Translations under genes and position numbers: made by a program
The notes under the pieces: model-generated
What the model was told of the DNA's origin: nothing
Seen by the model: only the letters and a program-made list of their open reading frames with translations
Databases searched by the model: none
Assembly: GCA_965215275.1 (NCBI GenBank)
Contig: OZ244044.1
Coordinates: 384,001 to 448,000 of the forward strand
Length of the DNA: 64,000 bases
Source of the DNA: Thermodesulfobacteriota bacterium
Lineage (GTDB): Bacteria > Desulfobacterota_D > UBA1144 > Nemesobacterales > JAJCZQ01
Direction: 5' to 3'
Shown: positions 1 to 64,000 of the stretch, piece after piece
Layout of the letters: every line of letters starts with the position of its first letter
Position numbering within the stretch: position 1 is the stretch's first letter

Positions 1-1
1 A

Positions 2-106
2 CTGGCGCTGGCAAAAGGTAAGAAGAAGCACGATAAACGAGAAGATATAAAGAGAAAAGAAGCAAAACGAGAAATAGAAAAAGCAGTAAAAATAAGCAGA
101 AAATAG
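2..106 (+). CDS. smpB: SsrA-binding protein, C-terminal end (partial)
   Basis: Frame 2 reads LALAKGKKKHDKREDIKRKEAKREIEKAVKISRK*, the SmpB C-terminal tail; immediately upstream of tmRNA. Confidence 0.95.
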   Translation: MALAKGKKKHDKREDIKRKEAKREIEKAVKISRK

Positions 107-120
107 ATCTTTGAAAAAAT

Positions 121-473
121 GGGGGCGAAATGGCTTCGACGGTAAATGAGACAACTTATGCTGCATGTCGAGCTTATTAACTCGTAAAACTGATTGTGCA
201 CAATAAGTGCCGAACCAATTAATGCTCTCGCAGCTTAAAAAAAGGCTGTGACGTCTCATAAGACTATGCCCGTGAGTTTTATTGAGGCGCAATTTAACGG
301 GCTTGTCAGTTTACTTCGCTTGGTTGATAAGCTGGTGAAATTTTAAACTGAGCTTGCAAGGTTAGACCCGCCTGTTGGTATTGGCTTTGTGAAATTTAAT
401 AAGCAGGATAAACATGTAGATGCTGAGTGATGCTTTTTAGCGGACCTGGGTTCGATTCCCAGCGCCTCCACCA
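121..473 (+). ncRNA. ssrA: tmRNA; tag peptide (A)AEPINALAA* at 209..238
   Basis: 5' GGGGGCG pairs with 3' CGCCTCC-ACCA (G3:U alanine determinant); T-arm CTGGGTTCGATTCCCAG; internal ORF ending ALAA*. Confidence 0.97.
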
Positions 474-538
474 CTTTGAGTAAGAAAGAGATTTATAATA
501 GATAAAATGAAATATATTTCTTCTTGAGAAAATTATTC

Positions 539-566
539 TTGACATTCAGTTAAGAAAAAGTATAAT
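539..566 (+). promoter_or_regulatory. Consensus sigma70 promoter TTGACA-N16-TATAAT, followed by ATG 576 and a C12 tract (592..603)
   Basis: Perfect hexamers; the leader ORF 576..674 reads MKVSATPPPRKN... Confidence 0.7.
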
Positions 567-937
567 AGTACGACAATGAAAGTTTCTGCTACCCCCCCCC
601 CCCGCAAAAATCCTGTAGCAAACACGACTCCCTTAACTGGGATAACAGAGTTTTATTTCACTGGTATAGCTTAAAATCTTTACGAGCAATAATCAGTAAT
701 AGCGTAAATTCAACAGCAATATATCCACCATTTAATAACAACCGGGGATTTTATACTACACTAGGTATAGCTTCTGGAGTGAAGTTTCAGAATAGAAGTT
801 TTTGGAATGGTTATGTTCATAAGCATGTGTCAAGTTATTTATGTATTTGTTAGAAAAAGAAGGTTACTTCATAAAAAACAAAATTTAAGCAAGTTATTCA
901 GTGGAAAAATTTTTATAAATAAACAGGAGAACAAAGA

Positions 938-1087
938 ATGGATAAATCAAAATTATTAGACAATCTTTTCGCGCAAAAGATATTTAGAGTCCCAGATTAT
1001 CAGAGAGGTTATAAATGGCAGATAAATAAACCTAAAAATTTATGGGAAGATTTGATAAACCTTTCAGATCAACTTACTGAGAACTAA
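938..1087 (+). pseudogene. N-terminal stub of a DUF262 (GmrSD-type) protein, 49 aa
   Basis: RBS AGGAGA; MDKSKLLDNLFAQKIFRVPDYQRGYKW...LWEDL contains the DUF262 P-x-YQR-x-Y-x-W motif, then stops 3 nt before the next ATG. Confidence 0.75.
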
Positions 1088-1090
1088 GCT

Positions 1091-2326
1091 ATGCCTTCAA
1101 TCTTATCTTGGATCGATCATAACTCGGAAGATAGAGAACGTACGCTTCGTATCCTTTCCTTTTTTCAGGAAAAAGAAAGCCGTGACGAACTCGGACTTGG
1201 TTCTGTGCGAGATAGCTTCGCCGACCAACTATTTCCCGGCACAAGCACTTTGCAAACGCGCCTTCGCTATATGCTTTTTGTGCCATGGATATACCGCTCC
1301 CTAGAAGAGAAAAAAATACCTGCAGATAAGTTTGCTACCGAAGCTGGTAAAACAGAAAGAGACCTGATTCAGCCCCTGATAGATTCCAATGACCAGACAG
1401 TTGGAGTATTTGGCAAAACATCAGGAAAGGGGGTTAAACGATTACCTAGTTCCGTTTACTGGACAGGTCTTGGCATATGGGAAATACGGCTTACGCCGTT
1501 CTCACAGCATGAATATCACAAACGTATAGATGAAATATACCGTAGTCGAAATGCTTTAAAAACTCGCGAGAAAGAAGCTAAGTCGAGAGGAGATGATATT
1601 GACTTTGAGCAGAGAAAGAATGAGATTAGTTGGCATCCGAAATTGCCTCAACCTCCAAAAAACTTTCCTTCAGAGGCGGACTTTACCTTATCTCAAGAAG
1701 AAGCAGAGTTTATAAAAGACCGCATCCAGTGTGCTTGCCCCAATAGTTTACTATCTGTTTTAGCGTTGTCCTGTAAACCTGTTAATACTAATGCTCCGTG
1801 GAAACATCCGGATTACAGCAGCTTTTCCAAGGAACACAAAGAACTCTTGACCCATGCACGACTCTTCTCCGAGGTTATGCACGGGGCAGCACTCTCCTAT
1901 AATTTTCAGTTAGCCAAACTTCTACCTCATGATGATCTTGTCTCCAAACATCAGGCAAGTTTCAATAATTGGGCAAAAAACCTCCCCTTGAGGGAAATTG
2001 AAAATTGGGATATTGATCGTCTATGGAAATTGACCCAGGGACACAAACACAAAATTACTCCACGAACTACAAAATTTGTTGAGCAGTGGGTTAACTATGT
2101 TCAGAAAGACTCAAAAAATCTTCTTATAAACACCGGTGCGTTGAACTTGATTGAGAAGAGAGAAATGAAACTCAAAGGTACTCACTCTCGATTCAAAAAT
2201 CGGAGAGCACTTGAACAGTGGAGTGGATATTCGGGTCTCAGAAAATTCGATTACCGTTGGTCGAATGTAAAAGTGCTTTTGAACGACTTGTGCCAAGTTT
2301 CAAGTATAAATTGCGAGGAAAAATAA
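1091..2326 (+). CDS. DUF6361-like protein; first gene of a putative anti-phage operon (ZacA-like)
   Basis: 411 aa; RDELGLGSVRDSFADQLFPGTSTLQTRLRYMLFVPW and RLPSSVYWTGL motifs; coupled to the next gene by a TAATG overlap. Confidence 0.7.
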   Translation: MPSILSWIDHNSEDRERTLRILSFFQEKESRDELGLGSVRDSFADQLFPGTSTLQTRLRYMLFVPWIYRSLEEKKIPADKFATEAGKTERDLIQPLIDSNDQTVGVFGKTSGKGVKRLPSSVYWTGLGIWEIRLTPFSQHEYHKRIDEIYRSRNALKTREKEAKSRGDDIDFEQRKNEISWHPKLPQPPKNFPSEADFTLSQEEAEFIKDRIQCACPNSLLSVLALSCKPVNTNAPWKHPDYSSFSKEHKELLTHARLFSEVMHGAALSYNFQLAKLLPHDDLVSKHQASFNNWAKNLPLREIENWDIDRLWKLTQGHKHKITPRTTKFVEQWVNYVQKDSKNLLINTGALNLIEKREMKLKGTHSRFKNRRALEQWSGYSGLRKFDYRWSNVKVLLNDLCQVSSINCEEK

Positions 2327-4134
2327 TGCTGAATCCAAACTCCCGAAGTCTTTATACATCTGCATTGACCCCTCCACCGGGAATGGTCTTACGCAAAGCT
2401 ATTGCAACAACTTTTTCAATGGACCCAACTTTACTGCTTGAGGTTCCCGTCTACTTGGCTTTAATAGCAGCAGATAATCAAACAGATAATAAGGACCTGT
2501 CTATTCTTGAAGCCATACGTAGATACTCTAAGCATATTACTGTCTATGTAGAAAAGGGAAGGATTAAAGTACCCAATACCACAAACCCCTTGTTTGGTTT
2601 TCTCGAAGAAATGGTAGTAGAAGTAACAGCTCCTAGGGGAGGTGTTTTTCATCCAAAAGTCTGGGCAATCCATTTTGTAAACCCCAGTCAAGAGAGTTCA
2701 ATATATCGCCTAGTGGTGCTAACCAGAAATATGACCACAGATAAATCCTGGGACCTGTCGCTTCAACTCGAAGGCACAATTAAAAACCAAAAGTTTAAAA
2801 CAAATAAACCCTTGGCACATTTATTCGAACTACTTCCTCGTATGGCTACAAGACCAATAGATACGCACAGGAAAGAGCAAACACTTAAATTCGCAGAGGA
2901 ACTACACAGAGTTAAATGGGAACTCCCCAACGGCTTTGATGAAATGACCTTTTATCTTCCGGGAACAGAAGATTTTGATTGGAAACCTCCCAAGGCAAAA
3001 CGAGTGGCCGTTATTTCCCCTTTCTGCTCTGACGATGCCTTACAAATGTTGGTAAAACAAACCGAGGCCATTGATGATGTGCTGGTTTCACGACCAGAGG
3101 CATTATCTGCTCTTAGAGAAGAAACACTCACGCTCTTCTCGAAATGTTGTCATTTGGATGAAGCAGCAGAAACCGAAGATGGCGAGGAACACGACGCCAC
3201 TAATCAACCATTTGCGGTCGGTCTCCATGCAAAAGCTTACCTGTTTGAGAGCAAATATTATTCTAACTACACTCATTTGGTTATGGGGTCCGCAAATGCA
3301 ACTAATCCAGCATTGAAAACTTCGAAGAATATTGAGATTCTTGTAGGACTGGTTGGAAAGAAAAACAAAATCGGAGGCATCGACGAGTTGATTAGCACTG
3401 ATGGTTTGGGCGAATATCTTGTCGATTTCGACAGAATTAATAATCAAGTTACAATTGATGAAACACGGCAGGGGGCTGAAAAATTTATTGAGGAGGCACG
3501 ATCATGTTTAGCTAACATACACCTGCTCATATGGTGTAGCCCTGGATCGAATGATGACTTGTGGACTTTGGTACTGATAGGAGAAATCCCATCCCTTAAT
3601 GGAATTGTCAGTGCTTATACATGGCCTATAACAGTCCCTCAAAAAAATCATGCGGTGAACATATTAGACAATAATACTCATGACAAGATTAGACTTGGAG
3701 AAGTTTCTACTTCTTCTGTAACAGGCCTTATGGCTTTTGAACTTAAGACCAAGCATCCAGATGTTACCATTAGATTCGTGCTGAATATTCCTATTGAAGG
3801 CGTTCCAAAGGAACGCAACTCTGCCATCTTACAAACCGTGGTTACGAATCGGGAGGAATTCTTTCGTTACCTGATACTCTTACTGGGTGATGATGATATG
3901 GTATCCGGATTCAATCATAGCAACAGCAGCCCAAAATTGATCAACTTGTTCTACCGATTAGCTGACGGTGAAGATATTCCATTACTAGAAGAGTTAACTC
4001 GCACTTACAGTCGACACCCTGAGAGACTGAAAGAAGTATCAGAATTGATTCGTGATTTGTCTCAGGGAAAACAGAACAAAATTATCCCCCAGAAGTTTCT
4101 AGATCTCTGGAAAGTTTTTGAAGATGCTATATAG
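2326..4134 (+). CDS. Phospholipase D-family nuclease-like protein (ZacB-like)
   Basis: Two HxK motifs (FHPKVW...TRNMT; LHAKAY...GSANAT); ATG 2326 overlaps the upstream stop and is more plausible than GTG 2218. Confidence 0.75.
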   Translation: MLNPNSRSLYTSALTPPPGMVLRKAIATTFSMDPTLLLEVPVYLALIAADNQTDNKDLSILEAIRRYSKHITVYVEKGRIKVPNTTNPLFGFLEEMVVEVTAPRGGVFHPKVWAIHFVNPSQESSIYRLVVLTRNMTTDKSWDLSLQLEGTIKNQKFKTNKPLAHLFELLPRMATRPIDTHRKEQTLKFAEELHRVKWELPNGFDEMTFYLPGTEDFDWKPPKAKRVAVISPFCSDDALQMLVKQTEAIDDVLVSRPEALSALREETLTLFSKCCHLDEAAETEDGEEHDATNQPFAVGLHAKAYLFESKYYSNYTHLVMGSANATNPALKTSKNIEILVGLVGKKNKIGGIDELISTDGLGEYLVDFDRINNQVTIDETRQGAEKFIEEARSCLANIHLLIWCSPGSNDDLWTLVLIGEIPSLNGIVSAYTWPITVPQKNHAVNILDNNTHDKIRLGEVSTSSVTGLMAFELKTKHPDVTIRFVLNIPIEGVPKERNSAILQTVVTNREEFFRYLILLLGDDDMVSGFNHSNSSPKLINLFYRLADGEDIPLLEELTRTYSRHPERLKEVSELIRDLSQGKQNKIIPQKFLDLWKVFEDAI

Positions 4135-4139
4135 GAAAC

Positions 4140-7100
4140 GTGATGCATAACACCCGCTTTTCATCAAAGCCTGCTTTAGACGGTCTAAAAGACTTCCAGA
4201 AAAGAACCGTTGAATATGTTTTTAAGCGACTCTATGGCAATGACTCGACTTCCCGTTTTTTAGTCGCTGATGAAGTTGGGCTTGGAAAAACACTCGTTGC
4301 CAGAGGAATCATCGCCAAGACCTTGGAACATCTGCAAGATAAAGTAAAACGGATAGATGTCGTCTACATCTGTTCCAATGCCGCAATTGCGGCCCAGAAC
4401 ATCAACCGGCTTAACGTCGATAACACCAATAGTTTTTCAATATCCACACGATTGACTTACCTGCCAAGAGAGGTACAGAATCTGCGAAAAAACAAGGTAA
4501 ATTTCATCAGTTTCACACCTAGTACCACTTTTGACCATATTCGTAGTCGAGGTGGGCATGCTGATGAGCGTGCCATTCTGTATAGGATGCTGCACGATTT
4601 GCTCCTGTCGCAGAATAACAAACAAAAACACTTGCACATAGGTCTGCTTAACATCCTTCAGGCAAAAGTAAGTAAAGATAACTGGCGAGCTAAGGCCAAA
4701 AATCTTTCTGCAAAGGATTTGGATTTGGACCTTTCCAAGGACTTCTGTAAAGCAGTCCGCGGAGATACGGAACTGTTTGAGTCCTTGAAGGAAGGCTGCA
4801 AACGTTTTGCTCGCTACCGAGATTACAGCAAACTTCCTCCGGAAGATTCTGAGTTTCGCTACAACTTAATCGGCAAGCTCAGAAGTACTCTGGCTTCAGT
4901 ATGTATGAACGCACTTGAACCAGATTTGGTTATCCTTGATGAGTTTCAAAGATTCAAGCATATACTGGATGGCGATAACGAAGCCTGTATACTGGCATCA
5001 AAACTCTTCAAATATACCGATGTTCGCGTTCTTCTGCTTTCTGCAACACCCTACAAGATGCTAACACTTGACCAAGAACCTGACGAGGACCACTATCCAG
5101 ATTTCATCAGAACGCTAAAATTCCTGTTTAATAACCCCTGCAAAGTAGATGAGGTTAAAAAACTCTTATCGGAAGATCGAGCTACACTTTCTGACCACCC
5201 TAATAATTCGAAAAAAGCTGAAATACAACAAGTTCTCCTCAAGGTAATGTGTAGAACAGAACGGGTTGCTACGACTCAAGATTACAACTCAATGCTCGTA
5301 GAAATTAACAGTTCGGCCCCCCTTAAACCAGCAGACCTTCATCATGCTAAGACTGTTGATACGATTGCTCGCAATATCGGAGCTGATGAACCGATCGAAT
5401 ACTGGAAGTCCGCACCATATCTGATTAATTTTCTGAAACATTATGAGTTGAGACATAAACTGGATACCCAGTTGAATAACCCTTCACCTAATCTTCGAAA
5501 GATTCTTTCATCAGCAAACAAACAGTTGCTGACAAAGGATCAATTTGAAGAATATAAATATTTCGACCCTGCCAATCCAAGGATGCGTGTACTTTTTGGA
5601 GACACGATCGATAAGGGTATGTGGCAACTCTTATGGATGCCACCGTCTATGCCATATATCAAGCCTAGTGGTCCATACCAAGATAAAGATAATTTGACAA
5701 AAGCACTTATATTTTCCTCGTGGAGCGTGGTCCCAGACGCAATTGCATCAATCTGCTCCTACGAAGCCGAACGGAATATGATCACCCAAAACAAGAGTTT
5801 GGTTTCACACAGTGAACTCTATGACAAGATTAAACCACTGCTGCGGTTTGGGGTGGACGCTAAAGATGATCGCCGCCGCTTAACAGGAATGCCTATCATT
5901 GCCTGGTTACTGCCGTCACCGACTCTCGCCACCAAGATTGACCCACTTAAAATTACACTGAACCATGAAGGCAAACCAATGAACACCCAAGAATTGAAAG
6001 ATGAGGTCAAGACTATCTGCCGCAGTTTAATTAAAAATCTGCCTGATGCTAAAGTAGATACACGTGCCGATGAAAGATGGTACTGGGCGGCCCCAATCCT
6101 TCTTGATTCCCATAATGGTTTACTAGACTGGTGTACGGAATGGAGTTCCACTACGCCAGACCATATATCAGACAATCTTTTTAAGGAGCACATCAACCTG
6201 CTAATCAACATGGCAGAGGGTAATGTTGATCCTCCTCTTGGTCCACAACCTGACGATCTCGTAGATGTGCTTTGCGATCTTGCTCTAGCCGGCCCGGGTA
6301 TATGTGCATTGCGAGCACTTCGTCGTATAGGTGACAAACTCGACGCATCTAATCATAATATACTGTCAGCTGCCGCTAAAATAGCATCTGGTTTCCGGTC
6401 TCTCTTCAATATGCCAGAGACAATTGCTATGCTGCGAGGCTACTATGGTGATGGTACCTATTGGCGATTAACTCTTCAGTATGGTATCCACGGAAATATC
6501 CAATCTGTGCTTGATGAATATGTACATATCCTTCAAGAATCGTTGGGGCTTCAAAAATATTCACAAGAAGATCAAGTAACCAAAATTGCTGATTACATTA
6601 AATCTGTGTTATCACTGCAAACCGCACAGATTAAAATCGACGAGATTAAAAAATCAGGAAATGGTTTTATTGTTAATAATTTCAACACCCGATGCCGTTT
6701 CGCACTCCGATTCGGTGATATTCGAAATGATAATAATAAAATTCTTGTTCGTGCCAATTTAGTAAGAGACGCTTTCAATTCTCCTTTTAGGCCTTTTATC
6801 CTTGCTTCAACTTCAATAGGCCAGGAAGGACTGGATTTCCACACATGGTGCCATGCTGTAATGCATTGGAACTTGCCCCCTAATCCAGTAGACCTTGAAC
6901 AACGAGAAGGTAGGGTTCATCGATATAAAGGACATGCAGTCAGAAAGAATATTGCGAAACGATATGGCTTGAGAACGCTATCTAAGTCATATAAATACAA
7001 CCAAGGTGACCCATGGAAGATTCTCTTTCAAACCGCGTCGCAGAATAAATCCAGTGGCCACTCCGATCTAATCCCGTACTGGATTTTTGAAGAAGTAGAA

Positions 7101-7307
7101 AATCCTGCCAAAGTAGAGCGACGCATCCCGCTTCCCCCTTACAGCAAAGAAGAAGGAAGGCTCAAACGCCTAAAGAAGGGATTAGCCTTATACAGGAGGG
7201 TCTTTGGTCAGCCACGACAGGAAGATCTACTTTTCATCCTAAGCCAAAATAGTAATAAAGGGGCGGCAAATTTAGCAGATTATATAATTTCCCTTCAACC
7301 TCCATGA
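4140..7307 (+). CDS. SF2 (SNF2-like) helicase (ZacC-like)
   Basis: ADEVGLGKT, DEFQ, SAT, QEGLD and EQREGRVHR motifs; 1055 aa. Confidence 0.85.
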   Translation: MMHNTRFSSKPALDGLKDFQKRTVEYVFKRLYGNDSTSRFLVADEVGLGKTLVARGIIAKTLEHLQDKVKRIDVVYICSNAAIAAQNINRLNVDNTNSFSISTRLTYLPREVQNLRKNKVNFISFTPSTTFDHIRSRGGHADERAILYRMLHDLLLSQNNKQKHLHIGLLNILQAKVSKDNWRAKAKNLSAKDLDLDLSKDFCKAVRGDTELFESLKEGCKRFARYRDYSKLPPEDSEFRYNLIGKLRSTLASVCMNALEPDLVILDEFQRFKHILDGDNEACILASKLFKYTDVRVLLLSATPYKMLTLDQEPDEDHYPDFIRTLKFLFNNPCKVDEVKKLLSEDRATLSDHPNNSKKAEIQQVLLKVMCRTERVATTQDYNSMLVEINSSAPLKPADLHHAKTVDTIARNIGADEPIEYWKSAPYLINFLKHYELRHKLDTQLNNPSPNLRKILSSANKQLLTKDQFEEYKYFDPANPRMRVLFGDTIDKGMWQLLWMPPSMPYIKPSGPYQDKDNLTKALIFSSWSVVPDAIASICSYEAERNMITQNKSLVSHSELYDKIKPLLRFGVDAKDDRRRLTGMPIIAWLLPSPTLATKIDPLKITLNHEGKPMNTQELKDEVKTICRSLIKNLPDAKVDTRADERWYWAAPILLDSHNGLLDWCTEWSSTTPDHISDNLFKEHINLLINMAEGNVDPPLGPQPDDLVDVLCDLALAGPGICALRALRRIGDKLDASNHNILSAAAKIASGFRSLFNMPETIAMLRGYYGDGTYWRLTLQYGIHGNIQSVLDEYVHILQESLGLQKYSQEDQVTKIADYIKSVLSLQTAQIKIDEIKKSGNGFIVNNFNTRCRFALRFGDIRNDNNKILVRANLVRDAFNSPFRPFILASTSIGQEGLDFHTWCHAVMHWNLPPNPVDLEQREGRVHRYKGHAVRKNIAKRYGLRTLSKSYKYNQGDPWKILFQTASQNKSSGHSDLIPYWIFEEVENPAKVERRIPLPPYSKEEGRLKRLKKGLALYRRVFGQPRQEDLLFILSQNSNKGAANLADYIISLQPP

Positions 7308-7514
7308 TTTGGATAAGGATTATTTGGAATCCGGTTTAGCATAGGAAACATCCTCTTAACAAGTTTTGCTCAATATCATTGATTAAAATCAGACTGCCTT
7401 TTCTCCGCTTTTGAAGCCATGTAATAGAATATTAGAAATCCTCTAGCACTAATTCTTAAGCATATATTTCAAACAATCCTGAAAATCCCATTTGACAATT
7501 CAACTTTATAACGT

Positions 7515-7868
7515 TATTTTAAAAAAAAAGATAATTTAAATTAAAAAAACTTTCTATTTTAAAAAAAAAGATAATTTAAATTAAAAAAACTTTCTATTTT
7601 AAAAAAAAAGATAATTTAAATTAAAAAAACTTTCTATTTTAAAAAAAAAGATAATTTAAATTAAAAAAACTTTCTATTTTAAAAAAAAAGATAATTTAAA
7701 TTAAAAAAACTTTCTATTTTAAAAAAAAAGATAATTTAAATTAAAAAAACTTTCTATTTTAAAAAAAAAGATAATTTAAATTAAAAAAACTTTCTATTTT
7801 AAAAAAAAAGATAATTTAAATTAAAAAAACTTTCTATTTTAAAAAAAAAGATAATTTAAATTAAAAAA
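7515..7868. repeat. 40-bp tandem array, about 8.9 copies (TATTTTAAAAAAAAAGATAATTTAAATTAAAAAAACTTTC)
   Basis: Identical units with 40-bp period; each holds the palindrome TAATTTAAATTA; no spacers. Confidence 0.97.
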
Positions 7869-7881
7869 GTAAAATAAGAAC

Positions 7882-9048
7882 ATGAACCGAAAACTGCAAG
7901 GTCGTTATATTACCACTTCGACAGCTGGAGAAAACGTGAATGCCTTTATTCCGGTACCATTACCACCGGTACCACCTATTGAGTGGTCATCAGAACTCAG
8001 AGAAAAATTTAATAAGGCTATGTGGGCACTTGGCCGGCTTGACAGCGGATCGGAACCACTTCCGGATACCTCGCTCTTCCTTTATATGTATGTACGTAAG
8101 GAGGCCGTTCTTTCTTCAATGATAGAAGGGACCCAATCTTCACTTTCCGACCTGCTCCTGTTTGAACTTGAGCATCAGCCGGGAGTTCCTCTGGATGATG
8201 TTCAGGAGGTTAGTAATTACGTGTCAGCACTTAATCATGGTTTAAAACGGCTTGAGGAGAATTTTCCACTTTCGCTTCGATTGTTGAAAGAAATTCACAG
8301 TATCCTGCTCTCAAAAGGGCGTGGCGAAAAGCGTAACCCCGGTGAATTTAGAGAAAGTCAGAACTGGATCGGTGGAAGTCGTCCCGGTACTGCTGTATTC
8401 GTTCCCCCTCCTCCGAAATACGTTCAGGAATGTATGGGCAAGCTTGAATTATTTCTGCATGATAGGCCAGAAAAAACACCCGTACTGATCAAGGCAGCAC
8501 TGGCACATGTACAGTTTGAAACCATTCATCCATTTCTTGATGGTAACGGCCGTCTCGGTCGTTTGATCATTACCCTGCTTCTTTGCCATGAAAAGGTACT
8601 TAACAAGCCAATGCTCTATCTGAGTTTATATTTCAAGACGCATCGCCAGCGTTACTATGAACTGCTGAACGAAGTCCGCCTGACCGGTGACTGGGAAGCA
8701 TGGCTTGATTTTTTTGCAGATGCAGTGATCTATACATCGACCCAGGCAGTGAAAACGGCACGGCAACTGATGAAACTGTCAGCCAAAGACGAACAACGGA
8801 TCAACAACCTGAAAAGGATCTCCGGTTCGGCACACCTCATCCACAAAGCAATGCTGGAACGCCCTATAGCTTCTCCAAACTGGGTACAGAAAAAAACACA
8901 ACTTTCGCCAGCTACCGTTAATGCCTGTCTGCGAAAACTGGAACTATCAGGGATAGTCAAAGAGATCACGGGAAGGAAGCGGAACCGCATCTATTCCTAT
9001 GTGGAATATATACAAATCATGAACAAAGGAACAGAACTGAACCCTTGA
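7882..9048 (+). CDS. Fic-family AMPylase, class II, with C-terminal wHTH
   Basis: HPFLDGNGRLGR active site; N-terminal inhibitory motif SSMIEG; HTH-like tail LSPATVNACLRKLELSGIVKEITGRKRNRIY. Confidence 0.92.
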   Translation: MNRKLQGRYITTSTAGENVNAFIPVPLPPVPPIEWSSELREKFNKAMWALGRLDSGSEPLPDTSLFLYMYVRKEAVLSSMIEGTQSSLSDLLLFELEHQPGVPLDDVQEVSNYVSALNHGLKRLEENFPLSLRLLKEIHSILLSKGRGEKRNPGEFRESQNWIGGSRPGTAVFVPPPPKYVQECMGKLELFLHDRPEKTPVLIKAALAHVQFETIHPFLDGNGRLGRLIITLLLCHEKVLNKPMLYLSLYFKTHRQRYYELLNEVRLTGDWEAWLDFFADAVIYTSTQAVKTARQLMKLSAKDEQRINNLKRISGSAHLIHKAMLERPIASPNWVQKKTQLSPATVNACLRKLELSGIVKEITGRKRNRIYSYVEYIQIMNKGTELNP

Positions 9049-9076
9049 AACACTACCTCATCTGTTCTTGGAACGG

Positions 9077-9115
9077 TGGTGGACTGCTTATCTACATTGA
9101 TAAAGCAGTCCACCA
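9077..9115. terminator. Stem-loop between convergent fic and TonB receptor genes
   Basis: TGGTGGACTGCTT ... AAGCAGTCCACCA inverted repeat. Confidence 0.6.
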
Positions 9116-9138
9116 TAAAATTCTTTTTTAATTCACTC

Positions 9139-11907
9139 TTACAGACTTCTTTCAAAGGACACGTAGTAAAATCCACCGTTGAACCCAAATGGAGCAGATC
9201 GCCTTGAGTACGTGAAAACCCCCGGGGAAGATATGATCACGTTGCCCTCCCGGTCTATTATAGTTCCTCCCCTGGCTTGACCTATCTCATTCTCGTCCGG
9301 TGTTACGTCGAACAGATTGTTGCTGCCTACCTTCAGTACCCCTAACCTCCCCATATCAAAGCTGATCTGAGCATCTGTAATATACTCAGGTCCATACTCC
9401 TGTCTGCCTCCGTCCTCTACGGAATATTCACCGTAACGGGAAACTGCCAGATAGAACGACAATCTGTCTACCTGATAATCGGCCGAGAGAGTAAACTGAC
9501 TATCTGGCTGCCATTCCTCTAATATGGAACGGTCCATAGCCGTATAAAGTGAACCGGGAAGCTCTGCAGGAAGGTTCACCGACGTGATCTTCGTCTCCGA
9601 TATGGTTCCGGCAAGTTTTAGAATAAAACTGCCTCTCGGAATGGATAATCTCCAGGTGGAAACTATGTCCATACCTTTTGTTTTTGTATCCGCTGCGTTC
9701 ATGAAGAACTGAGCACTTGAAACTCCCTCATTGTCAAGAGTATCTATAACGCTATCTGAAAGGTCCGTCCTGGCGTCAGGATCATTAGGGTCAGGTCTTT
9801 TTAACTGCCCGCTCAGGATGATCCTGTCATCCACGGTTATATAGTAAAAATCCGTGGCAATGGAAAAATTAGGGGTGGGTTTAAATACAAAACCACCGCT
9901 CCAGTTTATTGAGGTCTCTTCATCAAGTTCGGGTATCCCTATTGCCTTGGCTATTGCACTGTCGTTCCTGAAAGTTCCGACCTCAAAAGGAGTTTGTGTG
10001 CCCCCTACGTCACGAAACTGAGTGCTTGTATTATTGAAATAAAGCTGCTGCATTGAAGGTGCCCTGAACCCGGTACTGAACGAACCTCTGAAAGTGATCA
10101 GATCGGCAAAGTCCAGTTTGGACGAAACCTTACCGTTCAGGGTGTTCCCGAAATCACTGTACCTCTCGTAGCGAACTGCAGGACTTATTACTAAAGTCTC
10201 AAGAGGCCAGATACTTGCTTCCGTGTAAAAGGAGAAGGCATGTCTTGATTCGTCCACCTCGTTCTCGGGCTTAAAACCAGGAAAGACCTGTATTCCAGCA
10301 GACCCGCCTCCATCTATTATGCCGTCATAATCAGCATACGAGTAAAGCTCTCCAGCTTTGAGCTTATAGTTGTCCCTTTTGTATTCCGCTCCCCATGCCA
10401 GACTTGCAGAGTAAAACATATCCAGTTGAGGAATTACAAAATCCAGATTGACGGTAGTAAGATACAGCTCAAGATCTCCCGCATCCGCGGTGGTCTGAGG
10501 TGAACCGGAAAAATCCACTTCTGAATACGGATCACCGCCACTTTCAAACATAAAATCATCGTTGAGACTGCGATAGACCCAGGAAGCGTTATGGGAGTTT
10601 GCCACCGTGAAGTTAAAGGTGTTCCCTCCGTGCGTTACTCCAAGGTCTGCTTCAAGCCCGCTGTCAAATTCATAAGTTATCCCCGTGCTCAGGGAAAAAT
10701 CCCACACGGTGGTCTCAATGAGCGGAAGGAATCCATCCGGATAGGTTGACCCGGCAGGGTTCCTGTCAAGCTGGTTCGCTCTTCTGTAAAAACCTCCACT
10801 TGTATTCTCCCTTCTTGAAAGAGAACCAAAGGAGTATATTCCCCCGCTGACACCCATGGGCTTTTCAAAATTGAACGCACCGCTTATCTGCTTTGACTCG
10901 GCGTCACCAATGCGGAAGTTCTGACGGTTAAAGTTCCTTTCCTTATCGTCCGGGTCGGTCAGCAGGACAGTGGTACCTCCATCAAATCCCTGACCAAGAA
11001 GTTCCGTGTTCAGAGCACTGTCAAAATCTGTGTCGGCAATACATTCTGCGTATTTTTCGTTGGTAAGTTCGGTAGAATCACATAGAGAAAAACTCTCTGA
11101 GTCCGGATACTGTATCTCTCCTGACAGTCCGGCACGGTTAGTCCTGTCCCTGTAACGAAACTCCGATGCCAGGTGAAGTACTCCGTCTGATCCCACGCTG
11201 AACCCCTTGTTGAACCTGGCTATGAACTGATCCCCGTCCCCTTCGTAGGTCTTTCCGTATGAAGTTGAAACCGCTCCTTCATAATCGCTTTTCAAGATTA
11301 TATTGATAACGCCGGATATGGCATCTGAACCGTAAAGAGCTGACGCGCCGTCCCTCAGCACCTCCACGCGGTCAACTGCGCTTATAGGTATCGAGTTGAT
11401 ATCGTAGCCTGCCGTGCCTCGCCCTACCGACGTGTTCACGTGTATCAAAGCACTGCCGTGACGACGTTTCCCGTTCACAAGGAGGAGTACCTGATCCGGT
11501 CCCATGCCCCTGAGGGTTGCAGGACGAACGGAGTCGGTCCCGTCACTTATCGTGGAACTTGAAAAATTGAATGCCGGTATTGCGACCTGGATGGCCCTGC
11601 CGAGTTCGTTCTGCCCGGTCTTGACCAGTTCCTCGTTCTTTATCGTATCGACCGGCACGGGTGAAGTAGTAATGTCAGTAATGGTCCTGCTGCCGGTTAC
11701 TACCACGGTCTCAAGGTCCTTCAGTGCTTCTCTGGAAGAAGCAGCTGAAGTACTGTATCCTTCATAGCTCTTTTGCATCCGCTCTGAAGGGGTTTCTGAT
11801 GCTTTATCTTTTTCCACGCTGCGTTTTGGCTGACCTGAAAACGCCACTGAAGCAGACATAGTAATAAAAAGTGCAAGACAAGCTAATACCACTAAATAAA
11901 CTCTCAT
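9139..11907 (-). CDS. TonB-dependent outer-membrane receptor
   Basis: Signal peptide; ETVVVTGSR TonB box; plug motifs LRGMGPDQVLLLVNGKR and RVEVLRDGASALYGSDAISGVINII; RBS AAGGAGG. Confidence 0.93.
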   Translation of the reverse strand: MRVYLVVLACLALFITMSASVAFSGQPKRSVEKDKASETPSERMQKSYEGYSTSAASSREALKDLETVVVTGSRTITDITTSPVPVDTIKNEELVKTGQNELGRAIQVAIPAFNFSSSTISDGTDSVRPATLRGMGPDQVLLLVNGKRRHGSALIHVNTSVGRGTAGYDINSIPISAVDRVEVLRDGASALYGSDAISGVINIILKSDYEGAVSTSYGKTYEGDGDQFIARFNKGFSVGSDGVLHLASEFRYRDRTNRAGLSGEIQYPDSESFSLCDSTELTNEKYAECIADTDFDSALNTELLGQGFDGGTTVLLTDPDDKERNFNRQNFRIGDAESKQISGAFNFEKPMGVSGGIYSFGSLSRRENTSGGFYRRANQLDRNPAGSTYPDGFLPLIETTVWDFSLSTGITYEFDSGLEADLGVTHGGNTFNFTVANSHNASWVYRSLNDDFMFESGGDPYSEVDFSGSPQTTADAGDLELYLTTVNLDFVIPQLDMFYSASLAWGAEYKRDNYKLKAGELYSYADYDGIIDGGGSAGIQVFPGFKPENEVDESRHAFSFYTEASIWPLETLVISPAVRYERYSDFGNTLNGKVSSKLDFADLITFRGSFSTGFRAPSMQQLYFNNTSTQFRDVGGTQTPFEVGTFRNDSAIAKAIGIPELDEETSINWSGGFVFKPTPNFSIATDFYYITVDDRIILSGQLKRPDPNDPDARTDLSDSVIDTLDNEGVSSAQFFMNAADTKTKGMDIVSTWRLSIPRGSFILKLAGTISETKITSVNLPAELPGSLYTAMDRSILEEWQPDSQFTLSADYQVDRLSFYLAVSRYGEYSVEDGGRQEYGPEYITDAQISFDMGRLGVLKVGSNNLFDVTPDENEIGQARGGTIIDREGNVIISSPGVFTYSRRSAPFGFNGGFYYVSFERSL

Positions 11908-12322
11908 AAAATAATCCTCCTTAAAAACCTTTCTTTCTTTTTAACGTCCCTGGTGTACCATCACTTAACCCGAAGACGTCGTGATCAGTATACGTATGAC
12001 CGCAAGGTCCTATAGCCGCCCTGCTCAACTTGTATCCACCATTATCTTTACATTTTTTAGGGAATAATATACTTTAGCAAACGGGATATTCAGAAATTAC
12101 ACATACTCATAATGCTTTTTGTTACATCTCTTGTTGTCTCAGTTATTTTTCCGCAGTAATGGACTTCTCAGTTCAGAGGTCGTTTATCCCGTTTTTTCAA
12201 CTCGTTCAGAATATAAAAACGGGAATTATATACAATAGTGACGAAGTCTCCAATAAATAGTTGACAAACTATAGATTTGTCATTATTACAGGTAAGAAAG
12301 TTAAATAACTGGAGGAAGTTAT

Positions 12323-13264
12323 ATGTCAAAGAAAGCACCTGGGAAATCATACAGGAAAGGGATATCGTTAGTAAAGTTATTCAGGAAATTCCCTGACGAT
12401 GCTGCTGCAGAGGAGTGGTTTGTAAAACGGAGGTGGGGAAAGGAACCCGTATGTCCGTATTGCGGGACAAAAAACGTTCAAACAGGGACTGGTCATAAGA
12501 CGATGCCGTACAGGTGCAGGGAAAAAGGATGTTCGAAATGGTTCAGTGTAAGGAGCAGGACCGTTATGCAGTCTTCTAATATCAAGTATCAGGCTTGGGC
12601 AGTGGCAATATATCTATTTGCCACGTCATTAAAGGGAGTATCAAGTATGAAGCTGCATAGAGATCTGGATATTACGCATAGGTCAGCATGGCATTTATCG
12701 CATCGTATCAGAGAGGCATGGAACAGAGAAGAACTGAAAGTATTTACAGGTTCAGTGGAGGCAGATGAGACGTTCATAGGTGGAAAAGAGAGAAACAAGC
12801 ATAGCGACAAGCGTAGTCATACACGAGGACCTGGAGGGAAGTCCATTGTTGCAGGAATGAAGAACAGAGAGACAAACAGAGTAATAGCACAACCGGTTTC
12901 TGAACGTAGTAAAGAGGAAATACAGGGTTTTATAGTTAAGAACGTAGGTAGTGGAGTAAAAATATATACCGATGATCATAAAAGCTATACAGGGTTGCCT
13001 TATGAGCATGAGAGCGTGAATCATAGTGTAAGGGAGTACGTTAAAGAGCAGGCATATGTAAACGGAGTGGTATCATTCTGGGCAATGTTAAAAAGAGGAT
13101 ATACCGGCACGTACCACAGAATGAGTAAAAAGCATTTAAATCGTTATGTAAATGAGTTTGCGGGGAGGCATAATATAAGAAGACTGGACACGGAAGATCA
13201 GATGGGAACAATAGCAAGGGCAATGTATGGAAAGACCTTGCCTTATAAAGAACTGATAAGGTAA
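12323..13264 (+). CDS. IS1595 transposase, third catalytic Glu apparently replaced
   Basis: Zn ribbon CPYCG...CREKGC, VEADETFIGG, YTDD; NGVVSFW where IS-2 has NGMESFW. Confidence 0.88.
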   Translation: MSKKAPGKSYRKGISLVKLFRKFPDDAAAEEWFVKRRWGKEPVCPYCGTKNVQTGTGHKTMPYRCREKGCSKWFSVRSRTVMQSSNIKYQAWAVAIYLFATSLKGVSSMKLHRDLDITHRSAWHLSHRIREAWNREELKVFTGSVEADETFIGGKERNKHSDKRSHTRGPGGKSIVAGMKNRETNRVIAQPVSERSKEEIQGFIVKNVGSGVKIYTDDHKSYTGLPYEHESVNHSVREYVKEQAYVNGVVSFWAMLKRGYTGTYHRMSKKHLNRYVNEFAGRHNIRRLDTEDQMGTIARAMYGKTLPYKELIR

Positions 13265-13316
13265 TATGAATAATGTTACAGGATAAAAAACAGACCAAAA
13301 AACAAAGAAACTTACA

Positions 13317-13505
13317 ATGACGAACAGGAAAAAAACAATAGAGATCTTACCAGACAGTTATGAACCAACAGAAGAAGAGAAAGAGCATCCGTTTGCTATT
13401 GATACAACTCCGCAAAAGTTAGCAAAAGCTATCCTCCAGCCTGTCAACGTTAAAAAGAAGGATGTAAACAAACATGTTGCTGAACGTTCAAAAAACAAGA
13501 AATAA
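13317..13505 (+). CDS. Small basic passenger ORF of IS-1
   Basis: 62-aa ORF inside the TIRs; decayed copies at 47252 and 48222; a similar ORF occurs in IS-2. Confidence 0.55.
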   Translation: MTNRKKTIEILPDSYEPTEEEKEHPFAIDTTPQKLAKAILQPVNVKKKDVNKHVAERSKNKK

Positions 13506-13703
13506 TCCATGCTTCGTCACTATTGTATATAATTCCCATAAAGACAGTTCAACGCACGGTAATACACCCGTTCTTTTCAACGAACTGATATTTGCCGTCA
13601 ATAAGGGTGTATACATCTTTTTCATTGAAAGCATAAACTACGGGCACGACGTCAGGAACCTACAGATATCCAGATGGAAAATTCCGGTTCGTCAGGTGCC
13701 TTG

Positions 13704-15584
13704 GAAAGGACCTCATTGCTATGCATTTATCCGAGATCTTCTTTTCCTTCTGATAACTACTGACACGGGTATAAGCATCAGACATGCCACTGCTCCGAAA
13801 ATATCAGAAGCAGCGCTGCTCTGATCCGAGACGGCACATCCTCCTCCACCTCCGCCATTACCTGACGTTGGTGGTGGAACCGTTACACTGAGCATGAAAC
13901 TCACATCATCTGTATCTCCATTCCTGTCCGTTACCGTATACATGTAAGTTCTTGTTGATGCACTCCTGGGTGTGCCACTTATCCTTCCGGTGGTTTCGTT
14001 CAATCTCAATTCAGGAGGTAAGGGAGGCATTATACTGTATCTTAACGGTGCATTCCCTCCCGTTGCAGCAGGAAGCCTTATTGGACTCCCACTGTACACA
14101 TGAACTTCTATCATATCACTGCCAAATTCCGGTCTGCTGTCCTCTTCCACTGTTATACTGAACGTTAACCCTTCCATTTCATTATCCTCGTCAGCAGCGC
14201 TCCATGTATGATCAGTCTCAGACGTTGCAGCAGTCGGTGTCCCGCTTATAGTTCTGGTGGTTTCGTTAAAATCCAGTCCATCAGGTAAACCAGGCGTTAA
14301 ACTGTAAGTTAAGTTTCCATTCCCTCCCGTTGCCTCAGGCAGCACGAACGGTGTTATCGGAATTCCTGCTATGTATTCCTTATCCTCTATCATCTCACCG
14401 CCGAAACTCGGTATTGTGTTGGGTTCATTTCTTACAGTGATATGGAACATCAAAGTTCGAGCAGGTCCACCTGCACCGGTAGTAGCAGTATACGTATAGG
14501 TCCTCGCATTCTGTGTAGCAGTCGGTGTTCCGCTTATAACCCGGGTAGCAGGATCAAAACTCAATCCAATAGAAGATAAAACAGGAGTTAAACTGTACGT
14601 TACCGTTCCATTATGTCCAGTTGCCTCAGGCAGCGTTTCCATTACTGCCGTCCCGACCGTATACACCTTGCCTTGTATCTCAACGCCTGAAAAGTGTGCT
14701 CTTACGGCAAGATCGAACATCACCTCCACCGCAGTTCCGTTACCGTCTGTAACGGTATACGTATAGGTCTTCAAAGGCGTTGCAGCAGTCGGTGTTCCGC
14801 TTATAACCCGGGTGGTTCTGTCAAAGGTCAATCCGGCAGGTGGGGCAGGGGTCAGACTGTAGGTATACGGAGCAGTACCTCCCGTAGCAGCAGGCAGCGT
14901 TAATGGTGTTACTGGTCTTTCTGCCAGGTACAAAACAGGAGAAGATACCTGCCCGTCAAAGGACAGGGCCGTTATCGTAATAGAGAAGGTGCGAGTACCC
15001 GTGTCCAGATCATCGTCCATTGCCCTATACGTGTAAGTTCGACCAGGAGCAGCTATGGTCTCGGTTGGTGTTCCGCTTATAACCCGGGTGTTTTCATCAA
15101 AGTCCAGTCCGGCTGGTAAACGAACAGGGGTCAGGCTGTAGCTTACCGTTCCATTACCTCCCGTTGCCTCAGGCAGCGTTACCGGAAGGTTTGCCGATGT
15201 CCCTTGAACATATGTCTGATCAGGGATAGTCTCGCTGAAACTCGGCACTGAATTAGCTTCTATCGTATAAGAGAAGGTCAGAGTATCAGAATCACCGTCA
15301 TCAGTATCCGAGTCAGAGTCAGTTACCTTGTAGGTATAGGTTTCAGTCAGAGGCAGCATATTTGGAGCAACGTTCAATGTCCCGCTTATCTGTCGGTTGT
15401 TGCTGGTAAAGGTCAATCCAGCAGGCAAGGCAGGAGTTATACTGTAATTTAAATTTCCATTCCCGCCATCTGCCACAGGCATTCCCAGCCTTATTGGTCT
15501 GCCGTTACCAAACGTCTGATCCCTCACCTGCGTATCGCCGAAGTCCGGAACGTCAGCTGCAGCTCTTATCCTTATCCTGAACTC
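13704..15584. repeat. 1881-bp inverted-repeat arm (partner 22716..24596)
   Basis: 3' halves of A and B near-identical; only 3 amino-acid differences seen. Confidence 0.92.
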
Positions 15585-17600
15585 TATATCAGCCACATCA
15601 TTGGTTTCTAAATCTGTAGCTCTAATCGTATACTCAGTCTCCTCCAACGCTTCCATAGGTGTGCCAGTCATTCTCCAACGGGGAATACTGATGCTCAATC
15701 CACGAGGAAGAACAGTAGGAATTACACGGTAACTTCTTCTCCCAGACCCTCCTGTTAGAGGAGGTAAATCTAATGGTGTTATCTGAACTCCTTCTGTATA
15801 AACCTGATTAGGGATCGTTGCACCGCTAAAGGTTAGATCATGATGTTTAGGACCTGTCTCACTGCCAAGGGATGTAAAAATATCCCCCTTCCCGTGCCCG
15901 TAGACCTTAATGCTCCAGGAGTGTAAGGTAAAAGTATTTTCTTCATCTGCTTCATCTCCGGAAGCAGTATCGGATATATCAAGGGTCCATTCTCCGGAAG
16001 GGTCTTCTCCGAGGTGTTTAGCCGACCCGAAACGATGTGTTCTTCTTACATAACTGATCTCAGCGTCTTCTTCCTCACCTGAAAATTCCCGGACAAGTTC
16101 AGAAACTGTACCGGAAGGAGAGGTTATCCGTATATTGAGGTCCTGTAAGCAGTCACACGAGAGAACGAGTTCTACCTCAACGAATTCCGTAAATATTTCC
16201 TCCAGGTCCGAAATCATAAGTGTGGAGACAAGGACCCCGTCCGCTTCTCCTTCTCCATCAGGGATCGTCAGTTCATTATCTGAAGAAGCTGTAACGGTCC
16301 TCATTTCACCAACGCCTTTCCAGCTTCCGGCAAGCTCTGCGGCTGCTTCTGCGTCTACCACGCCAAAACCATACCTGGGACTATAATTATATCTTTCCAC
16401 GTCAGAACCGTATTTAACGGCTCCTGTCTCCCAGCTCGGATCAGAAACGTCGTTCTGCCGTGCTGAACCCGCAAGTATGAGCTTTATATCCCTCCAGCTC
16501 AGCTGTCCGTTTATCTCTCTCAGCAGTGCCGCCACCCCTGCAACCTGTGCTGCTGAAAGGAACGTTCCGGAAGTTACAACGTAATCGTCGTTGTTATCAG
16601 TGGTTACAATATCAGAACCAGGTGCACATACCCATAGATTTACTCCCTCTTCTGAAAAAATACTCTTCTTTCCAAAGCCGTCCGTTGAACAAACGGCCGT
16701 TACTCCGTAATAGCTGGAATATTCAGAAAAATTAGCCTGATCTCCGCTCTCATGCCCGTCCCCTGCTCCCCGGACATAAAATATTCCCCTGCCGTAAAAC
16801 CCTTCCCTTATACCCTCTTCCACTCCCTCTTCCACTCCCTCTTCCCACTCAGCTGAAGCACTCTGAAGAAAAACTCCGTCCTCCCGTCCCCGGTCGCTGA
16901 CGGACACTGCCGTTATTTCATTGTTGCGGACCATTGCGTCCGCTTCCCCGGGATCACCGGATAACCTGTAACTGCATACATTCGCACCGGGTGCAACTCC
17001 CCTTGCTCCCGATCCGTTGTATCCAGTTGCTGCAATTACTCCTGCCGCTCGTGTTCCGGTAAAGGATGAACCGTCAGACAGATCAACGCTTTCTGAACTG
17101 TTTTCTTCAGAACTGTTTTTTCCAGAAAGATCATAGTTCAGTCCGGAACGGACGTTTGCAGAAAGGTCCTCATGTGAAAGGTCCTCATGTGAAAGGTCCT
17201 CATGTGAAAGGTCCTCATGTGAAAGGTCCTCATGTGAAAGGTCCATACCGTCACTTACTATTGCTACATTAATTCCGGAACCGTATACGCCATCGTTCCA
17301 CACTCCCTCTGCGTTTATATCCTCTCCTGCAGTTATTTCCTTTCCTGAATAAATAAACTGCCCAGTGTTCTTCAGATGCCACTGACATCCGTATAACGGA
17401 TCTTCTGTGTCTGCACTGTTACCTCTGCATCCGGAGAACGGGTCCTTTATGCTGCCCTGTCCCCTTGTATCAACGGATATAAAACACAGAAGAAAAAAGA
17501 CAAAGAAAAGTATGAACCGTCTGCCGTTCCGGCGGGAACTGCCCGTTAAACTACGACGTTGATGGGGGGGGGGATAGAACTCATCATGTTTTTCATACAT
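13719..17600 (-). CDS. Paralog A: catalytically dead kexin-like S8 + P-domain + Ig-like repeats + Gly-Cys-TM anchor; in frame (C10)
   Basis: VAIVSDG / TGTRAAG / SGTFLSA replace D/H/S; LSWRDIK, YGFGVVDA and P-domain GEDPSGEWTL present; ISGTPT repeats; C-terminus GGGGGCAVS...IRRKRR. Confidence 0.9.
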   Translation of the reverse strand: MYEKHDEFYPPPHQRRSLTGSSRRNGRRFILFFVFFLLCFISVDTRGQGSIKDPFSGCRGNSADTEDPLYGCQWHLKNTGQFIYSGKEITAGEDINAEGVWNDGVYGSGINVAIVSDGMDLSHEDLSHEDLSHEDLSHEDLSHEDLSANVRSGLNYDLSGKNSSEENSSESVDLSDGSSFTGTRAAGVIAATGYNGSGARGVAPGANVCSYRLSGDPGEADAMVRNNEITAVSVSDRGREDGVFLQSASAEWEEGVEEGVEEGIREGFYGRGIFYVRGAGDGHESGDQANFSEYSSYYGVTAVCSTDGFGKKSIFSEEGVNLWVCAPGSDIVTTDNNDDYVVTSGTFLSAAQVAGVAALLREINGQLSWRDIKLILAGSARQNDVSDPSWETGAVKYGSDVERYNYSPRYGFGVVDAEAAAELAGSWKGVGEMRTVTASSDNELTIPDGEGEADGVLVSTLMISDLEEIFTEFVEVELVLSCDCLQDLNIRITSPSGTVSELVREFSGEEEDAEISYVRRTHRFGSAKHLGEDPSGEWTLDISDTASGDEADEENTFTLHSWSIKVYGHGKGDIFTSLGSETGPKHHDLTFSGATIPNQVYTEGVQITPLDLPPLTGGSGRRSYRVIPTVLPRGLSISIPRWRMTGTPMEALEETEYTIRATDLETNDVADIEFRIRIRAAADVPDFGDTQVRDQTFGNGRPIRLGMPVADGGNGNLNYSITPALPAGLTFTSNNRQISGTLNVAPNMLPLTETYTYKVTDSDSDTDDGDSDTLTFSYTIEANSVPSFSETIPDQTYVQGTSANLPVTLPEATGGNGTVSYSLTPVRLPAGLDFDENTRVISGTPTETIAAPGRTYTYRAMDDDLDTGTRTFSITITALSFDGQVSSPVLYLAERPVTPLTLPAATGGTAPYTYSLTPAPPAGLTFDRTTRVISGTPTAATPLKTYTYTVTDGNGTAVEVMFDLAVRAHFSGVEIQGKVYTVGTAVMETLPEATGHNGTVTYSLTPVLSSIGLSFDPATRVISGTPTATQNARTYTYTATTGAGGPARTLMFHITVRNEPNTIPSFGGEMIEDKEYIAGIPITPFVLPEATGGNGNLTYSLTPGLPDGLDFNETTRTISGTPTAATSETDHTWSAADEDNEMEGLTFSITVEEDSRPEFGSDMIEVHVYSGSPIRLPAATGGNAPLRYSIMPPLPPELRLNETTGRISGTPRSASTRTYMYTVTDRNGDTDDVSFMLSVTVPPPTSGNGGGGGGCAVSDQSSAASDIFGAVACLMLIPVSVVIRRKRRSRINA
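17161..17244. repeat. 15-bp in-frame tandem repeat x5.6 encoding (LSHED)n
   Basis: GAAAGGTCCTCATGT units; the dead paralogs have a single copy. Confidence 0.95.
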
Positions 17601-17635
17601 TCTTGTATTCTACTTCCGTTCTGATGTAATGTCAA
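17564..17635 (-). promoter_or_regulatory. Promoter TTGACA-N17-TAGAAT, 6 nt before ATG 17600, plus a C10 tract (17564..17573)
   Basis: Read directly; no Shine-Dalgarno, consistent with a leaderless mRNA. Confidence 0.75.
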
Positions 17636-17821
17636 GTATGAACTTCTTTTTCTTTTCTTTCCTGCAATGATAAAAATATTCAGGATGTACGGATCATTCC
17701 CTTTTTTATCCCGTTCACTGTAATTGACGGTATTCAGTTTCCACTGATAATAATAAAGGGTAAAATACAGCCTGTAAACCGTTCAGGGTAATACCCATTT
17801 TTCAGAGGAGGTTCATAATAA

Positions 17822-18268
17822 ATGAGTTTGAACGTATATCTTGCCGGTGAGGTCCATTCCGAATGGAGGGACAGGGTTATTGAAGGTGCGAAAGGGGAAG
17901 GGCTTAACGTTGTTTTTACCTCTCCCGTTACCGACCACGAAGCAAGTGATATGTGCGGGGTAAATATACTAGGCGACGAGAGCGACCCTTTCTGGCGGGA
18001 CAGGAAAGGAGCAGGTCTGAACGCTATCAGAAGATCTATAATTATCAGGAACGCGGACATTGTCGTGGTACGGTTCGGTCCTAAATACAGACAGTGGAAC
18101 GCTGCTTTTGACGCCGGTTATGCTTCGGCGATCGGTAAATCTATCATATCGCTGCACGAGCAAGAACACGACCACGCTTTAAAGGAGGTCGACGCTGCTT
18201 CGGACGCTACTGCCAGAACTCCCGAACAGGTGGTCGAAATACTGAAGTACGTACTTTCCGGTCCATGA
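17822..18268 (+). CDS. YtoQ-family protein (nucleoside 2-deoxyribosyltransferase-like)
   Basis: VYLAGEVHSEWR, HEASD, QWNAAFDAGYA and LKEVD motifs; RBS GAGGAGG. Confidence 0.85.
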   Translation: MSLNVYLAGEVHSEWRDRVIEGAKGEGLNVVFTSPVTDHEASDMCGVNILGDESDPFWRDRKGAGLNAIRRSIIIRNADIVVVRFGPKYRQWNAAFDAGYASAIGKSIISLHEQEHDHALKEVDAASDATARTPEQVVEILKYVLSGP

Positions 18269-18981
18269 GCTATAAGAACGTAAAGGCGGTTTCCTTTGAC
18301 GCGGCAGACACTCTTTTTTATATCAAGGACGGGCTGGAAAATACCTACGCTGAAGTGGCAGGCAGGTACGGGATCAGTCCCTCTCCCGTGGAAATTAAGA
18401 ACTCGTTCTCAAGGCATTTTTCCAAAGCCCCGCCCCTGGATACCAATACCGACGATCAGGAGGAGAGAAAGACCCTTGAGAAGGACTGGTGGTACGACGT
18501 GGTGCACAACGTCTACAAGGACGTCGGGATGTTCGAGAGTTTCGATGAGTATTTCAATGATCTTTTTGAGGTTTTCAGGACCCGGGCCTGGAAGATATTT
18601 CCGGAAACGAAAAAGGTGCTTTCTGAGCTGAAGAACAGGGGATATAAGACCATAATAGTATCGAACTTTGATTCAAGGGTCTATGACGTCTGTCGCAGCC
18701 TTGGGATAATCCAGTACTTCGATGACCTTGTTATATCGAGCGAGACGGGTTACGCCAAACCTGCCGTTGAGATATTTCAAATCACTCTGGAAAGAAAGAA
18801 CCTCAGGCCTGGTCAGTGCGTTCATATCGGTGATGATTTCACGAACGACTATATCTGTCCGACGTCAATCGGAATGAACGCGCTTTTTCTTGACAGGGAA
18901 GACACAAGTAACTACGGCGGAAGGAATAAAATAAGCGACCTTAACAAGGTCATACAAAAACTTGAAGGTAAAGGTGCATGA
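18265..18981 (+). CDS. HAD-IA family hydrolase
   Basis: FDAADTL, VSNFD, KP and HIGDDFTND motifs; ATGA overlap with the upstream gene. Confidence 0.88.
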   Translation: MSYKNVKAVSFDAADTLFYIKDGLENTYAEVAGRYGISPSPVEIKNSFSRHFSKAPPLDTNTDDQEERKTLEKDWWYDVVHNVYKDVGMFESFDEYFNDLFEVFRTRAWKIFPETKKVLSELKNRGYKTIIVSNFDSRVYDVCRSLGIIQYFDDLVISSETGYAKPAVEIFQITLERKNLRPGQCVHIGDDFTNDYICPTSIGMNALFLDREDTSNYGGRNKISDLNKVIQKLEGKGA

Positions 18982-19088
18982 ACGGGCCCGTGGACGACCC
19001 GACCGCTTTAAAAGAGTTCCGGTATGATCTTTGTTGTTTCAGATGTACAGTACTGATAAGTACGGGAGAAAGGGCAGTTGACCGGTCG

Positions 19089-19412
19089 TTACAGCTTGTC
19101 AATGTCCATCAAAGCATCTTCAAATTCATCTGCCATTCCCGGATGACCATGTCTTTTTGCCGCGTGGATCCCTTTCTTATATGCTTCCTTTGCCAGCTCC
19201 GTTTTTCCGGTCTCCATATAGGATTCTGCCAAAAGCCTGTATCCTGCTCCTTCGTCGCTGTATGAACTTAGATAATATAAAAGCTGTTTTATGGCATTTT
19301 CATAATCGCTGAACTTGAAGTATTCGTTTGCAATTGAATACCTTATCAGGGAATTCCCGGGATTTTTTTCCAGCATCCTTTTAAACTGTTCAAGCCTGTT
19401 TTGCTTATTCAT
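19089..19412 (-). CDS. Small TPR-repeat protein
   Basis: NPGNSLIRYSIANEY...YRLLAESY...AKEAYKKGI TPR pattern. Confidence 0.8.
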   Translation of the reverse strand: MNKQNRLEQFKRMLEKNPGNSLIRYSIANEYFKFSDYENAIKQLLYYLSSYSDEGAGYRLLAESYMETGKTELAKEAYKKGIHAAKRHGHPGMADEFEDALMDIDKL

Positions 19413-19608
19413 TGGTGAATATACTTTACCATAAGAAGGTATTTACAGAAAAGGAACTGTTGTTATATGTAGGTCTATCTGCTGGCAACCGTTGTCGGTC
19501 CGTATTTTTTTAGTTTTATCAAGTTTTCAGATTTGTATTATTTACAGTTACAGGTTATCATATAAAGCTAACTAAACGTAAAAAGGTGTATACGTATAGA
19601 TTAAAAAA

Positions 19609-20300
19609 GGGAATTATATAAAATAGTAAACAAGGTATCAACAGGAACAGGATAATGTATAGAGATAATTAAGGTTTTCACTTGATAAACCGGCAGTTTG
19701 AGTTCATGGGGATGTTCCCTGGCAAGAGGTCAGCGGAAAAACGGTTTGAAAGGCCGTTATGTAGAGACGGGAGATATTGGCGTCAGTGTCCGAAGTGGCA
19801 GTATAACGGCAACGGGTAATATATCGTTTCAGGAAAAGGTTATTGGCAGTATACCTGACAACCGCAGGTTTGAAGGTATTGTCCGGTCGTAAAACGGGAA
19901 GGTATACGGGAACTGTGCAGAAAACGGGTCGGTTTTTTCCGCACGGGACAGGAAAGGGTCTGAAGAGCAGTCTGATTATCATTTAAAGTAACAGAAGGAA
20001 CACGGGGAGGAAGCAGAAAGGCAAAGTCATCAGGAACAGACGGGAGGGTCATGGTAAAGGCAACTAAAACCATAAAAAGTGAGGCATCATAAGGTATGAC
20101 GGACGGAAGTGCATGTCCATACAAAGGGACAGAAAGTTTCCGGTCTGCGTTGCAAGAGGTTTTGCAGGAATGTATCACAAGACGTCAGGGAAACATTTAC
20201 AAAGATGTACAGATGAGCATGCAGGAAGGCGTAACAACGGAGCATTGCCGACCGTGGATCAGGTCGAAGACATGATCAGGGGGTCGCGTGGCAATAGAGA
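19609..20300 (+). pseudogene. Decayed IS1595 element
   Basis: Starts GGGAATTATATA; fragment MYHKTSGKHLQRCTDEHAGRRN aligns with VYHKMSKKHLQRYVDEYAGRHN of IS-2; frame broken. Confidence 0.75.
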
Positions 20301-20381
20301 TCAAATACTGTTGATGAATGATCCCTACATCCTGAATTATTTTTATCATTGCAAGAAAGGTAAAGAAAAAGAAATTCATAC

Positions 20382-20538
20382 TTGACATTCGTTCATAATA
20401 CAAAGTAAAATATCAATGTTATGAAAAGATCAAATATAAAAAAGCGTATCTCCATTACCCCCCCCCCCGTGTATACCAGACCTTTCAGTTGTACACGGGT
20501 ATCCTGCAATGACAATGCCTGAGCTTATCCCCCCCCCC
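20382..20538 (+). promoter_or_regulatory. Promoter TTGACA-N18-TAAAAT, ATG 20421, and two poly-C tracts (C11 20458..20468; C10 20529..20538)
   Basis: Read directly; ATG 20421 hits TGA at 20520. Confidence 0.75.
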
Positions 20539-23500
20539 ATCAACGTCATAGTTTAACGGGCAGTTCCCGCCGGAACGGCAGACGGTTCATACTTTCCCTT
20601 GTCCTTTTTCTTCTGTGTTTTATATCCGTTGATACAAGGGGACAGGGCAGCATAAAGGACCCGTTCTCCGGATGCAGGGGCGTCAGTGCAGATACGGAAG
20701 ATCCGCTGTACGGGTGTCAGTGGCATCTGAAGAACACGGGGCAGCTTGGTTTTTCCGGAAAAGCAGTAACAGCAGGAGAAGATATAAACATAGAGGGAGT
20801 GTGGAACGAAGACGTATATGGTTCTGGAATTAACGTAGCAGTAGTAAGTAATGGAATAGACCTTTCACATGAGGACCTTTCTGCAAACGTCCGTTCCGGA
20901 CTGAACTGGAGTTATTCCGAAGAAAACAGTTCTGAAAGCGGTGACCTGTCTGATATTTCATCCTTTACCGGAACACGAGCGGCAGGTGTAATAGCAGCTT
21001 CTGGATATAACGGACTGGGAGTAAGAGGAACTGCACCTGGTGCGAGTATATACAGTTATAAGTTAACTGATGATATCAGGGAAGCGGACGCAATGGATGC
21101 AAGGGATGCAATGGTCCGTAATAAGGAAATAACTGCAGTATCGGTTAACGACTGGGGACCGGAAGATAAATATTCTCTTCATCAGGCATCATCTGTCTGG
21201 GAAGAAGGAGTGGAACTTGGAATAAAGAAAGGGTTTTATGGGAAAGGAGTGTTTTACGTCCGGGGAGCAGGGGACGGGCACGAGAATAACGATCAGGCTA
21301 ATTTTTCTGAATATTCTAATTACTACGGAGTAACTGCCGTTTGTTCAACGGACGGCTTTGGAAAAAAGAGTGTATTTTCAGAAGAGGGAGTAAATCTATG
21401 GGTATGTGCACCTGGTTCTGATATTGTAACCACTGATAACAACAACGAATACGTTGTAACTTCCGGAACATTTCTTTCAGCTTCACAGGTTGCAGGGGTG
21501 GCAGCACTGCTGAGAGAGGTTAATGGAGAACTGAGCTGGAGGGATATAAAGCTTATACTTGCGGGTTCAGCACGGCAGAACGACGTTTCTGATATTAGCT
21601 GGGAGACTGGAGCTGTTAAATACGGCTCTGACACGGAAAGATATAAATATAATCCTAAGTATGGTTTTGGCGTGGTAGACGCGGAAGCAGCTGTAGAACT
21701 TGCCAGAAGCTGGAAAGGCGTTGGTGAAATGAGAACCATTACAGCTTCTTCCGATAATGAACTGACAATTCCTGATGGAGAAGGAGAAGCAGATGGGGTC
21801 CTTGTCTCCAGACTTATGATACCGGACATGGAAGAAATATTTACGGAATTCGTTGAGGTTGAACTTGTTTTTTCTCATGACCGATTACCGGACCTTAACA
21901 TACAGATAACCTCTCCTTCCGGGACAGTATCGGAACTTGTAAGGGAGTTTTCAGTTGAGGAAGAAGACGCTGAGATCAGTTACCTGAGAAGAACACATCG
22001 TTTCGGGTCGGCTAAGCACCTCGGAGAAGACCCTTCCGGAGAATGGACCTTAAAGATATCTGATACTGCTTCCGGAGATGGAGAAGATGGGACCTTACAC
22101 TCCTGGAGCATTAAGGTATACGGGCATAAGAAGGGGGATACCGCTGCAGACCTTGCTAAGGAGATAACTACTAAAGCTTTAAATTGGGGCGGACAGACAG
22201 TTCAGGATCAGGTGTACAGAGTAGGAACTCAGATAGCACCGTTACAGCTGCCTGAGGCGACCGGGGCAGAAGGAATAACGTACAGTATAAAGCCTGGTTT
22301 ACCTGCTGGGCTGGAGTTTAACGATACCACCAGAGTTATAAGCGGAACCCCAACTAAATCGCAGTCTAATGAACGTTATCAAATTGTTGCCAGAGACGCA
22401 GACGGGAACGTGAAGGGTTTAGCGTTCCATATAAGGATAAGGTTCCGTAACTCCACGGTACCGAGTTTCAGCGATACCATCCCGGATCAGAACTATGTAA
22501 CGGGGAGATCAATAACGCCACTGGTGTTCCCTCGTGCAACGGGAGGGGATGGTCAGTTAAGGTACACTTTTGACGGCACTTTAACTAACTTACCAAATGG
22601 ATTGAGCCTTTCCAGGAATCCGTTCAGGATAATTGGAACACCAGGTAGTGGTAGTGCGGGGACAAGTACCTGGCAATATACCGCTACTGACACAGACGGG
22701 GATACTGCTACACTTGAGTTCAGGATAAGGATAAGAGCTGCAGCTGACGTTCCGGACTTCGGCGATACGCAGGTGAGGGATCAGACGTTTGGTAACGGCA
22801 GACCAATAAGGCTGGGAATGCCTGTGGCAGATGGCGGGAATGGAAATTTAAATTACAGTATAACTCCTGCCTTGCCTGCTGGATTGACCTTTACCAGCAA
22901 CAACCGACAGATAAGCGGGACATTGAACGTTGCTCCAAATATGCTGCCTCTGACTGAAACCTATACCTACAAGGTAACTGACTCTGACTTGGATATTGAT
23001 GACGGTGATTCTGATACTCTGACCTTCTCTTATACGATAGAAGCTAATTCAGTGCCGAGTTTCAGCGAGACTATCCCTGATCAGACATATGTTCAAGGGA
23101 CATCGGCAAACCTTCCGGTAACGCTGCCTGAGGCAACGGGAGGTAATGGAACGGTAAGCTACAGCCTGACCCCTGTTCGTTTACCAGCCGGACTGGACTT
23201 TGATGAAAACACCCGGGTTATAAGCGGAACACCAACCGAGACCATAGCTGCTCCTGGTCGAACTTACACGTATAGGGCAAGGGACGATGATCTGGACACG
23301 GGTACTCGCACCTTCTCTATTACGATAACGGCCCTGTCCTTTGACGGGCAGGTATCTTCTCCTGTTTTGTACCTGGCAGAAAGACCAGTAACACCATTAA
23401 CGCTGCCTGCTGCTACGGGAGGTACTGCTCCGTATACCTACAGTCTGACCCCTGCCCCACCTGCCGGATTGACCTTTGACAGAACCACCCGGGTTATAAG

Positions 23501-24581
23501 CGGAACACCGACTGCTGCAACGCCTTTGAAGACCTATACGTATACCGTTACAGACGGTAACGGAACTGCGGTGGAGGTGATGTTCGATCTTGCCGTAAGA
23601 GCACACTTTTCAGGCGTTGAGATACAAGGCAAGGTGTATACGGTCGGGACGGCAGTAATGGAAACGCTGCCTGAGGCAACTGGACATAATGGAACGGTAA
23701 CGTACAGTTTAACTCCTGTTTTATCTTCTATTGGATTGAGTTTTGATCCTGCTACCCGGGTTATAAGCGGAACACCGACTGCTACACAGAATGCGAGGAC
23801 CTATACGTATACTGCTACTACCGGTGCAGGTGGACCTGCTCGAACTTTGATGTTCCATATCACTGTAAGAAATGAACCCAACACAATACCGAGTTTCGGC
23901 GGTGAGATGATAGAGGATAAGGAATACATAGCAGGAATTCCGATAACACCGTTCGTGCTGCCTGAGGCAACGGGAGGGAATGGAAACTTAACTTACAGTT
24001 TAACGCCTGGTTTACCTGATGGACTGGATTTTAACGAAACCACCAGAACTATAAGCGGGACACCGACTGCTGCAACGTCTGAGACTGATCATACATGGAG
24101 CGCTGCTGACGAGGATAATGAAATGGAAGGGTTAACGTTCAGTATAACAGTGGAAGAGGACAGCAGACCGGAATTTGGCAGTGATATGATAGAAGTTCAT
24201 GTGTACAGTGGGAGTCCAATAAGGCTTCCTGCTGCAACGGGAGGGAATGCACCGTTAAGATACAGTATAATGCCTCCCTTACCTCCTGAATTGAGATTGA
24301 ACGAAACCACCGGAAGGATAAGTGGCACACCCAGGAGTGCATCAACAAGAACTTACATGTATACGGTAACGGACAGGAATGGAGATACAGATGATGTGAG
24401 TTTCATGCTCAGTGTAACGGTTCCACCACCAACGTCAGGTAATGGCGGAGGTGGAGGAGGATGTGCCGTCTCGGATCAGAGCAGCGCTGCTTCTGATATT
24501 TTCGGAGCAGTGGCATGTCTGATGCTTATACCCGTGTCAGTAGTTATCAGAAGGAAAAGAAGATCTCGGATAAATGCATAG
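20421..24581 (+). CDS. Paralog B: dead S8 + P + Ig repeats + anchor; phase-OFF as assembled (frame open from 20523, ORF track start 20799)
   Basis: VAVVSNG / TGTRAAG / SGTFLSA; signal peptide RRFILSLVLFLLCFISVDTRG is in frame upstream of 20799 but has no in-frame start. Confidence 0.85.
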
Positions 24582-24596
24582 CAATGAGGTCCTTTC
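22716..24596. repeat. Inverted-repeat arm (partner 13704..15584)
   Basis: Reverse complement of the 3' half of A. Confidence 0.92.
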
Positions 24597-25114
24597 AGGG
24601 ACGTTCATGAGAGAGGACCGCGTAATGGTCCTCCCCTGTACCCGTTCGCTTAACGTAAAGGCAGCGTTACCGCGCACTGGACCGTCCCTGTATTCTGATG
24701 AGACGACAGGATAAGCAGAGGAAGGCATCAGCACGGGTGATCTTCCGAACGTTCCGTTTACTGAGGTATACCGTTCCCCGTTATAATCCCGTTGTCAGCG
24801 TTCCCGGCAGGATACCTTTACAGGGAAAGGGAGCAGGTAGATATAAAGGCAGGTACATGTCCGGGGATCAGTCCTGAAGGTCTGAAAAGGTTCCGTATCG
24901 TGTAATTTCAGCCACGGGGAGGCGTTCACGGTTCCTGGAACGGGAGGACTTCAACGTCCTGGACACGCGGACGTCCCGACGTCAGGGAAAGAGGTCGGAC
25001 CTGACCGCCCGTTGTCTGCAAGAGGACCCCGTCAGGTCAGCAAAAAAAGTGCAGAGACGCCGAAGGGGTTCCCGGAAAACGCCTAGGACAGGGATGAACG
25101 TCCCTGAAAGGAAC

Positions 25115-28100
25115 TCATTGCCAGGTCCTTATCCGAGCTCTTTCCTTCCTTCTGATCAATACCGACACGGGTATAAGTATCAGACATGCCATTACTCCAG
25201 GAATATCATAAGCAACACTGCTCTGATCTGATACAGCACATCCTCCTCCACCTCCGCCTGGATCACTACCTGACGTTCTTGTTGGTCCTGGTCCTGGAGT
25301 AGAAGGAACCTCTGCACTGAACCTGAAGGTCAACTCTTTCATGTCTCCATTCCTGTCCGTTACCGTGTACGTGTAGGTCCTCTCAGACGACGCACTCGCG
25401 GGCGTCCCGCTTATTATCCCTGTGTTTCTGTCCAATCTCAACCCAGGAGGTAAGGGAGGCGTTATACTGTATACTAACGGTGCATTCCCTCCCGTTGCTA
25501 CCGGCAACCTTATTGATCTCCCCATGTACACCTGATCTTCTATCGTCGTCACGCTGAAGTCCGGTTCGCTGTCTTCTTCCACTGTAATACTGAACTCCAG
25601 TTCATCTGTATCATTATCTGCGTCCGTTACTGTATACGTGTAATCAGTCTCAGACGTTGCAGTAGTCGGTGTTCCGCTTATAACTTGTGTAGCAGGGGTA
25701 AAATCCAATCCGGCAGGTAAGGCAGGAGTTAAACTGTAAGTTAATGGTGCATTCCCTGACGTTGCCACAGGCAGTGTTTTTTCCATTACTGCTTCTCCGT
25801 TTATATACACCTTGTTATCTATAGTTTCACTCCCGAAGCTTGGTTCTGTGTCAGGTTCTGCTCTTACTGTGATATTGAACGTCTTTGAGTTCTTAAATCC
25901 ATCTGTGTCAGTTACCGTATAAGTATAAGTGCTTCTGGAAGTTGCAGTATCTGGAGTTCCACTTATCTCTCGGGTGGCAGGGGTAAAATCCAGTCCGGAA
26001 GGTAAATTGGGAGTTAAACTGTACGTTAACGTTCCATTATGTCCATCTGCTGCAGGCAGCACTTCTGTTACTTCTGTACCGGTTAAATACACCTTATCAT
26101 TTATCACAGCACTTGTGAAGAGTGCTCTTACAGCAATATCGAACATCAATTCAGCCGTATGTCCGTTATTGTCAGTAACGGTATACGTATAGGTAGTCCT
26201 GGGCGTTGCAGTAGTTGGTGTCCCGCGTATAGCTCTGTCATTAGAGTTATACGCTAATCCGGCTGGTAATACAGGAGTAACACTGTATATATATGGAGGA
26301 GTACCTCCCGTTGCAGCAGGCAACGAATTACTCGTTAGAGTGGGTATTGATGATAATGCATTTGCTATTAATGTATAAAAATCAGTAAAAGACCCACCGT
26401 CAAAGGCCAGGTCCGTTATAGTAATAGAGAAAGTAATACTGTCAGAATCACCGTCATCATCAGTTACCTTGTAGGTATAAGTTTGAGTTACAGGTAATCC
26501 ACTTGGAGAAACGTCGAGCGTTCCACTTAACGTTCTGGTGTTTTCGTTATAATCCAATCCATTAATTTTAATTGGATCACCTATACTATTAGTTAAACTG
26601 TAATTTAAAGTTCCATCCCCTCCCGTTGCAGCAGGCAGGGTTAACGTTACTGCTCTGCCGTTACTCCACACCTGATCTTCTACCGTCTCACTGCCGAAGC
26701 TTGGTCCAGTGTAAGCTGTTATCGTTATATGGAATTGACGGGTGCGGAAAAAACCCTGGGGACTTGAATCTGTTGCCACATATACAACATTGGTCACACC
26801 CACAGTAGTTGGTACCCCACTTAACACTCTGGTGTCACGATCAAATTCCAATCCATTAGGTAGAGGGTGAGTAAAAGCAAATCTATAATTATATGGAGCG
26901 GTCCCTCCCGTTGCTTCAGGCATCACTTCACTTACTAGTCTACCTTGTTCGTAGACCTTGTCACTAATAAGTGGCAAGGTTGTTATTTTAGTAGTTATCT
27001 CCTTGCCACGGTCTGATAAAAAAACATGCCCGTAGACCCTGATGCTCCATGAGTGTAAGGTCCCGGTATTTTCTGAATTTTCTGCTTCTCCATCTCCGGA
27101 AGCAGTATCGGATATTTTAAGGGTCCATTCTCCGGAAGGGTCTTCTCCGAGGTGTTTAGCCGACCCGAAACGATGTGTTCTTCTCAGGTAACTGATCTCA
27201 GCGCCTTCTTCCTCCCCTGAAAACTCCCTTACAAGTTCCGATACTGTCCCGGAAGGAGAGGTTATCTGTATATTGAGGTCCTGTAAGCGGTCATGAGAAA
27301 AAACAAGTTCTACCTCAACGAATTCCGTAAATATTTCCTCCAGGTCCGGTATCACAAGTCCGGAGGTAAGTACCCCGTCCGCTTCTCCATCTCCATTTTC
27401 TTCTCCATCAGGGATCGTCAGTTCATTATCTGAAGAAGCTGTAACGGTCCTCATCTCTCCAACGCCTTTCCAGTTTCTGGCAAGTTCTGCGGCTGCTTCC
27501 GCGTCTACCACGCCAAAACCATACCTGGGACTATATTTATATCTTTCCACGTCAGAACCGTATTTAACAGCTCCGGTCTCCCAGCTCATGTCAAAAAAAT
27601 CGTTCTGCCGTGCTGAACCCGCAAGTATAAGCTTTATATCCCTCCAGCTCAGCTGCCCGTTTATCTCTCTCAGCAGTGCTGCCACTCCTGCAACCTGTGA
27701 AGCTGACAGGAACGTTCCGGAAGTTACGGTGTAGCCACCACCGTTATCCGTGGTCACGATATCAGAACCAGGTGCACATACCCATAGATTTACTCCCTCT
27801 TCTGAAAAAATACTCTTCTTTCCAAAACCGTCAGTTGAACAAACGGCCGTTACTCCGTAATAGCTGGAATATTCATTAAAATTAGCCTGATCTCCGCTCT
27901 CATGCCCGTCCCCTGCTCCCCGGACGTAAAACACTCCTTTCCCGTAAAACCCTTTACTTATTCCAAGTTCCAATCCTTCTTCCCAGGAAGATGAAGCCTC
28001 CTGAAAAAAAGCTCCGTCCTCAGATCCCCGGCCGTTAACAGATACTGCGGTTATTTCTTTATTACGGACCACCGCGTCCGCTTCACTGAGATCACCGGAT

Positions 28101-28736
28101 AACCTGTAACTGTATATACTCGCACCGGGTGCTACTCCTCTTGTTCCCAGTCCGTTATATCCAGTAGCTGCAATTACACCTGCCGCTCGTGTTCCGGTAA
28201 AGGATGAACCGTCAGAAAGATCAACGCTTTCTGAACTGCTTTCTTCAGAACTGTTTTTTTCAGAATAACTCCAGTTCAGACCGGAACGGACGTTCGCAGA
28301 AAGGTCCTCATGTGAAAGGTCCATTCCATTACTTACAACTGCTATATTAATCCCGGAACCGTATACGTCATCGTTCCACACTCCCTCTATATTTATATCT
28401 TCTCCTGCAGTTATTTCCTTTCCTGAATAACTTAACTGCCCAGTGTTCTTCAGATGCCACTGACATCCGTATAACGGATCTTCCGTTTCTGTACTGATAC
28501 CTCTGCATTCAGATAACGTTTCTTCTAAGCTGCTCTGCCCTTTTGCAGCTATTACCAGTATAAACAGAAGAAATAAGACTAAAGAAAGGATTGACTTAGA
28601 TGGGGGGGGGTATTATCTTAAACATTTTTCTTATAAAATACTTATACCAGACTGAAAGTTCACGTATACACGGGGGGGGGGTAATGGAACTGCGTGTTTT
28701 TGTTTTTATGTTTGGATTTTTCATGAAATTTTTCAT
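25115..28736 (-). CDS. Paralog C: dead S8 + P + Ig repeats + anchor; phase-OFF as assembled (ORF track start 28381)
   Basis: IAVVSNG / TGTRAAG / SGTFLSA; ATG 28736 reads through C10 (28672..28681) and stops just after C9 (28602..28610); signal PSKSILSLVLFLLFILVIAAKG is in the main frame. Confidence 0.85.
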
Positions 28737-28745
28737 AACACTGAT

Positions 28746-28775
28746 ATTTTACTTCGTATTATGAACGAATGTCAA
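28746..28775 (-). promoter_or_regulatory. Promoter TTGACA-N18-TAAAAT for paralog C
   Basis: Read directly; about 155 bp further upstream is homologous to 17636..17790. Confidence 0.72.
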
Positions 28776-29061
28776 GTGTAATTTCCTTTTCTTTCCTTTC
28801 CTGCAATGACAATGATATTCAGGATGCACGGATCATTCCCTTTTTTTTCCCGTTCACTGTAACTTGCGGTATTCAGTTCCCACTGATAATAATAAAGGGT
28901 AAAATACAGCCTGTCAACCGTTCAGGGTAATCCAAAAAATATGTATAAGAATGAATAAAGAAAACAATACCAGGACCTCCGATCAATGTAGAGTTTGGCC
29001 GCCGTACCTGCAATACCGACCGGTAGATCATCAAAGGGCCTGAAAGTAAACAAAAGCAAGA

Positions 29062-30558
29062 TCAGAACCTGATCGTAAGATCGACCGTGTAGATCACTTT
29101 TGTGTTATCATCAGAGGTCCCCTTCAGTGGAAAGCTGAACGAAAATCCCGGGGAGAACCTTTTTCCCAGCCTCATTCCGCCCCCAAGGAAAATATCGGTC
29201 TTTTTGAACGTGTCGGCAGTAACGGTGGTTATCCCGTTGAACTCGCCGAATATCACTGTACTGGCAGGACCGTAGGGAAGGGAAACACCAGCTGCCGAGT
29301 TGTAAGCAAGCCTCGTTTCGATACCGTCGCCTTCAAGTCCTCTGGCACGAGTGACCATCTGCACGCCAAAGTTGTTATGAACGCTCAGCCATTTATGATG
29401 GTGCAAGGTCGATACATAGGGTGTAAACGTCAAGGCCTTTCTGAGATAAAGCGGAAAATCCCTCTTGCTGCTGTCAACGATGGCCTTCAGTCTGCCAACG
29501 TTATCCTTGTAAGCCAGCGGCAGTACCGCGTCCATACCAACGGTATAGACCGAGCTGTTCATCTCGTATACTACCGTCTTGCCCCCAATGGTCATATTAG
29601 CCAGTTCAAACCCGTTATGAATATCCTGTTCAGCGACGTTAAGGTCGTTGACCCCCACATGTGAAAACCTGACGTAAGCACTGTATAAATTACTTTCAGA
29701 GGGAAATTCCGCTTTTGTATGATAAAAAATAAACTCTGCGTTATTCAGGTCCCTGTTCAGATCGGCAACTTCCATGAACGCACGGAAATACCCCATCGGT
29801 AACGCCGGTTCAAACAGGACCGGATAACCGTACCTAACGGACCTCTGCCTGGACCTTGAGAGCACGGACTGGAAAGTCCCGCTGAACTCGTACTGGCCCG
29901 TAAGCGGGTTAAAGAGAACGACCTTTCTGTTGTCAACGAAGTTCCTCATGGGATTGAGTATATGGGCGGCAACCTTTGCAGCTCTGCCGTCTTTGTTGTA
30001 AAACCAGTCAGATATCCGTTCCAGTCCATACCCCAATGGTACCCCCAGCAAAGGGGTTGCTATAAGATCGGACATGGACGGGGTTTCGACCAGCCCCTCC
30101 ACGGTGTATTCAAAGAGCGTGCTCTGTACCGCTGAACCCAGCGCCGCAACCCACAGTTCATGCTCCATCTGACGGTAATATAAAAAGGACACCAGTCCGG
30201 CAAACGGATGCACCATATAGTTGGTAAAGAACGGATCACCATCGTCCGAGACCGGCTGGCGGCTTATGCTATCCCTCCACTTGGATAATGAAGTATCAAT
30301 TATCCTCGCGTCCTTGTTGCGTACGTAAAAGAACCTGAACGCCCATATGGCCGAGTAGTAGATCGCCGTGTCCCTGATAAAGTCCCTTATTCCAAGGGCA
30401 CCTTCTTCACCCGCGTCATACAGCAGATCAGATGAATAGTGATCAAATTCGTGTCCGTCCGTGTTACGGTCTGAAGGAAGGATCTCCCGTGCATGAAGCC
30501 CGGACAAACCGGAACAGGTTATAACAACGACTAATAAAAGCAGGATAAGGCGGTTCAT
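29062..30558 (-). CDS. DUF3943-domain exported/outer-membrane protein
   Basis: DGDPFFTNYMVHPFAG...STLFEYTVEG...PSMSDLIATP; signal peptide from ATG 30558; C-terminal Phe. Confidence 0.7.
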   Translation of the reverse strand: MNRLILLLLVVVITCSGLSGLHAREILPSDRNTDGHEFDHYSSDLLYDAGEEGALGIRDFIRDTAIYYSAIWAFRFFYVRNKDARIIDTSLSKWRDSISRQPVSDDGDPFFTNYMVHPFAGLVSFLYYRQMEHELWVAALGSAVQSTLFEYTVEGLVETPSMSDLIATPLLGVPLGYGLERISDWFYNKDGRAAKVAAHILNPMRNFVDNRKVVLFNPLTGQYEFSGTFQSVLSRSRQRSVRYGYPVLFEPALPMGYFRAFMEVADLNRDLNNAEFIFYHTKAEFPSESNLYSAYVRFSHVGVNDLNVAEQDIHNGFELANMTIGGKTVVYEMNSSVYTVGMDAVLPLAYKDNVGRLKAIVDSSKRDFPLYLRKALTFTPYVSTLHHHKWLSVHNNFGVQMVTRARGLEGDGIETRLAYNSAAGVSLPYGPASTVIFGEFNGITTVTADTFKKTDIFLGGGMRLGKRFSPGFSFSFPLKGTSDDNTKVIYTVDLTIRF

Positions 30559-30639
30559 ATCGCAGGTCCGTTCCGTTATTGGTATAGTATGGGTATTGGC
30601 GGTTTTAAAAAACTCTGCAAAGTATAGTGAAAAACTCAA

Positions 30640-31782
30640 TTAATTCAATTCAAAGATCTTTTTTACACGAGCTTCCCACGTGTAGCTGAGCACTTCCGAT
30701 AAGGCGTTCTCGGACAGCTTCCTGGAATAATCCCGGTCGGTCAGGACCAGGTCCAGCTTCCTGCAGAAAGAATCAAGGTCGCCTGCCTCGAAAAGGGACG
30801 CCGTTCTTCCATCTTCAAGCACTTCGGTTATGGTGGGCAGCGCACTTGAGACAATGGGCCTGCCTGCCGCCATGTATTCAAAGAGCTTCATCGGAGAGGT
30901 GAATTCAGCGGCTTTCGTTCCACCCTTTATGGTCACGTCAGAAGAATAAGGAATGACCAGCACGTCCGATGCCTTCAGGTACTTCGGGACTTCCGTATGG
31001 GGAACAAAGCCCTTTACAAGGAAATTATCCGCACCTTTTTCCCTGGATATCGCTGCGTACCCGTCGTTATCGACCTCCCTTCCGCCCACGACCAGAAAAA
31101 CAAGGTCTTTAAACCTCAGGGCGGCGTCTATCAGCATTTCGACCCCCCTGCCGCTGTACGTGTTACCGCAGTAGCAGACTATCCTTGCATCAGCGGGCAG
31201 TCCGAGCGATCTCCTGAGCTGGAAAAGCGGCTCGTCCATATTATATCTTTCAACCTCAACTCCGTTGTGAGAAACGACCAGTTTTTCCTCGTTCAGTCCT
31301 TCCTTGAGATAAATGCTTGCAAGCCCTCTGGAATTAGACGCAAGCTTAAGCAGATTGTCAGAATCCTTGAAACTCTGGAACATCTTTCGTGCGGCAACGT
31401 TAACCGGTGGATGGTGCGCGTCGTATATGGTAGGAATACCGAACAGCCTGGTCGCCAGGCAGGTAAAGATGATATTCGTGGTAAGTACCAGATCGAACCT
31501 GTTCTTCCTGATCCGGCAGTAGACCGCACTTGCAACGCCGTGAAGTACCTGACGACCTATCAGGTTCGTGTATGGAACGGCAGTGATCTTGAATCTCTCG
31601 GTAATACCATAGTAATCAAAAATATCCCTGCTGCTGTCGTAACCCGGAAAGATCAGCTCGATATCAAAACCCAGGTTCTTCATTGCCTGGCACATCTTCA
31701 TAATATATATTGAACTTGCACCCTTGGAAAAAAGCTCTGGACTTCCAACGTAAAATACCCTTGGTCTTTTCATATCAATCAA
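30640..31782 (-). CDS. Glycosyltransferase family 4
   Basis: SPMKLFEYMAAGRPIVSS and YTWEAR motifs. Confidence 0.92.
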   Translation of the reverse strand: MIDMKRPRVFYVGSPELFSKGASSIYIMKMCQAMKNLGFDIELIFPGYDSSRDIFDYYGITERFKITAVPYTNLIGRQVLHGVASAVYCRIRKNRFDLVLTTNIIFTCLATRLFGIPTIYDAHHPPVNVAARKMFQSFKDSDNLLKLASNSRGLASIYLKEGLNEEKLVVSHNGVEVERYNMDEPLFQLRRSLGLPADARIVCYCGNTYSGRGVEMLIDAALRFKDLVFLVVGGREVDNDGYAAISREKGADNFLVKGFVPHTEVPKYLKASDVLVIPYSSDVTIKGGTKAAEFTSPMKLFEYMAAGRPIVSSALPTITEVLEDGRTASLFEAGDLDSFCRKLDLVLTDRDYSRKLSENALSEVLSYTWEARVKKIFELN

Positions 31783-31867
31783 ACAGGGAGTGGAGAAATT
31801 GTATTGGTTTGTTCATCAACAATATAATAAACTATAGTGGTGTTTTTAAAAAACTAAAAAGCTGAAA

Positions 31868-31927
31868 AGTATCAATGAGTATCAATGAGTATCAATGAGT
31901 ATCAATGAGTATCAATGAATATCAATG
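31868..31927 (+). repeat. 10-bp tandem repeat AGTATCAATG x6 ending in the hisS start codon
   Basis: Five perfect units plus AATATCAATG. Confidence 0.95.
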
Positions 31928-33187
31928 AAATTTAAATCTATCAGAGGATTTCACGACGTTCTGCCCGAGCAGGTTAAAAGATGGCAGTATATAGAAGGAT
32001 GTGCAAGGGATATTTTTGCCTCCTACGGGTTCAGTGAAATAAGGATACCCGTTCTTGAGTTCACCGATGTATTTCAGTCAGGAATAGGCGACGCCACGGA
32101 CATAGTTACAAAGGAGATGTACACCTTTGAGGACAGGGACGGTTCGTCCGTTACCCTTCGTCCTGAAGGGACCGCCGGCGTTGTCAGGTCGTACATTGAA
32201 AACTCCATGGGTAAAAAACACCCCACGACGAAGCTGTACTACATCGGTTCGATGTTCCGGCACGAAAGGCCGCAAAAAGGCAGGTACAGGGGTTTCACGC
32301 AGATAGGTTGTGAGTACTTCGGCTCAGCAAGTCCGAAAGCGGACGCAGAGACGGTATGCATGTTGTGGCGCTTTTTTGAAAGGACCGGTTTTGCAGGTTC
32401 CGTAAAGCTGGAAATAAACTCAGTTGGAGACGAGGTTTCCAGAAAAAATTACAAAAGCGCTCTGGTAGAGTTCCTCTCTCCACAGGGAGACAGGCTGTGC
32501 GAACAGTGCAGAAGAAAACTGACCGTCAACCCGCTGCGGATACTGGACTGCAAGAACGAAGGGTGCAGACGCCTTACCGAAGACGCTCCCGTTATAATTG
32601 ATCTTCTCACCCCTGAAAGCAAGGATCACTTCAGCAGACTGACAGATCTTTTAACTTCCCTGTCTATCCCCTTTGAGATCAACGGCAGGATAGTAAGGGG
32701 ACTTGACTACTACACTGAAACGGTGTTCGAACTTACCACCGGTCTGCTCGGTTCACAGAACGCGGTCGCGGCAGGGGGCAGATACAACGGTTTAGTAGAG
32801 CAGATGGGGGGTGCTTCCATGCCGGCTGTAGGTTTTGCACTTGGTCTTGAAAGAATGATCATACTGCACGAGCAACTGCAAAAAGACGGCTTTGAACAGG
32901 GTGCGGATGTTTTCATAGCATGGATGGGTGACAGGTCGTTCATTGAAGGAGCAAGGGTTGCAGACGAGATCAGGAAAAAAGGCAAAACAGTGGTTATGGA
33001 ACATGATCAGAAAAGCCTGAAAAGCCAGCTGAAAAAAGCCAACCGCTTAAATGCCGGATTTGCGATAATAATCGGCGAGGAAGAGATAAAGACCGGGACC
33101 CTTATCGTTCGTAATATGTCGGAAAGCAGTGAAGCAAGGGTAAGGATCGATGATCGGCAGAACATTTCCGCCTTAATAACCCCTTAA
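31925..33187 (+). CDS. hisS: Histidyl-tRNA synthetase
   Basis: [37 protein letters not shown] and GFALGLER motifs. Confidence 0.98.
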
Positions 33188-36100
33188 TAACCTAAGTTAG
33201 GCTGAAGCCATTTTTCCACTTCCCTGACCGTAAGACCTTTCCTTTTTGCATAATCCTCAACCTGATCTTTCTGGATCTTTCCCAGGTTGAAATATCTGGA
33301 CCCGGGATTTGCAAAATAATAACCTGAAACGGTGCTGCCCGGGGTCATGGCAAATGTCTCGGTAAGTCCCGCACCCGTATGCTTCTCTGCTTCGAGCATT
33401 TCCCACAGCTTTTCCTTTTCACTGTGATCGGGACAGGAAGGATAACCCGGAGCAGGCCTTATCCCGGTGTATTTCTGCTTTATGATATCCTCATTTGACA
33501 GCTTCTCATCTTTTGAATAACCCCATATTTCCTTTCTGATCCTTTCGTGGAACATTTCCGCCAGCCCTTCGGCCACCCTGTCACCAAGTGCCTGCACTAT
33601 GATGGAACTGTAGTCATCGTTCCTATCTTTATAAAAAGATGCAAGTTCGTCCACCTCTTCACCCGCCGTAACGACGAACGCTCCGATATGATCCGTGATC
33701 CCGCAGCCCTCGGGCGCGATAAAGTCCGACAGGCAGAAATACGTCTCATTCTCACCCCTGAACTGCTGCTGTCTCAGAAAGTTCAGACGGGTCAAAGTGG
33801 TCCGTTCCTCTGCGTTTCTGTAAACCCTGACGTCATCGCCCACGGAGTGAGCGGGCCATATCCCGAAAACGGCACCTGGCTTGAACCTTTTGTTCCTGGC
33901 AATGTCCTTCAGCAGTTTATTTGCATCGTCATAGAGCTGTCTGGCCTGCTTTCCGTAGTTCCTGTTCTCAAATATTTTAGGAAATACCCCCTTTAATTCC
34001 CAGACCCAGAAGAACGGCGACCAGTCAAAATATTTTATTACCTCATCAATGGACACGTCTTTAACGGTATGGACCCCGAGGGTCTGGGGCTTTATGACCG
34101 CCTCTTTTTTCCAGTCCACTTCAAACTTCTTTTCCCTGGCCTCATGTACAGTGATGTATACCTTCTCCACGGAACTTTCAACGTGAAGCCGTCTTATCCT
34201 GTCCTGGTCCTCTCTCAACCTTGTTCTGTAATCATCCGCTTTCTTCGGACTTAAGAGGTCGTTGCACACGCCGACCACTAAGGAGGCGTCCTGAACGTGG
34301 TCAACGACTCCTCCGTACTGCGGAGCTATTTTAATAGCGGTATGAGCGCTGCTGGTAGTAGCCCCTCCTATTAAAAGGGGTATATCGAACTTCTGCCTCT
34401 CCATCTCGGACGCATTGTGGATCATCTCGTCCAGAGAAGGGGTTATCAGACCGCTAAGTCCTATTATGTTCGCCCCTGCATCTCTGGCAGTGCTCAGTAT
34501 CTGATCACATGAGACCATGACCCCCAGATCTATGACCTCATAGTTGTTGCAGCTGAGAACGACCGAGACGATGTTCTTTCCAATGTCGTGAACGTCCCCT
34601 TTGACCGTAGCTATAACGAACTTACCCCTTGTACTTCTGGTACTGCTGACCTTGCTCTTCTCCATAAAAGGTTCAAGGTAAGCGACCGCTTTCTTCATCA
34701 CCCTGGCACTTTTTACCACCTGAGGAAGGAACATCTTTCCCTGTCCGAAAAGGTCCCCTACTGTTTTCATACCGTCCATAAGAGGTCCTTCGATGACCTT
34801 CAGGGGTTGCCCGTACTTCGTTCTTGCTTCTTCCGTATCCTGATCGACAAAATTAGAAATACCATTGATCAGAGAGTACCTGAGCCTTTCCTCCACCGGG
34901 TCGTTTCTCCACTTCTTATCGTCCTTTTTACCGTCTGAACCCTTAACCCCTATAAACTGCCGTGCATGATCCACGAGAACTTCTATGGCATCAGGACCTT
35001 TATTGAGCAATACGTTCTCGACCTTCTCTAATAGTTCTTTATCCACGTCGTCATAAATGGCAAGCATCCCCGCGTTCACTATCCCCATGTCCAGACCGGC
35101 CTTTATTGCATGGTATAAGAACGCACTGTGCATGGCATCTCTTACGACGTTGTTCCCGCGAAATGAGAACGATATATTGCTGACCCCTCCGCTCGTGAGC
35201 GACCCTGGACATCTGTTCTTTATTTCCCCGACGGCGTTTATGAAATTAACCGCATAGTTGTTATGCTCCTCTATACCGGTCGCCACCGTAAGGATGTTCG
35301 GATCAAAGATTATATCGGTCGGGTCCATTCCGACCTTTTCGGTAAGAATTCCGTAAGCCCTTTCACAGATCCTGACCTTGTCCTCCAGTTCCGCTGCCTG
35401 TCCGTTCTCGTCAAACGCCATGACCACTGCGGCCGCACCGTATTTCATTACCGTTCTGGCCTGCTGGACGAAGGTCTCCTCCCCTTCCTTAAGACTTATT
35501 GAGTTCACTATGCATTTCCCCTGTACGCACCTGAGGCCGGCTTCTATCACTGAGAACCTGGAACTGTCGATCATTATCGGTACTTTTGCAATATCGGGTT
35601 CGGAGGCGATCAGCCTTAAGAATCTCTCCATACAGTTCTCGCTGTCCAGAAGACCTTCATCGAAATTGACGTCAATTATGTTCGCACCGTTTTCCACCTG
35701 CTGCATTGCAACGCCGCTCGCCGATTCCAGATCGTCCTCTTTTATCAGTTTTTCAAACTTCTTTGAACCAGTAACGTTCGTTCTTTCACCCACCATGATG
35801 AACGAAGATCCCTTTTCAGACCTGATGGTCAGAGGTTCAAGTCCACTTACCTGGGTGACGGGTTCTATCCGGGGAACGCGCCTGGGAGTAACATCCTTTA
35901 TACCGTTCACGATGCTTTTAATATGCTCAGGGGTGGTACCGCAGCAGCCGCCAACTATGTTTAAAAAACCACTTTCTCCAAACTCTTTTAACAGACCGGC
36001 GGTAATTTCAGGTGTCTGGTCGTAGCCGGTCTCGCTAAGGGGATTGGGCAGTCCGGCATTGGGATAGCAGCTTATATAACAATCTGCAATGCTGGAAAGT

Positions 36101-36897
36101 TCCTCAATATAGGGACGCATATCTTCTGCACCCAGTGCACAGTTTATACCCACGCTTAAAGGACGGGCGTGCCTGACGGAGTTCCAGAACGCGCCTATGG
36201 TCTGTCCGGATAACGTTCTGCCGGACCTGTCCGTTATAGTTACGGACAACATCACGGGCAATCTTTTACCATAGCTTTCAAAAAGATCCTCTATGGCGTA
36301 TATAGCCGCTTTTAAATTAAGGGTGTCAAAAGTGGTTTCAGGAAGAAGTATGTCCACACCTCCCTCTACCAGTGCCTCCACCTGCTCGTAGTATGCCTCG
36401 GAGAGCTGCTGAAACGTCACCGCTCTGTATGCCGGATTGTTCACGTCAGGCGACATTGACGCGGTTTTATTCGTCGGTCCGATGGCGCCGGCGACAAAGC
36501 ATTGTCTGCCCGGGTATTTGTACATTATTTCGCCTGCAGCTTTTTTTGCCAGCTTTGCCGATTCAACGTTCAGTTCCTTTACCATATCCTCAAGTCCATA
36601 GTCAGCCTGGGCAATTCCCGTGGAACTGAAAGTATTGGTCTCAACTATATCGGCACCTGCTTCAAAATATTGCACGTGTATATCGTGTATAACGTCCGGC
36701 CGCGTTAAAGACAGAAGATCGTTATTACCCTTGAGATCAATATGGTGATTTTCTAAAGGACCGTCTCTAAAGTCTGCCTCTTCAAGTTCGTACCTCTGGA
36801 TCATCGTTCCCATAGCACCGTCAAGAAACAGTATCTTTCTCCGTAACAGGTCCTCCAGAAGTTTATAGGTTTTTGTTTTAGGGATTTTTTTTGACAT
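33184..36897 (-). CDS. metH: Cobalamin-dependent methionine synthase
   Basis: [36 protein letters not shown] and RPAPGYP motifs. Confidence 0.98.
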
Positions 36898-37640
36898 TAC
36901 CGGAAAATAAAACGAGCAGTTAATTTATCGTTATTGATCATTTTAAAACTATATTCTTATTTCAACGGTCAGGGAATTATATACTTTAGTACAAAATAAC
37001 ATAACTGATTAGCTCGGCCGTCTCTCGGCCTTTAAATAAACTCGTCTTTGGAAGCAAGTATTGGAGTTTTCCTAGTAAAACGTTTTAAATCTGCCAGCAG
37101 GTGGCACCGGTCTATTTCTTTCCCTGCTACAAAGCAGATTAACCCTGCATGCTCTAATACTTAAACCGTGGAGGTAAAAGTATTACCAGTCGAATCGCGC
37201 CAGAAACCTTTTATTCACCCCTGCTCCTGCAAGGGCCTGCTTTGCAAACCCTAAATACTCTCTTGTTGCAATCTGTTTTCGCAAATACAATACCAACGGC
37301 AGAACCTTCTACGCCATCTTCCCGAATAATATCATCTTCAAACGATTGTCATCAAGTACTTGCAAGGTAGCAGTTTTCATTACTTGGACCAAAGAACTGA
37401 ACTCCTCAATTTCCTCCGGCATCTCCAGTAGTAGTGTCTGAAATGTCAGTTATGGCAGTAGTTCCAGAATAAAGTAATGCATCTTGACCCGTCCCTGCTG
37501 TAACTTGATTAAGAGTTACCGTAACTGCAGTTCCAATGGTATGCTTGCAAGTTTTGGGAATTATATATTTAAATAAAAAAAGGAATAATCCCTTCATGCT
37601 GAAAATCTTTATCATTGTAAAAAGGGAAAGAAGTTCATAC

Positions 37641-37725
37641 TTGACATTAGTTCATAATACGAAGTAAAATATCAGCATTGTGAAAAATTCAAACATAAAA
37701 ACGCGTAGTTCCATTACCCCCCCCC
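37641..37725 (+). promoter_or_regulatory. Promoter TTGACA-N18-TAAAAT, GTG 37680, and a C9 tract (37717..37725)
   Basis: Leader MKNSNIKTRSSITPP is homologous to the B, C and F leaders; C10 would be in frame. Confidence 0.72.
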
Positions 37726-40051
37726 ATCTAAGTCAGTCCTTGCTTTGATCTTGTTTATTCTGTGCATTATTCCTATGGCTGCAAAAGTAGAGAGCAGCGA
37801 AAAAGACCCATTATCTGAATGCAGGGGTATCAGTTCAGACGCGGAAGGTCCGCTGTACGGATGTCAGTGGCATCTGAGGAACACTGGGCAGCCCGGTTTT
37901 TCCGGAAAGGGAATGACTGCGGGAGAGGATATAAACGTGGAGGGAGTGTGGAACGACGGGATATCCGGTGCCGGGATTAACGTGGCAATAGCAAGTGACG
38001 GCATTGACCTTTCACATGAGGACCTTTCTGCGAACGTCCGTTCCGGACCTAACTGCAGTTTTTCTGAAAAGAACGGTTCAGAAGGGAACGGTCCTTCCGA
38101 CGGTCCATCCCTTTCCGGAACGCGGGCTGCAGGCGTAATAGCAGCATCCGGATACAACGGGTCGGGAGCAAGGGGAGTTGCACCCGGTGCGAACATATGC
38201 AGTTACAGGTTATCCGGTGATCCCGGTGAAGCGGACGCAATGGTCCGCAACAATGAAATAACTGCAGTGTCCGTCAGCGACCGGGGACGGGAGGACGGAG
38301 TTTTTCTTCAGAGTGCTTCAGCTGAGTGGGAAGAGGGAGTGGAAGAGGGTATAAGGGAAGGGTTTTACGGTAAAGGGGTATTTTACGTCCGGGGAGCAGG
38401 GGACGGGCACGAGAATAACGATCAGGCCGGTTTTAATGAACATTCGAATTACCATGGCGTAACCGCGGTGTGTTCAACTGACGGTTCTGGAAAGAAGAGT
38501 TTATTTTCAGAAGAGGGAGTGAATCTTTGGGTATGTGCACCGGGTTCCGATATCGTGACCACGGATAACGGTGGCGGCTACGCCGCGGCTTCCGGAACGT
38601 TCCTTTCAGCAGCACAGGCAGCAGGGGTGGCGGCACTGCTGAGAGAGATAAACGACCAGCTGAGCTGGAGGGATATAAAACTTATACTTGCGGGTTCAGC
38701 ACGGCAGAACGACGTTTCTGATCCGAGCTGGGAGACAGGAGCGGTAAAATACGGTTCCGACGTGGAAAGATACAGATACAGTAATAAGTATGGTTTTGGC
38801 GTGGTGGACGCGGAGGCAGCCACAGAACTTGCCGGAAACTGGAAAGGCGTAGGTGAAATGAGGACCGTTACAGCTTCTTCAGATAATGAACTGACGATCC
38901 CTGATGGAGAAGGAGAGGCGGACGGGGTCCCTGTTTCCGGACTTGTGATACCTGACCTTGAAAAAATAACGTTTACGGAGTTCGTTGAGGTGGAGCTTGT
39001 TTTCTCTTGTGGCTGCCTGCAGGACCTCAATATACAGATAACCTCTCCTTCCGGGACAACGTCCGAGCTTGTGCGGGAGTTTGCAAGGGGACCTTCAGCT
39101 GAGTCAGAAGACGACTGCGTCAGTTACCTGAGAAAAAAACATCGTTTCGGGTCGGCAAAACACCTCGGAGAAGACCCTTCCGGAGAATGGACCCTTGGGA
39201 TCTCCGATACTGCTTCCGGAGATGAAGAAGATGCAGAAAATACGGGGACCTTACACTCCTGGAGCATTAAGGTATACGGACATATTTTTTATCAGGGACC
39301 TGGCAGTGAGGCAGGTCCTAAACATCATGATGTAAGTTTTGGTGGTCAGACAGTTCAGGATCAGGTGTATACAGCAGGGGTCCAGATAACACCATTAGCG
39401 ATGCCTCTTGCAACAGGAGGGACACACAGTTTAACTCCTGCCTTACCTGATGGATTGAAGATTGAATTCACGGCCATGTTAGGAACACCAACTACTCCGA
39501 CGCAAAAGACTCTTTATACATGGACTGCTACACATTCAGGTGGAGATACGGATAGTCTAACGTTCAATATCAGGGTAAAGGGTACTGCAGGTGCTCCGAC
39601 CTTCGGCGGTGAGATGGTAGATGCTCAGGTGTTCATGACAGGGAGTCCAATAACACCGGTAACGTTGCCCGTGGCAACGGGAGGGGATTCTCCGTTAACT
39701 TACAGTATAAATCCCGCTTTACCGACTGGATTGGATTTCACCCCTGCTACCCGAGAGATAAGCGGCACACCGACTGCTGCGGTGAGCAGGACGGTTTATA
39801 CGTATACCGTAATGGACGCAGATGGAGACACGGCTGATCTGATGTTCGGTATCAGGGTAGTGAATCGTCCACCAGATACTGAAGTTGGTGGAGGTGGAGG
39901 AGGATGTGCTGTCTCCGAGCAGAGCAGCGTTGCTTCTGATATTCTCGGAGTAATGGCATGTTTGATGCTGATACCCGTATCAGTAGTGATCAGAAGGAAG
40001 AGAAGGTCTAAGATAAAGACTTGGCAATACTGTCCTTTCAAAGGCACCTGA
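37680..40051 (+). CDS. Paralog D: dead S8 + P + two Ig repeats + anchor; phase-OFF from GTG 37680 (ORF track start TTG 37745)
   Basis: VAIASDG / SGTRAAG / SGTFLSA; N-terminal 1.47 kb near-identical to F; 3' end identical to E. Confidence 0.85.
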
Positions 40052-41177
40052 CGGGTGAAATTTTCCGTCAGTATATCTATAGGTTGCTGATGTCGTACCT
40101 GTAGTTTATGCTTTCAATGAAAAAGATATATACACCATTATTAACAGCAAATATCAATTCGTTGAATAGAACGGGTGTATTACGCCATATGTTTTATGCC
40201 CAGATTTTTTCAAGTATGATTTGCAAGGCGTGGTAGATCATCAGTCAGGAAATGGTCGTCTGGAAAGCATAAAATACAATTCCCCAGCGAATATCAAGCA
40301 ATGATAGGGGTCATCTGCGTTTTATATGTCCAATACGAGCAAATCACCGGGTTCAAATTGTCTGGAATTTTTAATAGTTTACCCCTGTCGGTATCATAAG
40401 CATTTCCAGGATATTGAAATACAGATAAGGTATTTTCCATAACTGCATTGTCTTTTTTACCAACATCAATATAGGATACTTATTCATAAACACTTCTGAT
40501 ATAAAAAGGGGTTCCGATGGTTTTAATAACGAGAGAGATATGTAGAAACACATTAGTGGCTTCTGAGAAATTTAATGGTTAACGGATTTATAATTACTAA
40601 GTCTTTATCTGAGACCTGCTCTTCCTTCTGATCACTACTGACACAGGTATCAGCATCAGACATGCTATTACTCCGAACAGTCCAGAAACAACGTCGTTCT
40701 GGTCGGAAATTGCACATCCTCGCTTGATATTCGCTGGGGAATTGTATTTTATGCTTTCCAGACGACCATTTCCTGACTGATGATCTACCACGCCTTGCAA
40801 ATCATACTTGAAAAAATCTGGGCATAAAACATATGGCGTAATACACCCGTTCTATTCAACGAATTGATATTTGCTGTTAATAATGGTGTATATATCTTTT
40901 TCATTGAAAGCATAAACTACAGGTACGACATCAGCAACCTATAGATATACTGACGGAAAATTTCACCCGTCAGGTGCCTTTGAAAGGACAGTATTGCCAA
41001 GTCTTTATCTTAGACCTTCTCTTCCTTCTGATCACTACTGATACGGGTATCAGCATCAAACATGCCATTACTCCGAGAATATCAGAAGCAACGCTGCTCT
41101 GCTCGGAGACAGCACATCCTCCTCCACCTCCACCAACTTCAGTATCTGGTGGACGATTCACTACCCTGATACCGAAC
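39844..41177. repeat. 456-bp inverted repeat (39844..40299 / 40722..41177) with a 422-bp spacer
   Basis: Anchor-coding ends of D and E plus about 250 bp of 3' non-coding DNA are reverse complements. Confidence 0.92.
40597..40721 (-). pseudogene. Orphan C-terminal anchor cassette
   Basis: Reads RGCAISDQNDVVSGLFGVIACLMLIPVSVVIRRKSRSQIKT* with no upstream body. Confidence 0.75.
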
Positions 41178-43630
41178 GTCAGATCATCCGTATCCCCATC
41201 TTCATCCGTTACAGTATATGTATAAGCCGTTCTGCTCGCTGCAGTGGTCGGTGTCCCGCTTATCACTCGGGTATCAGGATCAAAGTCCAGTCCAGTCGGT
41301 AATGGAGGCGTTATACTGTAAGTTAATGGAGCATTCCCTCCCGCTGCCTCAGGCAGTGTTACCGGAAGGTTTGTTGCTGTTCCTGCTATGTACTCCTGAT
41401 CATCTATCGTATCACTGAAGCCTGGCACTTCGTTTGCAGCTATTGTGATACCGAACGTCAGATCATCCGTATCCCCATCTTCATCCGTTACAGTATATGT
41501 ATAAGCCGTTCTGCTCGCTGCAGTGGTCGGTGTCCCGCTTATCACTCGGGTATCAGGATCAAAGTCCAGTCCAGTCGGTAATGGAGGCGTTATACTGTAA
41601 GTTAATGGAGCATTCCCTCCAGCTGCCTCAGGCAGTGTTACCGGAAGGTTTGTTGCTGTTCCTGCTATGTACTCCTGATCATCTATCGTATCACTGAAGC
41701 CTGGCACTTCGTTTGCAGCTATTGTGATACCGAACGTCAGATCATCCGTATCCCCATCTTCATCCGTTACAGTATATGTATAAGCCGTTCTGCTCGCTGC
41801 AGTGGTCGGTGTCCCGCTTATCACTCGGGTATCAGGATCAAAGTCCAGTCCAGTCGGTAATGGAGGCGTTATACTGTAAGTTAATGGAGCATTCCCTCCC
41901 GCTGCCTCAGGCAGTGTTACCGGAAGGTTTGTTGCTGTTCCTGCTATGTACTCCTGATCATCTATCGTATCACTGAAGCCTGGCACTTCGTTTGCAGCTA
42001 TTGTGATACCGAACGTCAGATCATCCGTATCCCCATCTTCATCCGTTACAGTATATGTATAAGCCGTTCTGCTCGCTGCAGTGGTCGGTGTCCCGCTTAT
42101 CACTCGGGTATCAGGATCAAAGTCCAGTCCAGTCGGTAATGGAGGCGTTATACTGTAAGTTAATGGAGCATTCCCTCCAGCTGCCTCAGGCAGTGTTACC
42201 GGAAGGTTTGTTGCTGTTCCTGCTATGTACTCCTGATCATCTATCGTATCACTGAAGCCTGGCACTTCGTTTGCAGCTATTGTGATACCGAACGTCAGAT
42301 CATCCGTATCCCCATCTTCATCCGTTACAGTATATGTATAAGCCGTTCTGCTCGCTGCAGTGGTCGGTGTCCCGCTTATCACTCGGGTATCAGGATCAAA
42401 GTCCAGTCCAGTCGGTAATGGAGGCGTTATACTGTAAGTTAATGGAGCATTCCCTCCCGCTGCCTCAGGCAGTGTTACCGGAAGGTTTGTTGCTGTTCCT
42501 GCTACGTACTCCTGATCATCTATCGTATCACTGAAGCCTGGCACTTCGTTTGCAGCTATTGTGATACCGAACGTCAGATCATCCGTATCCCCATCTTCAT
42601 CCGTTACAGTATATGTATAAGCCGTTCTGCTCGCTGCAGTGGTCGGTGTCCCGCTTATCACTCGGGTATCAGGATCAAAGTCCAGTCCAGTCGGTAATGG
42701 AGGCGTTATACTGTAAGTTAATGGAGCATTCCCTCCCGCTGCCTCAGGCAGTGTTACCGGAAGGTTTGTTGCTGTTCCTGCTATGTACTCCTGATCATCT
42801 ATCGTATCACTGAAGCCTGGCACTTCGTTTGCAGCTATTGTGATACCGAACGTCAGATCATCCGTATCCCCATCTTCATCCGTTACAGTATATGTATAAG
42901 CCGTTCTGCTCGCTGCAGTGGTCGGTGTCCCGCTTATCACTCGGGTATCAGGATCAAAGTCCAGTCCAGTCGGTAATGGAGGCGTTATACTGTAAGTTAA
43001 TGGAGCATTCCCTCCCGCTGCCTCAGGCAGTGTTACCGGAAGGTTTGTTGCTGTTCCTGCTATGTACTCCTGATCATCTATCGTATCACTGAAGCCTGGC
43101 ACTTCGTTTGCAGCTATTGTGATACCGAACGTCAGATCATCCGTATCCCCATCTTCATCCGTTACAGTATATGTATAAGCCGTTCTGCTCGCTGCAGTGG
43201 TCGGTGTCCCGCTTATCACTCGGGTATCAGGATCAAAGTCCAGTCCAGTCGGTAATGGAGGCGTTATACTGTAAGTTAATGGAGCATTCCCTCCCGCTGC
43301 CTCAGGCAGTGTTACCGGAAGGTTTGTTGCTGTTCCTGCTACGTACTCCTGATCATCTATCGTATCACTGAAGCCTGGCACTTCGTTTGCAGCTATTGTG
43401 ATACCGAACGTCAGATCATCCGTATCCCCATCTTCATCCGTTACAGTATATGTATAAGCCGTTCTGCTCGCTGCAGTGGTCGGTGTCCCGCTTATCACTC
43501 GGGTATCAGGATCAAAGTCCAGTCCAGTCGGTAATGGAGGCGTTATACTGTAAGTTAATGGAGCATTCCCTCCCGCTGCCTCAGGCAGTGTTACCGGAAG
43601 GTTTGTTGCTGTTCCTGCTATGTACTCCTG
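40970..43630 (-). pseudogene. 3' part of paralog E (Ig repeats + anchor) disconnected by a frameshift
   Basis: A 26-bp deletion at about 43630 in one repeat unit shifts the frame; ORF track entry 40970..43498. Confidence 0.85.
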
Positions 43631-44398
43631 GCACTTCGTTTGCAGCTATTGTGATACCGAACGTCAGATCATCCGTATCCCCATCTTCATCCGTTACAGT
43701 ATATGTATAAGCCGTTCTGCTCGCTGCAGTGGTCGGTGTCCCGCTTATCACTCGGGTATCAGGATCAAAGTCCAGTCCAGTCGGTAATGGAGGCGTTATA
43801 CTGTAAGTTAATGGAGCATTCCCTCCCGCTGCCTCAGGCAGTGTTACCGGAAGGTTTGTTGCTGTTCCTGCTATGTACTCCTGATCATCTATCGTATCAC
43901 TGAAGCCTGGCACTTCGTTTGCAGCTATTGTGATACCGAACGTCAGATCATCCGTATCCCCATCTTCATCCGTTACAGTATATGTATAAGCCGTTCTGCT
44001 CGCTGCAGTGGTCGGTGTCCCGCTTATCACTCGGGTATCAGGATCAAAGTCCAGTCCAGTCGGTAATGGAGGCGTTATACTGTAAGTTAATGGAGCATTC
44101 CCTCCCGCTGCCTCAGGCAGTGTTACCGGAAGGTTTGTTGCTGTTCCTGCTATGTACTCCTGATCATCTATCGTATCACTGAAGCCTGGCACTTCGTTTG
44201 CAGCTATTGTGATACCGAACGTCAGATCATCCGTATCCCCATCTTCATCCGTTACAGTATATGTATAAGCCGTTCTGCTCGCTGCAGTGGTCGGTGTCCC
44301 GCTTATCACTCGGGTATCAGGATCAAAGTCCAGTCCAGTCGGTAATGGAGGCGTTATACTGTAAGTTAATGGAGCATTCCCTCCAGCTGCCTCAGGCA
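41168..44398. repeat. 279-bp (93-aa) tandem array, about 11.7 units, one unit 253 bp
   Basis: Antisense ORF starts recur every 279 bp except 43450 to 43703 (253 bp). Confidence 0.97.
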
Positions 44399-47057
44399 AC
44401 TCTACAGGTGTTATCGGACTGCCTGCTATGTATTCCTGATCAGCTATCTTTTCACCGCTGAGGTCTGGCATGATGTCAGCTAATATAGTGATCCCGAACG
44501 TCAACGCGGCTGTATCTCTATCTTTGTCTGTTACAGTATATGTGTAAGTAGTCTTACTCATTGCAGTAGTGGGTGTGCCGTTTAGCACTCGGGTAGCACT
44601 GTTAAAGATAAAACCATCCGGCAATAACGGATTTAGTCTATAAGTTAATGTTCCATTCCCTCCCGTTGCCCCAGGCAGCGTTACCGGTGTTATAGGAATT
44701 CCTGCTATGTACTCCTGGTCATCTATCTTTTCACCGCTAAAGGTTGGCATCGCGTCTGCCAGTATCGTGATACCGAACGTCAGATCATCCGTATCCCCGT
44801 CTTCGTCAGTTACGGTATACGTGTAGGTATTCTCAGGCGCCGCAGTGGTCGGCAGACCGCTTATTACTCGGGTAGCAGGAGCAAAACTCAATCCAGTCGG
44901 CAATGTCGGAGTTAAAACGTAAGTTAATGTTCCATTCCCTCCCGTCGCCTTAGGCAGCTTTACAGATGTTATCGGACTACCTGCTATGTACTCCCGATCA
45001 CCTATCGTATCACTGCCAAAGTCCGGTATTGTGTCACCCTTCTTATGACCATAAACTTTAATGCTCCACGAGTGTAAAGTCCCGGTATCTGCCTCTTGAG
45101 TATCAGTGATATTCAAACTCCATTCTCCAGCAGGGTCTTCTCCCAAGTGTCTGGCTGAACCAAAACGATGGGTTTGATCGGTATAACTAAAATCATCTCT
45201 TAATAATACTCTTTCGACGTCGTCCGTACTTTCACTAAGAACACTGGACTCTTCTACAAATCGCCTGACCAGCTGCGACACGGTACCGGCAGGGGACGTT
45301 ACCTGTATATTTAAATCCGGTAAGAAAGTGTGAGAAAGAACGAGTTCAACCTCTGCAAATTCCATAAATGAAAGTTCCTCACTATCGGGTACGGTCAGCG
45401 TGGATACAATTGTTCCGTCTGTTCCACCTGTGTGATCGAGGATCGCTGTATCCCCGTCTTCGGAAACGAACGTCCGAGTTGCCATTGCTCCAACGCGGTC
45501 CCAGCTTCCCGCAAGTTCCACTGCCGCCTCGGCATCCACTACCCCAAAACCGTACTTTGGATTGTAATTATAACTGTCCGTATCAGAACCGTATTTGAGT
45601 GCTCCCATCTCCCAGTCAGGGTCAGAAACGTCGTTCTGCCGTGCTGAAGCCGCCAGGATCAGCTTCAGGTCCCTCCAGCTAAGGTCACCGTTTGCCTCCC
45701 GCATCAGTGCCGCAACCCCTGAAACCTGCGCAGCTGAATATGACGTGCCACTGACCCTCAAAGCATAGCGGTCCTTATTATCCGTCGTTGTAATATTCAA
45801 ACCCGGAGCACATACCCACAGATTTACTCCCTCTTCCGAAAAAGAACTTTTAGTCCCGTCACCATCTACCGAACAGACGGTAGTTACAGCGTAGTAGTTA
45901 GAGTATTCATCAAAATTAGCTTGATCGTATTCATGGGCAGCATTTTGAGATTGAGAGCCGTATGGTGGAACAGTATCAAGCAGGTCGTGCAGATAACGGA
46001 ACCTGTCATACCCGTCTCCAGCCGCCCAGACGTAAAATACTCCCTTACCACCGAACCCTTCCCTGATACCCGTTTCTACACCTTCCTCCCACATGGCCGA
46101 AGCACTCTGAAGAACCGGTATATCCTCCGGTCCCCAGTTGTTACTGGAAACCGCCGTTACAATATGATTACGGGTCATTGCATCTTTCGCGTTAGCATCA
46201 CTGAAATTACCTGCCAAATTATAACTATAGATGCTCGCCTGTGGTGCTACACCTCTCACACCAAGCTGGTTATCACCCACTCCTGCTATAATGCCTGCTA
46301 CTTGTGTACCATGAGAACTTGAAGGGTTGAATACATTTCTGTTTCCAGAGTAATAACGGTTCAGGCTGGGATTTACATTGGCAGCTAGGTCTTCATGATC
46401 GGGGTCCATACCATTATCTACCACAGCCACGTTAATTCCATTTCCAAATACTGCATCATTCCAGACCCCCTCTATGTTTATATCTTCTCCGGCGGCTATT
46501 GCCTGCCCGTTAAAACTCAGCTGCCCCGTATTTTTCAGATGCCACTGACACCCGTATAAGGGATCATTGGTAAAATTGGTAGTAATGCCTCTGCAATCAG
46601 ATAGCAAAGTATTATAATCAGTATCTGTTGCAACTGTAAGCCGGTAACTATCAGCACCGCTGCTTCTCACAACGATATAGTACGTTCCGGGTCTGAGGCG
46701 GGTTTGTATAGTGGCCATACCGGACATAGTCACTTCAGTAGTACTTGCTATCAGATCATCATTGCTGTCACAAAGCTGTAAACTGTATTCTCGATTATTA
46801 TTGGTGAAGGTTGTCTCTATTTCTACATTGATGTCAGATGCCGGGGCTATCTGAAAATATTCCAGTCCACCGGCACTTTCAAAACTTCCATCGTGTGCCG
46901 CTGCGTCCACTGTCAATGTGGCTTCAACCGTTGCACTGGAGTCGCAATTATTATCACTGGTCTGACCATATGCACCTATGGACATAAAACATAGAAAAGA
47001 AATTAACAGTAAAACTGCTGGTATGATATTCCTTGCAGTAACGATGAATTTTTTCAT
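43581..47057 (-). CDS. Paralog E: kexin-like S8 protease with intact triad, N-terminal PPC-like domain, P-domain and Ig repeats; truncated before the anchor
   Basis: VAVVDNG, SHGTQVAG, SGTSYSA; oxyanion WAAGDG; RBS AAGGTGA before ATG 47057. Confidence 0.9.
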   Translation of the reverse strand: MKKFIVTARNIIPAVLLLISFLCFMSIGAYGQTSDNNCDSSATVEATLTVDAAAHDGSFESAGGLEYFQIAPASDINVEIETTFTNNNREYSLQLCDSNDDLIASTTEVTMSGMATIQTRLRPGTYYIVVRSSGADSYRLTVATDTDYNTLLSDCRGITTNFTNDPLYGCQWHLKNTGQLSFNGQAIAAGEDINIEGVWNDAVFGNGINVAVVDNGMDPDHEDLAANVNPSLNRYYSGNRNVFNPSSSHGTQVAGIIAGVGDNQLGVRGVAPQASIYSYNLAGNFSDANAKDAMTRNHIVTAVSSNNWGPEDIPVLQSASAMWEEGVETGIREGFGGKGVFYVWAAGDGYDRFRYLHDLLDTVPPYGSQSQNAAHEYDQANFDEYSNYYAVTTVCSVDGDGTKSSFSEEGVNLWVCAPGLNITTTDNKDRYALRVSGTSYSAAQVSGVAALMREANGDLSWRDLKLILAASARQNDVSDPDWEMGALKYGSDTDSYNYNPKYGFGVVDAEAAVELAGSWDRVGAMATRTFVSEDGDTAILDHTGGTDGTIVSTLTVPDSEELSFMEFAEVELVLSHTFLPDLNIQVTSPAGTVSQLVRRFVEESSVLSESTDDVERVLLRDDFSYTDQTHRFGSARHLGEDPAGEWSLNITDTQEADTGTLHSWSIKVYGHKKGDTIPDFGSDTIGDREYIAGSPITSVKLPKATGGNGTLTYVLTPTLPTGLSFAPATRVISGLPTTAAPENTYTYTVTDEDGDTDDLTFGITILADAMPTFSGEKIDDQEYIAGIPITPVTLPGATGGNGTLTYRLNPLLPDGFIFNSATRVLNGTPTTAMSKTTYTYTVTDKDRDTAALTFGITILADIMPDLSGEKIADQEYIAGSPITPVELPEAAGGNAPLTYSITPPLPTGLDFDPDTRVISGTPTTAASRTAYTYTVTDEDGDTDDLTFGITIAANEVPGFSDTIDDQEYIAGTATNLPVTLPEAAGGNAPLTYSITPPLPTGLDFDPDTRVISGTPTTAASRTAYTYTVTDEDGDTDDLTFGITIAANEVPGFSDTIDDQEYIAGTATNLPVTLPEAAGGNAPLTYSITPPLPTGLDFDPDTRVISGTPTTAASRTAYTYTVTDEDGDTDDLTFGITIAANEVPGVHSRNSNKPSGNTA

Positions 47058-47088
47058 TAGATTAATCACCTTTTAAGATTTTGTTCTG

Positions 47089-47240
47089 TTAATGTAGTAA
47101 TTTAGGGGAATTATAAAAAAGCTGACAAAACCCTACTGACGGGGGGGGGTGGGGATATGGAAACACGCTTTTTACATCTGATCTTTTTATGAAATTTTTC
47201 ATAATTCTGATATTCTACTTCTGCTCTGCCGTGATGTCAA
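47089..47240 (-). promoter_or_regulatory. Promoter TTGACA-N17-TAGAAT with a 37-aa leader ORF (ATG 47202) containing a C9 tract (47141..47149)
   Basis: Same leader architecture as the other paralogs; an in-frame TAA just upstream of E prevents fusion. Confidence 0.6.
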
Positions 47241-47251
47241 GTATAAATTTT

Positions 47252-47450
47252 GGGAATTATATGCAATAGTGACGAAGTTTGAATCATCTCCTGTTTTTTG
47301 AACGTTCAGCAATGTCTTTCTTTACATCCTTCTTTTTTTAACGTTGACAGGCTGGAGGATAGCTTTTTATCTCCTTTTGTCGGTTCATAACTGCCCGGTA
47401 AGACCTCTATTGTTTTTTTCCTGTCCGTCATTGCAAGTTTCTTTTATTTG
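47252..47450 (-). mobile_element. Right-end remnant of IS-1 (TIR + decayed passenger ORF)
   Basis: Reverse complement of about 13305..13537 with substitutions and a deletion. Confidence 0.82.
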
Positions 47451-47541
47451 AATGGACATAAAACGTATAAAAGAAAATAACAGTAAAACTACTGATATGA
47501 TATTCCTTAAGGTGATACTCTTACAGTTATTCATGCCTGTT

Positions 47542-48153
47542 TTACTTGGTTACAACTTCCTGCCACCAGTTAGGACTGGACAAAATCACTCCATCCTTCC
47601 CTGACAGTTCGTTCGCAAGATGAAGAGATGCAAAACCTGATTCGGTATTCACGAAAAACGCATTCTTTGTAAAATCCATCTTCGATACTCCATCCATAGA
47701 TATTCCATTACCTGCAAAAAAAACTTCCATCTCCTCTCGGCTCAATTCAGGTGCAAAAACAAGCACAACCCCTCCAGGCAAAGTCATTAACTGTCCTGAC
47801 TGCCCCCGAAACACCTGATAATCATCCTCACCGTTTTTAACCTGCTTCCTGACTATGCTCATCTGTCCACTCCTTACAATTACTTCATCCTCTGGCCTGT
47901 TCACACTGCTCTTCTGTACCGCTAATCCCGGCTGTACGCGAACCCTTCTGGTTATATCCCCGTCCTGCCATATATAAACGGTGCCTTCTTCAGAGGCTAC
48001 CGCACCTCTGTCTGTTTTCAGCATATCCCTGTTATAAACCCCAGGCTCCGCTGAATGAGAACTGTCCAACACATACACAACGCTCATTGATAATATCAAT
48101 GCAGTAACGATGGACCCTGAAATAAACTTATGCAAGAGGTTAGTTAAATTCAA
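47542..48153 (-). CDS. Exported protein, probable stand-alone S8 chaperone/propeptide
   Basis: N-terminal hydrophobic signal; prodomain-like end (GGVVLVF...ASLHLANEL...VILSSPNW); directly upstream of the only active S8; own promoter TTGACA-N17-TACATT at 48186..48214. Confidence 0.55.
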   Translation of the reverse strand: MNLTNLLHKFISGSIVTALILSMSVVYVLDSSHSAEPGVYNRDMLKTDRGAVASEEGTVYIWQDGDITRRVRVQPGLAVQKSSVNRPEDEVIVRSGQMSIVRKQVKNGEDDYQVFRGQSGQLMTLPGGVVLVFAPELSREEMEVFFAGNGISMDGVSKMDFTKNAFFVNTESGFASLHLANELSGKDGVILSSPNWWQEVVTK

Positions 48154-48221
48154 TTTAGTGATAACCTTTCAAGATTTTGTTCGCTAATGTAACTAACTGC
48201 TGTTTACTTGTCAAATCAAAC

Positions 48222-48457
48222 GGGAATTATATGCAATAGTGACGAAGCCTGAAGCATTTCCTGTTTTTTGAACGTTCAGCAATGTGTTTCTTTACATCCT
48301 TCTTTTTAACGTTGACAGGCTGGAGGATAGCTTTTGCTAAGTTGTATCAATAGAAAACGGATGCTCTTTCTCTTATTCTGTCGGTTCATAACTGCCCGGT
48401 AAAATCTCTGTTGTTTTTTTCCTGTCCGTCATTGTAAGTTTCTTTTATTTAAGTGGA
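48222..48457 (-). mobile_element. Second right-end remnant of IS-1
   Basis: GGGAATTATATGCAATAGTGACGAAG followed by a decayed passenger ORF. Confidence 0.82.
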
Positions 48458-48796
48458 CTATTTAATGACCTAAAAAGTTCTAACTGCTTGTTATCATTAA
48501 CTGTTAAATTTAGATCAGTTTTAAGTTTAGGATAATATACTTTTAGTTTAAACAGGATGTTCAGAAAATTACATATACTCATTAATGCCTTCTGTTGCAT
48601 CTCTTGTTGTCTCAATTATTTTTCCGCAGTAATGAACTTCTCAGTTCAGAGACCGTTCGTCCCGTTCTTTCAACTCGTTCAGAACGTCAGGACGGTTTTC
48701 AATACACGGTAATACAGTCGTTCTTTTCAACGAAGTGATAACTGATATAAAAAAACCGGGCTGTAATTCTTTCTCGGAAATGCCTTTGAAAGGACC

Positions 48797-51700
48797 TCAT
48801 TGCCAGGTCTTTATCTGAGACCTTCTCTTCCTTCTGATCACTGCTGATACGGGTACAAGCATCAGACATGCCACTGCTCCGAGCATATCAGGAACAATGC
48901 TGCTCTGATCTGATACAGCACATCCTCCTCCGCCTGAATCAGTACCTGACCCTGGCGGGCTTCCCGTTGGTGGTGAAGGAGCAGATGGAACCTCTACACT
49001 GAGCCTGAAACTCACCTCATCCGTATCTTCATCCCTGTCCGTTGCCGTATACGTGTAAGAAGCAGCAGATGATGCACGGGTGGGTGTCCCACCACTTATA
49101 CTTCTGGTGCTGCCGTTAAAACTCAATCCAATAGAGGATAAAGCAGGCGTTATACTGTAAGTAACCGGTAAATTCCCTCCCGCTGCCTCTGGCAGTTCTA
49201 TTGTTTCCCCCGTGTACACCTGATCTGGTATTGTCACACCGCTGAAGTCAGGTTTGCTGTCTTCTTCCGTTGTTATACTGAACGTTAACTCTGCTGTATC
49301 TTCATCTAAGTCTGTTGCTCTATATGTATACTCAGTCTCAGACGTTGCAGCAGCAGGTGTGCCACTTAACACTCTGGTATTTGCGTTAAAGTTCAATCCG
49401 GTTGGTAACACAGGTGCTATACTGTAAGTTAACGGTGGATTCCCTCCCGTTGCCACGGGCAGCGTTACCGGCGTTATCTGACTGACTGCTATGTACTCCT
49501 GATCATCTATAGTCTCACCGCCGCCGAAACTCGGTTCCGTGTCAGCTAATACAGAGATGCTGAACATTGTCTCATCACTATCTCCATTGCTGTCCGTTAC
49601 CTTATACGTGTAATCAGTAGCAGGTGTTGTGGTCGCGGGCGTGCCGCTTATTACTCGGGTGTTACTGTCAAAATCCAATCCATTTGGTAAAAAAGGTCTA
49701 TTTAAAACAGTTAATCTTAATCTATAGGTTAATGGAGCGTTCCCTGACGTTGCCTCTGGCAGCGTTACCGGAAGACCTGCAGTTGTCCCTTCAATATATA
49801 TCTGATCAGGGATTGACCTATTACCAAAACTCGGCATCGAGTCAGTTTCTACCGTAATAAAGAAGGTCAGACTATCAGAATCAGCATCATCAGTATCGGT
49901 ATCAGAGTCTGTTACCTTATAAGTATAAGTTCTTCTGGAAGTTAGAGTATCTGGAGTTCCAGTTATCTCTCGGGTGTTACTGTTAAAGTTCAATCCATTA
50001 GGTAAAGCAGGAGTTATACTGTAATTTAAAGTTCCATTCCCTCCCGTTGCCTGAGGCAGTGTTAACGTTACTGCTCTGCCGTTAATAAACCCCTGATCCT
50101 CTACCGTCTGACCGCCGAAGTCCGGTGCGTTACGTTCTACCGTAATAGAGAAGGTCACACTATCTTCATCACCGTCGTCGTCTCTTGCAGTATACGTATA
50201 ATGCCAAGTTCGAGGAAGGATATCTGGTCTGACGTCGATTGTCCCGCTTATCACTCGGGCAGCAGGATCAAAACCCAATCCATTAGGTAAAGCACCGGTT
50301 AAACTGTAAGTTAAAGTTCCATTCCCTCCCGTTGGCTCAGGCAGGGTTAACTTTACCGTTCTGCCGTTAACGTACACCTGATCCTCTGCCGTCTCACTGC
50401 CGAAGTCCGGCATCCTTTCTCTTTCTACCCTGATACTGAAAATTAATTCACCTTTATCTCCATCTGCGTCTGTAGCAGTATATTTATAGCCTCTCCTTAT
50501 ATGTCCATCTGGACCTATTAAACGGACTCTGAGTGTCCCGCTTATAGTTCGGGTGTCATCGTTCCAGTCCAATCCACTATGTAAACTAAGCTGACCTGAA
50601 TTGTCATTATCCGTTAAACTGTAAGTATATGGAGTATTCCCTCCCGTTGCTTCAGGCAGGATTAACGTTACTGTTGAACCATTACCATATGTCTTATGAG
50701 GAATTGTTCCAGTAAAGGCTAAAACTTTAGGAATTGCCTCTTTAGCAAAGTCCGATACGGTATCCCCCTTCCCGTGCCCGTATACCCTAATGCTCCAGGA
50801 GTGCAGGGTCCCCGTATATTCTGCTTCTTCATCTCCGGAAGCAGTATCGGAGATCCCAAGGGTCCATTCTCCGGAAGGGTCTTCCCCGAGGTGTTTTGCC
50901 GACCCGAAACGATGTTTTTTTCTCAGGTAACTGACGCAGTTTTTTTCTTCATTCGAAGGTCCCCTTGCAGACTCCCGCACAAGCTCGGACATTGTCCCGG
51001 AAGGAGAGGTTATCTGTATATTGAGGTCCTGCAGGCAGCCACAAGAGAAAACAAGCTCCACCTCAACGAACTCCGTAAACGTTATTTTTTCAAGGTCAGG
51101 TATCACAAGTCCGGAAACAGGGACCCCGTCCGCCTCTCCTTCTCCATCAGGGATCGTCAGTTCATTATCTGAAGAAGCTGTAACGGTCCTCATTTCACCT
51201 ACGCCTTTCCAGTTTCCGGCAAGTTCTGTGGCTGCCTCCGCGTCCACCACGCCAAAACCATACTTATTACTGTATCTGTATCTTTCCACGTCGGAACCGT
51301 ATTTTACCGCTCCTGTCTCCCAGCTCGGATCAGAAACGTCGTTCTGCCGTGCTGAACCCGCAAGTATAAGTTTTATATCCCTCCAGCTCAGCTGGTCGTT
51401 TATCTCTCTCAGCAGTGCCGCCACCCCTGCTGCCTGTGCTGCTGAAAGGAACGTTCCGGAAGCCGCGGCGTAGCCGCCACCGTTATCCGTGGTCACGATA
51501 TCGGAACCCGGTGCACATACCCAAAGATTCACTCCCTCTTCTGAAAATAAACTCTTCTTTCCAGAACCGTCAGTTGAACACACCGCGGTTACGCCATGGT
51601 AATTCGAATGTTCATTAAAACCGGCCTGATCGTTATTCTCGTGCCCGTCCCCTGCTCCCCGGACGTAAAATACCCCTTTACCGTAAAACCCTTCCCTTAT

Positions 51701-52364
51701 ACCCTCTTCCACTCCCTCTTCCCACTCAGCTGAAGCACTCTGAAGAAAAACTCCGTCCTCCCGTCCCCGGTCGCTGACGGACACTGCAGTTATTTCATTG
51801 TTGCGGACCATTGCGTCCGCTTCACCGGGATCACCGGATAACCTGTAACTGCATATGTTCGCACCGGGTGCAACTCCCCTTGCTCCCGACCCGTTGTATC
51901 CGGATGCTGCTATTACGCCTGCAGCCCGCGTTCCGGAAAGGGATGGACCGTCGGAAGGACCGTTCCCTTCTGAACCGTTCTTTTCAGAAAAACTGCAGTT
52001 AGGTCCGGAACGGACGTTCGCAGAAAGGTCCTCATGTGAAAGGTCAATGCCGTCACTTGCTATTGCCACGTTAATCCCGGCACCGGATATCCCGTCGTTC
52101 CACACTCCCTCCACGTTTATATCCTCTCCCGCAGTCATTCCCTTTCCGGAAAAACCGGGCTGCCCAGTGTTCCTCAGATGCCACTGACATCCGTACAGCG
52201 GACCTTCCGCGTCTGAACTGATACCCCTGCATTCAGATAACGGACCTTCCAGGCTACTCTGGCCCTTTGCAGCTATTACCATTAGCAACAGAAGAAAAAA
52301 GATTAAAGAAAGGACTGACTTAGACGGGGGGGGGGGTAATGGAGATACGCTTTTTTACGTTCAT
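48797..52364 (-). CDS. Paralog F: dead S8 + P + Ig repeats + anchor; phase-OFF (C11 at 52326..52336; ORF track start 52288)
   Basis: ATG 52364 reads MNVKKRISITPPPV*; C10 would join PSKSVLSLIFFLLLLMVIAAKG; triad S/S/F. Confidence 0.85.
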
Positions 52365-52406
52365 TCGTTAGGGGGATTATATAGTTAAGTACCGAAGATA
52401 ATATAA

Positions 52407-52574
52407 CTATTTAGATTTATTAGATCTTTTACTTTTTGTTTTTTCATTGATATTTTTTTGTTTCTGTTTCTGAATAAATTGAGGATCAGGAGATAAAACT
52501 GCTCTTGTTATTTCCTCTAAAGTCCCTGGTATATGAGGAATTATCTTTTGTTTTCTACCTGCTGATCTTGCCAT
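52407..52574 (-). CDS. Small basic passenger ORF of IS-2 (55 aa)
   Basis: MARSAGRKQKIIPHIPGTLEEITRAVLSPDPQ... starts immediately after the transposase stop. Confidence 0.5.
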   Translation of the reverse strand: MARSAGRKQKIIPHIPGTLEEITRAVLSPDPQFIQKQKQKNINEKTKSKRSNKSK

Positions 52575-52575
52575 T

Positions 52576-53514
52576 TTAACTTGTCAGTTCCTTGTATCTA
52601 AGATGCTTTCCTGACAATCCTTTTATTACTTTTTCAATCTGATCCATTGTTGGTAATGGTCGGATATTATGTCTGCCTGCATACTCATCTACATAACGCT
52701 GCAGGTGTTTCTTACTCATCTTGTGATACACTCCCATGAACCCTCTTTTAAGCATAGACCAGAAACTTTCCATCCCATTGGTATGTGCCTGACCTTTTAT
52801 ATACTCTCCTGCACTATGATCAACCGTCTCGTGCTTATATCCCTTCTTACTCAGTCCGCTATACCCCAAATTCTCATCTGTATAGACCGTTGCTCCATCG
52901 GTTACTGTTTCTTTTATCATACTTTGCAGTTCTTCTCTTTTTACAGTCTCAGTTACCTTTGCTTTTACTTTCTTGTCTACCCTTGACTTAATACCTGCTA
53001 CCGAAGATTTGGTCTTAGTGCTTCTGCCCTGTGTCCCCTTTGCCTTCTTGCTTGCGTGTTTGTTCCTTTCCAGTCCTCCAACACGGGTCTCATCCATCTC
53101 TACCGGAGACAGTAATGAATCTTCCGACTGCTCTTCAAACGCCTTTCTTGTTCTGTGTCCTGAATACCAGGCTGTCGTTTGCGTAACCCCTGTATCCCTC
53201 CCCGGTTTACAACTCGATACCCCTTTCAGATCAGTATTCAGCAAGTAAACGGCCATCAGCCATTTATGAAGGGATATCCTGCTTGCAGATAATAACGTGC
53301 TGGTTCTTATACTGAAATGCCTGTCACGATCCTTACGTCTGTATGGCGTTGTCGGATGTTTTGATCTTGAAGTCCTTACGCTTCCACAACGGGGACAGTG
53401 TCTGTCCTCTCCTTCTTTTCCCCATAATGTGCTTTCAAACCACTCTCTTGCTGATACCTCGTCTGGAAACTTCTTAAAAAATTCATACAAACTGACTTTT
53501 TTCTCTCGTACCAT
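52576..53514 (-). CDS. IS1595 transposase with a decayed Zn ribbon/HTH
   Basis: EMDET, YTDE and HTNGMESFW motifs; second CxxC pair reads RKDR. Confidence 0.88.
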   Translation of the reverse strand: MVREKKVSLYEFFKKFPDEVSAREWFESTLWGKEGEDRHCPRCGSVRTSRSKHPTTPYRRKDRDRHFSIRTSTLLSASRISLHKWLMAVYLLNTDLKGVSSCKPGRDTGVTQTTAWYSGHRTRKAFEEQSEDSLLSPVEMDETRVGGLERNKHASKKAKGTQGRSTKTKSSVAGIKSRVDKKVKAKVTETVKREELQSMIKETVTDGATVYTDENLGYSGLSKKGYKHETVDHSAGEYIKGQAHTNGMESFWSMLKRGFMGVYHKMSKKHLQRYVDEYAGRHNIRPLPTMDQIEKVIKGLSGKHLRYKELTS

Positions 53515-53625
53515 ACTCTTTCCTCTCCTGCATATTTCTTTATCTTATCTACTGTTTTAACATCTTTTAATTGATAAATTTACTCATTCCCGGTACCTAA
53601 CTATATAATCCCCTTCGTTAGTTTC

Positions 53626-53654
53626 AGTGTAGCTAACTGCTGTTTATTTGTCAA
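53626..53654 (-). promoter_or_regulatory. Displaced promoter of paralog F (TTGACA-N17-TACACT)
   Basis: Removing IS-2 and one TSD places it 11 nt from ATG 52364. Confidence 0.7.
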
Positions 53655-53831
53655 GAACTGAAAAACAGCAGTATTATCAAGTTATTTGCTTATTTTATTT
53701 GTTAAAGTATATAATCCCCTTCATTTAACACCTCCCTACCCTTAATTTCCAGGCAATTTCCATATAGTTCCCAATAGTTAAGTCAGGACAAACGGTTGTT
53801 CCATAATACAAGCCAGTAACACAAGGTAACA

Positions 53832-54434
53832 CTAATTGCGTTTAATAACCTTTCTACCCTCGATAGAGAGTTTGCCTTCACAGAAAAGCTGCACTGCCTG
53901 AGGAAATATCCTGTGTTCTTCCGTATGTATCTTACTGAGCAGAGAATCTTCAGTGTCATTATCCTCGACCGGCACGGCTGACTGCAGGATGATCGGTCCT
54001 GTATCCACGCCTTCATCAACGAAATGTACAGTGCATCCGGTAAGTTTCGCTCCATAATCAATGGCCTGTCTGGCAGCGTGCACTCCGGGAAAGGAAGGAA
54101 GAAGTGCCGGATGTATGTTAATAATACGGTTTTTAAACCTGCTGACAAAAAACGGGGTCAGTACCCTCATAAAACCCGCCAGAACGACAAGACCTGCTTC
54201 ATACTTCCGAAGCCTTGTGACTACCTGACGTTCAAACCCTTCCCTTGTGTCAAAATCCTTATGGTCCACAAGTTCGACGGGAATTCCATGCTTCTCTGCC
54301 CTCTTTACTGCATAGGCACCCGGATTGTTACAAACAAGCACGGCGATATTGGCCGCCTTTATATCAGCATCAATAATAGCTTGAAAATTAGTTCCAGACC
54401 CAGATGCAAGAACGGCAACGTTGATCCTCTGCAT
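53832..54434 (-). CDS. purN: Phosphoribosylglycinamide formyltransferase
   Basis: ASGSGTNFQA, LAGFMR, NIHPALLPSFPG and TVHFVDEGVDTGPII motifs. Confidence 0.97.
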   Translation of the reverse strand: MQRINVAVLASGSGTNFQAIIDADIKAANIAVLVCNNPGAYAVKRAEKHGIPVELVDHKDFDTREGFERQVVTRLRKYEAGLVVLAGFMRVLTPFFVSRFKNRIINIHPALLPSFPGVHAARQAIDYGAKLTGCTVHFVDEGVDTGPIILQSAVPVEDNDTEDSLLSKIHTEEHRIFPQAVQLFCEGKLSIEGRKVIKRN

Positions 54435-54525
54435 GGCATGTAATTCTATTACAGACAATCCAAAAAGCAAAAAGACGACTTAACTTGCCAGGACGATAAC
54501 TATAGTAAGAAGAGACAGGAAAGAA

Positions 54526-54641
54526 CCAAGGCAGCTTCCTACTTTCCCACTCCTGAAGAAGCAGTATCATCGGCCTGGAAAGGCTTAACTTCCGGGTTCG
54601 GGATGGTACCGGGTGTTTCCCTTTCAGCATTGCCACCAAGA
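54526..54641 (-). rRNA. rrf: 5S rRNA, unlinked
   Basis: CACCCGGTACCATCCCGAACCCGGAAGTTAAG and GCCGATGATACT...GTGGGAAAGTAGG; ends pair; upstream TTGACA-N16-TAAACT at 54652..54679. Confidence 0.95.
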
Positions 54642-54709
54642 TTCAGAAGTGAGTTTAACCCTTATTCCGAACTTGTCAATAAAAAAAGGGAAATTAGTTA
54701 ACCTGAACT

Positions 54710-56161
54710 TCAGGTATAGTTTTTCAACGTTGAGTTCCTGTGGATCTTTCTAAGCTTATCAATGGCCTTGACCTCTATCTGTCTGACCCTTTCCCGCGTT
54801 ACTTTGAATTTCCTTCCGACTTCCTCCAGTGTGTGCTGCTTCTGCTCGTCAAGTCCGAACCTCATCTTAACAACGGTTCCTTCTCTTGTGTTAAGTACCG
54901 CAAGGACGTCTTTTATCATCTGTTTCAATTCGCTCATTTCAAGTATGTCGATAGTGGACGACGTTCCAATGTCCTCCACGGAATCCAGCAGACTTTCCCT
55001 GTCTTCATTTGACGATGTATCGAGAGAGACCGGTTCTCTGCACACCTTGAGTATCTCGGAAACCTTTCCAACGGGCATATCGATCATTTCCGCTATCTCC
55101 TTGGACTTGGGTTCACGACCGTGCTGCTGCACAAAGATTCTTGAAGCCCTTACGACCTTATTGATATTCTCGTTCATATGCACGGGTATTCTTATGATCC
55201 TTGACTGATTTATCATAGAACGTGCAATTGCCTGCCTGATCCACCACGTGGCGTACGTGGAAAATTTATACCCTCTTTTATATTCGAACTTCTCCACGGC
55301 TCTCAACAGTCCTATATTACCCTCCTGGATCAGATCAAGGAACCTCAATCCAGCCGGATTTATATATCTTCTGGCTATATTTACAACAAGGCGCAAATTG
55401 GATTCGATCAGTTTACGCCCTGCCTCCTGCTTGATCCTTTTGCCTTTTTTTATTTTCTTCAGGGATCTTTTAAACAGGGAGCAGGCATCCGTATGGTCTT
55501 CAAGGTCCGTACCGTCAAATCTTTCCTTCAGTTCAAGGTTCGTTCTGACCGCGCTTATTATTTTTCTCAGCTGATGATTACTAAAATTGATCTTTATCAG
55601 ATTGGAAACTATCTCTGTTTCGTTCCTTGTCCTGGTCTCCTTGACAGAGGTCTTGCGACCGGCAGATCTTTTCTTTGTTATCTCGTTATCCAGTTCCCTG
55701 TTTTTAAGGTACAGTTCGGCTACTTTTGCAATGTTATCCCTCGTTCCATACAATATATCCTCGTTGGTCAGTTCACCGTCACCATCAAGATTCGCTGATT
55801 CGGAGAGTTTCAGGTCGCTGTCCCTGAACGTCTCGTCCAGACTGGCCACGTGTCTGAGTATGATCGGACATTCAACTATTGATCTTGCGATCATTCTCCT
55901 GCCTTTTTCCATCTCTTTTGCAATCCTTACCTCTTCTTCCCGAGAAAGCAGAGAATGTTTAGCTATATCACGCAAATAAGACCTGATGATCCCCTGTTCA
56001 GACAGGTCCACTGGCGAGTCCTTAGTAAGACCGGTCTCGCTCTGACCACTGGCAGCACCCTGGCCCTTGGAAACCTTTTCCGGGACCGAGGTACTTTCGT
56101 GAACGGTATCCTCGGAAAAGGGGTCCCGTTCACGTCCATTCCTTTTTATGCTCTTGCTCAA
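54710..56161 (-). CDS. rpoD: RNA polymerase sigma70 factor (RpoD-type)
   Basis: DLIQEGNIGL, GYKFSTYATWWIRQA and TLEEVG...VTRERVRQIE motifs; follows dnaG. Confidence 0.88.
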   Translation of the reverse strand: MSKSIKRNGRERDPFSEDTVHESTSVPEKVSKGQGAASGQSETGLTKDSPVDLSEQGIIRSYLRDIAKHSLLSREEEVRIAKEMEKGRRMIARSIVECPIILRHVASLDETFRDSDLKLSESANLDGDGELTNEDILYGTRDNIAKVAELYLKNRELDNEITKKRSAGRKTSVKETRTRNETEIVSNLIKINFSNHQLRKIISAVRTNLELKERFDGTDLEDHTDACSLFKRSLKKIKKGKRIKQEAGRKLIESNLRLVVNIARRYINPAGLRFLDLIQEGNIGLLRAVEKFEYKRGYKFSTYATWWIRQAIARSMINQSRIIRIPVHMNENINKVVRASRIFVQQHGREPKSKEIAEMIDMPVGKVSEILKVCREPVSLDTSSNEDRESLLDSVEDIGTSSTIDILEMSELKQMIKDVLAVLNTREGTVVKMRFGLDEQKQHTLEEVGRKFKVTRERVRQIEVKAIDKLRKIHRNSTLKNYT

Positions 56162-57948
56162 CTTATACTTTGACCCTCGTATAACTCTTTCTGAATAGTT
56201 TCCTTCTGCTCCAACAGGTCCCTGTAGACCTTCAGAGCATCTTTTTCATCCCCTGATGAACTGCTTTTTTCAATTTCCGTTCTTTGGAAAACAAGCTGGT
56301 CGTCTAATTTTCTCAGTTTTAAGCGTGCGATACATTCATAAAGCATCTCCTCCTCCTTACCTTTTAGATCATGAACTTCATCAGATAAAAATATCGCCCG
56401 TGATAATATGCGATTGGTCCGAGGTTCTTTAAAACTGTTCAAAAGGACCGAGGTGTCGTCAAACTTTTCAGAGATCATCTTATTTAATATCTTTTTAATA
56501 TTATCATCATTTATATGATGAAATACAAACTCCTCATCAATAAGGCCGATCATATGAGGATAATTCAGGCAGATCTTCAGGACCGTCATCTCATGGCCGT
56601 CCACTTCTTCCTGAACGTTTTTTTTCTGTTCTGATGATGAACCTCCTTTTCCGGTCTTCGTCATGGAGGACATCATGGAGTGCAGGTCGTTCTCTCTGAA
56701 ACCAAAACGGGATGAGGCTTTATGTATGAAGTCCGACCTGTTTATCTGATCGGTAATATTCTTTCCAAATTCAACCAGCTGCCCGGCTGCCTCCCTGCGG
56801 TCAAGTTCATTTTTCTTATATCGGCCGTACACGGCATCAATAATGTAATCGGTAACCCCCTGTGCATCTCTGATCAGGTCAGTTATGTGATCTGCTCCCT
56901 TTGCCTTTATAACGGTATCAGGATCAGAACCTTCCGGCATTTTAGCGATCCCGGCGTCCAAACCAGCCTGCAGCAGGGTCTCTGCTGACCTTACCGATGC
57001 CCTTAGTCCTGAACTGTCCCCGTCGTACAGTATGACCACGTTACCCGTATATCTTTTTAAATAGGAGGCATGATCCACTGTAAATGACGTACCTAGGTTC
57101 GCGACCACGTTCTTTATTCCCGAGGAATAAAGGGCCAGAAAATCCATATAACCTTCCACCAGAACCGCAAGGTTTTGCTTTTTTATATGATCTTTAGAGT
57201 AAAACAACCCGTAAAACGATCTTCTTTTTTTATACAGGCTTGATTCGCGGGAGTTAAGGTATTTAGGCTGATCGCTTTCACTTATCACCCTTCCACCAAA
57301 ACCTATTACGTCCCCATCAACGTCCCTGATGGGAAAGATTATCCTGTTGCGAAACGTATCATAGGATCTCTTGCCGTCCTTGCTTTTTATAAGTCCGAGT
57401 TCAAGTGGAACGTCCAGCAGGACCTTTTCATTTTTAAAACAGTTTAAAAGCCCGTCGTAGCCGTCCTTGGCAAATCCAAGCTGGAACTCCTTTGTAAGGT
57501 CTATATGTATACCTCTGCCTGCCAGATAATCCCTGGCTTTCTGGGAAGACCTGTCTTTCAGCAGATTGTCATGAAAGAATTTCAACGCACGTTCGTTGAT
57601 CTTTAACTGACCTGAACGCTTTGACCGATCACAGGTTTTTTCCGAATATTTTTCCTTGATCCTGATGTTCAGCCTTGAAGCAAGTTCATGCACCGCTTCT
57701 TTAAAGTCGACACCGTTACGGTCCATATGGAAACTTATTATATCGCCCCCGGCTCCACAGCTGAAACAGTGATAAAGACCCTTGTCATCATTGACATGGA
57801 ACGAAGGTTTTTTATCATCATGAAAAGGACAGAGACCAGTGTAACCATTTCCGGATCTTTTAAGAGAAGTGTAGTTTTCCACAAGGTCGGCCAGACTTAA
57901 CCTTCTTTTAATTTCTTCTACGGCAGATTCAAAAGAAGCCAGTTCCAT
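56158..57948 (-). CDS. dnaG: DNA primase
   Basis: CPFH...CFSC zinc finger, FGGR, PKYLNS, EGYMD and DGD motifs. Confidence 0.97.
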   Translation of the reverse strand: MELASFESAVEEIKRRLSLADLVENYTSLKRSGNGYTGLCPFHDDKKPSFHVNDDKGLYHCFSCGAGGDIISFHMDRNGVDFKEAVHELASRLNIRIKEKYSEKTCDRSKRSGQLKINERALKFFHDNLLKDRSSQKARDYLAGRGIHIDLTKEFQLGFAKDGYDGLLNCFKNEKVLLDVPLELGLIKSKDGKRSYDTFRNRIIFPIRDVDGDVIGFGGRVISESDQPKYLNSRESSLYKKRRSFYGLFYSKDHIKKQNLAVLVEGYMDFLALYSSGIKNVVANLGTSFTVDHASYLKRYTGNVVILYDGDSSGLRASVRSAETLLQAGLDAGIAKMPEGSDPDTVIKAKGADHITDLIRDAQGVTDYIIDAVYGRYKKNELDRREAAGQLVEFGKNITDQINRSDFIHKASSRFGFRENDLHSMMSSMTKTGKGGSSSEQKKNVQEEVDGHEMTVLKICLNYPHMIGLIDEEFVFHHINDDNIKKILNKMISEKFDDTSVLLNSFKEPRTNRILSRAIFLSDEVHDLKGKEEEMLYECIARLKLRKLDDQLVFQRTEIEKSSSSGDEKDALKVYRDLLEQKETIQKELYEGQSIS

Positions 57949-58022
57949 TAAAGTCCCCTGTAAAATAGTTTTTAGTTAAACTGCAGATAAATCCAGTTTA
58001 TATAGATTGCATGATCTTTTCG

Positions 58023-58214
58023 TCAGTTCCTGAAGTTTGATTTCGCCCGGCGCTTCTTGCTGGCGATCATCTTTTTCTTCCTCTTCTGACTGGGCTTTTC
58101 GTAATACTCTCTCCTTCTAACCTCGGAAAGAATACCACCTTTTTCAACCTGTCTCTTAAACCTCTTCAGAGCACTGTCTATACTTTCGTTCCTGCCTACG
58201 AATATTCCCGGCAT
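58023..58214 (-). CDS. rpsU: 30S ribosomal protein S21
   Basis: ALKRFKR...[19 protein letters not shown]. Confidence 0.97.
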
Positions 58215-58269
58215 AAATTAAAAACAACCTCCTGAAATTCCAATTTACTGTAATTAATCTAAAAAACAA

Positions 58270-58491
58270 TCAGGCTTTTGTCAAATCCTGATCATTATCA
58301 GTTTTAGAGAATACTCCGACCCTCTTCCTGTTGTAGTTTATCCGTGCCTGTATCTTTTCAGCATTTCTCTTCTCGTATTCGCCGTCGTACTCTTCTTCGT
58401 CCCCTCTGTGTTCCTCAAGCCTTTTTGTCCACGAATCCCTTTTTTTCCTTATATCATCGATCAATCCCATAACCGTCCTGCCCTTTATCAC
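58270..58491 (-). CDS. Small hypothetical protein
   Basis: 73-aa ORF overlapping the upstream stop (GTGA); no recognisable motif. Confidence 0.45.
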   Translation of the reverse strand: MIKGRTVMGLIDDIRKKRDSWTKRLEEHRGDEEEYDGEYEKRNAEKIQARINYNRKRVGVFSKTDNDQDLTKA

Positions 58492-59663
58492 ATAAACCGT
58501 TTTTGCTTTATCAGTTTACTTATAGGAAGAATATCAACCTCTTTTGATATATCGTCTAACTCCTCTCTCATCACCTCTATGGTCTGGGGATAAGTGTGAC
58601 ATATACCCACCGAGTAACCGTTCTTCTTTGCCTTTCTGACCAGTTTCCTGAGCTGCTTCCTGATGTAGTCCTTGCCTTTTCGCCTGTCGTCCAGGAATAT
58701 ATCCCTTCTTGCTGCGTTCATGCCAAGTTCCTTTGCAATGACGTACCCCTTTGAACCTGAGGTCGTCAGGCTGTCCACAAAGAACAGGTCTTTTTCCTTC
58801 AGTCTGGCAAGGACCAGACGCATCAGCTCATCATTCTGGGTAAATTTGGAACCCATGTGATTATTTACCCCCACGGCATTGGGCACGGAGGACAGATTGC
58901 GGTTCAGGATCGCAAGGATGTCTTTTTTTGTCTGACCCACGAGCAGAACGCCTTCTCCCGCGTCATCAGCAGTATAGCCCGAGTCGGTCCTTGGCTCCAT
59001 TGGCTGATGAAGAAGGACGTCCATGTTATTTTTTCCTGCCTGTCTGACCGCGTACCGACTGAACGGCCGATTTGGAAGTATGGCAAAGGTAAGGTTCTTT
59101 GAAATGTCTATCAGACTGTCCACTACGTGCTTATTGATCCCTACATCGTCAACTATGATCGATATCCTTGGTTTCCTGCCCGGGTCGTTCTCTCCGATAA
59201 AATCAAATATATGGGTGGTGTATCCGTCAATATTTATTTTCGAGGAATGGTAACCGCCTTCTGATCCGGTACTGAAAGACACGCCCTTAAGTTCCGTCAG
59301 CCGTTCAAAGGCCTTTCTGATCTCATCTTCAGAGTAACGCCTTTTCAGTTTTATACTCTGTTTTTTAACGTTCCACGTTACGCCATCTTTACCGTTCTCT
59401 TCAGTGGTCTCCTTTAAGATATCCCTGCTTGAGACGCTGAGTTTAAAAAGTACTTCGTACAATGAATCATCCACCCTGTTTATCCTGGAACCGAGGGACA
59501 GTTCATTGTTTAAATAATACATCCCGTACAAGAGTAATCCCGTCAGCACAACAAACCCGAGAACCACTGCTGTCAGCCTGGTACTTGAGGACTTTCTCCT
59601 TCTGCCCGTGGCACGTGGCCTGGAGGATCTGCCCGTGGTCCTTCTTGTGGTCTTTCTTGTCAA
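58488..59663 (-). CDS. Divergent polysaccharide deacetylase family protein
   Basis: IIVDDVG, LHQPMEP, NNHMGS, FVDSLT and RDIFLD motifs; N-terminal TM segment. Confidence 0.9.
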   Translation of the reverse strand: MTRKTTRRTTGRSSRPRATGRRRKSSSTRLTAVVLGFVVLTGLLLYGMYYLNNELSLGSRINRVDDSLYEVLFKLSVSSRDILKETTEENGKDGVTWNVKKQSIKLKRRYSEDEIRKAFERLTELKGVSFSTGSEGGYHSSKINIDGYTTHIFDFIGENDPGRKPRISIIVDDVGINKHVVDSLIDISKNLTFAILPNRPFSRYAVRQAGKNNMDVLLHQPMEPRTDSGYTADDAGEGVLLVGQTKKDILAILNRNLSSVPNAVGVNNHMGSKFTQNDELMRLVLARLKEKDLFFVDSLTTSGSKGYVIAKELGMNAARRDIFLDDRRKGKDYIRKQLRKLVRKAKKNGYSVGICHTYPQTIEVMREELDDISKEVDILPISKLIKQKRFM

Positions 59664-59688
59664 ACTGTTTTACCCTCTCGCATAAAAA

Positions 59689-60807
59689 CTAGTCTTTCCT
59701 GCTCATTATGTTCACAGCGGTTTCAAGCTGATCCTGTTTATTTACGTTCGTTACAAAGATATCAGGCGTTATACCGATGTTGTTTATAACGCTCCCGTTC
59801 GGCGTGTAGAATTTCGCGGTCGTGATCTTAACGCCCGAACCGTCACTTAATCCTATAATGGTCTGCACCGATCCCTTGCCAAAGGTCTTTTCCCCTACTA
59901 CCTTTGCAATCCCGTTGTCCCTAAGTGCTCCCGCCAGAACTTCTGATGCACTGGCACTGCCGTTGTTTACAAGCACGAACGTCTTTTTGGGAACTATATT
60001 TTTACCGGAACTTGCATAATAGTCCTTCGATTGCTCGGTGTTCCTGCCTTTTACCCTTACGATCAGTCCATCGTTGATAAAATCATCGGCTATCTCAACT
60101 GCCTGGTCCAGCAGCCCACCGGGATTATCCCTCAGGTCGATTATCAATCCCTGCAGGTCGTTACCGCTTTCACTGCTCAGCAGTTTGTAGGACCTCAGGA
60201 AATCCTCATGGGAGTTTTTCTGAAACTGTATGATCTTTATATAGGCGATATTGTACTGAAGCATCTTCTGCTTAATGCTTTCAAGCTTTATGTTCTCCCT
60301 TATCAGTTTATACGTCCTTGTTTCGTTGCTTAACGGCGAAAGGACCGTCAGACTTAACTTTGACTCCGCCGGACCCCTCAGGACCTTCACCACTTCGTAA
60401 GAGACCATCCCTTCCGTAAGCTTTCCATCAACGGATAATATTATATCCCCGGACTTGATCCCTGCCCTTGACGCAGGGGTGTTTTCAAGGGTGGAGACAA
60501 CGGTGAGCTGACCGTGTTTGTCAGTGACCTCCACTCCGATCCCGTTAAATTCACCGTACGCATCGATCTCAAGGTTCTTGAACTGCTCTGGACGGAGGTA
60601 TATCGAATAAGGGTCGAGGTTTTCGAGCATACCTCTGATCGCACTCTCCATCAGATCGGAAGAGTTCACATTATCAATGTAGTTGTTCTCGATCAGGTCA
60701 AGGACTTTCGTCAGATTGGACAGCCCCTTGTACGTGTCCTCGTCCGCGTTCGAACTCTGAACGGAAAACAGCAACAAAAACAATAACAGGATCAATCTTG
60801 CTCGCAT
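59689..60807 (-). CDS. ctpA: Carboxy-terminal processing protease (S41A, PDZ)
   Basis: LDPYS, DLRDNPGGLL, SASASE and TFGKGSVQ motifs. Confidence 0.92.
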   Translation of the reverse strand: MRARLILLLFLLLFSVQSSNADEDTYKGLSNLTKVLDLIENNYIDNVNSSDLMESAIRGMLENLDPYSIYLRPEQFKNLEIDAYGEFNGIGVEVTDKHGQLTVVSTLENTPASRAGIKSGDIILSVDGKLTEGMVSYEVVKVLRGPAESKLSLTVLSPLSNETRTYKLIRENIKLESIKQKMLQYNIAYIKIIQFQKNSHEDFLRSYKLLSSESGNDLQGLIIDLRDNPGGLLDQAVEIADDFINDGLIVRVKGRNTEQSKDYYASSGKNIVPKKTFVLVNNGSASASEVLAGALRDNGIAKVVGEKTFGKGSVQTIIGLSDGSGVKITTAKFYTPNGSVINNIGITPDIFVTNVNKQDQLETAVNIMSRKD

Positions 60808-60919
60808 TTTTCTTTATAAATAAAAAACTTCAATTACATTCAGCAATGTTTTTTGTGTTATACTACACCAGATTCATCAGTTAATATAATGAGTTTTATA
60901 TCTTATTGTAAATTTTTTA

Positions 60920-61138
60920 ATGGAACAGTTACTGCAAAACCTGTTGAAGACTTTCTTTGAAAGTTTTCAGACAAACATACCACGAATTTCAAAAGATTGC
61001 TTTATTTTGACCAGGGTATTGTTATACGCTGGGGCGATCTTTCTCTATTCGTTAACGTTTATCGTTCTGCTATCCATCGCTTTAATAATACTGATCATAG
61101 CCGCGCCCCTGTCACTGCTGCACAGATTTCTTTTTTAA
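60920..61138 (+). CDS. Small hydrophobic membrane protein
   Basis: 72-aa ORF with a long hydrophobic stretch upstream of uppS. Confidence 0.45.
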   Translation: MEQLLQNLLKTFFESFQTNIPRISKDCFILTRVLLYAGAIFLYSLTFIVLLSIALIILIIAAPLSLLHRFLF

Positions 61139-61185
61139 TACAGGGTCCGGGTCTGGTCCATTTTTACAGTCAGTTGAGAACGAAC

Positions 61186-61932
61186 ATGAGCAAAGCAATC
61201 GATGCCATAGACAAGAACAATATCCCGAATCACGTCGTGATAATAATGGACGGTAACGGGAGATGGGCCAAAAAGCACGATCTTGACAGGATCGTCGGAC
61301 ACAGGGAAGGAATGAAGTCGGTCAGCACAGTAGTAAAGACAGGCAAGGAGATCGGGATAAAATACATAACGCTCTTTGCCTTCTCCGCTCAGAACTGGAA
61401 CCGCTCCAGGAAGGAGGTCGACGCACTGATGGACCTTCTTAAGCACTTCCTGCTCCAGGAATATCCCAGACTGATCGAACAGGACATAAGGCTCAATGCC
61501 ATAGGAAGACTGGACCAGCTCCCGGAAGAAATACGCAAGATACTGAACCAGATAATGAAAAACACTGAAAAATGCAAGTCAATGGTCTTGACCCTGGCAT
61601 TGAGCTACGGAGGCAGGGAGGAGATAGTGGATGCCGTAAGATCAATAGTGCAACAAAGCTACAAACCTAACAGCATCAATGAAAAAACGGTGAACAGGCA
61701 CCTTTACACTTCCGACCTGCCTGACCCGGACCTTCTGATCAGAACGAGCGGAGAGATGAGGATCTCAAATTTCCTGCTGTGGCAGCTGGCTTACACGGAG
61801 ATATATATAACAAAGACCCTGTGGCCGAATTTTCAGAAAAGACATTTTATCAAGGCGATCGTCAATTACCAGAACAGAGAAAGAAGATTTGGACACTCTG
61901 AAAGTCAGATCAGGAAAAAGGACCAGGTTTGA
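61186..61932 (+). CDS. uppS: Undecaprenyl diphosphate synthase
   Basis: IMDGNGRWA, YGGREEI and DLLIRTSGEMRISNFLLWQ motifs; start reassigned to ATG 61186. Confidence 0.96.
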   Translation: MSKAIDAIDKNNIPNHVVIIMDGNGRWAKKHDLDRIVGHREGMKSVSTVVKTGKEIGIKYITLFAFSAQNWNRSRKEVDALMDLLKHFLLQEYPRLIEQDIRLNAIGRLDQLPEEIRKILNQIMKNTEKCKSMVLTLALSYGGREEIVDAVRSIVQQSYKPNSINEKTVNRHLYTSDLPDPDLLIRTSGEMRISNFLLWQLAYTEIYITKTLWPNFQKRHFIKAIVNYQNRERRFGHSESQIRKKDQV

Positions 61933-63077
61933 AAAAAATATCGATTCTCGGGTCAACGGGTTCGATCGGTACACAGGCCCTTGAAATAATAGATTCCTTT
62001 CCCGACAGATTTAAGGTCCTGGGTCTGTCCGCGGGAAGGAACATTCACCTGTTGAAAGAACAGGTGGACAAATACAGTCCCGAAGTCGTGGCAGTTGAAA
62101 ATGAGAAGCTCGCGGGAAAACTCGGTAAACTGCTGAAAGATAAAGACACGGAGGTCCTTTACGGTCAGGAAGGTTACACAGAACTTGCCCGCCTGCCGGA
62201 GGTCGATACCGTAATATCATCGATCGTAGGCTCGGCAGGACTGTTCCCGACCTTTGCCGCGATCAGCGCAGGTAAGGACATCTGCCTTGCCAACAAGGAA
62301 TCGCTCGTTATAGCAGGAGAACTGCTGATAAGGGAAGCTTCCGTATCAGGTTCAAGGATACTGCCCGTAGACAGTGAGCACAGTGCCATATTTCAGGCCC
62401 TGAACGGTTCCTGCATCAATGACGTAAAGAGGCTGATCATCACCGCTTCAGGAGGACCTTTCAGAAAAAAGCCAAAAGAAAAACTGAACGAGGTCACGGT
62501 GGAAAGCGCCTTAAGGCATCCCACGTGGAAGATGGGAAAAAAGATCACGATAGATTCCTCCACCCTGATAAACAAGGGTTTTGAACTGATAGAGGCAAGG
62601 TGGTTATTTAATGTGCCGGTCGGGTCCATTTCTATCTGGATACATCCGCAAAGTATAGTCCATTCACTGGTAGAGTTCATTGACGGTTCATTTATCTCCC
62701 AGCTAAGCCTCCCTGATATGAAGATACCCATATCCTACGCTCTCTCTTATCCGGAAAGACTGCCGATCCAGAAAACGACCTCAAAACCCGCTGACCTTAC
62801 GAACCTGACCTTTGAAGAAGTGGACCATGACAGGTTCCCGGCACTCAGACTTGCCATTGATGCAGCTAAAGAAGGCGGAACGATGCCCTGCGTTATGAAC
62901 GCGGCAAACGAAATAGCAGTGGAGGCTTTTCTGAACAAAAGGATAAATTACGTTGAGATCGCTCATATAATCGAAAAAGTTATGGAAATTCACAACAGAA
63001 AGGATATTCTTACGGTCCAGGACGCATTACGGTCCGACAAATGGGCACGCTCCCATGCCAAAAAGCTGATCAATTAG
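61929..63077 (+). CDS. dxr: 1-deoxy-D-xylulose 5-phosphate reductoisomerase
   Basis: LGSTGSIG, LANKES, PVDSEH, TASGGPF and HPTWKMGKKITIDS motifs. Confidence 0.97.
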   Translation: MKKISILGSTGSIGTQALEIIDSFPDRFKVLGLSAGRNIHLLKEQVDKYSPEVVAVENEKLAGKLGKLLKDKDTEVLYGQEGYTELARLPEVDTVISSIVGSAGLFPTFAAISAGKDICLANKESLVIAGELLIREASVSGSRILPVDSEHSAIFQALNGSCINDVKRLIITASGGPFRKKPKEKLNEVTVESALRHPTWKMGKKITIDSSTLINKGFELIEARWLFNVPVGSISIWIHPQSIVHSLVEFIDGSFISQLSLPDMKIPISYALSYPERLPIQKTTSKPADLTNLTFEEVDHDRFPALRLAIDAAKEGGTMPCVMNAANEIAVEAFLNKRINYVEIAHIIEKVMEIHNRKDILTVQDALRSDKWARSHAKKLIN

Positions 63078-63093
63078 GAGACAAAGGAACAGT

Positions 63094-64000
63094 ATGTTCA
63101 TATTCGCATTTTTATTCGTAATCGGAATTCTGATATTTTTTCACGAACTCGGCCACTTTGCGGTCGCGAAGTGGCAAGGCGTCAGGGTGGAGAAGTTCTC
63201 ACTTGGGTTCGGTCCGAAACTGACGGGTTTCACAAGGGGTGAGACAGAATACATGATATGTGCCCTTCCTCTTGGAGGCTACGTGAAAATGTACGGGGAG
63301 GGTAAGGAACAAAACCTTATCATAGATAAGATCAGGGACGGTTCAAACGCTCATAAAAAGGGTTTTCGCTCTGGCGACAGGATCGTAAAGGTCGATGAAG
63401 TGGACTTAAGCACCATTTCCAACTGGTCACAGCTGCTGTTCAAACTAAAGGGGCTTACCGGCAGAACCCATTTAATTGAACTGGAAAGGGACGGGAAGAA
63501 GACAGAGATAAGCTCAAGCGTGGAAGATCTCGACGGGATAACGGGATACACCCAGAAGGAATATCCGAGGAGCTTTGTCAATAAAAGCGTACTTTCGAGG
63601 TTTATGATAGTTATAGCCGGCCCAGTGATGAACTTCCTGCTCCCATTCGTCTTCCTGCCCATTGCGTTCCTGATCGGAATTCAGATACCCGCCTACATTG
63701 AAAAGACCCCCATAGTTGATTACGTCAGTCCAGGTTCCTCAGCGGCTGAAGCAGGTTTTAAGGTCGGTGACCAGATCATCTCAGTAAACGGCAGAGAAAC
63801 AGAGAACTGGAGAGAAGCCATCATTGCCCTTCAGTCAAATCCAGATTCAACAGTTGACGTTGAAGTCAGGAGAAACAACCAGCTCAGGAACTTAAAGCTT
63901 GAGACCGCAACCATCGAGGAAGGTATCGGTTCCGTTGGACTATCCAGCCCGCTACCCGCAAGGATCGGTTCCGTGAACCCAGGATTTCCAGCACAGAAAG
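63094..64000 (+). CDS. rseP: Site-2 metalloprotease RseP (partial, runs off the window)
   Basis: Manual translation gives HELGH, FSLGFGP, LPLGGYVKM, IAGPVMN, then a PDZ domain. Confidence 0.93.
   Translation, partial: MFIFAFLFVIGILIFFHELGHFAVAKWQGVRVEKFSLGFGPKLTGFTRGETEYMICALPLGGYVKMYGEGKEQNLIIDKIRDGSNAHKKGFRSGDRIVKVDEVDLSTISNWSQLLFKLKGLTGRTHLIELERDGKKTEISSSVEDLDGITGYTQKEYPRSFVNKSVLSRFMIVIAGPVMNFLLPFVFLPIAFLIGIQIPAYIEKTPIVDYVSPGSSAAEAGFKVGDQIISVNGRETENWREAIIALQSNPDSTVDVEVRRNNQLRNLKLETATIEEGIGSVGLSSPLPARIGSVNPGFPAQK

Follow-up and report, generated by a model that had tools for sequence, protein, structure and literature searches.

What kind of system is formed by neighbouring paralogs that carry a subtilase (S8) head on an Ig-like stalk, when nearly all of the heads have lost their catalytic triad? 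The window analysed here, a stretch of 64,000 nt, had been described in an earlier note as a local system of six such genes (A to F), gated by poly-C tracts and organised around one active protease and its chaperone. The domain scan bore out the architecture, as A to F were all S8, P-domain and He_PIG genes. Its local scale did not stand: we found 57 genes with an S8 head, P domain, Ig stalk and Cys tail in the genome, A to F being six of them, and the family makes up 8.8% of the 1.99 Mb. The triad was not intact in 50 copies and intact in seven, so a single active hub protease was rejected; the supposed hub, E, lacks its anchor in the assembly and carries an Asp at the oxyanion site. The tail is reached by 52 of the 57 frames, and the other five are broken before it. 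We consider it fairly probable that A to F belong to a family of 57 copies whose subtilase heads, conserved and for the most part non-catalytic, would act as a phase-variable surface repertoire of binding or decoy domains. The features of the window are listed in Table 1.

Table 1. Features of the window (positions in nt from its first letter; triad-dead residues in the order Asp/His/Ser)
Feature	Position	Strand	Description
A/B inverted repeat	13704..15584; 22716-24596		1881 nt, 100%; identical stalk and tail
Paralog A	13719..17600	-	Signal peptide, triad-dead S8 (Ser/Thr/Phe), P domain, ~7 Ig repeats, Gly-Cys-hydrophobic-basic tail
Tandem repeat in A	17161..17244	-	15-nt unit, 5.6 copies, enlarging a loop in the head
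A tract	17564..17573	-	C10
Family promoter-like motif at A	17607..17635	-	TTGACA, 17-18 nt, TA[AG]AAT; putative function; likewise at B 20382, C 28775, D 37641, E 47240
Paralog B	20421..24581	+	Triad-dead (Ser/Thr/Phe), ~8 Ig repeats, tail; two-tract leader, assembled out of frame
B tract 1	20458..20468	+	C11
B tract 2	20529..20538	+	C10 as assembled; C11 is in frame from second ATG
Paralog C	25115..28736	-	Triad-dead (Ser/Thr/Phe), ~6 Ig repeats, tail; off
C tracts	28672-28681; 28602-28610	-	C10; C9
Paralog D	37680..40051	+	Triad-dead (Ser/Ser/Phe), ~2 Ig repeats, tail; off from family-position GTG
D tract	37717-37725	+	C9
D/F inverted repeat	37717..39096; 50955-52334		1380 nt, 98%; tract and head
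D/E inverted repeat	39656..40305; 40716-41365		650 nt, 94%; last Ig unit, tail, 3' flank
Orphan anchor tail	40589..40721	-	89% like tail region of paralog at genome 519.8 kb
E second frame	40970..43498	-	Remaining Ig array, tail copied from D
E array	41167..44463	-	~12 near-identical 279-nt Ig units
E first frame	43581..47069	-	Signal peptide, extra N-terminal domain, S8 with Asp-His-Ser, P domain, stalk start; frameshift, then stop
E upstream ORF start	47141..47202	-	With C9 tract (47141-47149)
IS1595-family end fragment	47252..47449	.	Between chaperone gene and E
Orphan start and signal-peptide remnant	47455..47534	-	Directly after chaperone stop, as in uninterrupted pair at genome 518-519 kb
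ORF2-like external chaperone	47542..48153	-	Prodomain fold, C-terminal Lys
IS1595-family end fragment	48222..48463	.	Upstream of chaperone gene
Paralog F	48797..52364	-	Triad-dead (Ser/Ser/Phe), ~6 Ig repeats, tail; off
F tract	52326-52336	-	C11; family promoter of F replaced by IS end
IS1595-family element	52369..53615	-	5' end of F

All three catalytic residues are replaced in A, B, C, D and F (Asp by Ser, His by Thr or Ser, Ser by Phe), and E carries Asp-His-Ser; this part of the earlier description was confirmed, while the standing of E as sole active copy was lost with the seven intact triads. The dN/dS of the S8 heads, which the earlier note had put forward as a check, was far below 1 in the dead heads (0.26-0.39), which are under purifying selection. 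The median pairwise value was 0.26 for the triple-dead heads (n=29; 403 of 406 pairs, maximum 0.43), 0.38 for those with His replaced by Arg (n=10), 0.39 for the Asp-Arg-Ala heads (n=7) and 0.37 for the intact-triad heads (n=7), these being non-independent values from recombining paralogs, in which gene conversion can lower dN/dS. A, B, C, D and F are thus pseudoproteases, with the catalytic residues gone and the domain still selected. Triad loss in the family took several residue combinations, different subfamilies having fixed different residues at the dead sites; the dead His site was Ser or Thr in all 29 triple-dead heads, through three codon types. The predicted cleft rim gave a pN/pS of 0.75, matched by three of 485 shifted sets, a result confined to the triple-dead heads, and since this does not exceed about 1, relaxed constraint fits the rim variation equally well as diversification. 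Dead heads begin at most ~25 residues past the signal region. Modelled by itself with AlphaFold, dead head C gave a poor result (pLDDT 43), which was left out of the evidence.

The dead copies bear frame-setting tracts, most are off, and the length of one tract varies between samples. A 5' poly-C tract was present in 49 of the 50 dead copies, as compared with none of the six canonical active copies, and this long coding homopolymer sets the frame, as in SSR contingency loci. Eight of the 50 tract-bearing genes are in frame from the family-position start and 11 from any start, leaving about 80% of the copies off. Two-tract leaders occur in 28 family genes, and the tracts associated with the family number 80. 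Run lengths in the genome are bimodal (C6 36, C7 0, C8 6, C9 57, C10 21; G6 42, G7 0, G8 0, G9 11), with 133 C or G runs of at least 9, none of 7, and 139 long runs overall, and therefore the family tracts are not due to chance. The gating of the five dead copies held in the window, and the claim that only A is in frame held in part: A is open solely from ATG 17600, 6 nt past the -10 box, and is out of frame from the family-position ATG 17596 (+10), so its state depends on the start codon used. A tract, a C9 run, was found at E too, in a short upstream ORF that did not join the frame of E with any tract length tried from 8 to 11. Other tracts of the genome lie in or beside ORFs that, read by eye, resemble DNA methyltransferases, TPR proteins and lipoproteins.

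Variation in tract length between samples, also proposed earlier, was seen at B tract 2 and was absent at A. B tract 2 was C10 (off) in the assembly and in run X1, and C11 (on) in the public contigs of X2 and X4, despite a nearby 2166-nt contig being identical in X1, X2 and X4; the A tract was C10 in bridging contigs of five of five runs from three studies. Consensus lengths thus differed in one of the three tracts read in detail, among samples of one study (X1, X2 and X4), and the comparison rests on contigs, which cannot show reversible switching. Depth was raised around B in X2, where an extra copy could contribute, and was at the single-copy level in X4. At B tract 1, one lower-depth contig of X4 had an extra C (15.2 vs ~41 for single copy), and an X1 contig over both B tracts was at low depth (177 vs 557) and was not counted as heterogeneity. 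Indel rows at C tracts were set aside because their flanks are common to up to 17 loci.

The long inverted repeats linking A with B, D with F and D with E were all recovered. That of A/B is real, because two runs covered the contigs inside it about twice as deeply as single-copy DNA (1087 and 1217 vs 557; 188 and 192 vs 101). Inversion as the main switch was set aside as unsupported, since inversion at A/B or D/E would yield unchanged proteins; no recombinase family was found among the 31 window ORFs scanned. Opposite-strand joints in public contigs, which are shorter than the repeat arms, were taken for paralog cross-matches and set aside. Near-identical blocks also link same-strand paralogs 53-891 kb apart, five family pairs have blocks of 1.5-2.5 kb in common at 97% identity or more, and the tail of E has been replaced by that of D. 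As claimed, B, D, E and F have IS1595-end motifs upstream. Genome-wide the enrichment was weak, such motifs preceding 11 of 57 family genes and 75 of the 794 other long ORFs (Fisher p 0.036), and IS ends were rejected as a designed or core part.

E has probably been rebuilt at both ends. As assembled, a 26-nt stretch flanked by 4-nt direct repeats is missing from one unit of its array (near 43600), a deletion that shifts the frame and ends the protein before the anchor. By sequence likeness, the orphan tail downstream is likely to be the former tail of E, and the remnant beyond the IS end is likely to be its former 5' end. The oxyanion Asn is absent and Asp stands in its place; the convertase PC2 is active with Asp at this site, so that E may still be active.

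The 'propeptide-like' gene of the earlier note, beside E, is probably a free-standing chaperone, resembling that of the Aeromonas ASP/ORF2 pair, and the genome has two copies of it. The sequence gave nothing useful against PDB, Pfam and NCBIfam, Pfam ORF_2_N included, and a Foldseek search with the model found nothing at E 0.001 or below. In the Atlas it hit a cluster in which 48% of the members carry ORF_2_N (0.91, 186 features), and the model aligned with moderate fold scores to ORF2 (3wqb_B; Z 6.7, rmsd 2.9, 91 of 99 aligned) and to the PC1/3 prodomain (Z 8.4, rmsd 2.5, 72 residues). A chaperone homolog lay beside an S8 gene in 19 of the 28 outside loci scanned. Ancestrally, a chaperone gene preceded that of an ASP/kexin-like protease lacking a propeptide; the protease multiplied here and two chaperones were kept. 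The predicted complex of dead head C with the chaperone scored 0.77 (best control 0.01), with runs agreeing on at least 81% of contacts and a partner pLDDT of at least 80; 116 of 157 solved pairs clear the same score mark, as do two of 215 mismatched pairs, and because a like complex is already solved the score indicates likeness only. The dead heads are probably folded with the aid of the two shared chaperone genes.

The tail resembles a Synerg-CTERM-type Cys sorting signal (Gly run, Cys, hydrophobic helix, basic end), a prediction from sequence, and no NCBIfam sorting model gave it a score over the cut-off, the best being Synerg-CTERM with 12.5-14.8 against 22.5 bits. The genome has one CPBP gene, adjoining a family member, and one secretin. 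A GlyGly-CTERM anchor with rhombosortase was rejected, since that model did not match and rhomboid (PF01694) had no match in this 99.9% complete genome.

The family is likely to be an Opa-style phase-variable repertoire of pseudoproteases with putative surface display. Slippage in each 5' poly-C run would turn each gene on or off at random and would be reversible inside a population; two-tract leaders would require an in-frame second tract, while the first may adjust the level. Products would be exported by Sec, folded in trans with a shared chaperone and anchored by a CPBP-type enzyme acting on the Cys tail, and the varied cleft rim may bind host or predator molecules. Gene conversion together with stalk gain and loss, in part observed above, would reshuffle heads, stalks and tails. 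A more specific version is tentative: a chaperone-dependent kexin-like protease may have become a 50-member random-switch library of binding heads on stalks, diversified at the former substrate cleft, trans-folded by two chaperones and with two-tract leaders giving more than on/off, serving as an Opa-like antigen or adhesin.

The many silent copies and the converted blocks would also be expected if off copies were mainly gene-conversion donors to a few expressed ones, the tracts mostly silencing with little high-rate switching. We regard this as unlikely, since nearly every copy retains a promoter motif, signal peptide and anchor of its own and the frame of B is open in two samples. That stalk and anchor are the working part, as spacer or surface layer, with the dead head a conserved cap or export handle for no variable ligand, seems distinctly unlikely: dead and active heads are under equal constraint and the dead-site residues are fixed per subfamily, even though in the same-genus genome G001 comparable Ig stalks go with LRR domains and S8 had no match, and rim variation could be relaxed constraint.

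The tracts encode Pro runs in short leaders, and that of E sits in an ORF never joining its frame, as might be seen if transcriptional or ribosomal slippage read through the tracts, or if the leaders were translational sensors, all copies being expressed at a low level with no heritable switch. However, prolines need no all-C codons, tract length differs in the DNA of different samples and the genome has no runs of 7, so we hold this highly improbable. Decaying duplicates or assembly artefacts are scarcely credible and have been largely refuted: the assembly is a single contig of an uncultured organism with many IS remnants and five broken frames, but the dead heads are constrained, public contigs reproduce A C10, B C11 plus C10 and the doubled A/B arm, and triad-dead copies also occur on the unrelated contigs P0017, P0024 and P0021.

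The phase-variable repertoire that we favour has a precedent for each of its parts (repeat-switched paralog families, subtilase pseudoenzymes, external chaperones), and no paper on their combination was found among the titles and abstract openings searched. Opa proteins of Neisseria are beta-barrels. The opa family has 11 paralogs per strain with CTTCT repeats, dispersed and each frame-gated by its own repeat as here (PMC5320596), in contrast to ~50 genes with poly-C tracts and enzyme-derived heads on stalks. In NalP of Neisseria meningitidis, a poly-C tract within the coding sequence switches a subtilisin-like protease of the cell surface (PMC5472700). NalP is one active autotransporter gene, whereas here the dead copies are switched. 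The best PDB match of the E head was ASP of Aeromonas sobria (3hjr, 3wqb; E 7e-40), likewise a kexin-like S8 plus P domain with the head directly after the signal region and no propeptide. Its adjacent chaperone ends in a Lys, and the tail enters the catalytic site (PMC5638518); the gene is downstream in Aeromonas and upstream here, where two chaperones stand against 57 mostly dead, stalked and tailed heads. The expanded inactive protease paralogs of the scabies mite (SMIPP-S), beside an active one and in some cases inhibiting host complement (PMC4930577), are an analogy and not homologs, being eukaryotic, trypsin-like and not known to be anchored or repeat-switched. CspC and CspA of Clostridioides difficile are ligand-sensing subtilisin-like pseudoproteases beside an active paralog, and differ as two soluble spore proteins. 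To our knowledge they have no stalk, expansion or repeat switch.

The scale is extreme, with about 50 switchable dead proteases and the long C/G runs in 2 Mb, and the favoured reading, if true, would clearly document, for an uncultured bacterial lineage, pseudoenzymes being reused on a mass scale as a variable coat. It makes testable the folding of dozens of clients in trans by one external chaperone, what a dead subtilase cleft binds, and graded expression from double tracts. The search of related genomes proposed earlier was made in sampled sets, in which fragmented genomes lose repeats: one of 40 had a weak match (32%) to the E head, and the family profile matched in six of 119 class genomes, always over the Ig stalk. 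JGI metagenomes held five distant loci at ~43% identity.

The six genes A to F of the window each encoded an S8 subtilase domain, a P domain and He_PIG repeats, and the six paralogs with Ig-like stalks of the earlier note were thereby borne out. Five were triad-dead as it had claimed, A, B, C, D and F having all three catalytic residues replaced (Asp by Ser, His by Thr or Ser, Ser by Phe), while E, its active copy, kept Asp-His-Ser but carried Asp at the oxyanion site, as did all five dead paralogs. The anchor ascribed to all six (Gly run, Cys, hydrophobic stretch, basic residues) was present in A, B, C, D and F; E was without it as assembled because its frame was broken near 43600, where one 279-nt array unit lacked 26 nt flanked by 4-nt direct repeats. 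The tail scored below every NCBIfam cut-off, Synerg-CTERM being nearest, and the family proteins are presumably anchored at the surface. The gene set of the genome held one secretin and one CPBP gene, and no rhomboid was found in this genome. The sole CPBP/Rce1-like gene (L076), directly upstream of family member 23, is a candidate sorting enzyme.

Coordinates of the features discussed (window positions; G000 denotes this genome)
Feature	Position	Strand	Poly-C tract
Paralog A	13719..17600	-	17564..17573
Paralog B	20421..24581	+	20458..20468 (first); 20529..20538 (second)
Paralog C	25115..28736	-	
Paralog D	37680..40051	+	
Paralog E	43581..47069	-	
Second frame of E	40970..43498	-	
Paralog F	48797..52364	-	
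Chaperone gene	47542..48153	-	
Orphan tail	40589-40721		
3' flank of B, 430 nt	24581-25007		
A 5' region matched in X5	17521-17732		
B 5' region matched in X5	20196-20411		
C12 run	592-603		
DUF6361-to-helicase gene run	1091-7307		
40-nt tandem array	7515-7868		
Small helical ORF	19089-19412	-	
10-nt tandem repeat	31868-31928		
Second chaperone-protease pair	G000:513689-519597		
CPBP/Rce1-like gene	G000:680830-681114		

The genome is one contig of 1.99 Mb, and its HisS is closest, among named relatives, to Thermodesulfobacteriota MAGs (74-75%), a neighbourhood that we take to be Dadabacteria. At a tblastn score above 300 it contained 57 S8+P paralogs, 8.8% of its length, comprising 29 triple-dead, 10 His>Arg, 7 Asp-Arg-Ala, 4 otherwise defective and 7 intact-triad copies, six of the latter with the canonical oxyanion Asn. 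The proposal that the system is organised around a single active protease does not hold for a family spread over the genome with seven intact triads. No relative among those searched showed the 57-copy expansion; dead and active members do occur on other contigs.

If the dead heads were plain pseudogenes, little constraint would be expected; the frame was open through to the tail in 52 of the 57 genes, and the median pairwise dN/dS was 0.26 in triple-dead heads (403 of 406 pairs, three with dS < 0.05 being left out) and 0.38 and 0.39 in the other two dead groups, against 0.37 in intact heads, the pairs not being independent. The former catalytic His was Ser or Thr in all 29 triple-dead heads, encoded by three codon types. 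As judged from these sequences, the dead heads are conserved, and the view that they are more than pseudogenes stood. At the 40 residues predicted to contact the chaperone, pN/pS reached 0.75 in triple-dead heads, against a median of 0.30 in shifted sets, 3 of 485 of which attained that value. There was no such elevation in intact (136/485) or His>Arg heads (298/485), and the pattern fits either a diversifying binding rim or a relaxation of constraint. Assembly error was the other alternative. All three inverted repeats (A/B, D/F, D/E) were present as described, and the A/B repeat is no such error, since two public runs both gave its arm roughly twice the single-copy depth.

No C or G run of length 7 occurred in the genome, compared with 133 of at least 9, and 80 of the 139 runs of at least 8 sat at family 5' ends. 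A 5' C tract was carried by 50 of the 57 genes, 28 having two. The carriers were 49 of 50 defective copies plus E, whose tract lies in an upstream ORF; all six canonical active copies lacked one, although these kin are not independent; the one remaining defective copy had G runs at its start and within the head. A promoter-like motif was conserved, with a start codon 8-10 nt past the -10 box. Of the 50 tract-bearing genes, eight were in frame when read from the family-position start and 11 when any start was allowed; A belonged to the second count only, so that the claim of A alone being in frame held from its ATG at +6 and not from the family-position start. In two-tract leaders the first tract determined fusion to the second ATG, a stop just short of it or a miss, and may have a tuning role. 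Outside the family 5' ends, 59 further tracts were found, many at the beginning of ORFs resembling those for DNA methyltransferases, TPR proteins and lipoproteins; together they are a candidate for a very large phase-variable gene set.

Of 16 public runs listed, all as contigs, six contained at least half the words, and six were compared. Bridging contigs gave C10 at the second tract of B in X1, possibly the source run of the assembly, and C11 in X2 and X4, which opens the frame from the second ATG. The X4 contig was at single-copy depth (42.6 vs 40.7), no C10 form was among the contigs listed for that run, and a nearby 2166-nt contig was identical across the three runs. At the first tract of B, one X4 contig of lower depth had an extra C, and the A tract was C10 in X1, X2, X4, X5 and X6 (three studies). 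The expected length variability was seen at contig level for one of three tracts, where samples of one study differed in a way that changes the frame, and not for A. Contigs of X5 matched the 5' region of A or B exactly and then ran into other sequence, and may represent different paralog mosaics.

At the E locus, the chaperone stop was followed by an orphan start with a remnant of a signal, interrupted by an IS end, where the second chaperone-protease pair also has a start and signal; there was an orphan tail, and the present E tail was an inverted copy of that of D, so that the locus records a rearrangement. Inversion at A/B or D/E would yield the same proteins, and at D/F would exchange stalks between promoters. 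Blocks of 1.5-2.5 kb at ≥97% were common to five gene pairs, three of them same-strand and 53-891 kb apart, which points to gene conversion or duplication. The 3' flank of B was 95-97% like those after three other paralogs, so duplications reach beyond the genes. Upstream of family genes there was a roughly twofold enrichment (11/57 vs 75/794) in IS-end motifs, the motifs being derived from elements of the window itself.

The closest solved relative of E was Aeromonas ASP, which depends on ORF2, the product of the neighbouring gene; the C-terminal Lys of ORF2 reaches into the catalytic site of the protease (PMC5638518). The product of the chaperone gene ended in Lys and matched an Atlas cluster (0.91) with ORF_2_N on 48% of members. 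Its model (pLDDT 72.6) resembled convertase prodomains (Z 8.4, rmsd 2.5, 72 residues) and, spanning both domains, ORF2 (Z 6.7, rmsd 2.9, 91/99), Z alone being middling in both. Of 28 scanned loci outside this genome, mostly Dehalococcoidia, 19 had a homolog next to the S8 gene; catalytic motifs there were intact wherever the search patterns could read them, and no 5' tracts were seen. This genome had only two chaperone copies; in the second pair a G11 run preceded the start of the protease, and a G13 run within the head shifted the frame. The predicted complex of dead head C with the chaperone scored 0.77 against 0.01 for the best control, with contacts agreeing between runs at ≥81% and partner pLDDT ≥80 (the mark was attained for 116 of the 157 solved pairs and 2 of the 215 mismatched ones), and the head residues at the former Asp, His and oxyanion positions lay in its interface. 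Because a similar complex is already solved, this prediction shows likeness to it, not binding.

A tract-switched surface repertoire of mostly non-catalytic S8 heads on Ig stalks is, in our judgement, the probable mechanism. It resembles the opa family (PMC5320596) and NalP (PMC5472700) in switching, CspC and mite SMIPPs (PMC4930577) in enzyme reuse, and ASP/ORF2 in folding; no report combining these three was found in open-access full text.

In the same-genus genome G001, similar Ig stalks occurred on lipoprotein-like proteins at L057:1286, L064:1317 and L075:1329, two with LRR ends, each with a G9 run in the -35/-10 spacer, a putative promoter-spacer switch of a different stalked family. G005, of the same order, had many long C runs, and G027 (L060:2828) an Ig-stalk gene with a 5' C9 run. 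Within the window, a C12 run four codons past an ATG, itself downstream of a promoter-like motif, lay between an apparent tmRNA end and the DUF6361-helicase genes, with similar leaders at genome positions 496990 and 1401695 (C26). DUF6361, an unannotated 638-aa ORF and the helicase formed one run resembling a defence operon. A perfect AT-rich array of 8.9 copies lay just upstream of a Fic gene. Between A and B, the small ORF, YtoQ and HAD genes enclosed by the repeat look like ordinary core genes, and a 10-nt repeat of 6.1 copies separated glycosyltransferase and hisS starts.

Follow-up and report, generated by a model that had tools for sequence, protein, structure and literature searches.

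A putative switchable surface repertoire built on kexin-like protease heads that have lost the catalytic triad

In the kexin subfamily, with furin, Kex2, and the Aeromonas sobria protease ASP as members, the P domain comes after the S8 domain, and the family described here shares this order. ASP is the best sequence match (E 1.8e-39), and its S8 domain reportedly follows the signal peptide without an intervening propeptide, as in the clade of copies A, B, C, D, and F described below. According to PMC5638518, ASP requires ORF2 to mature. The Clostridioides difficile proteins CspC and CspA have a subtilisin-like fold with a substituted triad and conserved pseudoactive residues and are thought to bind ligands, as described in PMC7200643. 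Inactive serine proteases also occur in the scabies mite, for which PMC4031079 describes 33 SMIPP-S paralogs, some of which bind host proteins. The Neisseria Opa adhesins are encoded by paralogs at separate loci with a frame-shifting leader repeat and recombinational reassortment (as outlined in PMC3960869)—features that recur in the present family. The sorting signals MYXO-, JDVT-, and Synerg-CTERM consist of a short motif with an invariant Cys, a hydrophobic helix, and a basic cluster, as laid out in 10.1101/2023.06.07.544157, and the tail of the present family is built alike; for the sorting of such a Cys tail, MYXO-CTERM is the precedent, as reported in PMC11980579.

The present family consists of 57 genes with an S8 domain, a P domain, and an Ig stalk in a genome of 1.99 Mb. 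Together, they span 178,552 bp (9.0% of the genome) and are dispersed around the chromosome. The catalytic triad is kept in seven copies and lost in 50. Searches of listings of openly accessible papers gave no description of this kexin-like family.

Six members, A to F, lie in the window, that is, the whole 64,000-nucleotide stretch that was analyzed. All six match PF00082 (S8) and PF01483 (P domain) above cut-off, with the P domain after the S8 domain. Paralog A (13719..17600, minus strand) encodes 1293 residues and features a signal peptide, a dead S8 domain, a P domain, an Ig (He_PIG) stalk, and a tail of Gly-rich Cys motif, TM helix, and basic cluster. Its frame holds through a C10 run (17564..17573, minus strand) located after the ATG and ahead of the signal peptide's hydrophobic core. 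Paralog B (20422..24581, plus strand) is out of frame with its own start codons in the present assembly and bears two runs on the same strand, C11 at 20458..20468 and C10 at 20529..20538. The 5′ ends of the next three copies are approximate: paralog C (25115..28700, minus strand) has runs of C10 at 28672-28681 and C9 at 28602-28610, both on the minus strand; paralog D (37680..40051, plus strand) has a short stalk and a C9 run at 37717-37725 (plus strand); and paralog F (48797..52370, minus strand) has a C11 run at 52326-52336 (minus strand). Like B, these three copies are out of frame, leaving A as the only window copy in frame at its poly-C run. Paralog E (40970..47069, minus strand) starts with a PPC-like domain, and a stalk frameshift near 43581 on the same strand splits its head from the later repeats and the tail (40970-43498). 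Directly upstream of E lies a partner gene for a protein of 203 residues (47542..48153, minus strand). The first-pass annotation of the window had counted six copies rather than 57 and had overlooked the putative homopolymer switch and the mosaic heads described below.

In an alignment of all heads, Ser (AGT) replaces the catalytic Asp and Phe the nucleophile Ser in the five copies A, B, C, D, and F, whereas the His site is occupied by Thr in A, B, and C and by Ser in D and F. In A, the replacements are found on the minus strand at 17253..17255 (Asp to Ser, AGT), 17058..17060 (His to Thr, ACC), 16758..16760 (oxyanion Asn to Asp, GAC), and 16560..16562 (Ser to Phe, TTC). The corresponding sites of B lie on the plus strand at 20847, 20967, 21273, and 21471 and read Ser/Thr/Asp/Phe, as do those of C; D and F read Ser/Ser/Asp/Phe. 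RGAG stands in place of WAAG in all five. E keeps the triad within the motifs VVDNG, HGTQ, and GTSYS (Asp 46416, His 46311, Ser 45741), and the site assignment is consistent with an alignment of E to the solved structure of ASP. At the oxyanion site, all six window copies, E included, have Asp instead of Asn, and an Asp there is compatible with activity in PC2. The first-pass account of the substitutions and of E as triad keeper agrees with the head alignment. Its count of five inactivated paralogs holds as far as all five lack the triad, but the heads of D and F are 98.7% identical, and the window therefore contains four independent dead heads, not five.

Structure prediction, proposed at first pass as a comparison with kexin and furin, yields for the head of B a fold like that of furin and Kex2. 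The model has a pLDDT of 90 and a pTM of 0.92, superimposes on furin with a Z of 49.9 and an rmsd of 1.9 over 447 aligned residues, and reaches Z values of 49-50 to furin and Kex2 and of 39.6 to ASP. Because its alignment of 90 rows is made up mostly of active relatives, the model is silent on the shape of the cleft; a model from a 21-row alignment of the family's own paralogs had a pLDDT of 37 and was discarded. An N-terminal propeptide is absent from the same chain, as approximately 20-25 residues separate signal peptide and S8 domain in the window clade.

The S8 and P domains of A, B, C, D, and F are free of stops, as originally noted, at pairwise dS values among A-D of 0.25-0.53, for which neutral drift would be expected to yield approximately 17-36 nonsense changes per pair (equal-rate estimate). 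The S8 dN/dS is 0.26 in the window clade (95% interval 0.21-0.33, n=29), 0.40 in the D-R-S group (n=10), 0.28 in the D-R-A group (n=7), and 0.31 in the intact copies (n=7). Purifying selection on the dead heads follows from these values, since they are well below 1 and near those of the intact copies. With a premature stop in one of 57 heads, the data bear out the earlier view that the dead copies are selected pseudoenzymes rather than products of decay.

A single ancestral inactivation before the expansion had also been proposed. This holds for the five window copies, which form one clade (SH-aLRT 100). Across the family, one clade of the best tree likewise holds all dead copies sampled (25 of 25; SH-aLRT 98), but the single origin is statistically unsecured there: AU tests do not reject trees with separate triad losses (p 0.39 and 0.27). 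Other copies show the intermediate triad states D-R-S, D-R-A, and S-x-V, and as judged by these sequences, the triad was lost stepwise and not at all three residues at once.

Loss of catalysis goes along with gain of a putative frame switch. A run of C8-13 between the start codon and the signal-peptide core is present in 49 of the 50 dead copies, all 49 that were examined for it, and in none of the seven intact ones; the remaining dead copy is an E-like gene. At this run, 11 of the 49 copies are in frame and 38 are out of frame. The genome as a whole contains 78 C/G runs of length 6, none of length 7, six of length 8, and 68 of length 9. Runs of at least 8 number 139, with 77 located within 900 bp upstream of family heads and 62 elsewhere. 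In a contig of the public run X1—one of four runs—the second run of B is longer by one C, and with this extra base the head is in frame with an ATG at 20515; in X4, likewise compared at the level of contigs, it is not lengthened. The runs of C and D have the same lengths as in the assembly, out of frame, in contigs of the three deep public runs X1, X3, and X4, and a length change is thus observed at B only. Long-read consensus is prone to homopolymer errors, and the difference at B could also reflect such an error. The leader runs are likely to switch each dead copy on or off.

The heads are recombinant mosaics: the nearest neighbor changes by segment, with distances of 0% to different partners. 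For example, the first half of copy 1728315 is closest to copy 1008058 (0-1.5% apart), whereas its second half is closest to C (0-0.2%). A block of 1881 bp covering stalk and tail of A (13704..15584, no strand assigned) is 99.84% identical to 22716-24596 of B in inverted orientation—to judge by this identity, a recent conversion or duplication.

The tail of Cys motif, TM helix, and basic cluster is encoded downstream of all 57 heads, in four copies in another frame than the head and in one behind a stop. The last 80 residues of A score 13.2 against TIGR04564, below its cut-off of 22.5, and no other CTERM model, GlyGly-CTERM included, is among the matches listed for this tail. The single CPBP protease of the genome (PF02517) has myxosortase-like matches, which stay below all listed cut-offs. 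One GspD-like secretin is present, with GspD as best match, scored on a piece of 167 residues only. A pattern scan of genome contigs retrieved 235 outside relatives, and in 61 of the 80 loci taken as the best of these, a relative of the 203-residue partner lies upstream of the S8 gene. A 48-row profile of the partner gave no match in the PDB and nothing credible in Pfam; the partner is a candidate for a separate chaperone or propeptide.

The cutting residues are lost, selection is intact, and slippery runs are present, which argues for a binding repertoire rather than for enzymes. We consider it somewhat probable that the dead copies form a switchable set of noncatalytic binding heads on Ig stalks that act as adhesins or as a variable coat. 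The family would have arrived as a unit of partner gene and protease from a lineage resembling the Dehalococcoidia relatives, and an early His to Arg loss would have been followed by expansion and stepwise remodeling of the cleft. The tail may be cut and lipid-anchored by the single CPBP protease, with the protein exported by type II secretion. Slippage at the leader run would toggle each copy, so that cells would show different subsets, and the intact proteases would stay on. In the least certain step, the remodeled cleft or the head surface might bind host matrix, host cells, or other microbes.

A different role would be that of decoys or traps: by binding host protease inhibitors, host proteases, or substrates in the former cleft, the dead heads would protect the cell or its seven active proteases. 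The NWGP substrate strand is indeed kept in the D-R-S (10) and D-R-A (7) groups, as is WAAG in most of these copies; moreover, dead SMIPP-S proteases bind complement proteins according to PMC4031079, and PMC6790972 describes a sponge archaeon in which both S8 proteases and serpins are expanded. We nevertheless regard this role as unlikely. The cleft of the window clade is altered further: all 29 copies have Phe or Val in place of the nucleophile, 25 of the 29 have exchanged the Trp of the cleft strand, mostly for Arg, and most carry Arg instead of Trp ahead of the oxyanion site. These changes should hinder canonical inhibitors. Little shielding would be gained with 38 of 49 copies off.

Somewhat more doubtful is the idea that the copies are structural elements, surface layers or spacers switched against phages or grazers, whose head is a stable cap that binds nothing specific. 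Purifying selection is uniform with no hypervariable excess: per-block entropy shows no higher variation in the window clade than in the intact copies, and the overall dN/dS is below 1. Strong diversifying selection on the head is thus not indicated, a point against the repertoire of binding heads. Gene spans that vary from 2.4 to 4.2 kb within the window clade would suit a spacer, and the 62 long C/G runs elsewhere suggest that switching is a general habit of the genome. A plain cap, however, should need neither the different cleft state fixed in each of three groups nor the 28 sites fixed differently between the window clade and the intact copies.

Regulation of the active proteases by pairing, in the manner of C. 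difficile CspC and CspA on CspB, appears very unlikely, even though dead and live heads share one chain in the outside relatives P0131, P0132, P0133, and P0137 and these subtilisin-like pseudoproteases are required for CspB activation (as stated in PMC7200643). A ratio of 50 dead to seven live copies, chromosomal dispersal, and separate switches are easier to reconcile with a repertoire than with a fixed partner, and the best scores against the CspC and CspA models NF040808 and NF040809 (33.1 and 17.1) are far below the cut-offs (675 and 1250, respectively). Slightly less credible again is catalysis kept or regained by another arrangement in some copies, most plausibly in the ten D-R-S copies, all of which retain Asp and Ser with an invariant cleft strand. 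At neutral pH, however, Arg serves poorly as a general base; in A-D and F, the nucleophile site holds Phe and a general base is missing. The least probable account—dead copies as selfish or decaying duplicates held open by gene conversion, with the out-of-frame ones as pseudogenes or assembly errors—can point to frequent conversion, to 38 of 49 copies out of frame, to one head with a stop, one without its first approximately 130 residues, and four copies with stalk frameshifts, and to the error-prone consensus at homopolymers, but it is largely refuted by a dN/dS on par with that of the intact copies, which conversion does not lower, by the out-of-frame run lengths of C and D in the contigs of three public runs, and by dead forms that recur in other assemblies at 77-96% identity.

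If the dead copies are switchable binding heads, pseudoenzymes and phase-variable surface families—two known themes—are united in one system. To our knowledge, bacterial S8 pseudoproteases are limited to one or two genes per genome, namely CspC and CspA. The arguments are about evenly balanced on the broader proposition that a borrowed furin-like protease became a recombining surface repertoire of 50 individually switchable genes with seven active copies unswitched, that this is the first variable coat in bacteria to be based on an inactive enzyme scaffold, and that the genome preserves the loss series His to Arg to Ser/Thr and Ser to Ala to Val to Phe. Such a natural series of intermediates would allow for studying how an enzyme site is surrendered and reused. 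Should the organism be animal-hosted, as we infer, it also becomes testable whether invertebrate symbionts vary their surface like mucosal bacteria.

Compared with the kexin subfamily, the present family features loss of the triad in 50 of 57 copies, an Ig stalk, a sorting tail, and 57 dispersed copies. The partner gene lies upstream of the protease, whereas ORF2 lies downstream of ASP. CspC and CspA are soluble spore proteins that carry prodomains and number one or two; the 50 dead copies here are membrane-tailed, stalked, switchable paralogs with a P domain. In contrast to the Cys-CTERM signals, the tail has a longer spacer after the Cys and stays below the TIGR04564 cut-off, and its processing is putative. 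SMIPP-S proteins have a trypsin-like fold, are secreted animal proteins unrelated in sequence to the present family, and we know of no frame switch in them. Opa adhesins are β-barrels, and their repeat is CTCTT in up to 11 copies of the gene, whereas the 49 switchable copies here have a poly-C run and combine an inactive kexin head with an Ig stalk; the present family works like Opa but is not a member of it.

The six kexin-like paralogs of the window (A, C, E, and F on the reverse strand, A at 13719..17600; B and D on the forward strand) share one layout: a signal peptide, an S8 domain, a P domain, Ig (He_PIG) repeats, and a C-terminal tail with Gly-rich-Cys, hydrophobic, and basic parts. Alignment of E, one motif after another, to ASP, a kexin-like protease of solved structure (expectation value 1.8e-39), fixes the assignment of the catalytic sites. 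In an alignment of all heads—S8 plus P domain—E carries the triad of Asp, His, and Ser. A, B, C, D, and F feature Ser for the catalytic Asp, Thr or Ser for His, Phe for the nucleophile, and RGAG for WAAG. The replacement of the triad in these five copies, proposed in the first-pass annotation, is hence confirmed. The oxyanion site is Asp in all six. Since the heads of D and F are 98.7% identical and A and B have a block of 1881 bp in common at 99.84% identity, the five dead copies are not five independent cases. A additionally bears five tandem SHEDL units, in frame and right behind the dead Asp site (window about 17165–17240, −), and, at some distance after them, an additional EEGV unit that is also in frame. 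In the stalk of E, a frameshift within near-identical Ig repeats (window 43498–43581, −) severs the triad-intact head from its anchor, being either a real release variant or an assembly error.

The window covers positions 384001–448000 of a single 1.99-Mb contig, round which 57 S8+P heads are dispersed as judged by tblastn; the family occupies 178,552 bp (9.0% of the genome). The triad is missing in 50 of the 57. Written as residues at the Asp, His, oxyanion, and Ser sites, the seven intact copies are six D-H-N-S heads and E (D-H-D-S). The S-(S/T)-D-(F/V) type comprises 29 copies, one with Gly instead of the first Ser; one more member of the window's clade lacks the first ~130 residues. There are 10 copies of D-R-D-S, seven of D-R-(D/N)-A, one S-H-D-A, one N-gap-D-A, and an E-like gene with VVGDG at the Asp site and a frameshift at a G13 run. 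The Trp of the NWGP substrate strand is gone in 25 of 29 members of the window's clade, mostly replaced by Arg, and is retained in both D-R groups.

The dead heads are constrained. For the S8 domain, dN/dS (Nei–Gojobori counts with Jukes–Cantor correction, mean over all pairs, 200-fold column bootstrap) is 0.26 (0.21–0.33) for the 29 genes of the window's clade, 0.40 (0.30–0.51) for D-R-D-S, 0.28 (0.21–0.36) for D-R-x-A, and 0.31 (0.24–0.38) for the seven intact copies. The P domain gives 0.26, 0.21, 0.61, and 0.52, respectively. The pairs are non-independent and the distances blurred by recombination, but neither would drag a neutral ratio to 0.26. At the distances among A–D, neutral drift predicts about 17–36 nonsense changes per pair and none is observed; one of the 57 heads has a premature stop. 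The predicted model of the head of B (pLDDT 90, pTM 0.92, 90-row alignment) matches furin and Kex2 with TM 0.83–0.88 (for furin, Z 49.9 and an rmsd of 1.9 across 447 residues); since the alignment consists mostly of active relatives, the model backs the fold and tells little about the cleft. Judged by their fold, the dead heads belong to the kexin subfamily of S8 domains, with the triad lost. The earlier suggestion of selection rather than decay is supported by these ratios and by the scarcity of stops in the heads, and the copies are very probably both dead and under selection.

In a quick tree of the 57 heads, the five dead window copies fall within a clade of 30 (SH-aLRT 100). A rooted tree with 10 outside relatives, the four catalytic columns removed, and 32 of the 57 copies (the frameshifted E-like gene among those omitted) places all 25 sampled dead copies in one clade (98) with E as sister (87). 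However, AU tests do not reject trees joining D-R-D-S (p 0.39) or D-R-x-A (p 0.27) to the intact copies, so a single origin is not secured. The one ancestral inactivation claimed in the first-pass annotation thus agrees with the tree and stands as likely. The codon steps would have run CAT (His), CGT (Arg), AGT (Ser), ACC (Thr) at the His site; TCA (Ser), GCA (Ala), GTC (Val), TTC (Phe) at the Ser site; and GAT (Asp), AAT (Asn) or GGT (Gly), AGT (Ser) at the Asp site, with intermediates of each series still in the genome.

In all 49 dead copies inspected, a run of 8–13 C follows the start codon and precedes the signal peptide's hydrophobic core; in many, another run sits ~70 bases upstream. 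The fiftieth dead copy has a G13 run within the S8 domain. None of the seven intact copies has a run at the leader place: the C9 of E precedes its start codon, and in two others runs sit further inside the gene. Because kin share such traits, this association should be counted as a single event or a handful of them rather than as 49. With ATG, GTG, and TTG starts counted, 11 of the 49 read in frame and 38 do not; among the dead window copies, A is on and the other four (B, C, D, and F) off. Four public sequencing runs were compared at A and B. In run X1 (sole covering contig), the second run of B has one additional C, which puts the ATG at 20515 in frame; X4 equals the assembly. The C and D runs have the assembly length in X1, X3, and X4 (coverage by X7 being too thin), so these two off states are real. 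Switching of the dead copies at their runs is probable, the one length change observed, in B, being known from contigs alone. Genome-wide, C/G runs number 78 of length 6, none of 7, six of 8, and 68 of 9; the gap at 7 would be expected if long runs were maintained on purpose. Of 139 runs of at least 8, 77 fall within 900 bp upstream of family heads. Another 62 lie away from the family's 5′ ends, a few of them inside family genes, and more switchable genes are likely. The window itself holds a C12 run at 592–603, near a tmRNA (121–473, +) and the lower-GC block that comes after it (1091–9048, +). The block encodes a DUF6361 protein, a 638-aa protein that matches no Pfam family, a helicase, and a Fic protein, and has the look of a possible defence island. 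Between rpoD and purN sits a lone 5S rRNA gene (54526–54640, −).

When heads are cut into four segments, the nearest neighbour of many in the window's clade differs by segment, often at 0% distance. Head 34856 is closest to A in segment one and identical to head 788049 in the last two; head 1728315 tracks 1008058 first, then C. Gene spans in this clade range from 2.4 to 4.2 kb. Variation peaks in loops round the cleft at a level not above that of the intact copies, and is therefore no proof of diversifying selection. Two IS1595-family transposases (window 12323–13264, +; 52576–53514, −) lie either side of the six-paralog cluster.

The tail follows all 57 heads, with the stalk frameshifted ahead of it in four. 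It has the three-part form of Cys-containing sorting signals, as outlined in 10.1101/2023.06.07.544157, but scores 13.2 against the Synerg-CTERM cut-off of 22.5. The genome encodes one GspD-like secretin and one CPBP protease, whose myxosortase-type matches are below their cut-offs and whose gene immediately precedes a D-R-D-S copy (L131:1477–2121, −; contig about 680800–681450). In Myxococcus, such a protease cuts the tail and fixes the protein to the cell surface (PMC11980579); here it is a candidate sortase, and the family tails may be processed likewise. Headless tails also occur: a tail-like stretch in the gap that separates the end of D from that of E (window 40600–40719, −), and two more, at contig positions 628466 and 1649931, that belong to genes carrying PPC-like repeats.

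At an expectation value of 1e-20, no match was found in the four other genomes of the taxonomic family (80–99% complete), the same-genus one being 80% complete in 190 contigs, so that the gene could be missed. A distant relative (32–35%) occurs in 8 of 119 other genomes of the phylum. Seventeen proteins of other assemblies are 69–97% identical to copies here, dead states included; the family thus extends beyond this assembly. The next relatives, among the best 80 of 235, are about 37–43% identical to A and come from records named Dehalococcoidia or Chloroflexota and one Candidatus Aldehydirespirator; five such genomes have 3–29 matched pieces each. We take these records to be sponge symbionts from their names. 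Sponge genome sets of this kind exist (PMC8163846). Among the heads of these relatives (best 80 of 235), 79 of 81 keep the triad, as do 49 of 59 more distant matches and 139 of 153 heads of cluster representatives; dead heads are thus occasional in the wider family and, among the sets compared, dominant only in the present genome. The distribution points to transfer from a Dehalococcoidia/Chloroflexota-like lineage, the direction being putative. Among outside relatives, P0131, P0132, P0133, and P0137 each combine a dead with a live S8 head in a single chain; P0135 has five heads, none with a triad. A separate group (P0089, P0091, P0105, P0110, P0116, P0117, P0120), often with LRR domains, is D-H-S-D, its nucleophile site being Asp and its oxyanion site Ser—either a further pseudoprotease lineage or altered chemistry.

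A 203-aa partner gene of no known family has two copies, upstream of E (window 47542–48153, −) and of its E-like sister (contig 518962–519564, −); at 61 of the 80 outside loci, a relative precedes the S8 gene. The protein ends in SPNW, a conserved motif, plus a basic residue; ORF2 of ASP likewise ends in Lys (PMC5638518). The partner may be a separate chaperone, like ORF2, or a stand-alone propeptide.

An account of this dead kexin family was not found in the open-access literature searched. Identity with CspC or CspA, the bacterial S8 pseudoproteases of PMC7200643, was rejected (score 33, cut-off 675). That the dead copies serve as variable binding heads is a reading we favour by a small margin. 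Neisseria Opa (PMC3960869) resembles the family in its switch and reshuffling and scabies SMIPP-S (PMC4031079) in its mass of dead paralogs, but the dead kexin family is a member of neither.

Follow-up and report, generated by a model that had tools for sequence, protein, structure and literature searches.

In a stretch of 64,000 nucleotides (the window) from an uncultured Thermodesulfobacteriota lineage, six genes, A to F, code for proteins that combine an S8 subtilase domain with a P domain and He_PIG Ig repeats, and the leaders of these genes contain runs of C residues. In several of the genes the run puts the start codon out of frame with the remainder of the gene. This raises the question whether the runs are switches that act at the DNA level, or whether the apparent frameshifts are bypassed during gene expression, are signs of decay, or are errors of the assembly.

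Poly-C tracts in the leaders of genes A to F

A preliminary description had listed poly-C tracts in five of the six genes, one ON and four OFF, close to start codons without a Shine-Dalgarno (SD) sequence. A base-by-base check verified the tract positions and lengths in A, B, C, D and F, the stop codon that ends the current frame of B, and the lengths needed to open tract 2 of C, D and F (Table 1). The four OFF genes B, C, D and F are OFF as described; a stop closes their long frame 0 to 6 codons before the last tract, and downstream this frame continues into a signal peptide-like, hydrophobic stretch (read by eye). Gene A is ON from the ATG 6 nt past the -10 box alone, and not from the overlapping ATG at 10 nt, the spacing found in the other family leaders. 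Its state depends on which of the two start codons is used. The statement that every tract is one base from ON is correct but automatic, since frames run in threes, and it does not apply to B as a gene, in which tract 1 must go from C11 to C10 and tract 2 from C10 to C11. The spacing of 6 to 11 nt between -10 box and start was also found, but in F the -10 box, a TATAAT with 11 nt between it and the ATG, is contributed by the right end of an IS1595-family element, whose insertion split the former promoter-like site of F from its ATG. The frame of gene E is not gated by its tract. A search of the window with Rfam yielded a tmRNA and the 5S rRNA only, and no leader RNA.

Table 1. Positions of the leaders, tracts and reading frames of genes A to F in the window.
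Feature	Position	Strand	Description
Gene A promoter-like site	17607..17635	-	TTGACA, 17 nt, TAGAAT
Gene A ATG, 6 nt past -10	17600-17598	-	in frame with C10
Gene A overlapping second ATG, 10 nt past -10	17596-17594	-	out of frame, needs C11 or C8
Gene A poly-C tract	17564..17573	-	C10
Gene A ORF, 1293 aa	13719..17600	-	S8 subtilase, P, He_PIG, GGC tail; triad lost
Gene B first cassette	20382..20423	+	TTGACA, 18 nt, TAAAAT, 9 nt, ATG1
Gene B tract 1	20458..20468	+	C11, needs 10 or 13
Gene B linker	20469..20528	+	decayed second promoter-like module
Gene B linker parts	-35-like 20477-82, -10-like 20500-05, ATG2 20515-17	+	
Gene B stop of current frame	20520-22	+	TGA
Gene B tract 2	20529..20538	+	C10, needs 8 or 11
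Gene B main ORF, ~1346 codons past tract 2	20539..24581	+	A-type domain order; triad lost
Gene C first cassette	28734..28775	-	TTGACA, 18 nt, TAAAAT, 9 nt, ATG1
Gene C tract 1	28672..28681	-	C10, in phase with ATG2
Gene C linker	28611..28671	-	decayed second promoter-like module; ATG2 28625-28623
Gene C tract 2	28602..28610	-	C9, needs 8 or 11; OFF
Gene C main ORF, ~1161 codons past tract 2	25115..28601	-	triad lost
Gene D cassette	37641..37682	+	TTGACA, 18 nt, TAAAAT, 9 nt, GTG
Gene D tract	37717..37725	+	C9, needs 10
Gene D main ORF, ~774 codons past tract	37726..40051	+	triad lost
Gene E leader	47089..47240	-	promoter and start layout as in gated genes
Gene E tract	47149-47141	-	C9 inside 37-codon upstream ORF, unable to fuse to main ORF
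Gene E ORF, 1158 aa	43581..47057	-	own SD-like site and ATG; Asp/His/Ser triad intact
Gene F start and tract	ATG 52364-62; C11 52336-52326	-	needs 10 or 13
Gene F main ORF, ~1175 codons past tract	48797..52325	-	triad lost
IS1595-family element	52372..53613	-	terminal inverted repeats, 8-bp target duplication
Gene F former promoter-like site	53626..53654	-	TTGACA, 17 nt, TACACT; cut off by IS

A family of 52 genes and its tracts

The source genome (G000) is a single contig of 1.99 Mb with a GC content of 42.5% and a completeness of 99.87%. Proteins with 74-75% identity to its HisRS carry the label Thermodesulfobacteriota, and an Atlas search with HisRS returned a mixture of phyla. The genome contains 139 C/G runs of at least eight residues, compared to about two expected. 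The run lengths follow a bimodal distribution, with 78 runs of six, none of seven, six of eight, 68 of nine, 32 of ten, 18 of eleven and 15 beyond eleven residues. The 133 runs of at least nine contrast with about 0.3 expected from a geometric extrapolation of runs of 4-6. Because of the gap at seven and of this excess, the tracts are not explained by chance. Family leaders hold 80 of the 139 tracts; tracts outside the family belong to eight TPR genes, DNA methyltransferase genes and three methyltransferases (motifs read by eye). Loss of mismatch repair was rejected, as G000 encodes intact MutS (868 aa) and MutL (617 aa).

The family comprises 52 paralogous genes for kexin-like surface proteins with 5' poly-C tracts of 8 to 13 C, 24 with a single and 28 with a double leader. 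The promoter pattern was matched by 49 leaders, and three (F, G000:633539 and G000:753889) were read by hand. The leaders are arranged in the order sigma-70-type site, 8-10 nt, ATG, short leader, tract and signal peptide-like stretch, and frames that are off phase reach a stop within 0 to 6 codons in 96 of 98 cases. The described lack of SD sequences extends to nearly all family starts: an SD 4-mer precedes 1 of 49, whereas among 530 other genes the share is 28%, at a background of 5.5%. The family ATG is usually found 8-10 nt past the -10 box; other SD-less genes peak at 6 nt (9 of 530). At present, five to seven of the 52 genes are in frame, namely one of the 28 double-tract genes and four of the 24 single-tract genes, or six of the latter when A and G000:1533632 are assumed to start at the 6-nt ATG.

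The gated proteins differ from active proteases. With gene E as query, the closest solved relatives are an extracellular serine protease of Aeromonas (PDB 3hjr), kexin and furin (E 3e-38). In comparison to these members of family S8 with a P domain, the family adds Ig repeats and a membrane tail, and the gated members lack the catalytic triad. The C-terminal tail of most family proteins has the form GGC-hydrophobic-basic, and no sorting-signal family of NCBIfam matched it. The Asp/His/Ser residues of an active S8 kexin-like protease are present in E and not complete in A, B, C, D and F. Among 57 ORFs with a subtilase domain, the full triad is missing in all 49 that are frame-gated (one poorly aligned), while it is kept in seven of the remaining eight, including E. 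Triad loss and gating may have been inherited from a common ancestor, which would inflate the association. We infer from the sequences that the gated set might be a variable binding coat rather than a set of proteases.

Two tracts in series

In all 28 double leaders the frame from ATG1 is open for 4 of the 36 possible pairs of lengths from 8 to 13, and compensation between two off-phase tracts was found in none of them. One double leader is fully ON, compared to 1.4 expected if the two tracts were independent (8/28 x 5/28 x 28). The two tracts are separated by a linker of about 60 nt, which consists of a -35-like element, 17 nt, a -10-like element, 9 nt, ATG2, and 13-16 nt before tract 2. The linkers were compared with five non-family cassettes of the promoter-ATG-poly-C type, all intact. 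Four of the five precede a methyltransferase-like sequence, among them the cassette at window positions 539-603. All five were picked by promoter pattern, and 23 of 30 pairs were equalled by at most 2 of 500 base shuffles, the other seven pairs being weaker (z of 7.7 for the best and 0.6 for the weakest pair). The linker resembles a second promoter-ATG-poly-C cassette that has decayed.

All 24 distinct linkers have an open frame, versus 25-43% of shuffles and one of five methyltransferase cassettes. The first promoters are open in frame in 1 of 46 cases, mostly due to TAA or TAG in their -10 boxes. The commonest linker type has accumulated 2 synonymous and 17 non-synonymous changes without amino-acid conservation, as is typical for a spacer, and the chance that its 20 substitutions produced no stop is about 0.17, the linkers being related. 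These patterns make a modest case for selection on an open linker frame. Four single genes, D, F, G000:633539 and G000:652456, join a tract 1 leader to the sequence downstream of tract 2, as a deletion between the tracts would do. Shared upstream sequence is mostly gone beyond about 170 nt of the tract, and no common IS end was found before family genes, so these sequences do not indicate spread of the cassette by transposition.

A pure AND gate would not need ATG2, yet ATG2 is retained in 28 of 28 linkers. A TAnnnT is located exactly 9 nt upstream of it in 22 of 28, and a TTGACC 17 nt further upstream in three. Moreover, when tract 1 is one base short, 27 of 28 leaders reach a stop no more than 5 nt from ATG2, and in 14 of 28 tract 1 is currently in that state. 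Because of the conserved ATG2 and these nearby stops, a weak second route through ATG2 is possible. The same slippage might then operate a three-level dial, in which tract 2 would decide between on and off and tract 1 between high and low expression via ATG2, by a weak internal promoter or by re-initiation. The signal peptide read by eye from ATG2 has normal length, and four additional loci would be weakly on. However, 25 of 28 linkers have a degraded -35-like hexamer, six have lost the -10, and an SD-like word before ATG2 was not seen by eye. We consider such a dial conceivable but rather unlikely.

Tract variation, rival explanations and known systems

Tract lengths were compared over positions 17300-29000 in four of 16 listed runs, X1 to X3 (three samples from a single study) and X5 (of low depth, from a second study). 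The comparison was based on contigs from libraries of unrecorded type, in which minority alleles drop out, and one of the four runs may be the source of the assembly. Tract A was spanned without gaps by a 206-nt contig at single-copy depth in X1 (99.6) and X2 (38.3). At tract 2 of B, X2 contains one extra C at 42.6 of 42.6 depth (single-copy depth 40.7), which results in C11, the in-phase length, while X1 (0 of 96.3) and X3 (0 of 177.3) have C10 like the assembly; X5 gave no cover there. It is unlikely that the extra C stems from A, because A, the closest paralog by downstream flank, is C10 in X2. The depth of X3 at this tract is about a third of its single-copy depth of 557, which may indicate mixed alleles. 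The indel rows at tract 1 of B and at both tracts of C were paralog-mixed and unreadable.

This single change between samples favors slipped-strand phase variation over homopolymer errors of the assembly, according to which the cell would carry in-frame genes that the assembly has miscalled as OFF. It is true that runs of 9-13 are error-prone, that the read technology is unrecorded, and that the lengths in D and F come from the assembly alone. But A agrees in two samples and tract 2 of B also in two, the assembly is nearly complete, 180 of 272 A/T runs of at least eight sit in long ORFs, and miscalls would leave the placement of tracts at 52 gene starts unexplained, which makes such errors a highly improbable explanation. 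Programmed transcriptional slippage or ribosomal frameshifting on CCC-C, raised in the preliminary description, would provide steady leaky expression from fixed DNA lengths. Frameshifting by +1 on CCC-C close to a start codon is known in E. coli, the tracts are near the start codon, and fewer tracts than one third are in phase (16 of 77 scored, p = 0.011, the tracts not being independent). However, shifts would be needed in both directions, +1 in 13 and -1 in 5 of 21 single tracts, and -1 in 20 and +1 in 3 of 28 second tracts of doubles, and the homologs did not share a fixed slippery sequence that shifts in a single direction. In addition, paralogs differ in tract length (8 to 13), some alleles are in frame, and the DNA length of tract 2 of B differs between runs. 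As the main mechanism this proposal is weak and very doubtful; frameshifting may add leak, not a switch.

The remaining suggestion of that description, sensing of polyproline via EF-P, or attenuation by a leader peptide, has in its favor that EF-P is encoded in the genome and that the tract of E is part of an upstream ORF unable to fuse to the gene. Yet all prolines are CCC codons of a pure C run, which reads Pro-Pro-Pro in any frame, and the tract also breaks the frame, so that the idea is weak as a main mechanism and the least credible of those considered. Neutral decay, with mutable tracts spread by gene conversion and OFF genes as pseudogenes, would agree with the lost triads, with the truncation of some family members and with the separation of F from its promoter by the IS element. 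It is opposed by the intact appearance of most OFF genes, which have open frames of 560-1560 codons, a signal peptide-like start and an anchor tail, and by the layout recurring in other families of the order, where the genes that carry it are unrelated; we regard neutral decay as improbable.

Frameshift switching at the DNA level, in contrast, fits the placement of the tracts, their length distribution and the between-sample change. Four defining features of SSR-mediated translational phase variation are observed: a long repeat in the 5' coding region at a frequency far beyond chance, a tract length that sets the frame of an otherwise intact gene with early stops in the off frames, surface structures and DNA methyltransferases as targets, and length polymorphism between samples, the last at tract 2 of B only. 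It is likely that the tracts are slipped-strand phase-variation switches; the 28 double leaders, as predicted AND gates, would keep most copies off. Replication slippage would add or remove one C reversibly, despite intact MutS and MutL. A second promoter-ATG-poly-C cassette would have been placed upstream of the first, the promoter of the original, downstream cassette would then have decayed into coding spacer, and deletions between the tracts would restore single-tract genes such as D and F. The outcome would be a sparse, heritable, cell-to-cell variation in a coat of kexin-like, catalytically inactive proteins with Ig repeats, which would probably alter adhesion or evade phages, grazers or a host.

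Of 101 genomes of the order, six including G000 contain the promoter-ATG-C8 pattern (5 of 100 others). C/G runs of at least nine number 133 in G000, 130 in G011, 113 in G025 and 75 in G080, and fewer than 30 in most other genomes, many of which are fragmented bins. Fifteen loci from the five other genomes comprise eight before large secreted-type proteins, one before a methyltransferase, and the remainder before nothing clear; the eight secreted-type proteins have no N-terminal similarity to the G000 family. A gene of G005 has a C21 before and a C12 after the signal peptide with an internal ATG in between, i.e., two tracts in series. A pattern match for two tracts 55-75 nt apart was obtained in 4 of 100 other genomes, and neither of the two such loci of G072 is followed by a long ORF. 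In G001, a bin of the same genus, an Ig-repeat gene has a promoter spacer with a G9 run; the subtilase part of the family was not found with the query used in G001-G004, and G001 matched the Ig repeats alone. A search of JGI metagenomes for the leader pattern matched 13 stretches, by pattern alone. Tentatively, and with somewhat less confidence than we would grant an even case, a portable 70-nt cassette stacked before half of the 52-member family could be read as mutational logic of two bits, in the form of either an AND gate or a dial with three levels, by which few of about 50 variants would be displayed without regulator or recombinase, and the same design, including double tracts, would occur on unrelated adhesins in other families of the order.

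Tracts in series would be a simple route to the sparse expression of a big antigen family without mutual exclusion, as one tract leaves about 1 in 3 genes on and two tracts about 1 in 9, and the 28 double and 24 single leaders represent a natural test set. Such genes resemble pseudogenes and drop out of short-read bins. To our knowledge, phase variation is known mostly from vertebrate pathogens. Genes with both a promoter repeat and a coding repeat occur in Neisseria and Helicobacter, and the repeat of Cpn 1054/Pmp in Chlamydia pneumoniae is a poly-C as well, in a family smaller than the present one. Our literature search, which covered main texts and few subscription papers, found neither a family-wide two-tract gate nor phase variation in this lineage.

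In Chlamydia pneumoniae, homopolymer phase variation has been hypothesized for the Cpn 1054/Pmp paralog family (PMC4514472). Neisseria shows translational phase variation of 11 opa paralogs per strain by CTTCT repeats and of pilC by poly-G; shared with the present family are a 5' coding repeat in surface-protein genes, one frame in three being on, and gene-by-gene switching of paralogs (PMC5320596). In the Campylobacter poly-G phasome, tract lengths peak at 9-10 (53% and 26%), compared to 68 and 32 of 139 here, and restriction-modification genes are included, as are methyltransferases here (PMC6321876). The probable phase variation of the present genome is larger in scale than that of any Campylobacter strain in that study. 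The count is high, yet within precedent, as 277 candidate genes are listed for an N. meningitidis population, 115 of them with variation seen (PMC5084427). The proposed mechanism is known and of the opa/pilC type; its scale and architecture are unusual.

Strand bias of the gated family

The family of 52 paralogous kexin-like surface-protein genes, whose reading frames are set by 5' poly-C tracts, is distributed very unevenly between the strands of the source genome (G000, single contig C1), with 45 of the 52 genes on the + strand. The + strand prevails to either side of the origin inferred from skew (23/23 genes on one side, 22/29 on the other); the orientation of these genes does not track replication direction.

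Gene E and internal tracts

Gene E, a triad-intact member that is not frame-gated by its tract, is broken within an array of 279-bp Ig repeats, in which one unit comprises 253 bp instead of 279 bp, and its anchored C-terminal part is in a different frame. Two further triad-intact members (G000:C1:605571 and 668426) carry internal in-frame tracts, C9 and C17, respectively. If these tracts slipped, the C-terminal part would be lost.

Repeats, remnants and putative defence genes in the window

Additional features of the window are compiled in the table. The decayed fragment behind the promoter-ATG-C12 cassette resembles, by eye, methyltransferase genes at G000:734754 and 1814694. The gene row that also follows the tmRNA resembles a defence island. 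The 10-bp repeat could change the start or the promoter of hisS.

Features of the window
Feature	Window position	Remark
tmRNA	121-473	
Cassette and decayed fragment	539-850	shortly after tmRNA
DUF6361, unknown 638-aa ORF, SNF2-like helicase	1091-7307	consecutive
40-bp repeat, 8.9 perfect copies	7515-7868	almost pure A/T; immediately 5' of Fic-domain gene
Fic-domain gene	7882-9048	
10-bp repeat, 6.1 copies	31868-31928	end coincides with annotated hisS start
Degenerate IS1595-type end sequences	36972-37575	at 36972 and 37556; upstream of poly-C-gated gene D
Gene E region	40970-45015	break near 43627
C-terminal part of gene E	43498-40970	

Tracts in related genomes

In another genome of the order (G072), a C9-66 nt-C9 element occurs twice (stretches L140 and L141), and no long ORF was found behind either copy. 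In a bin of the same genus (G001), a G9 tract lies within the 16-nt spacer between TTGACA and TATAAT (L143:11062-11088), and the gene served by this promoter is Ig-repeat lipoprotein-like. The position of the tract makes it a candidate transcriptional switch.
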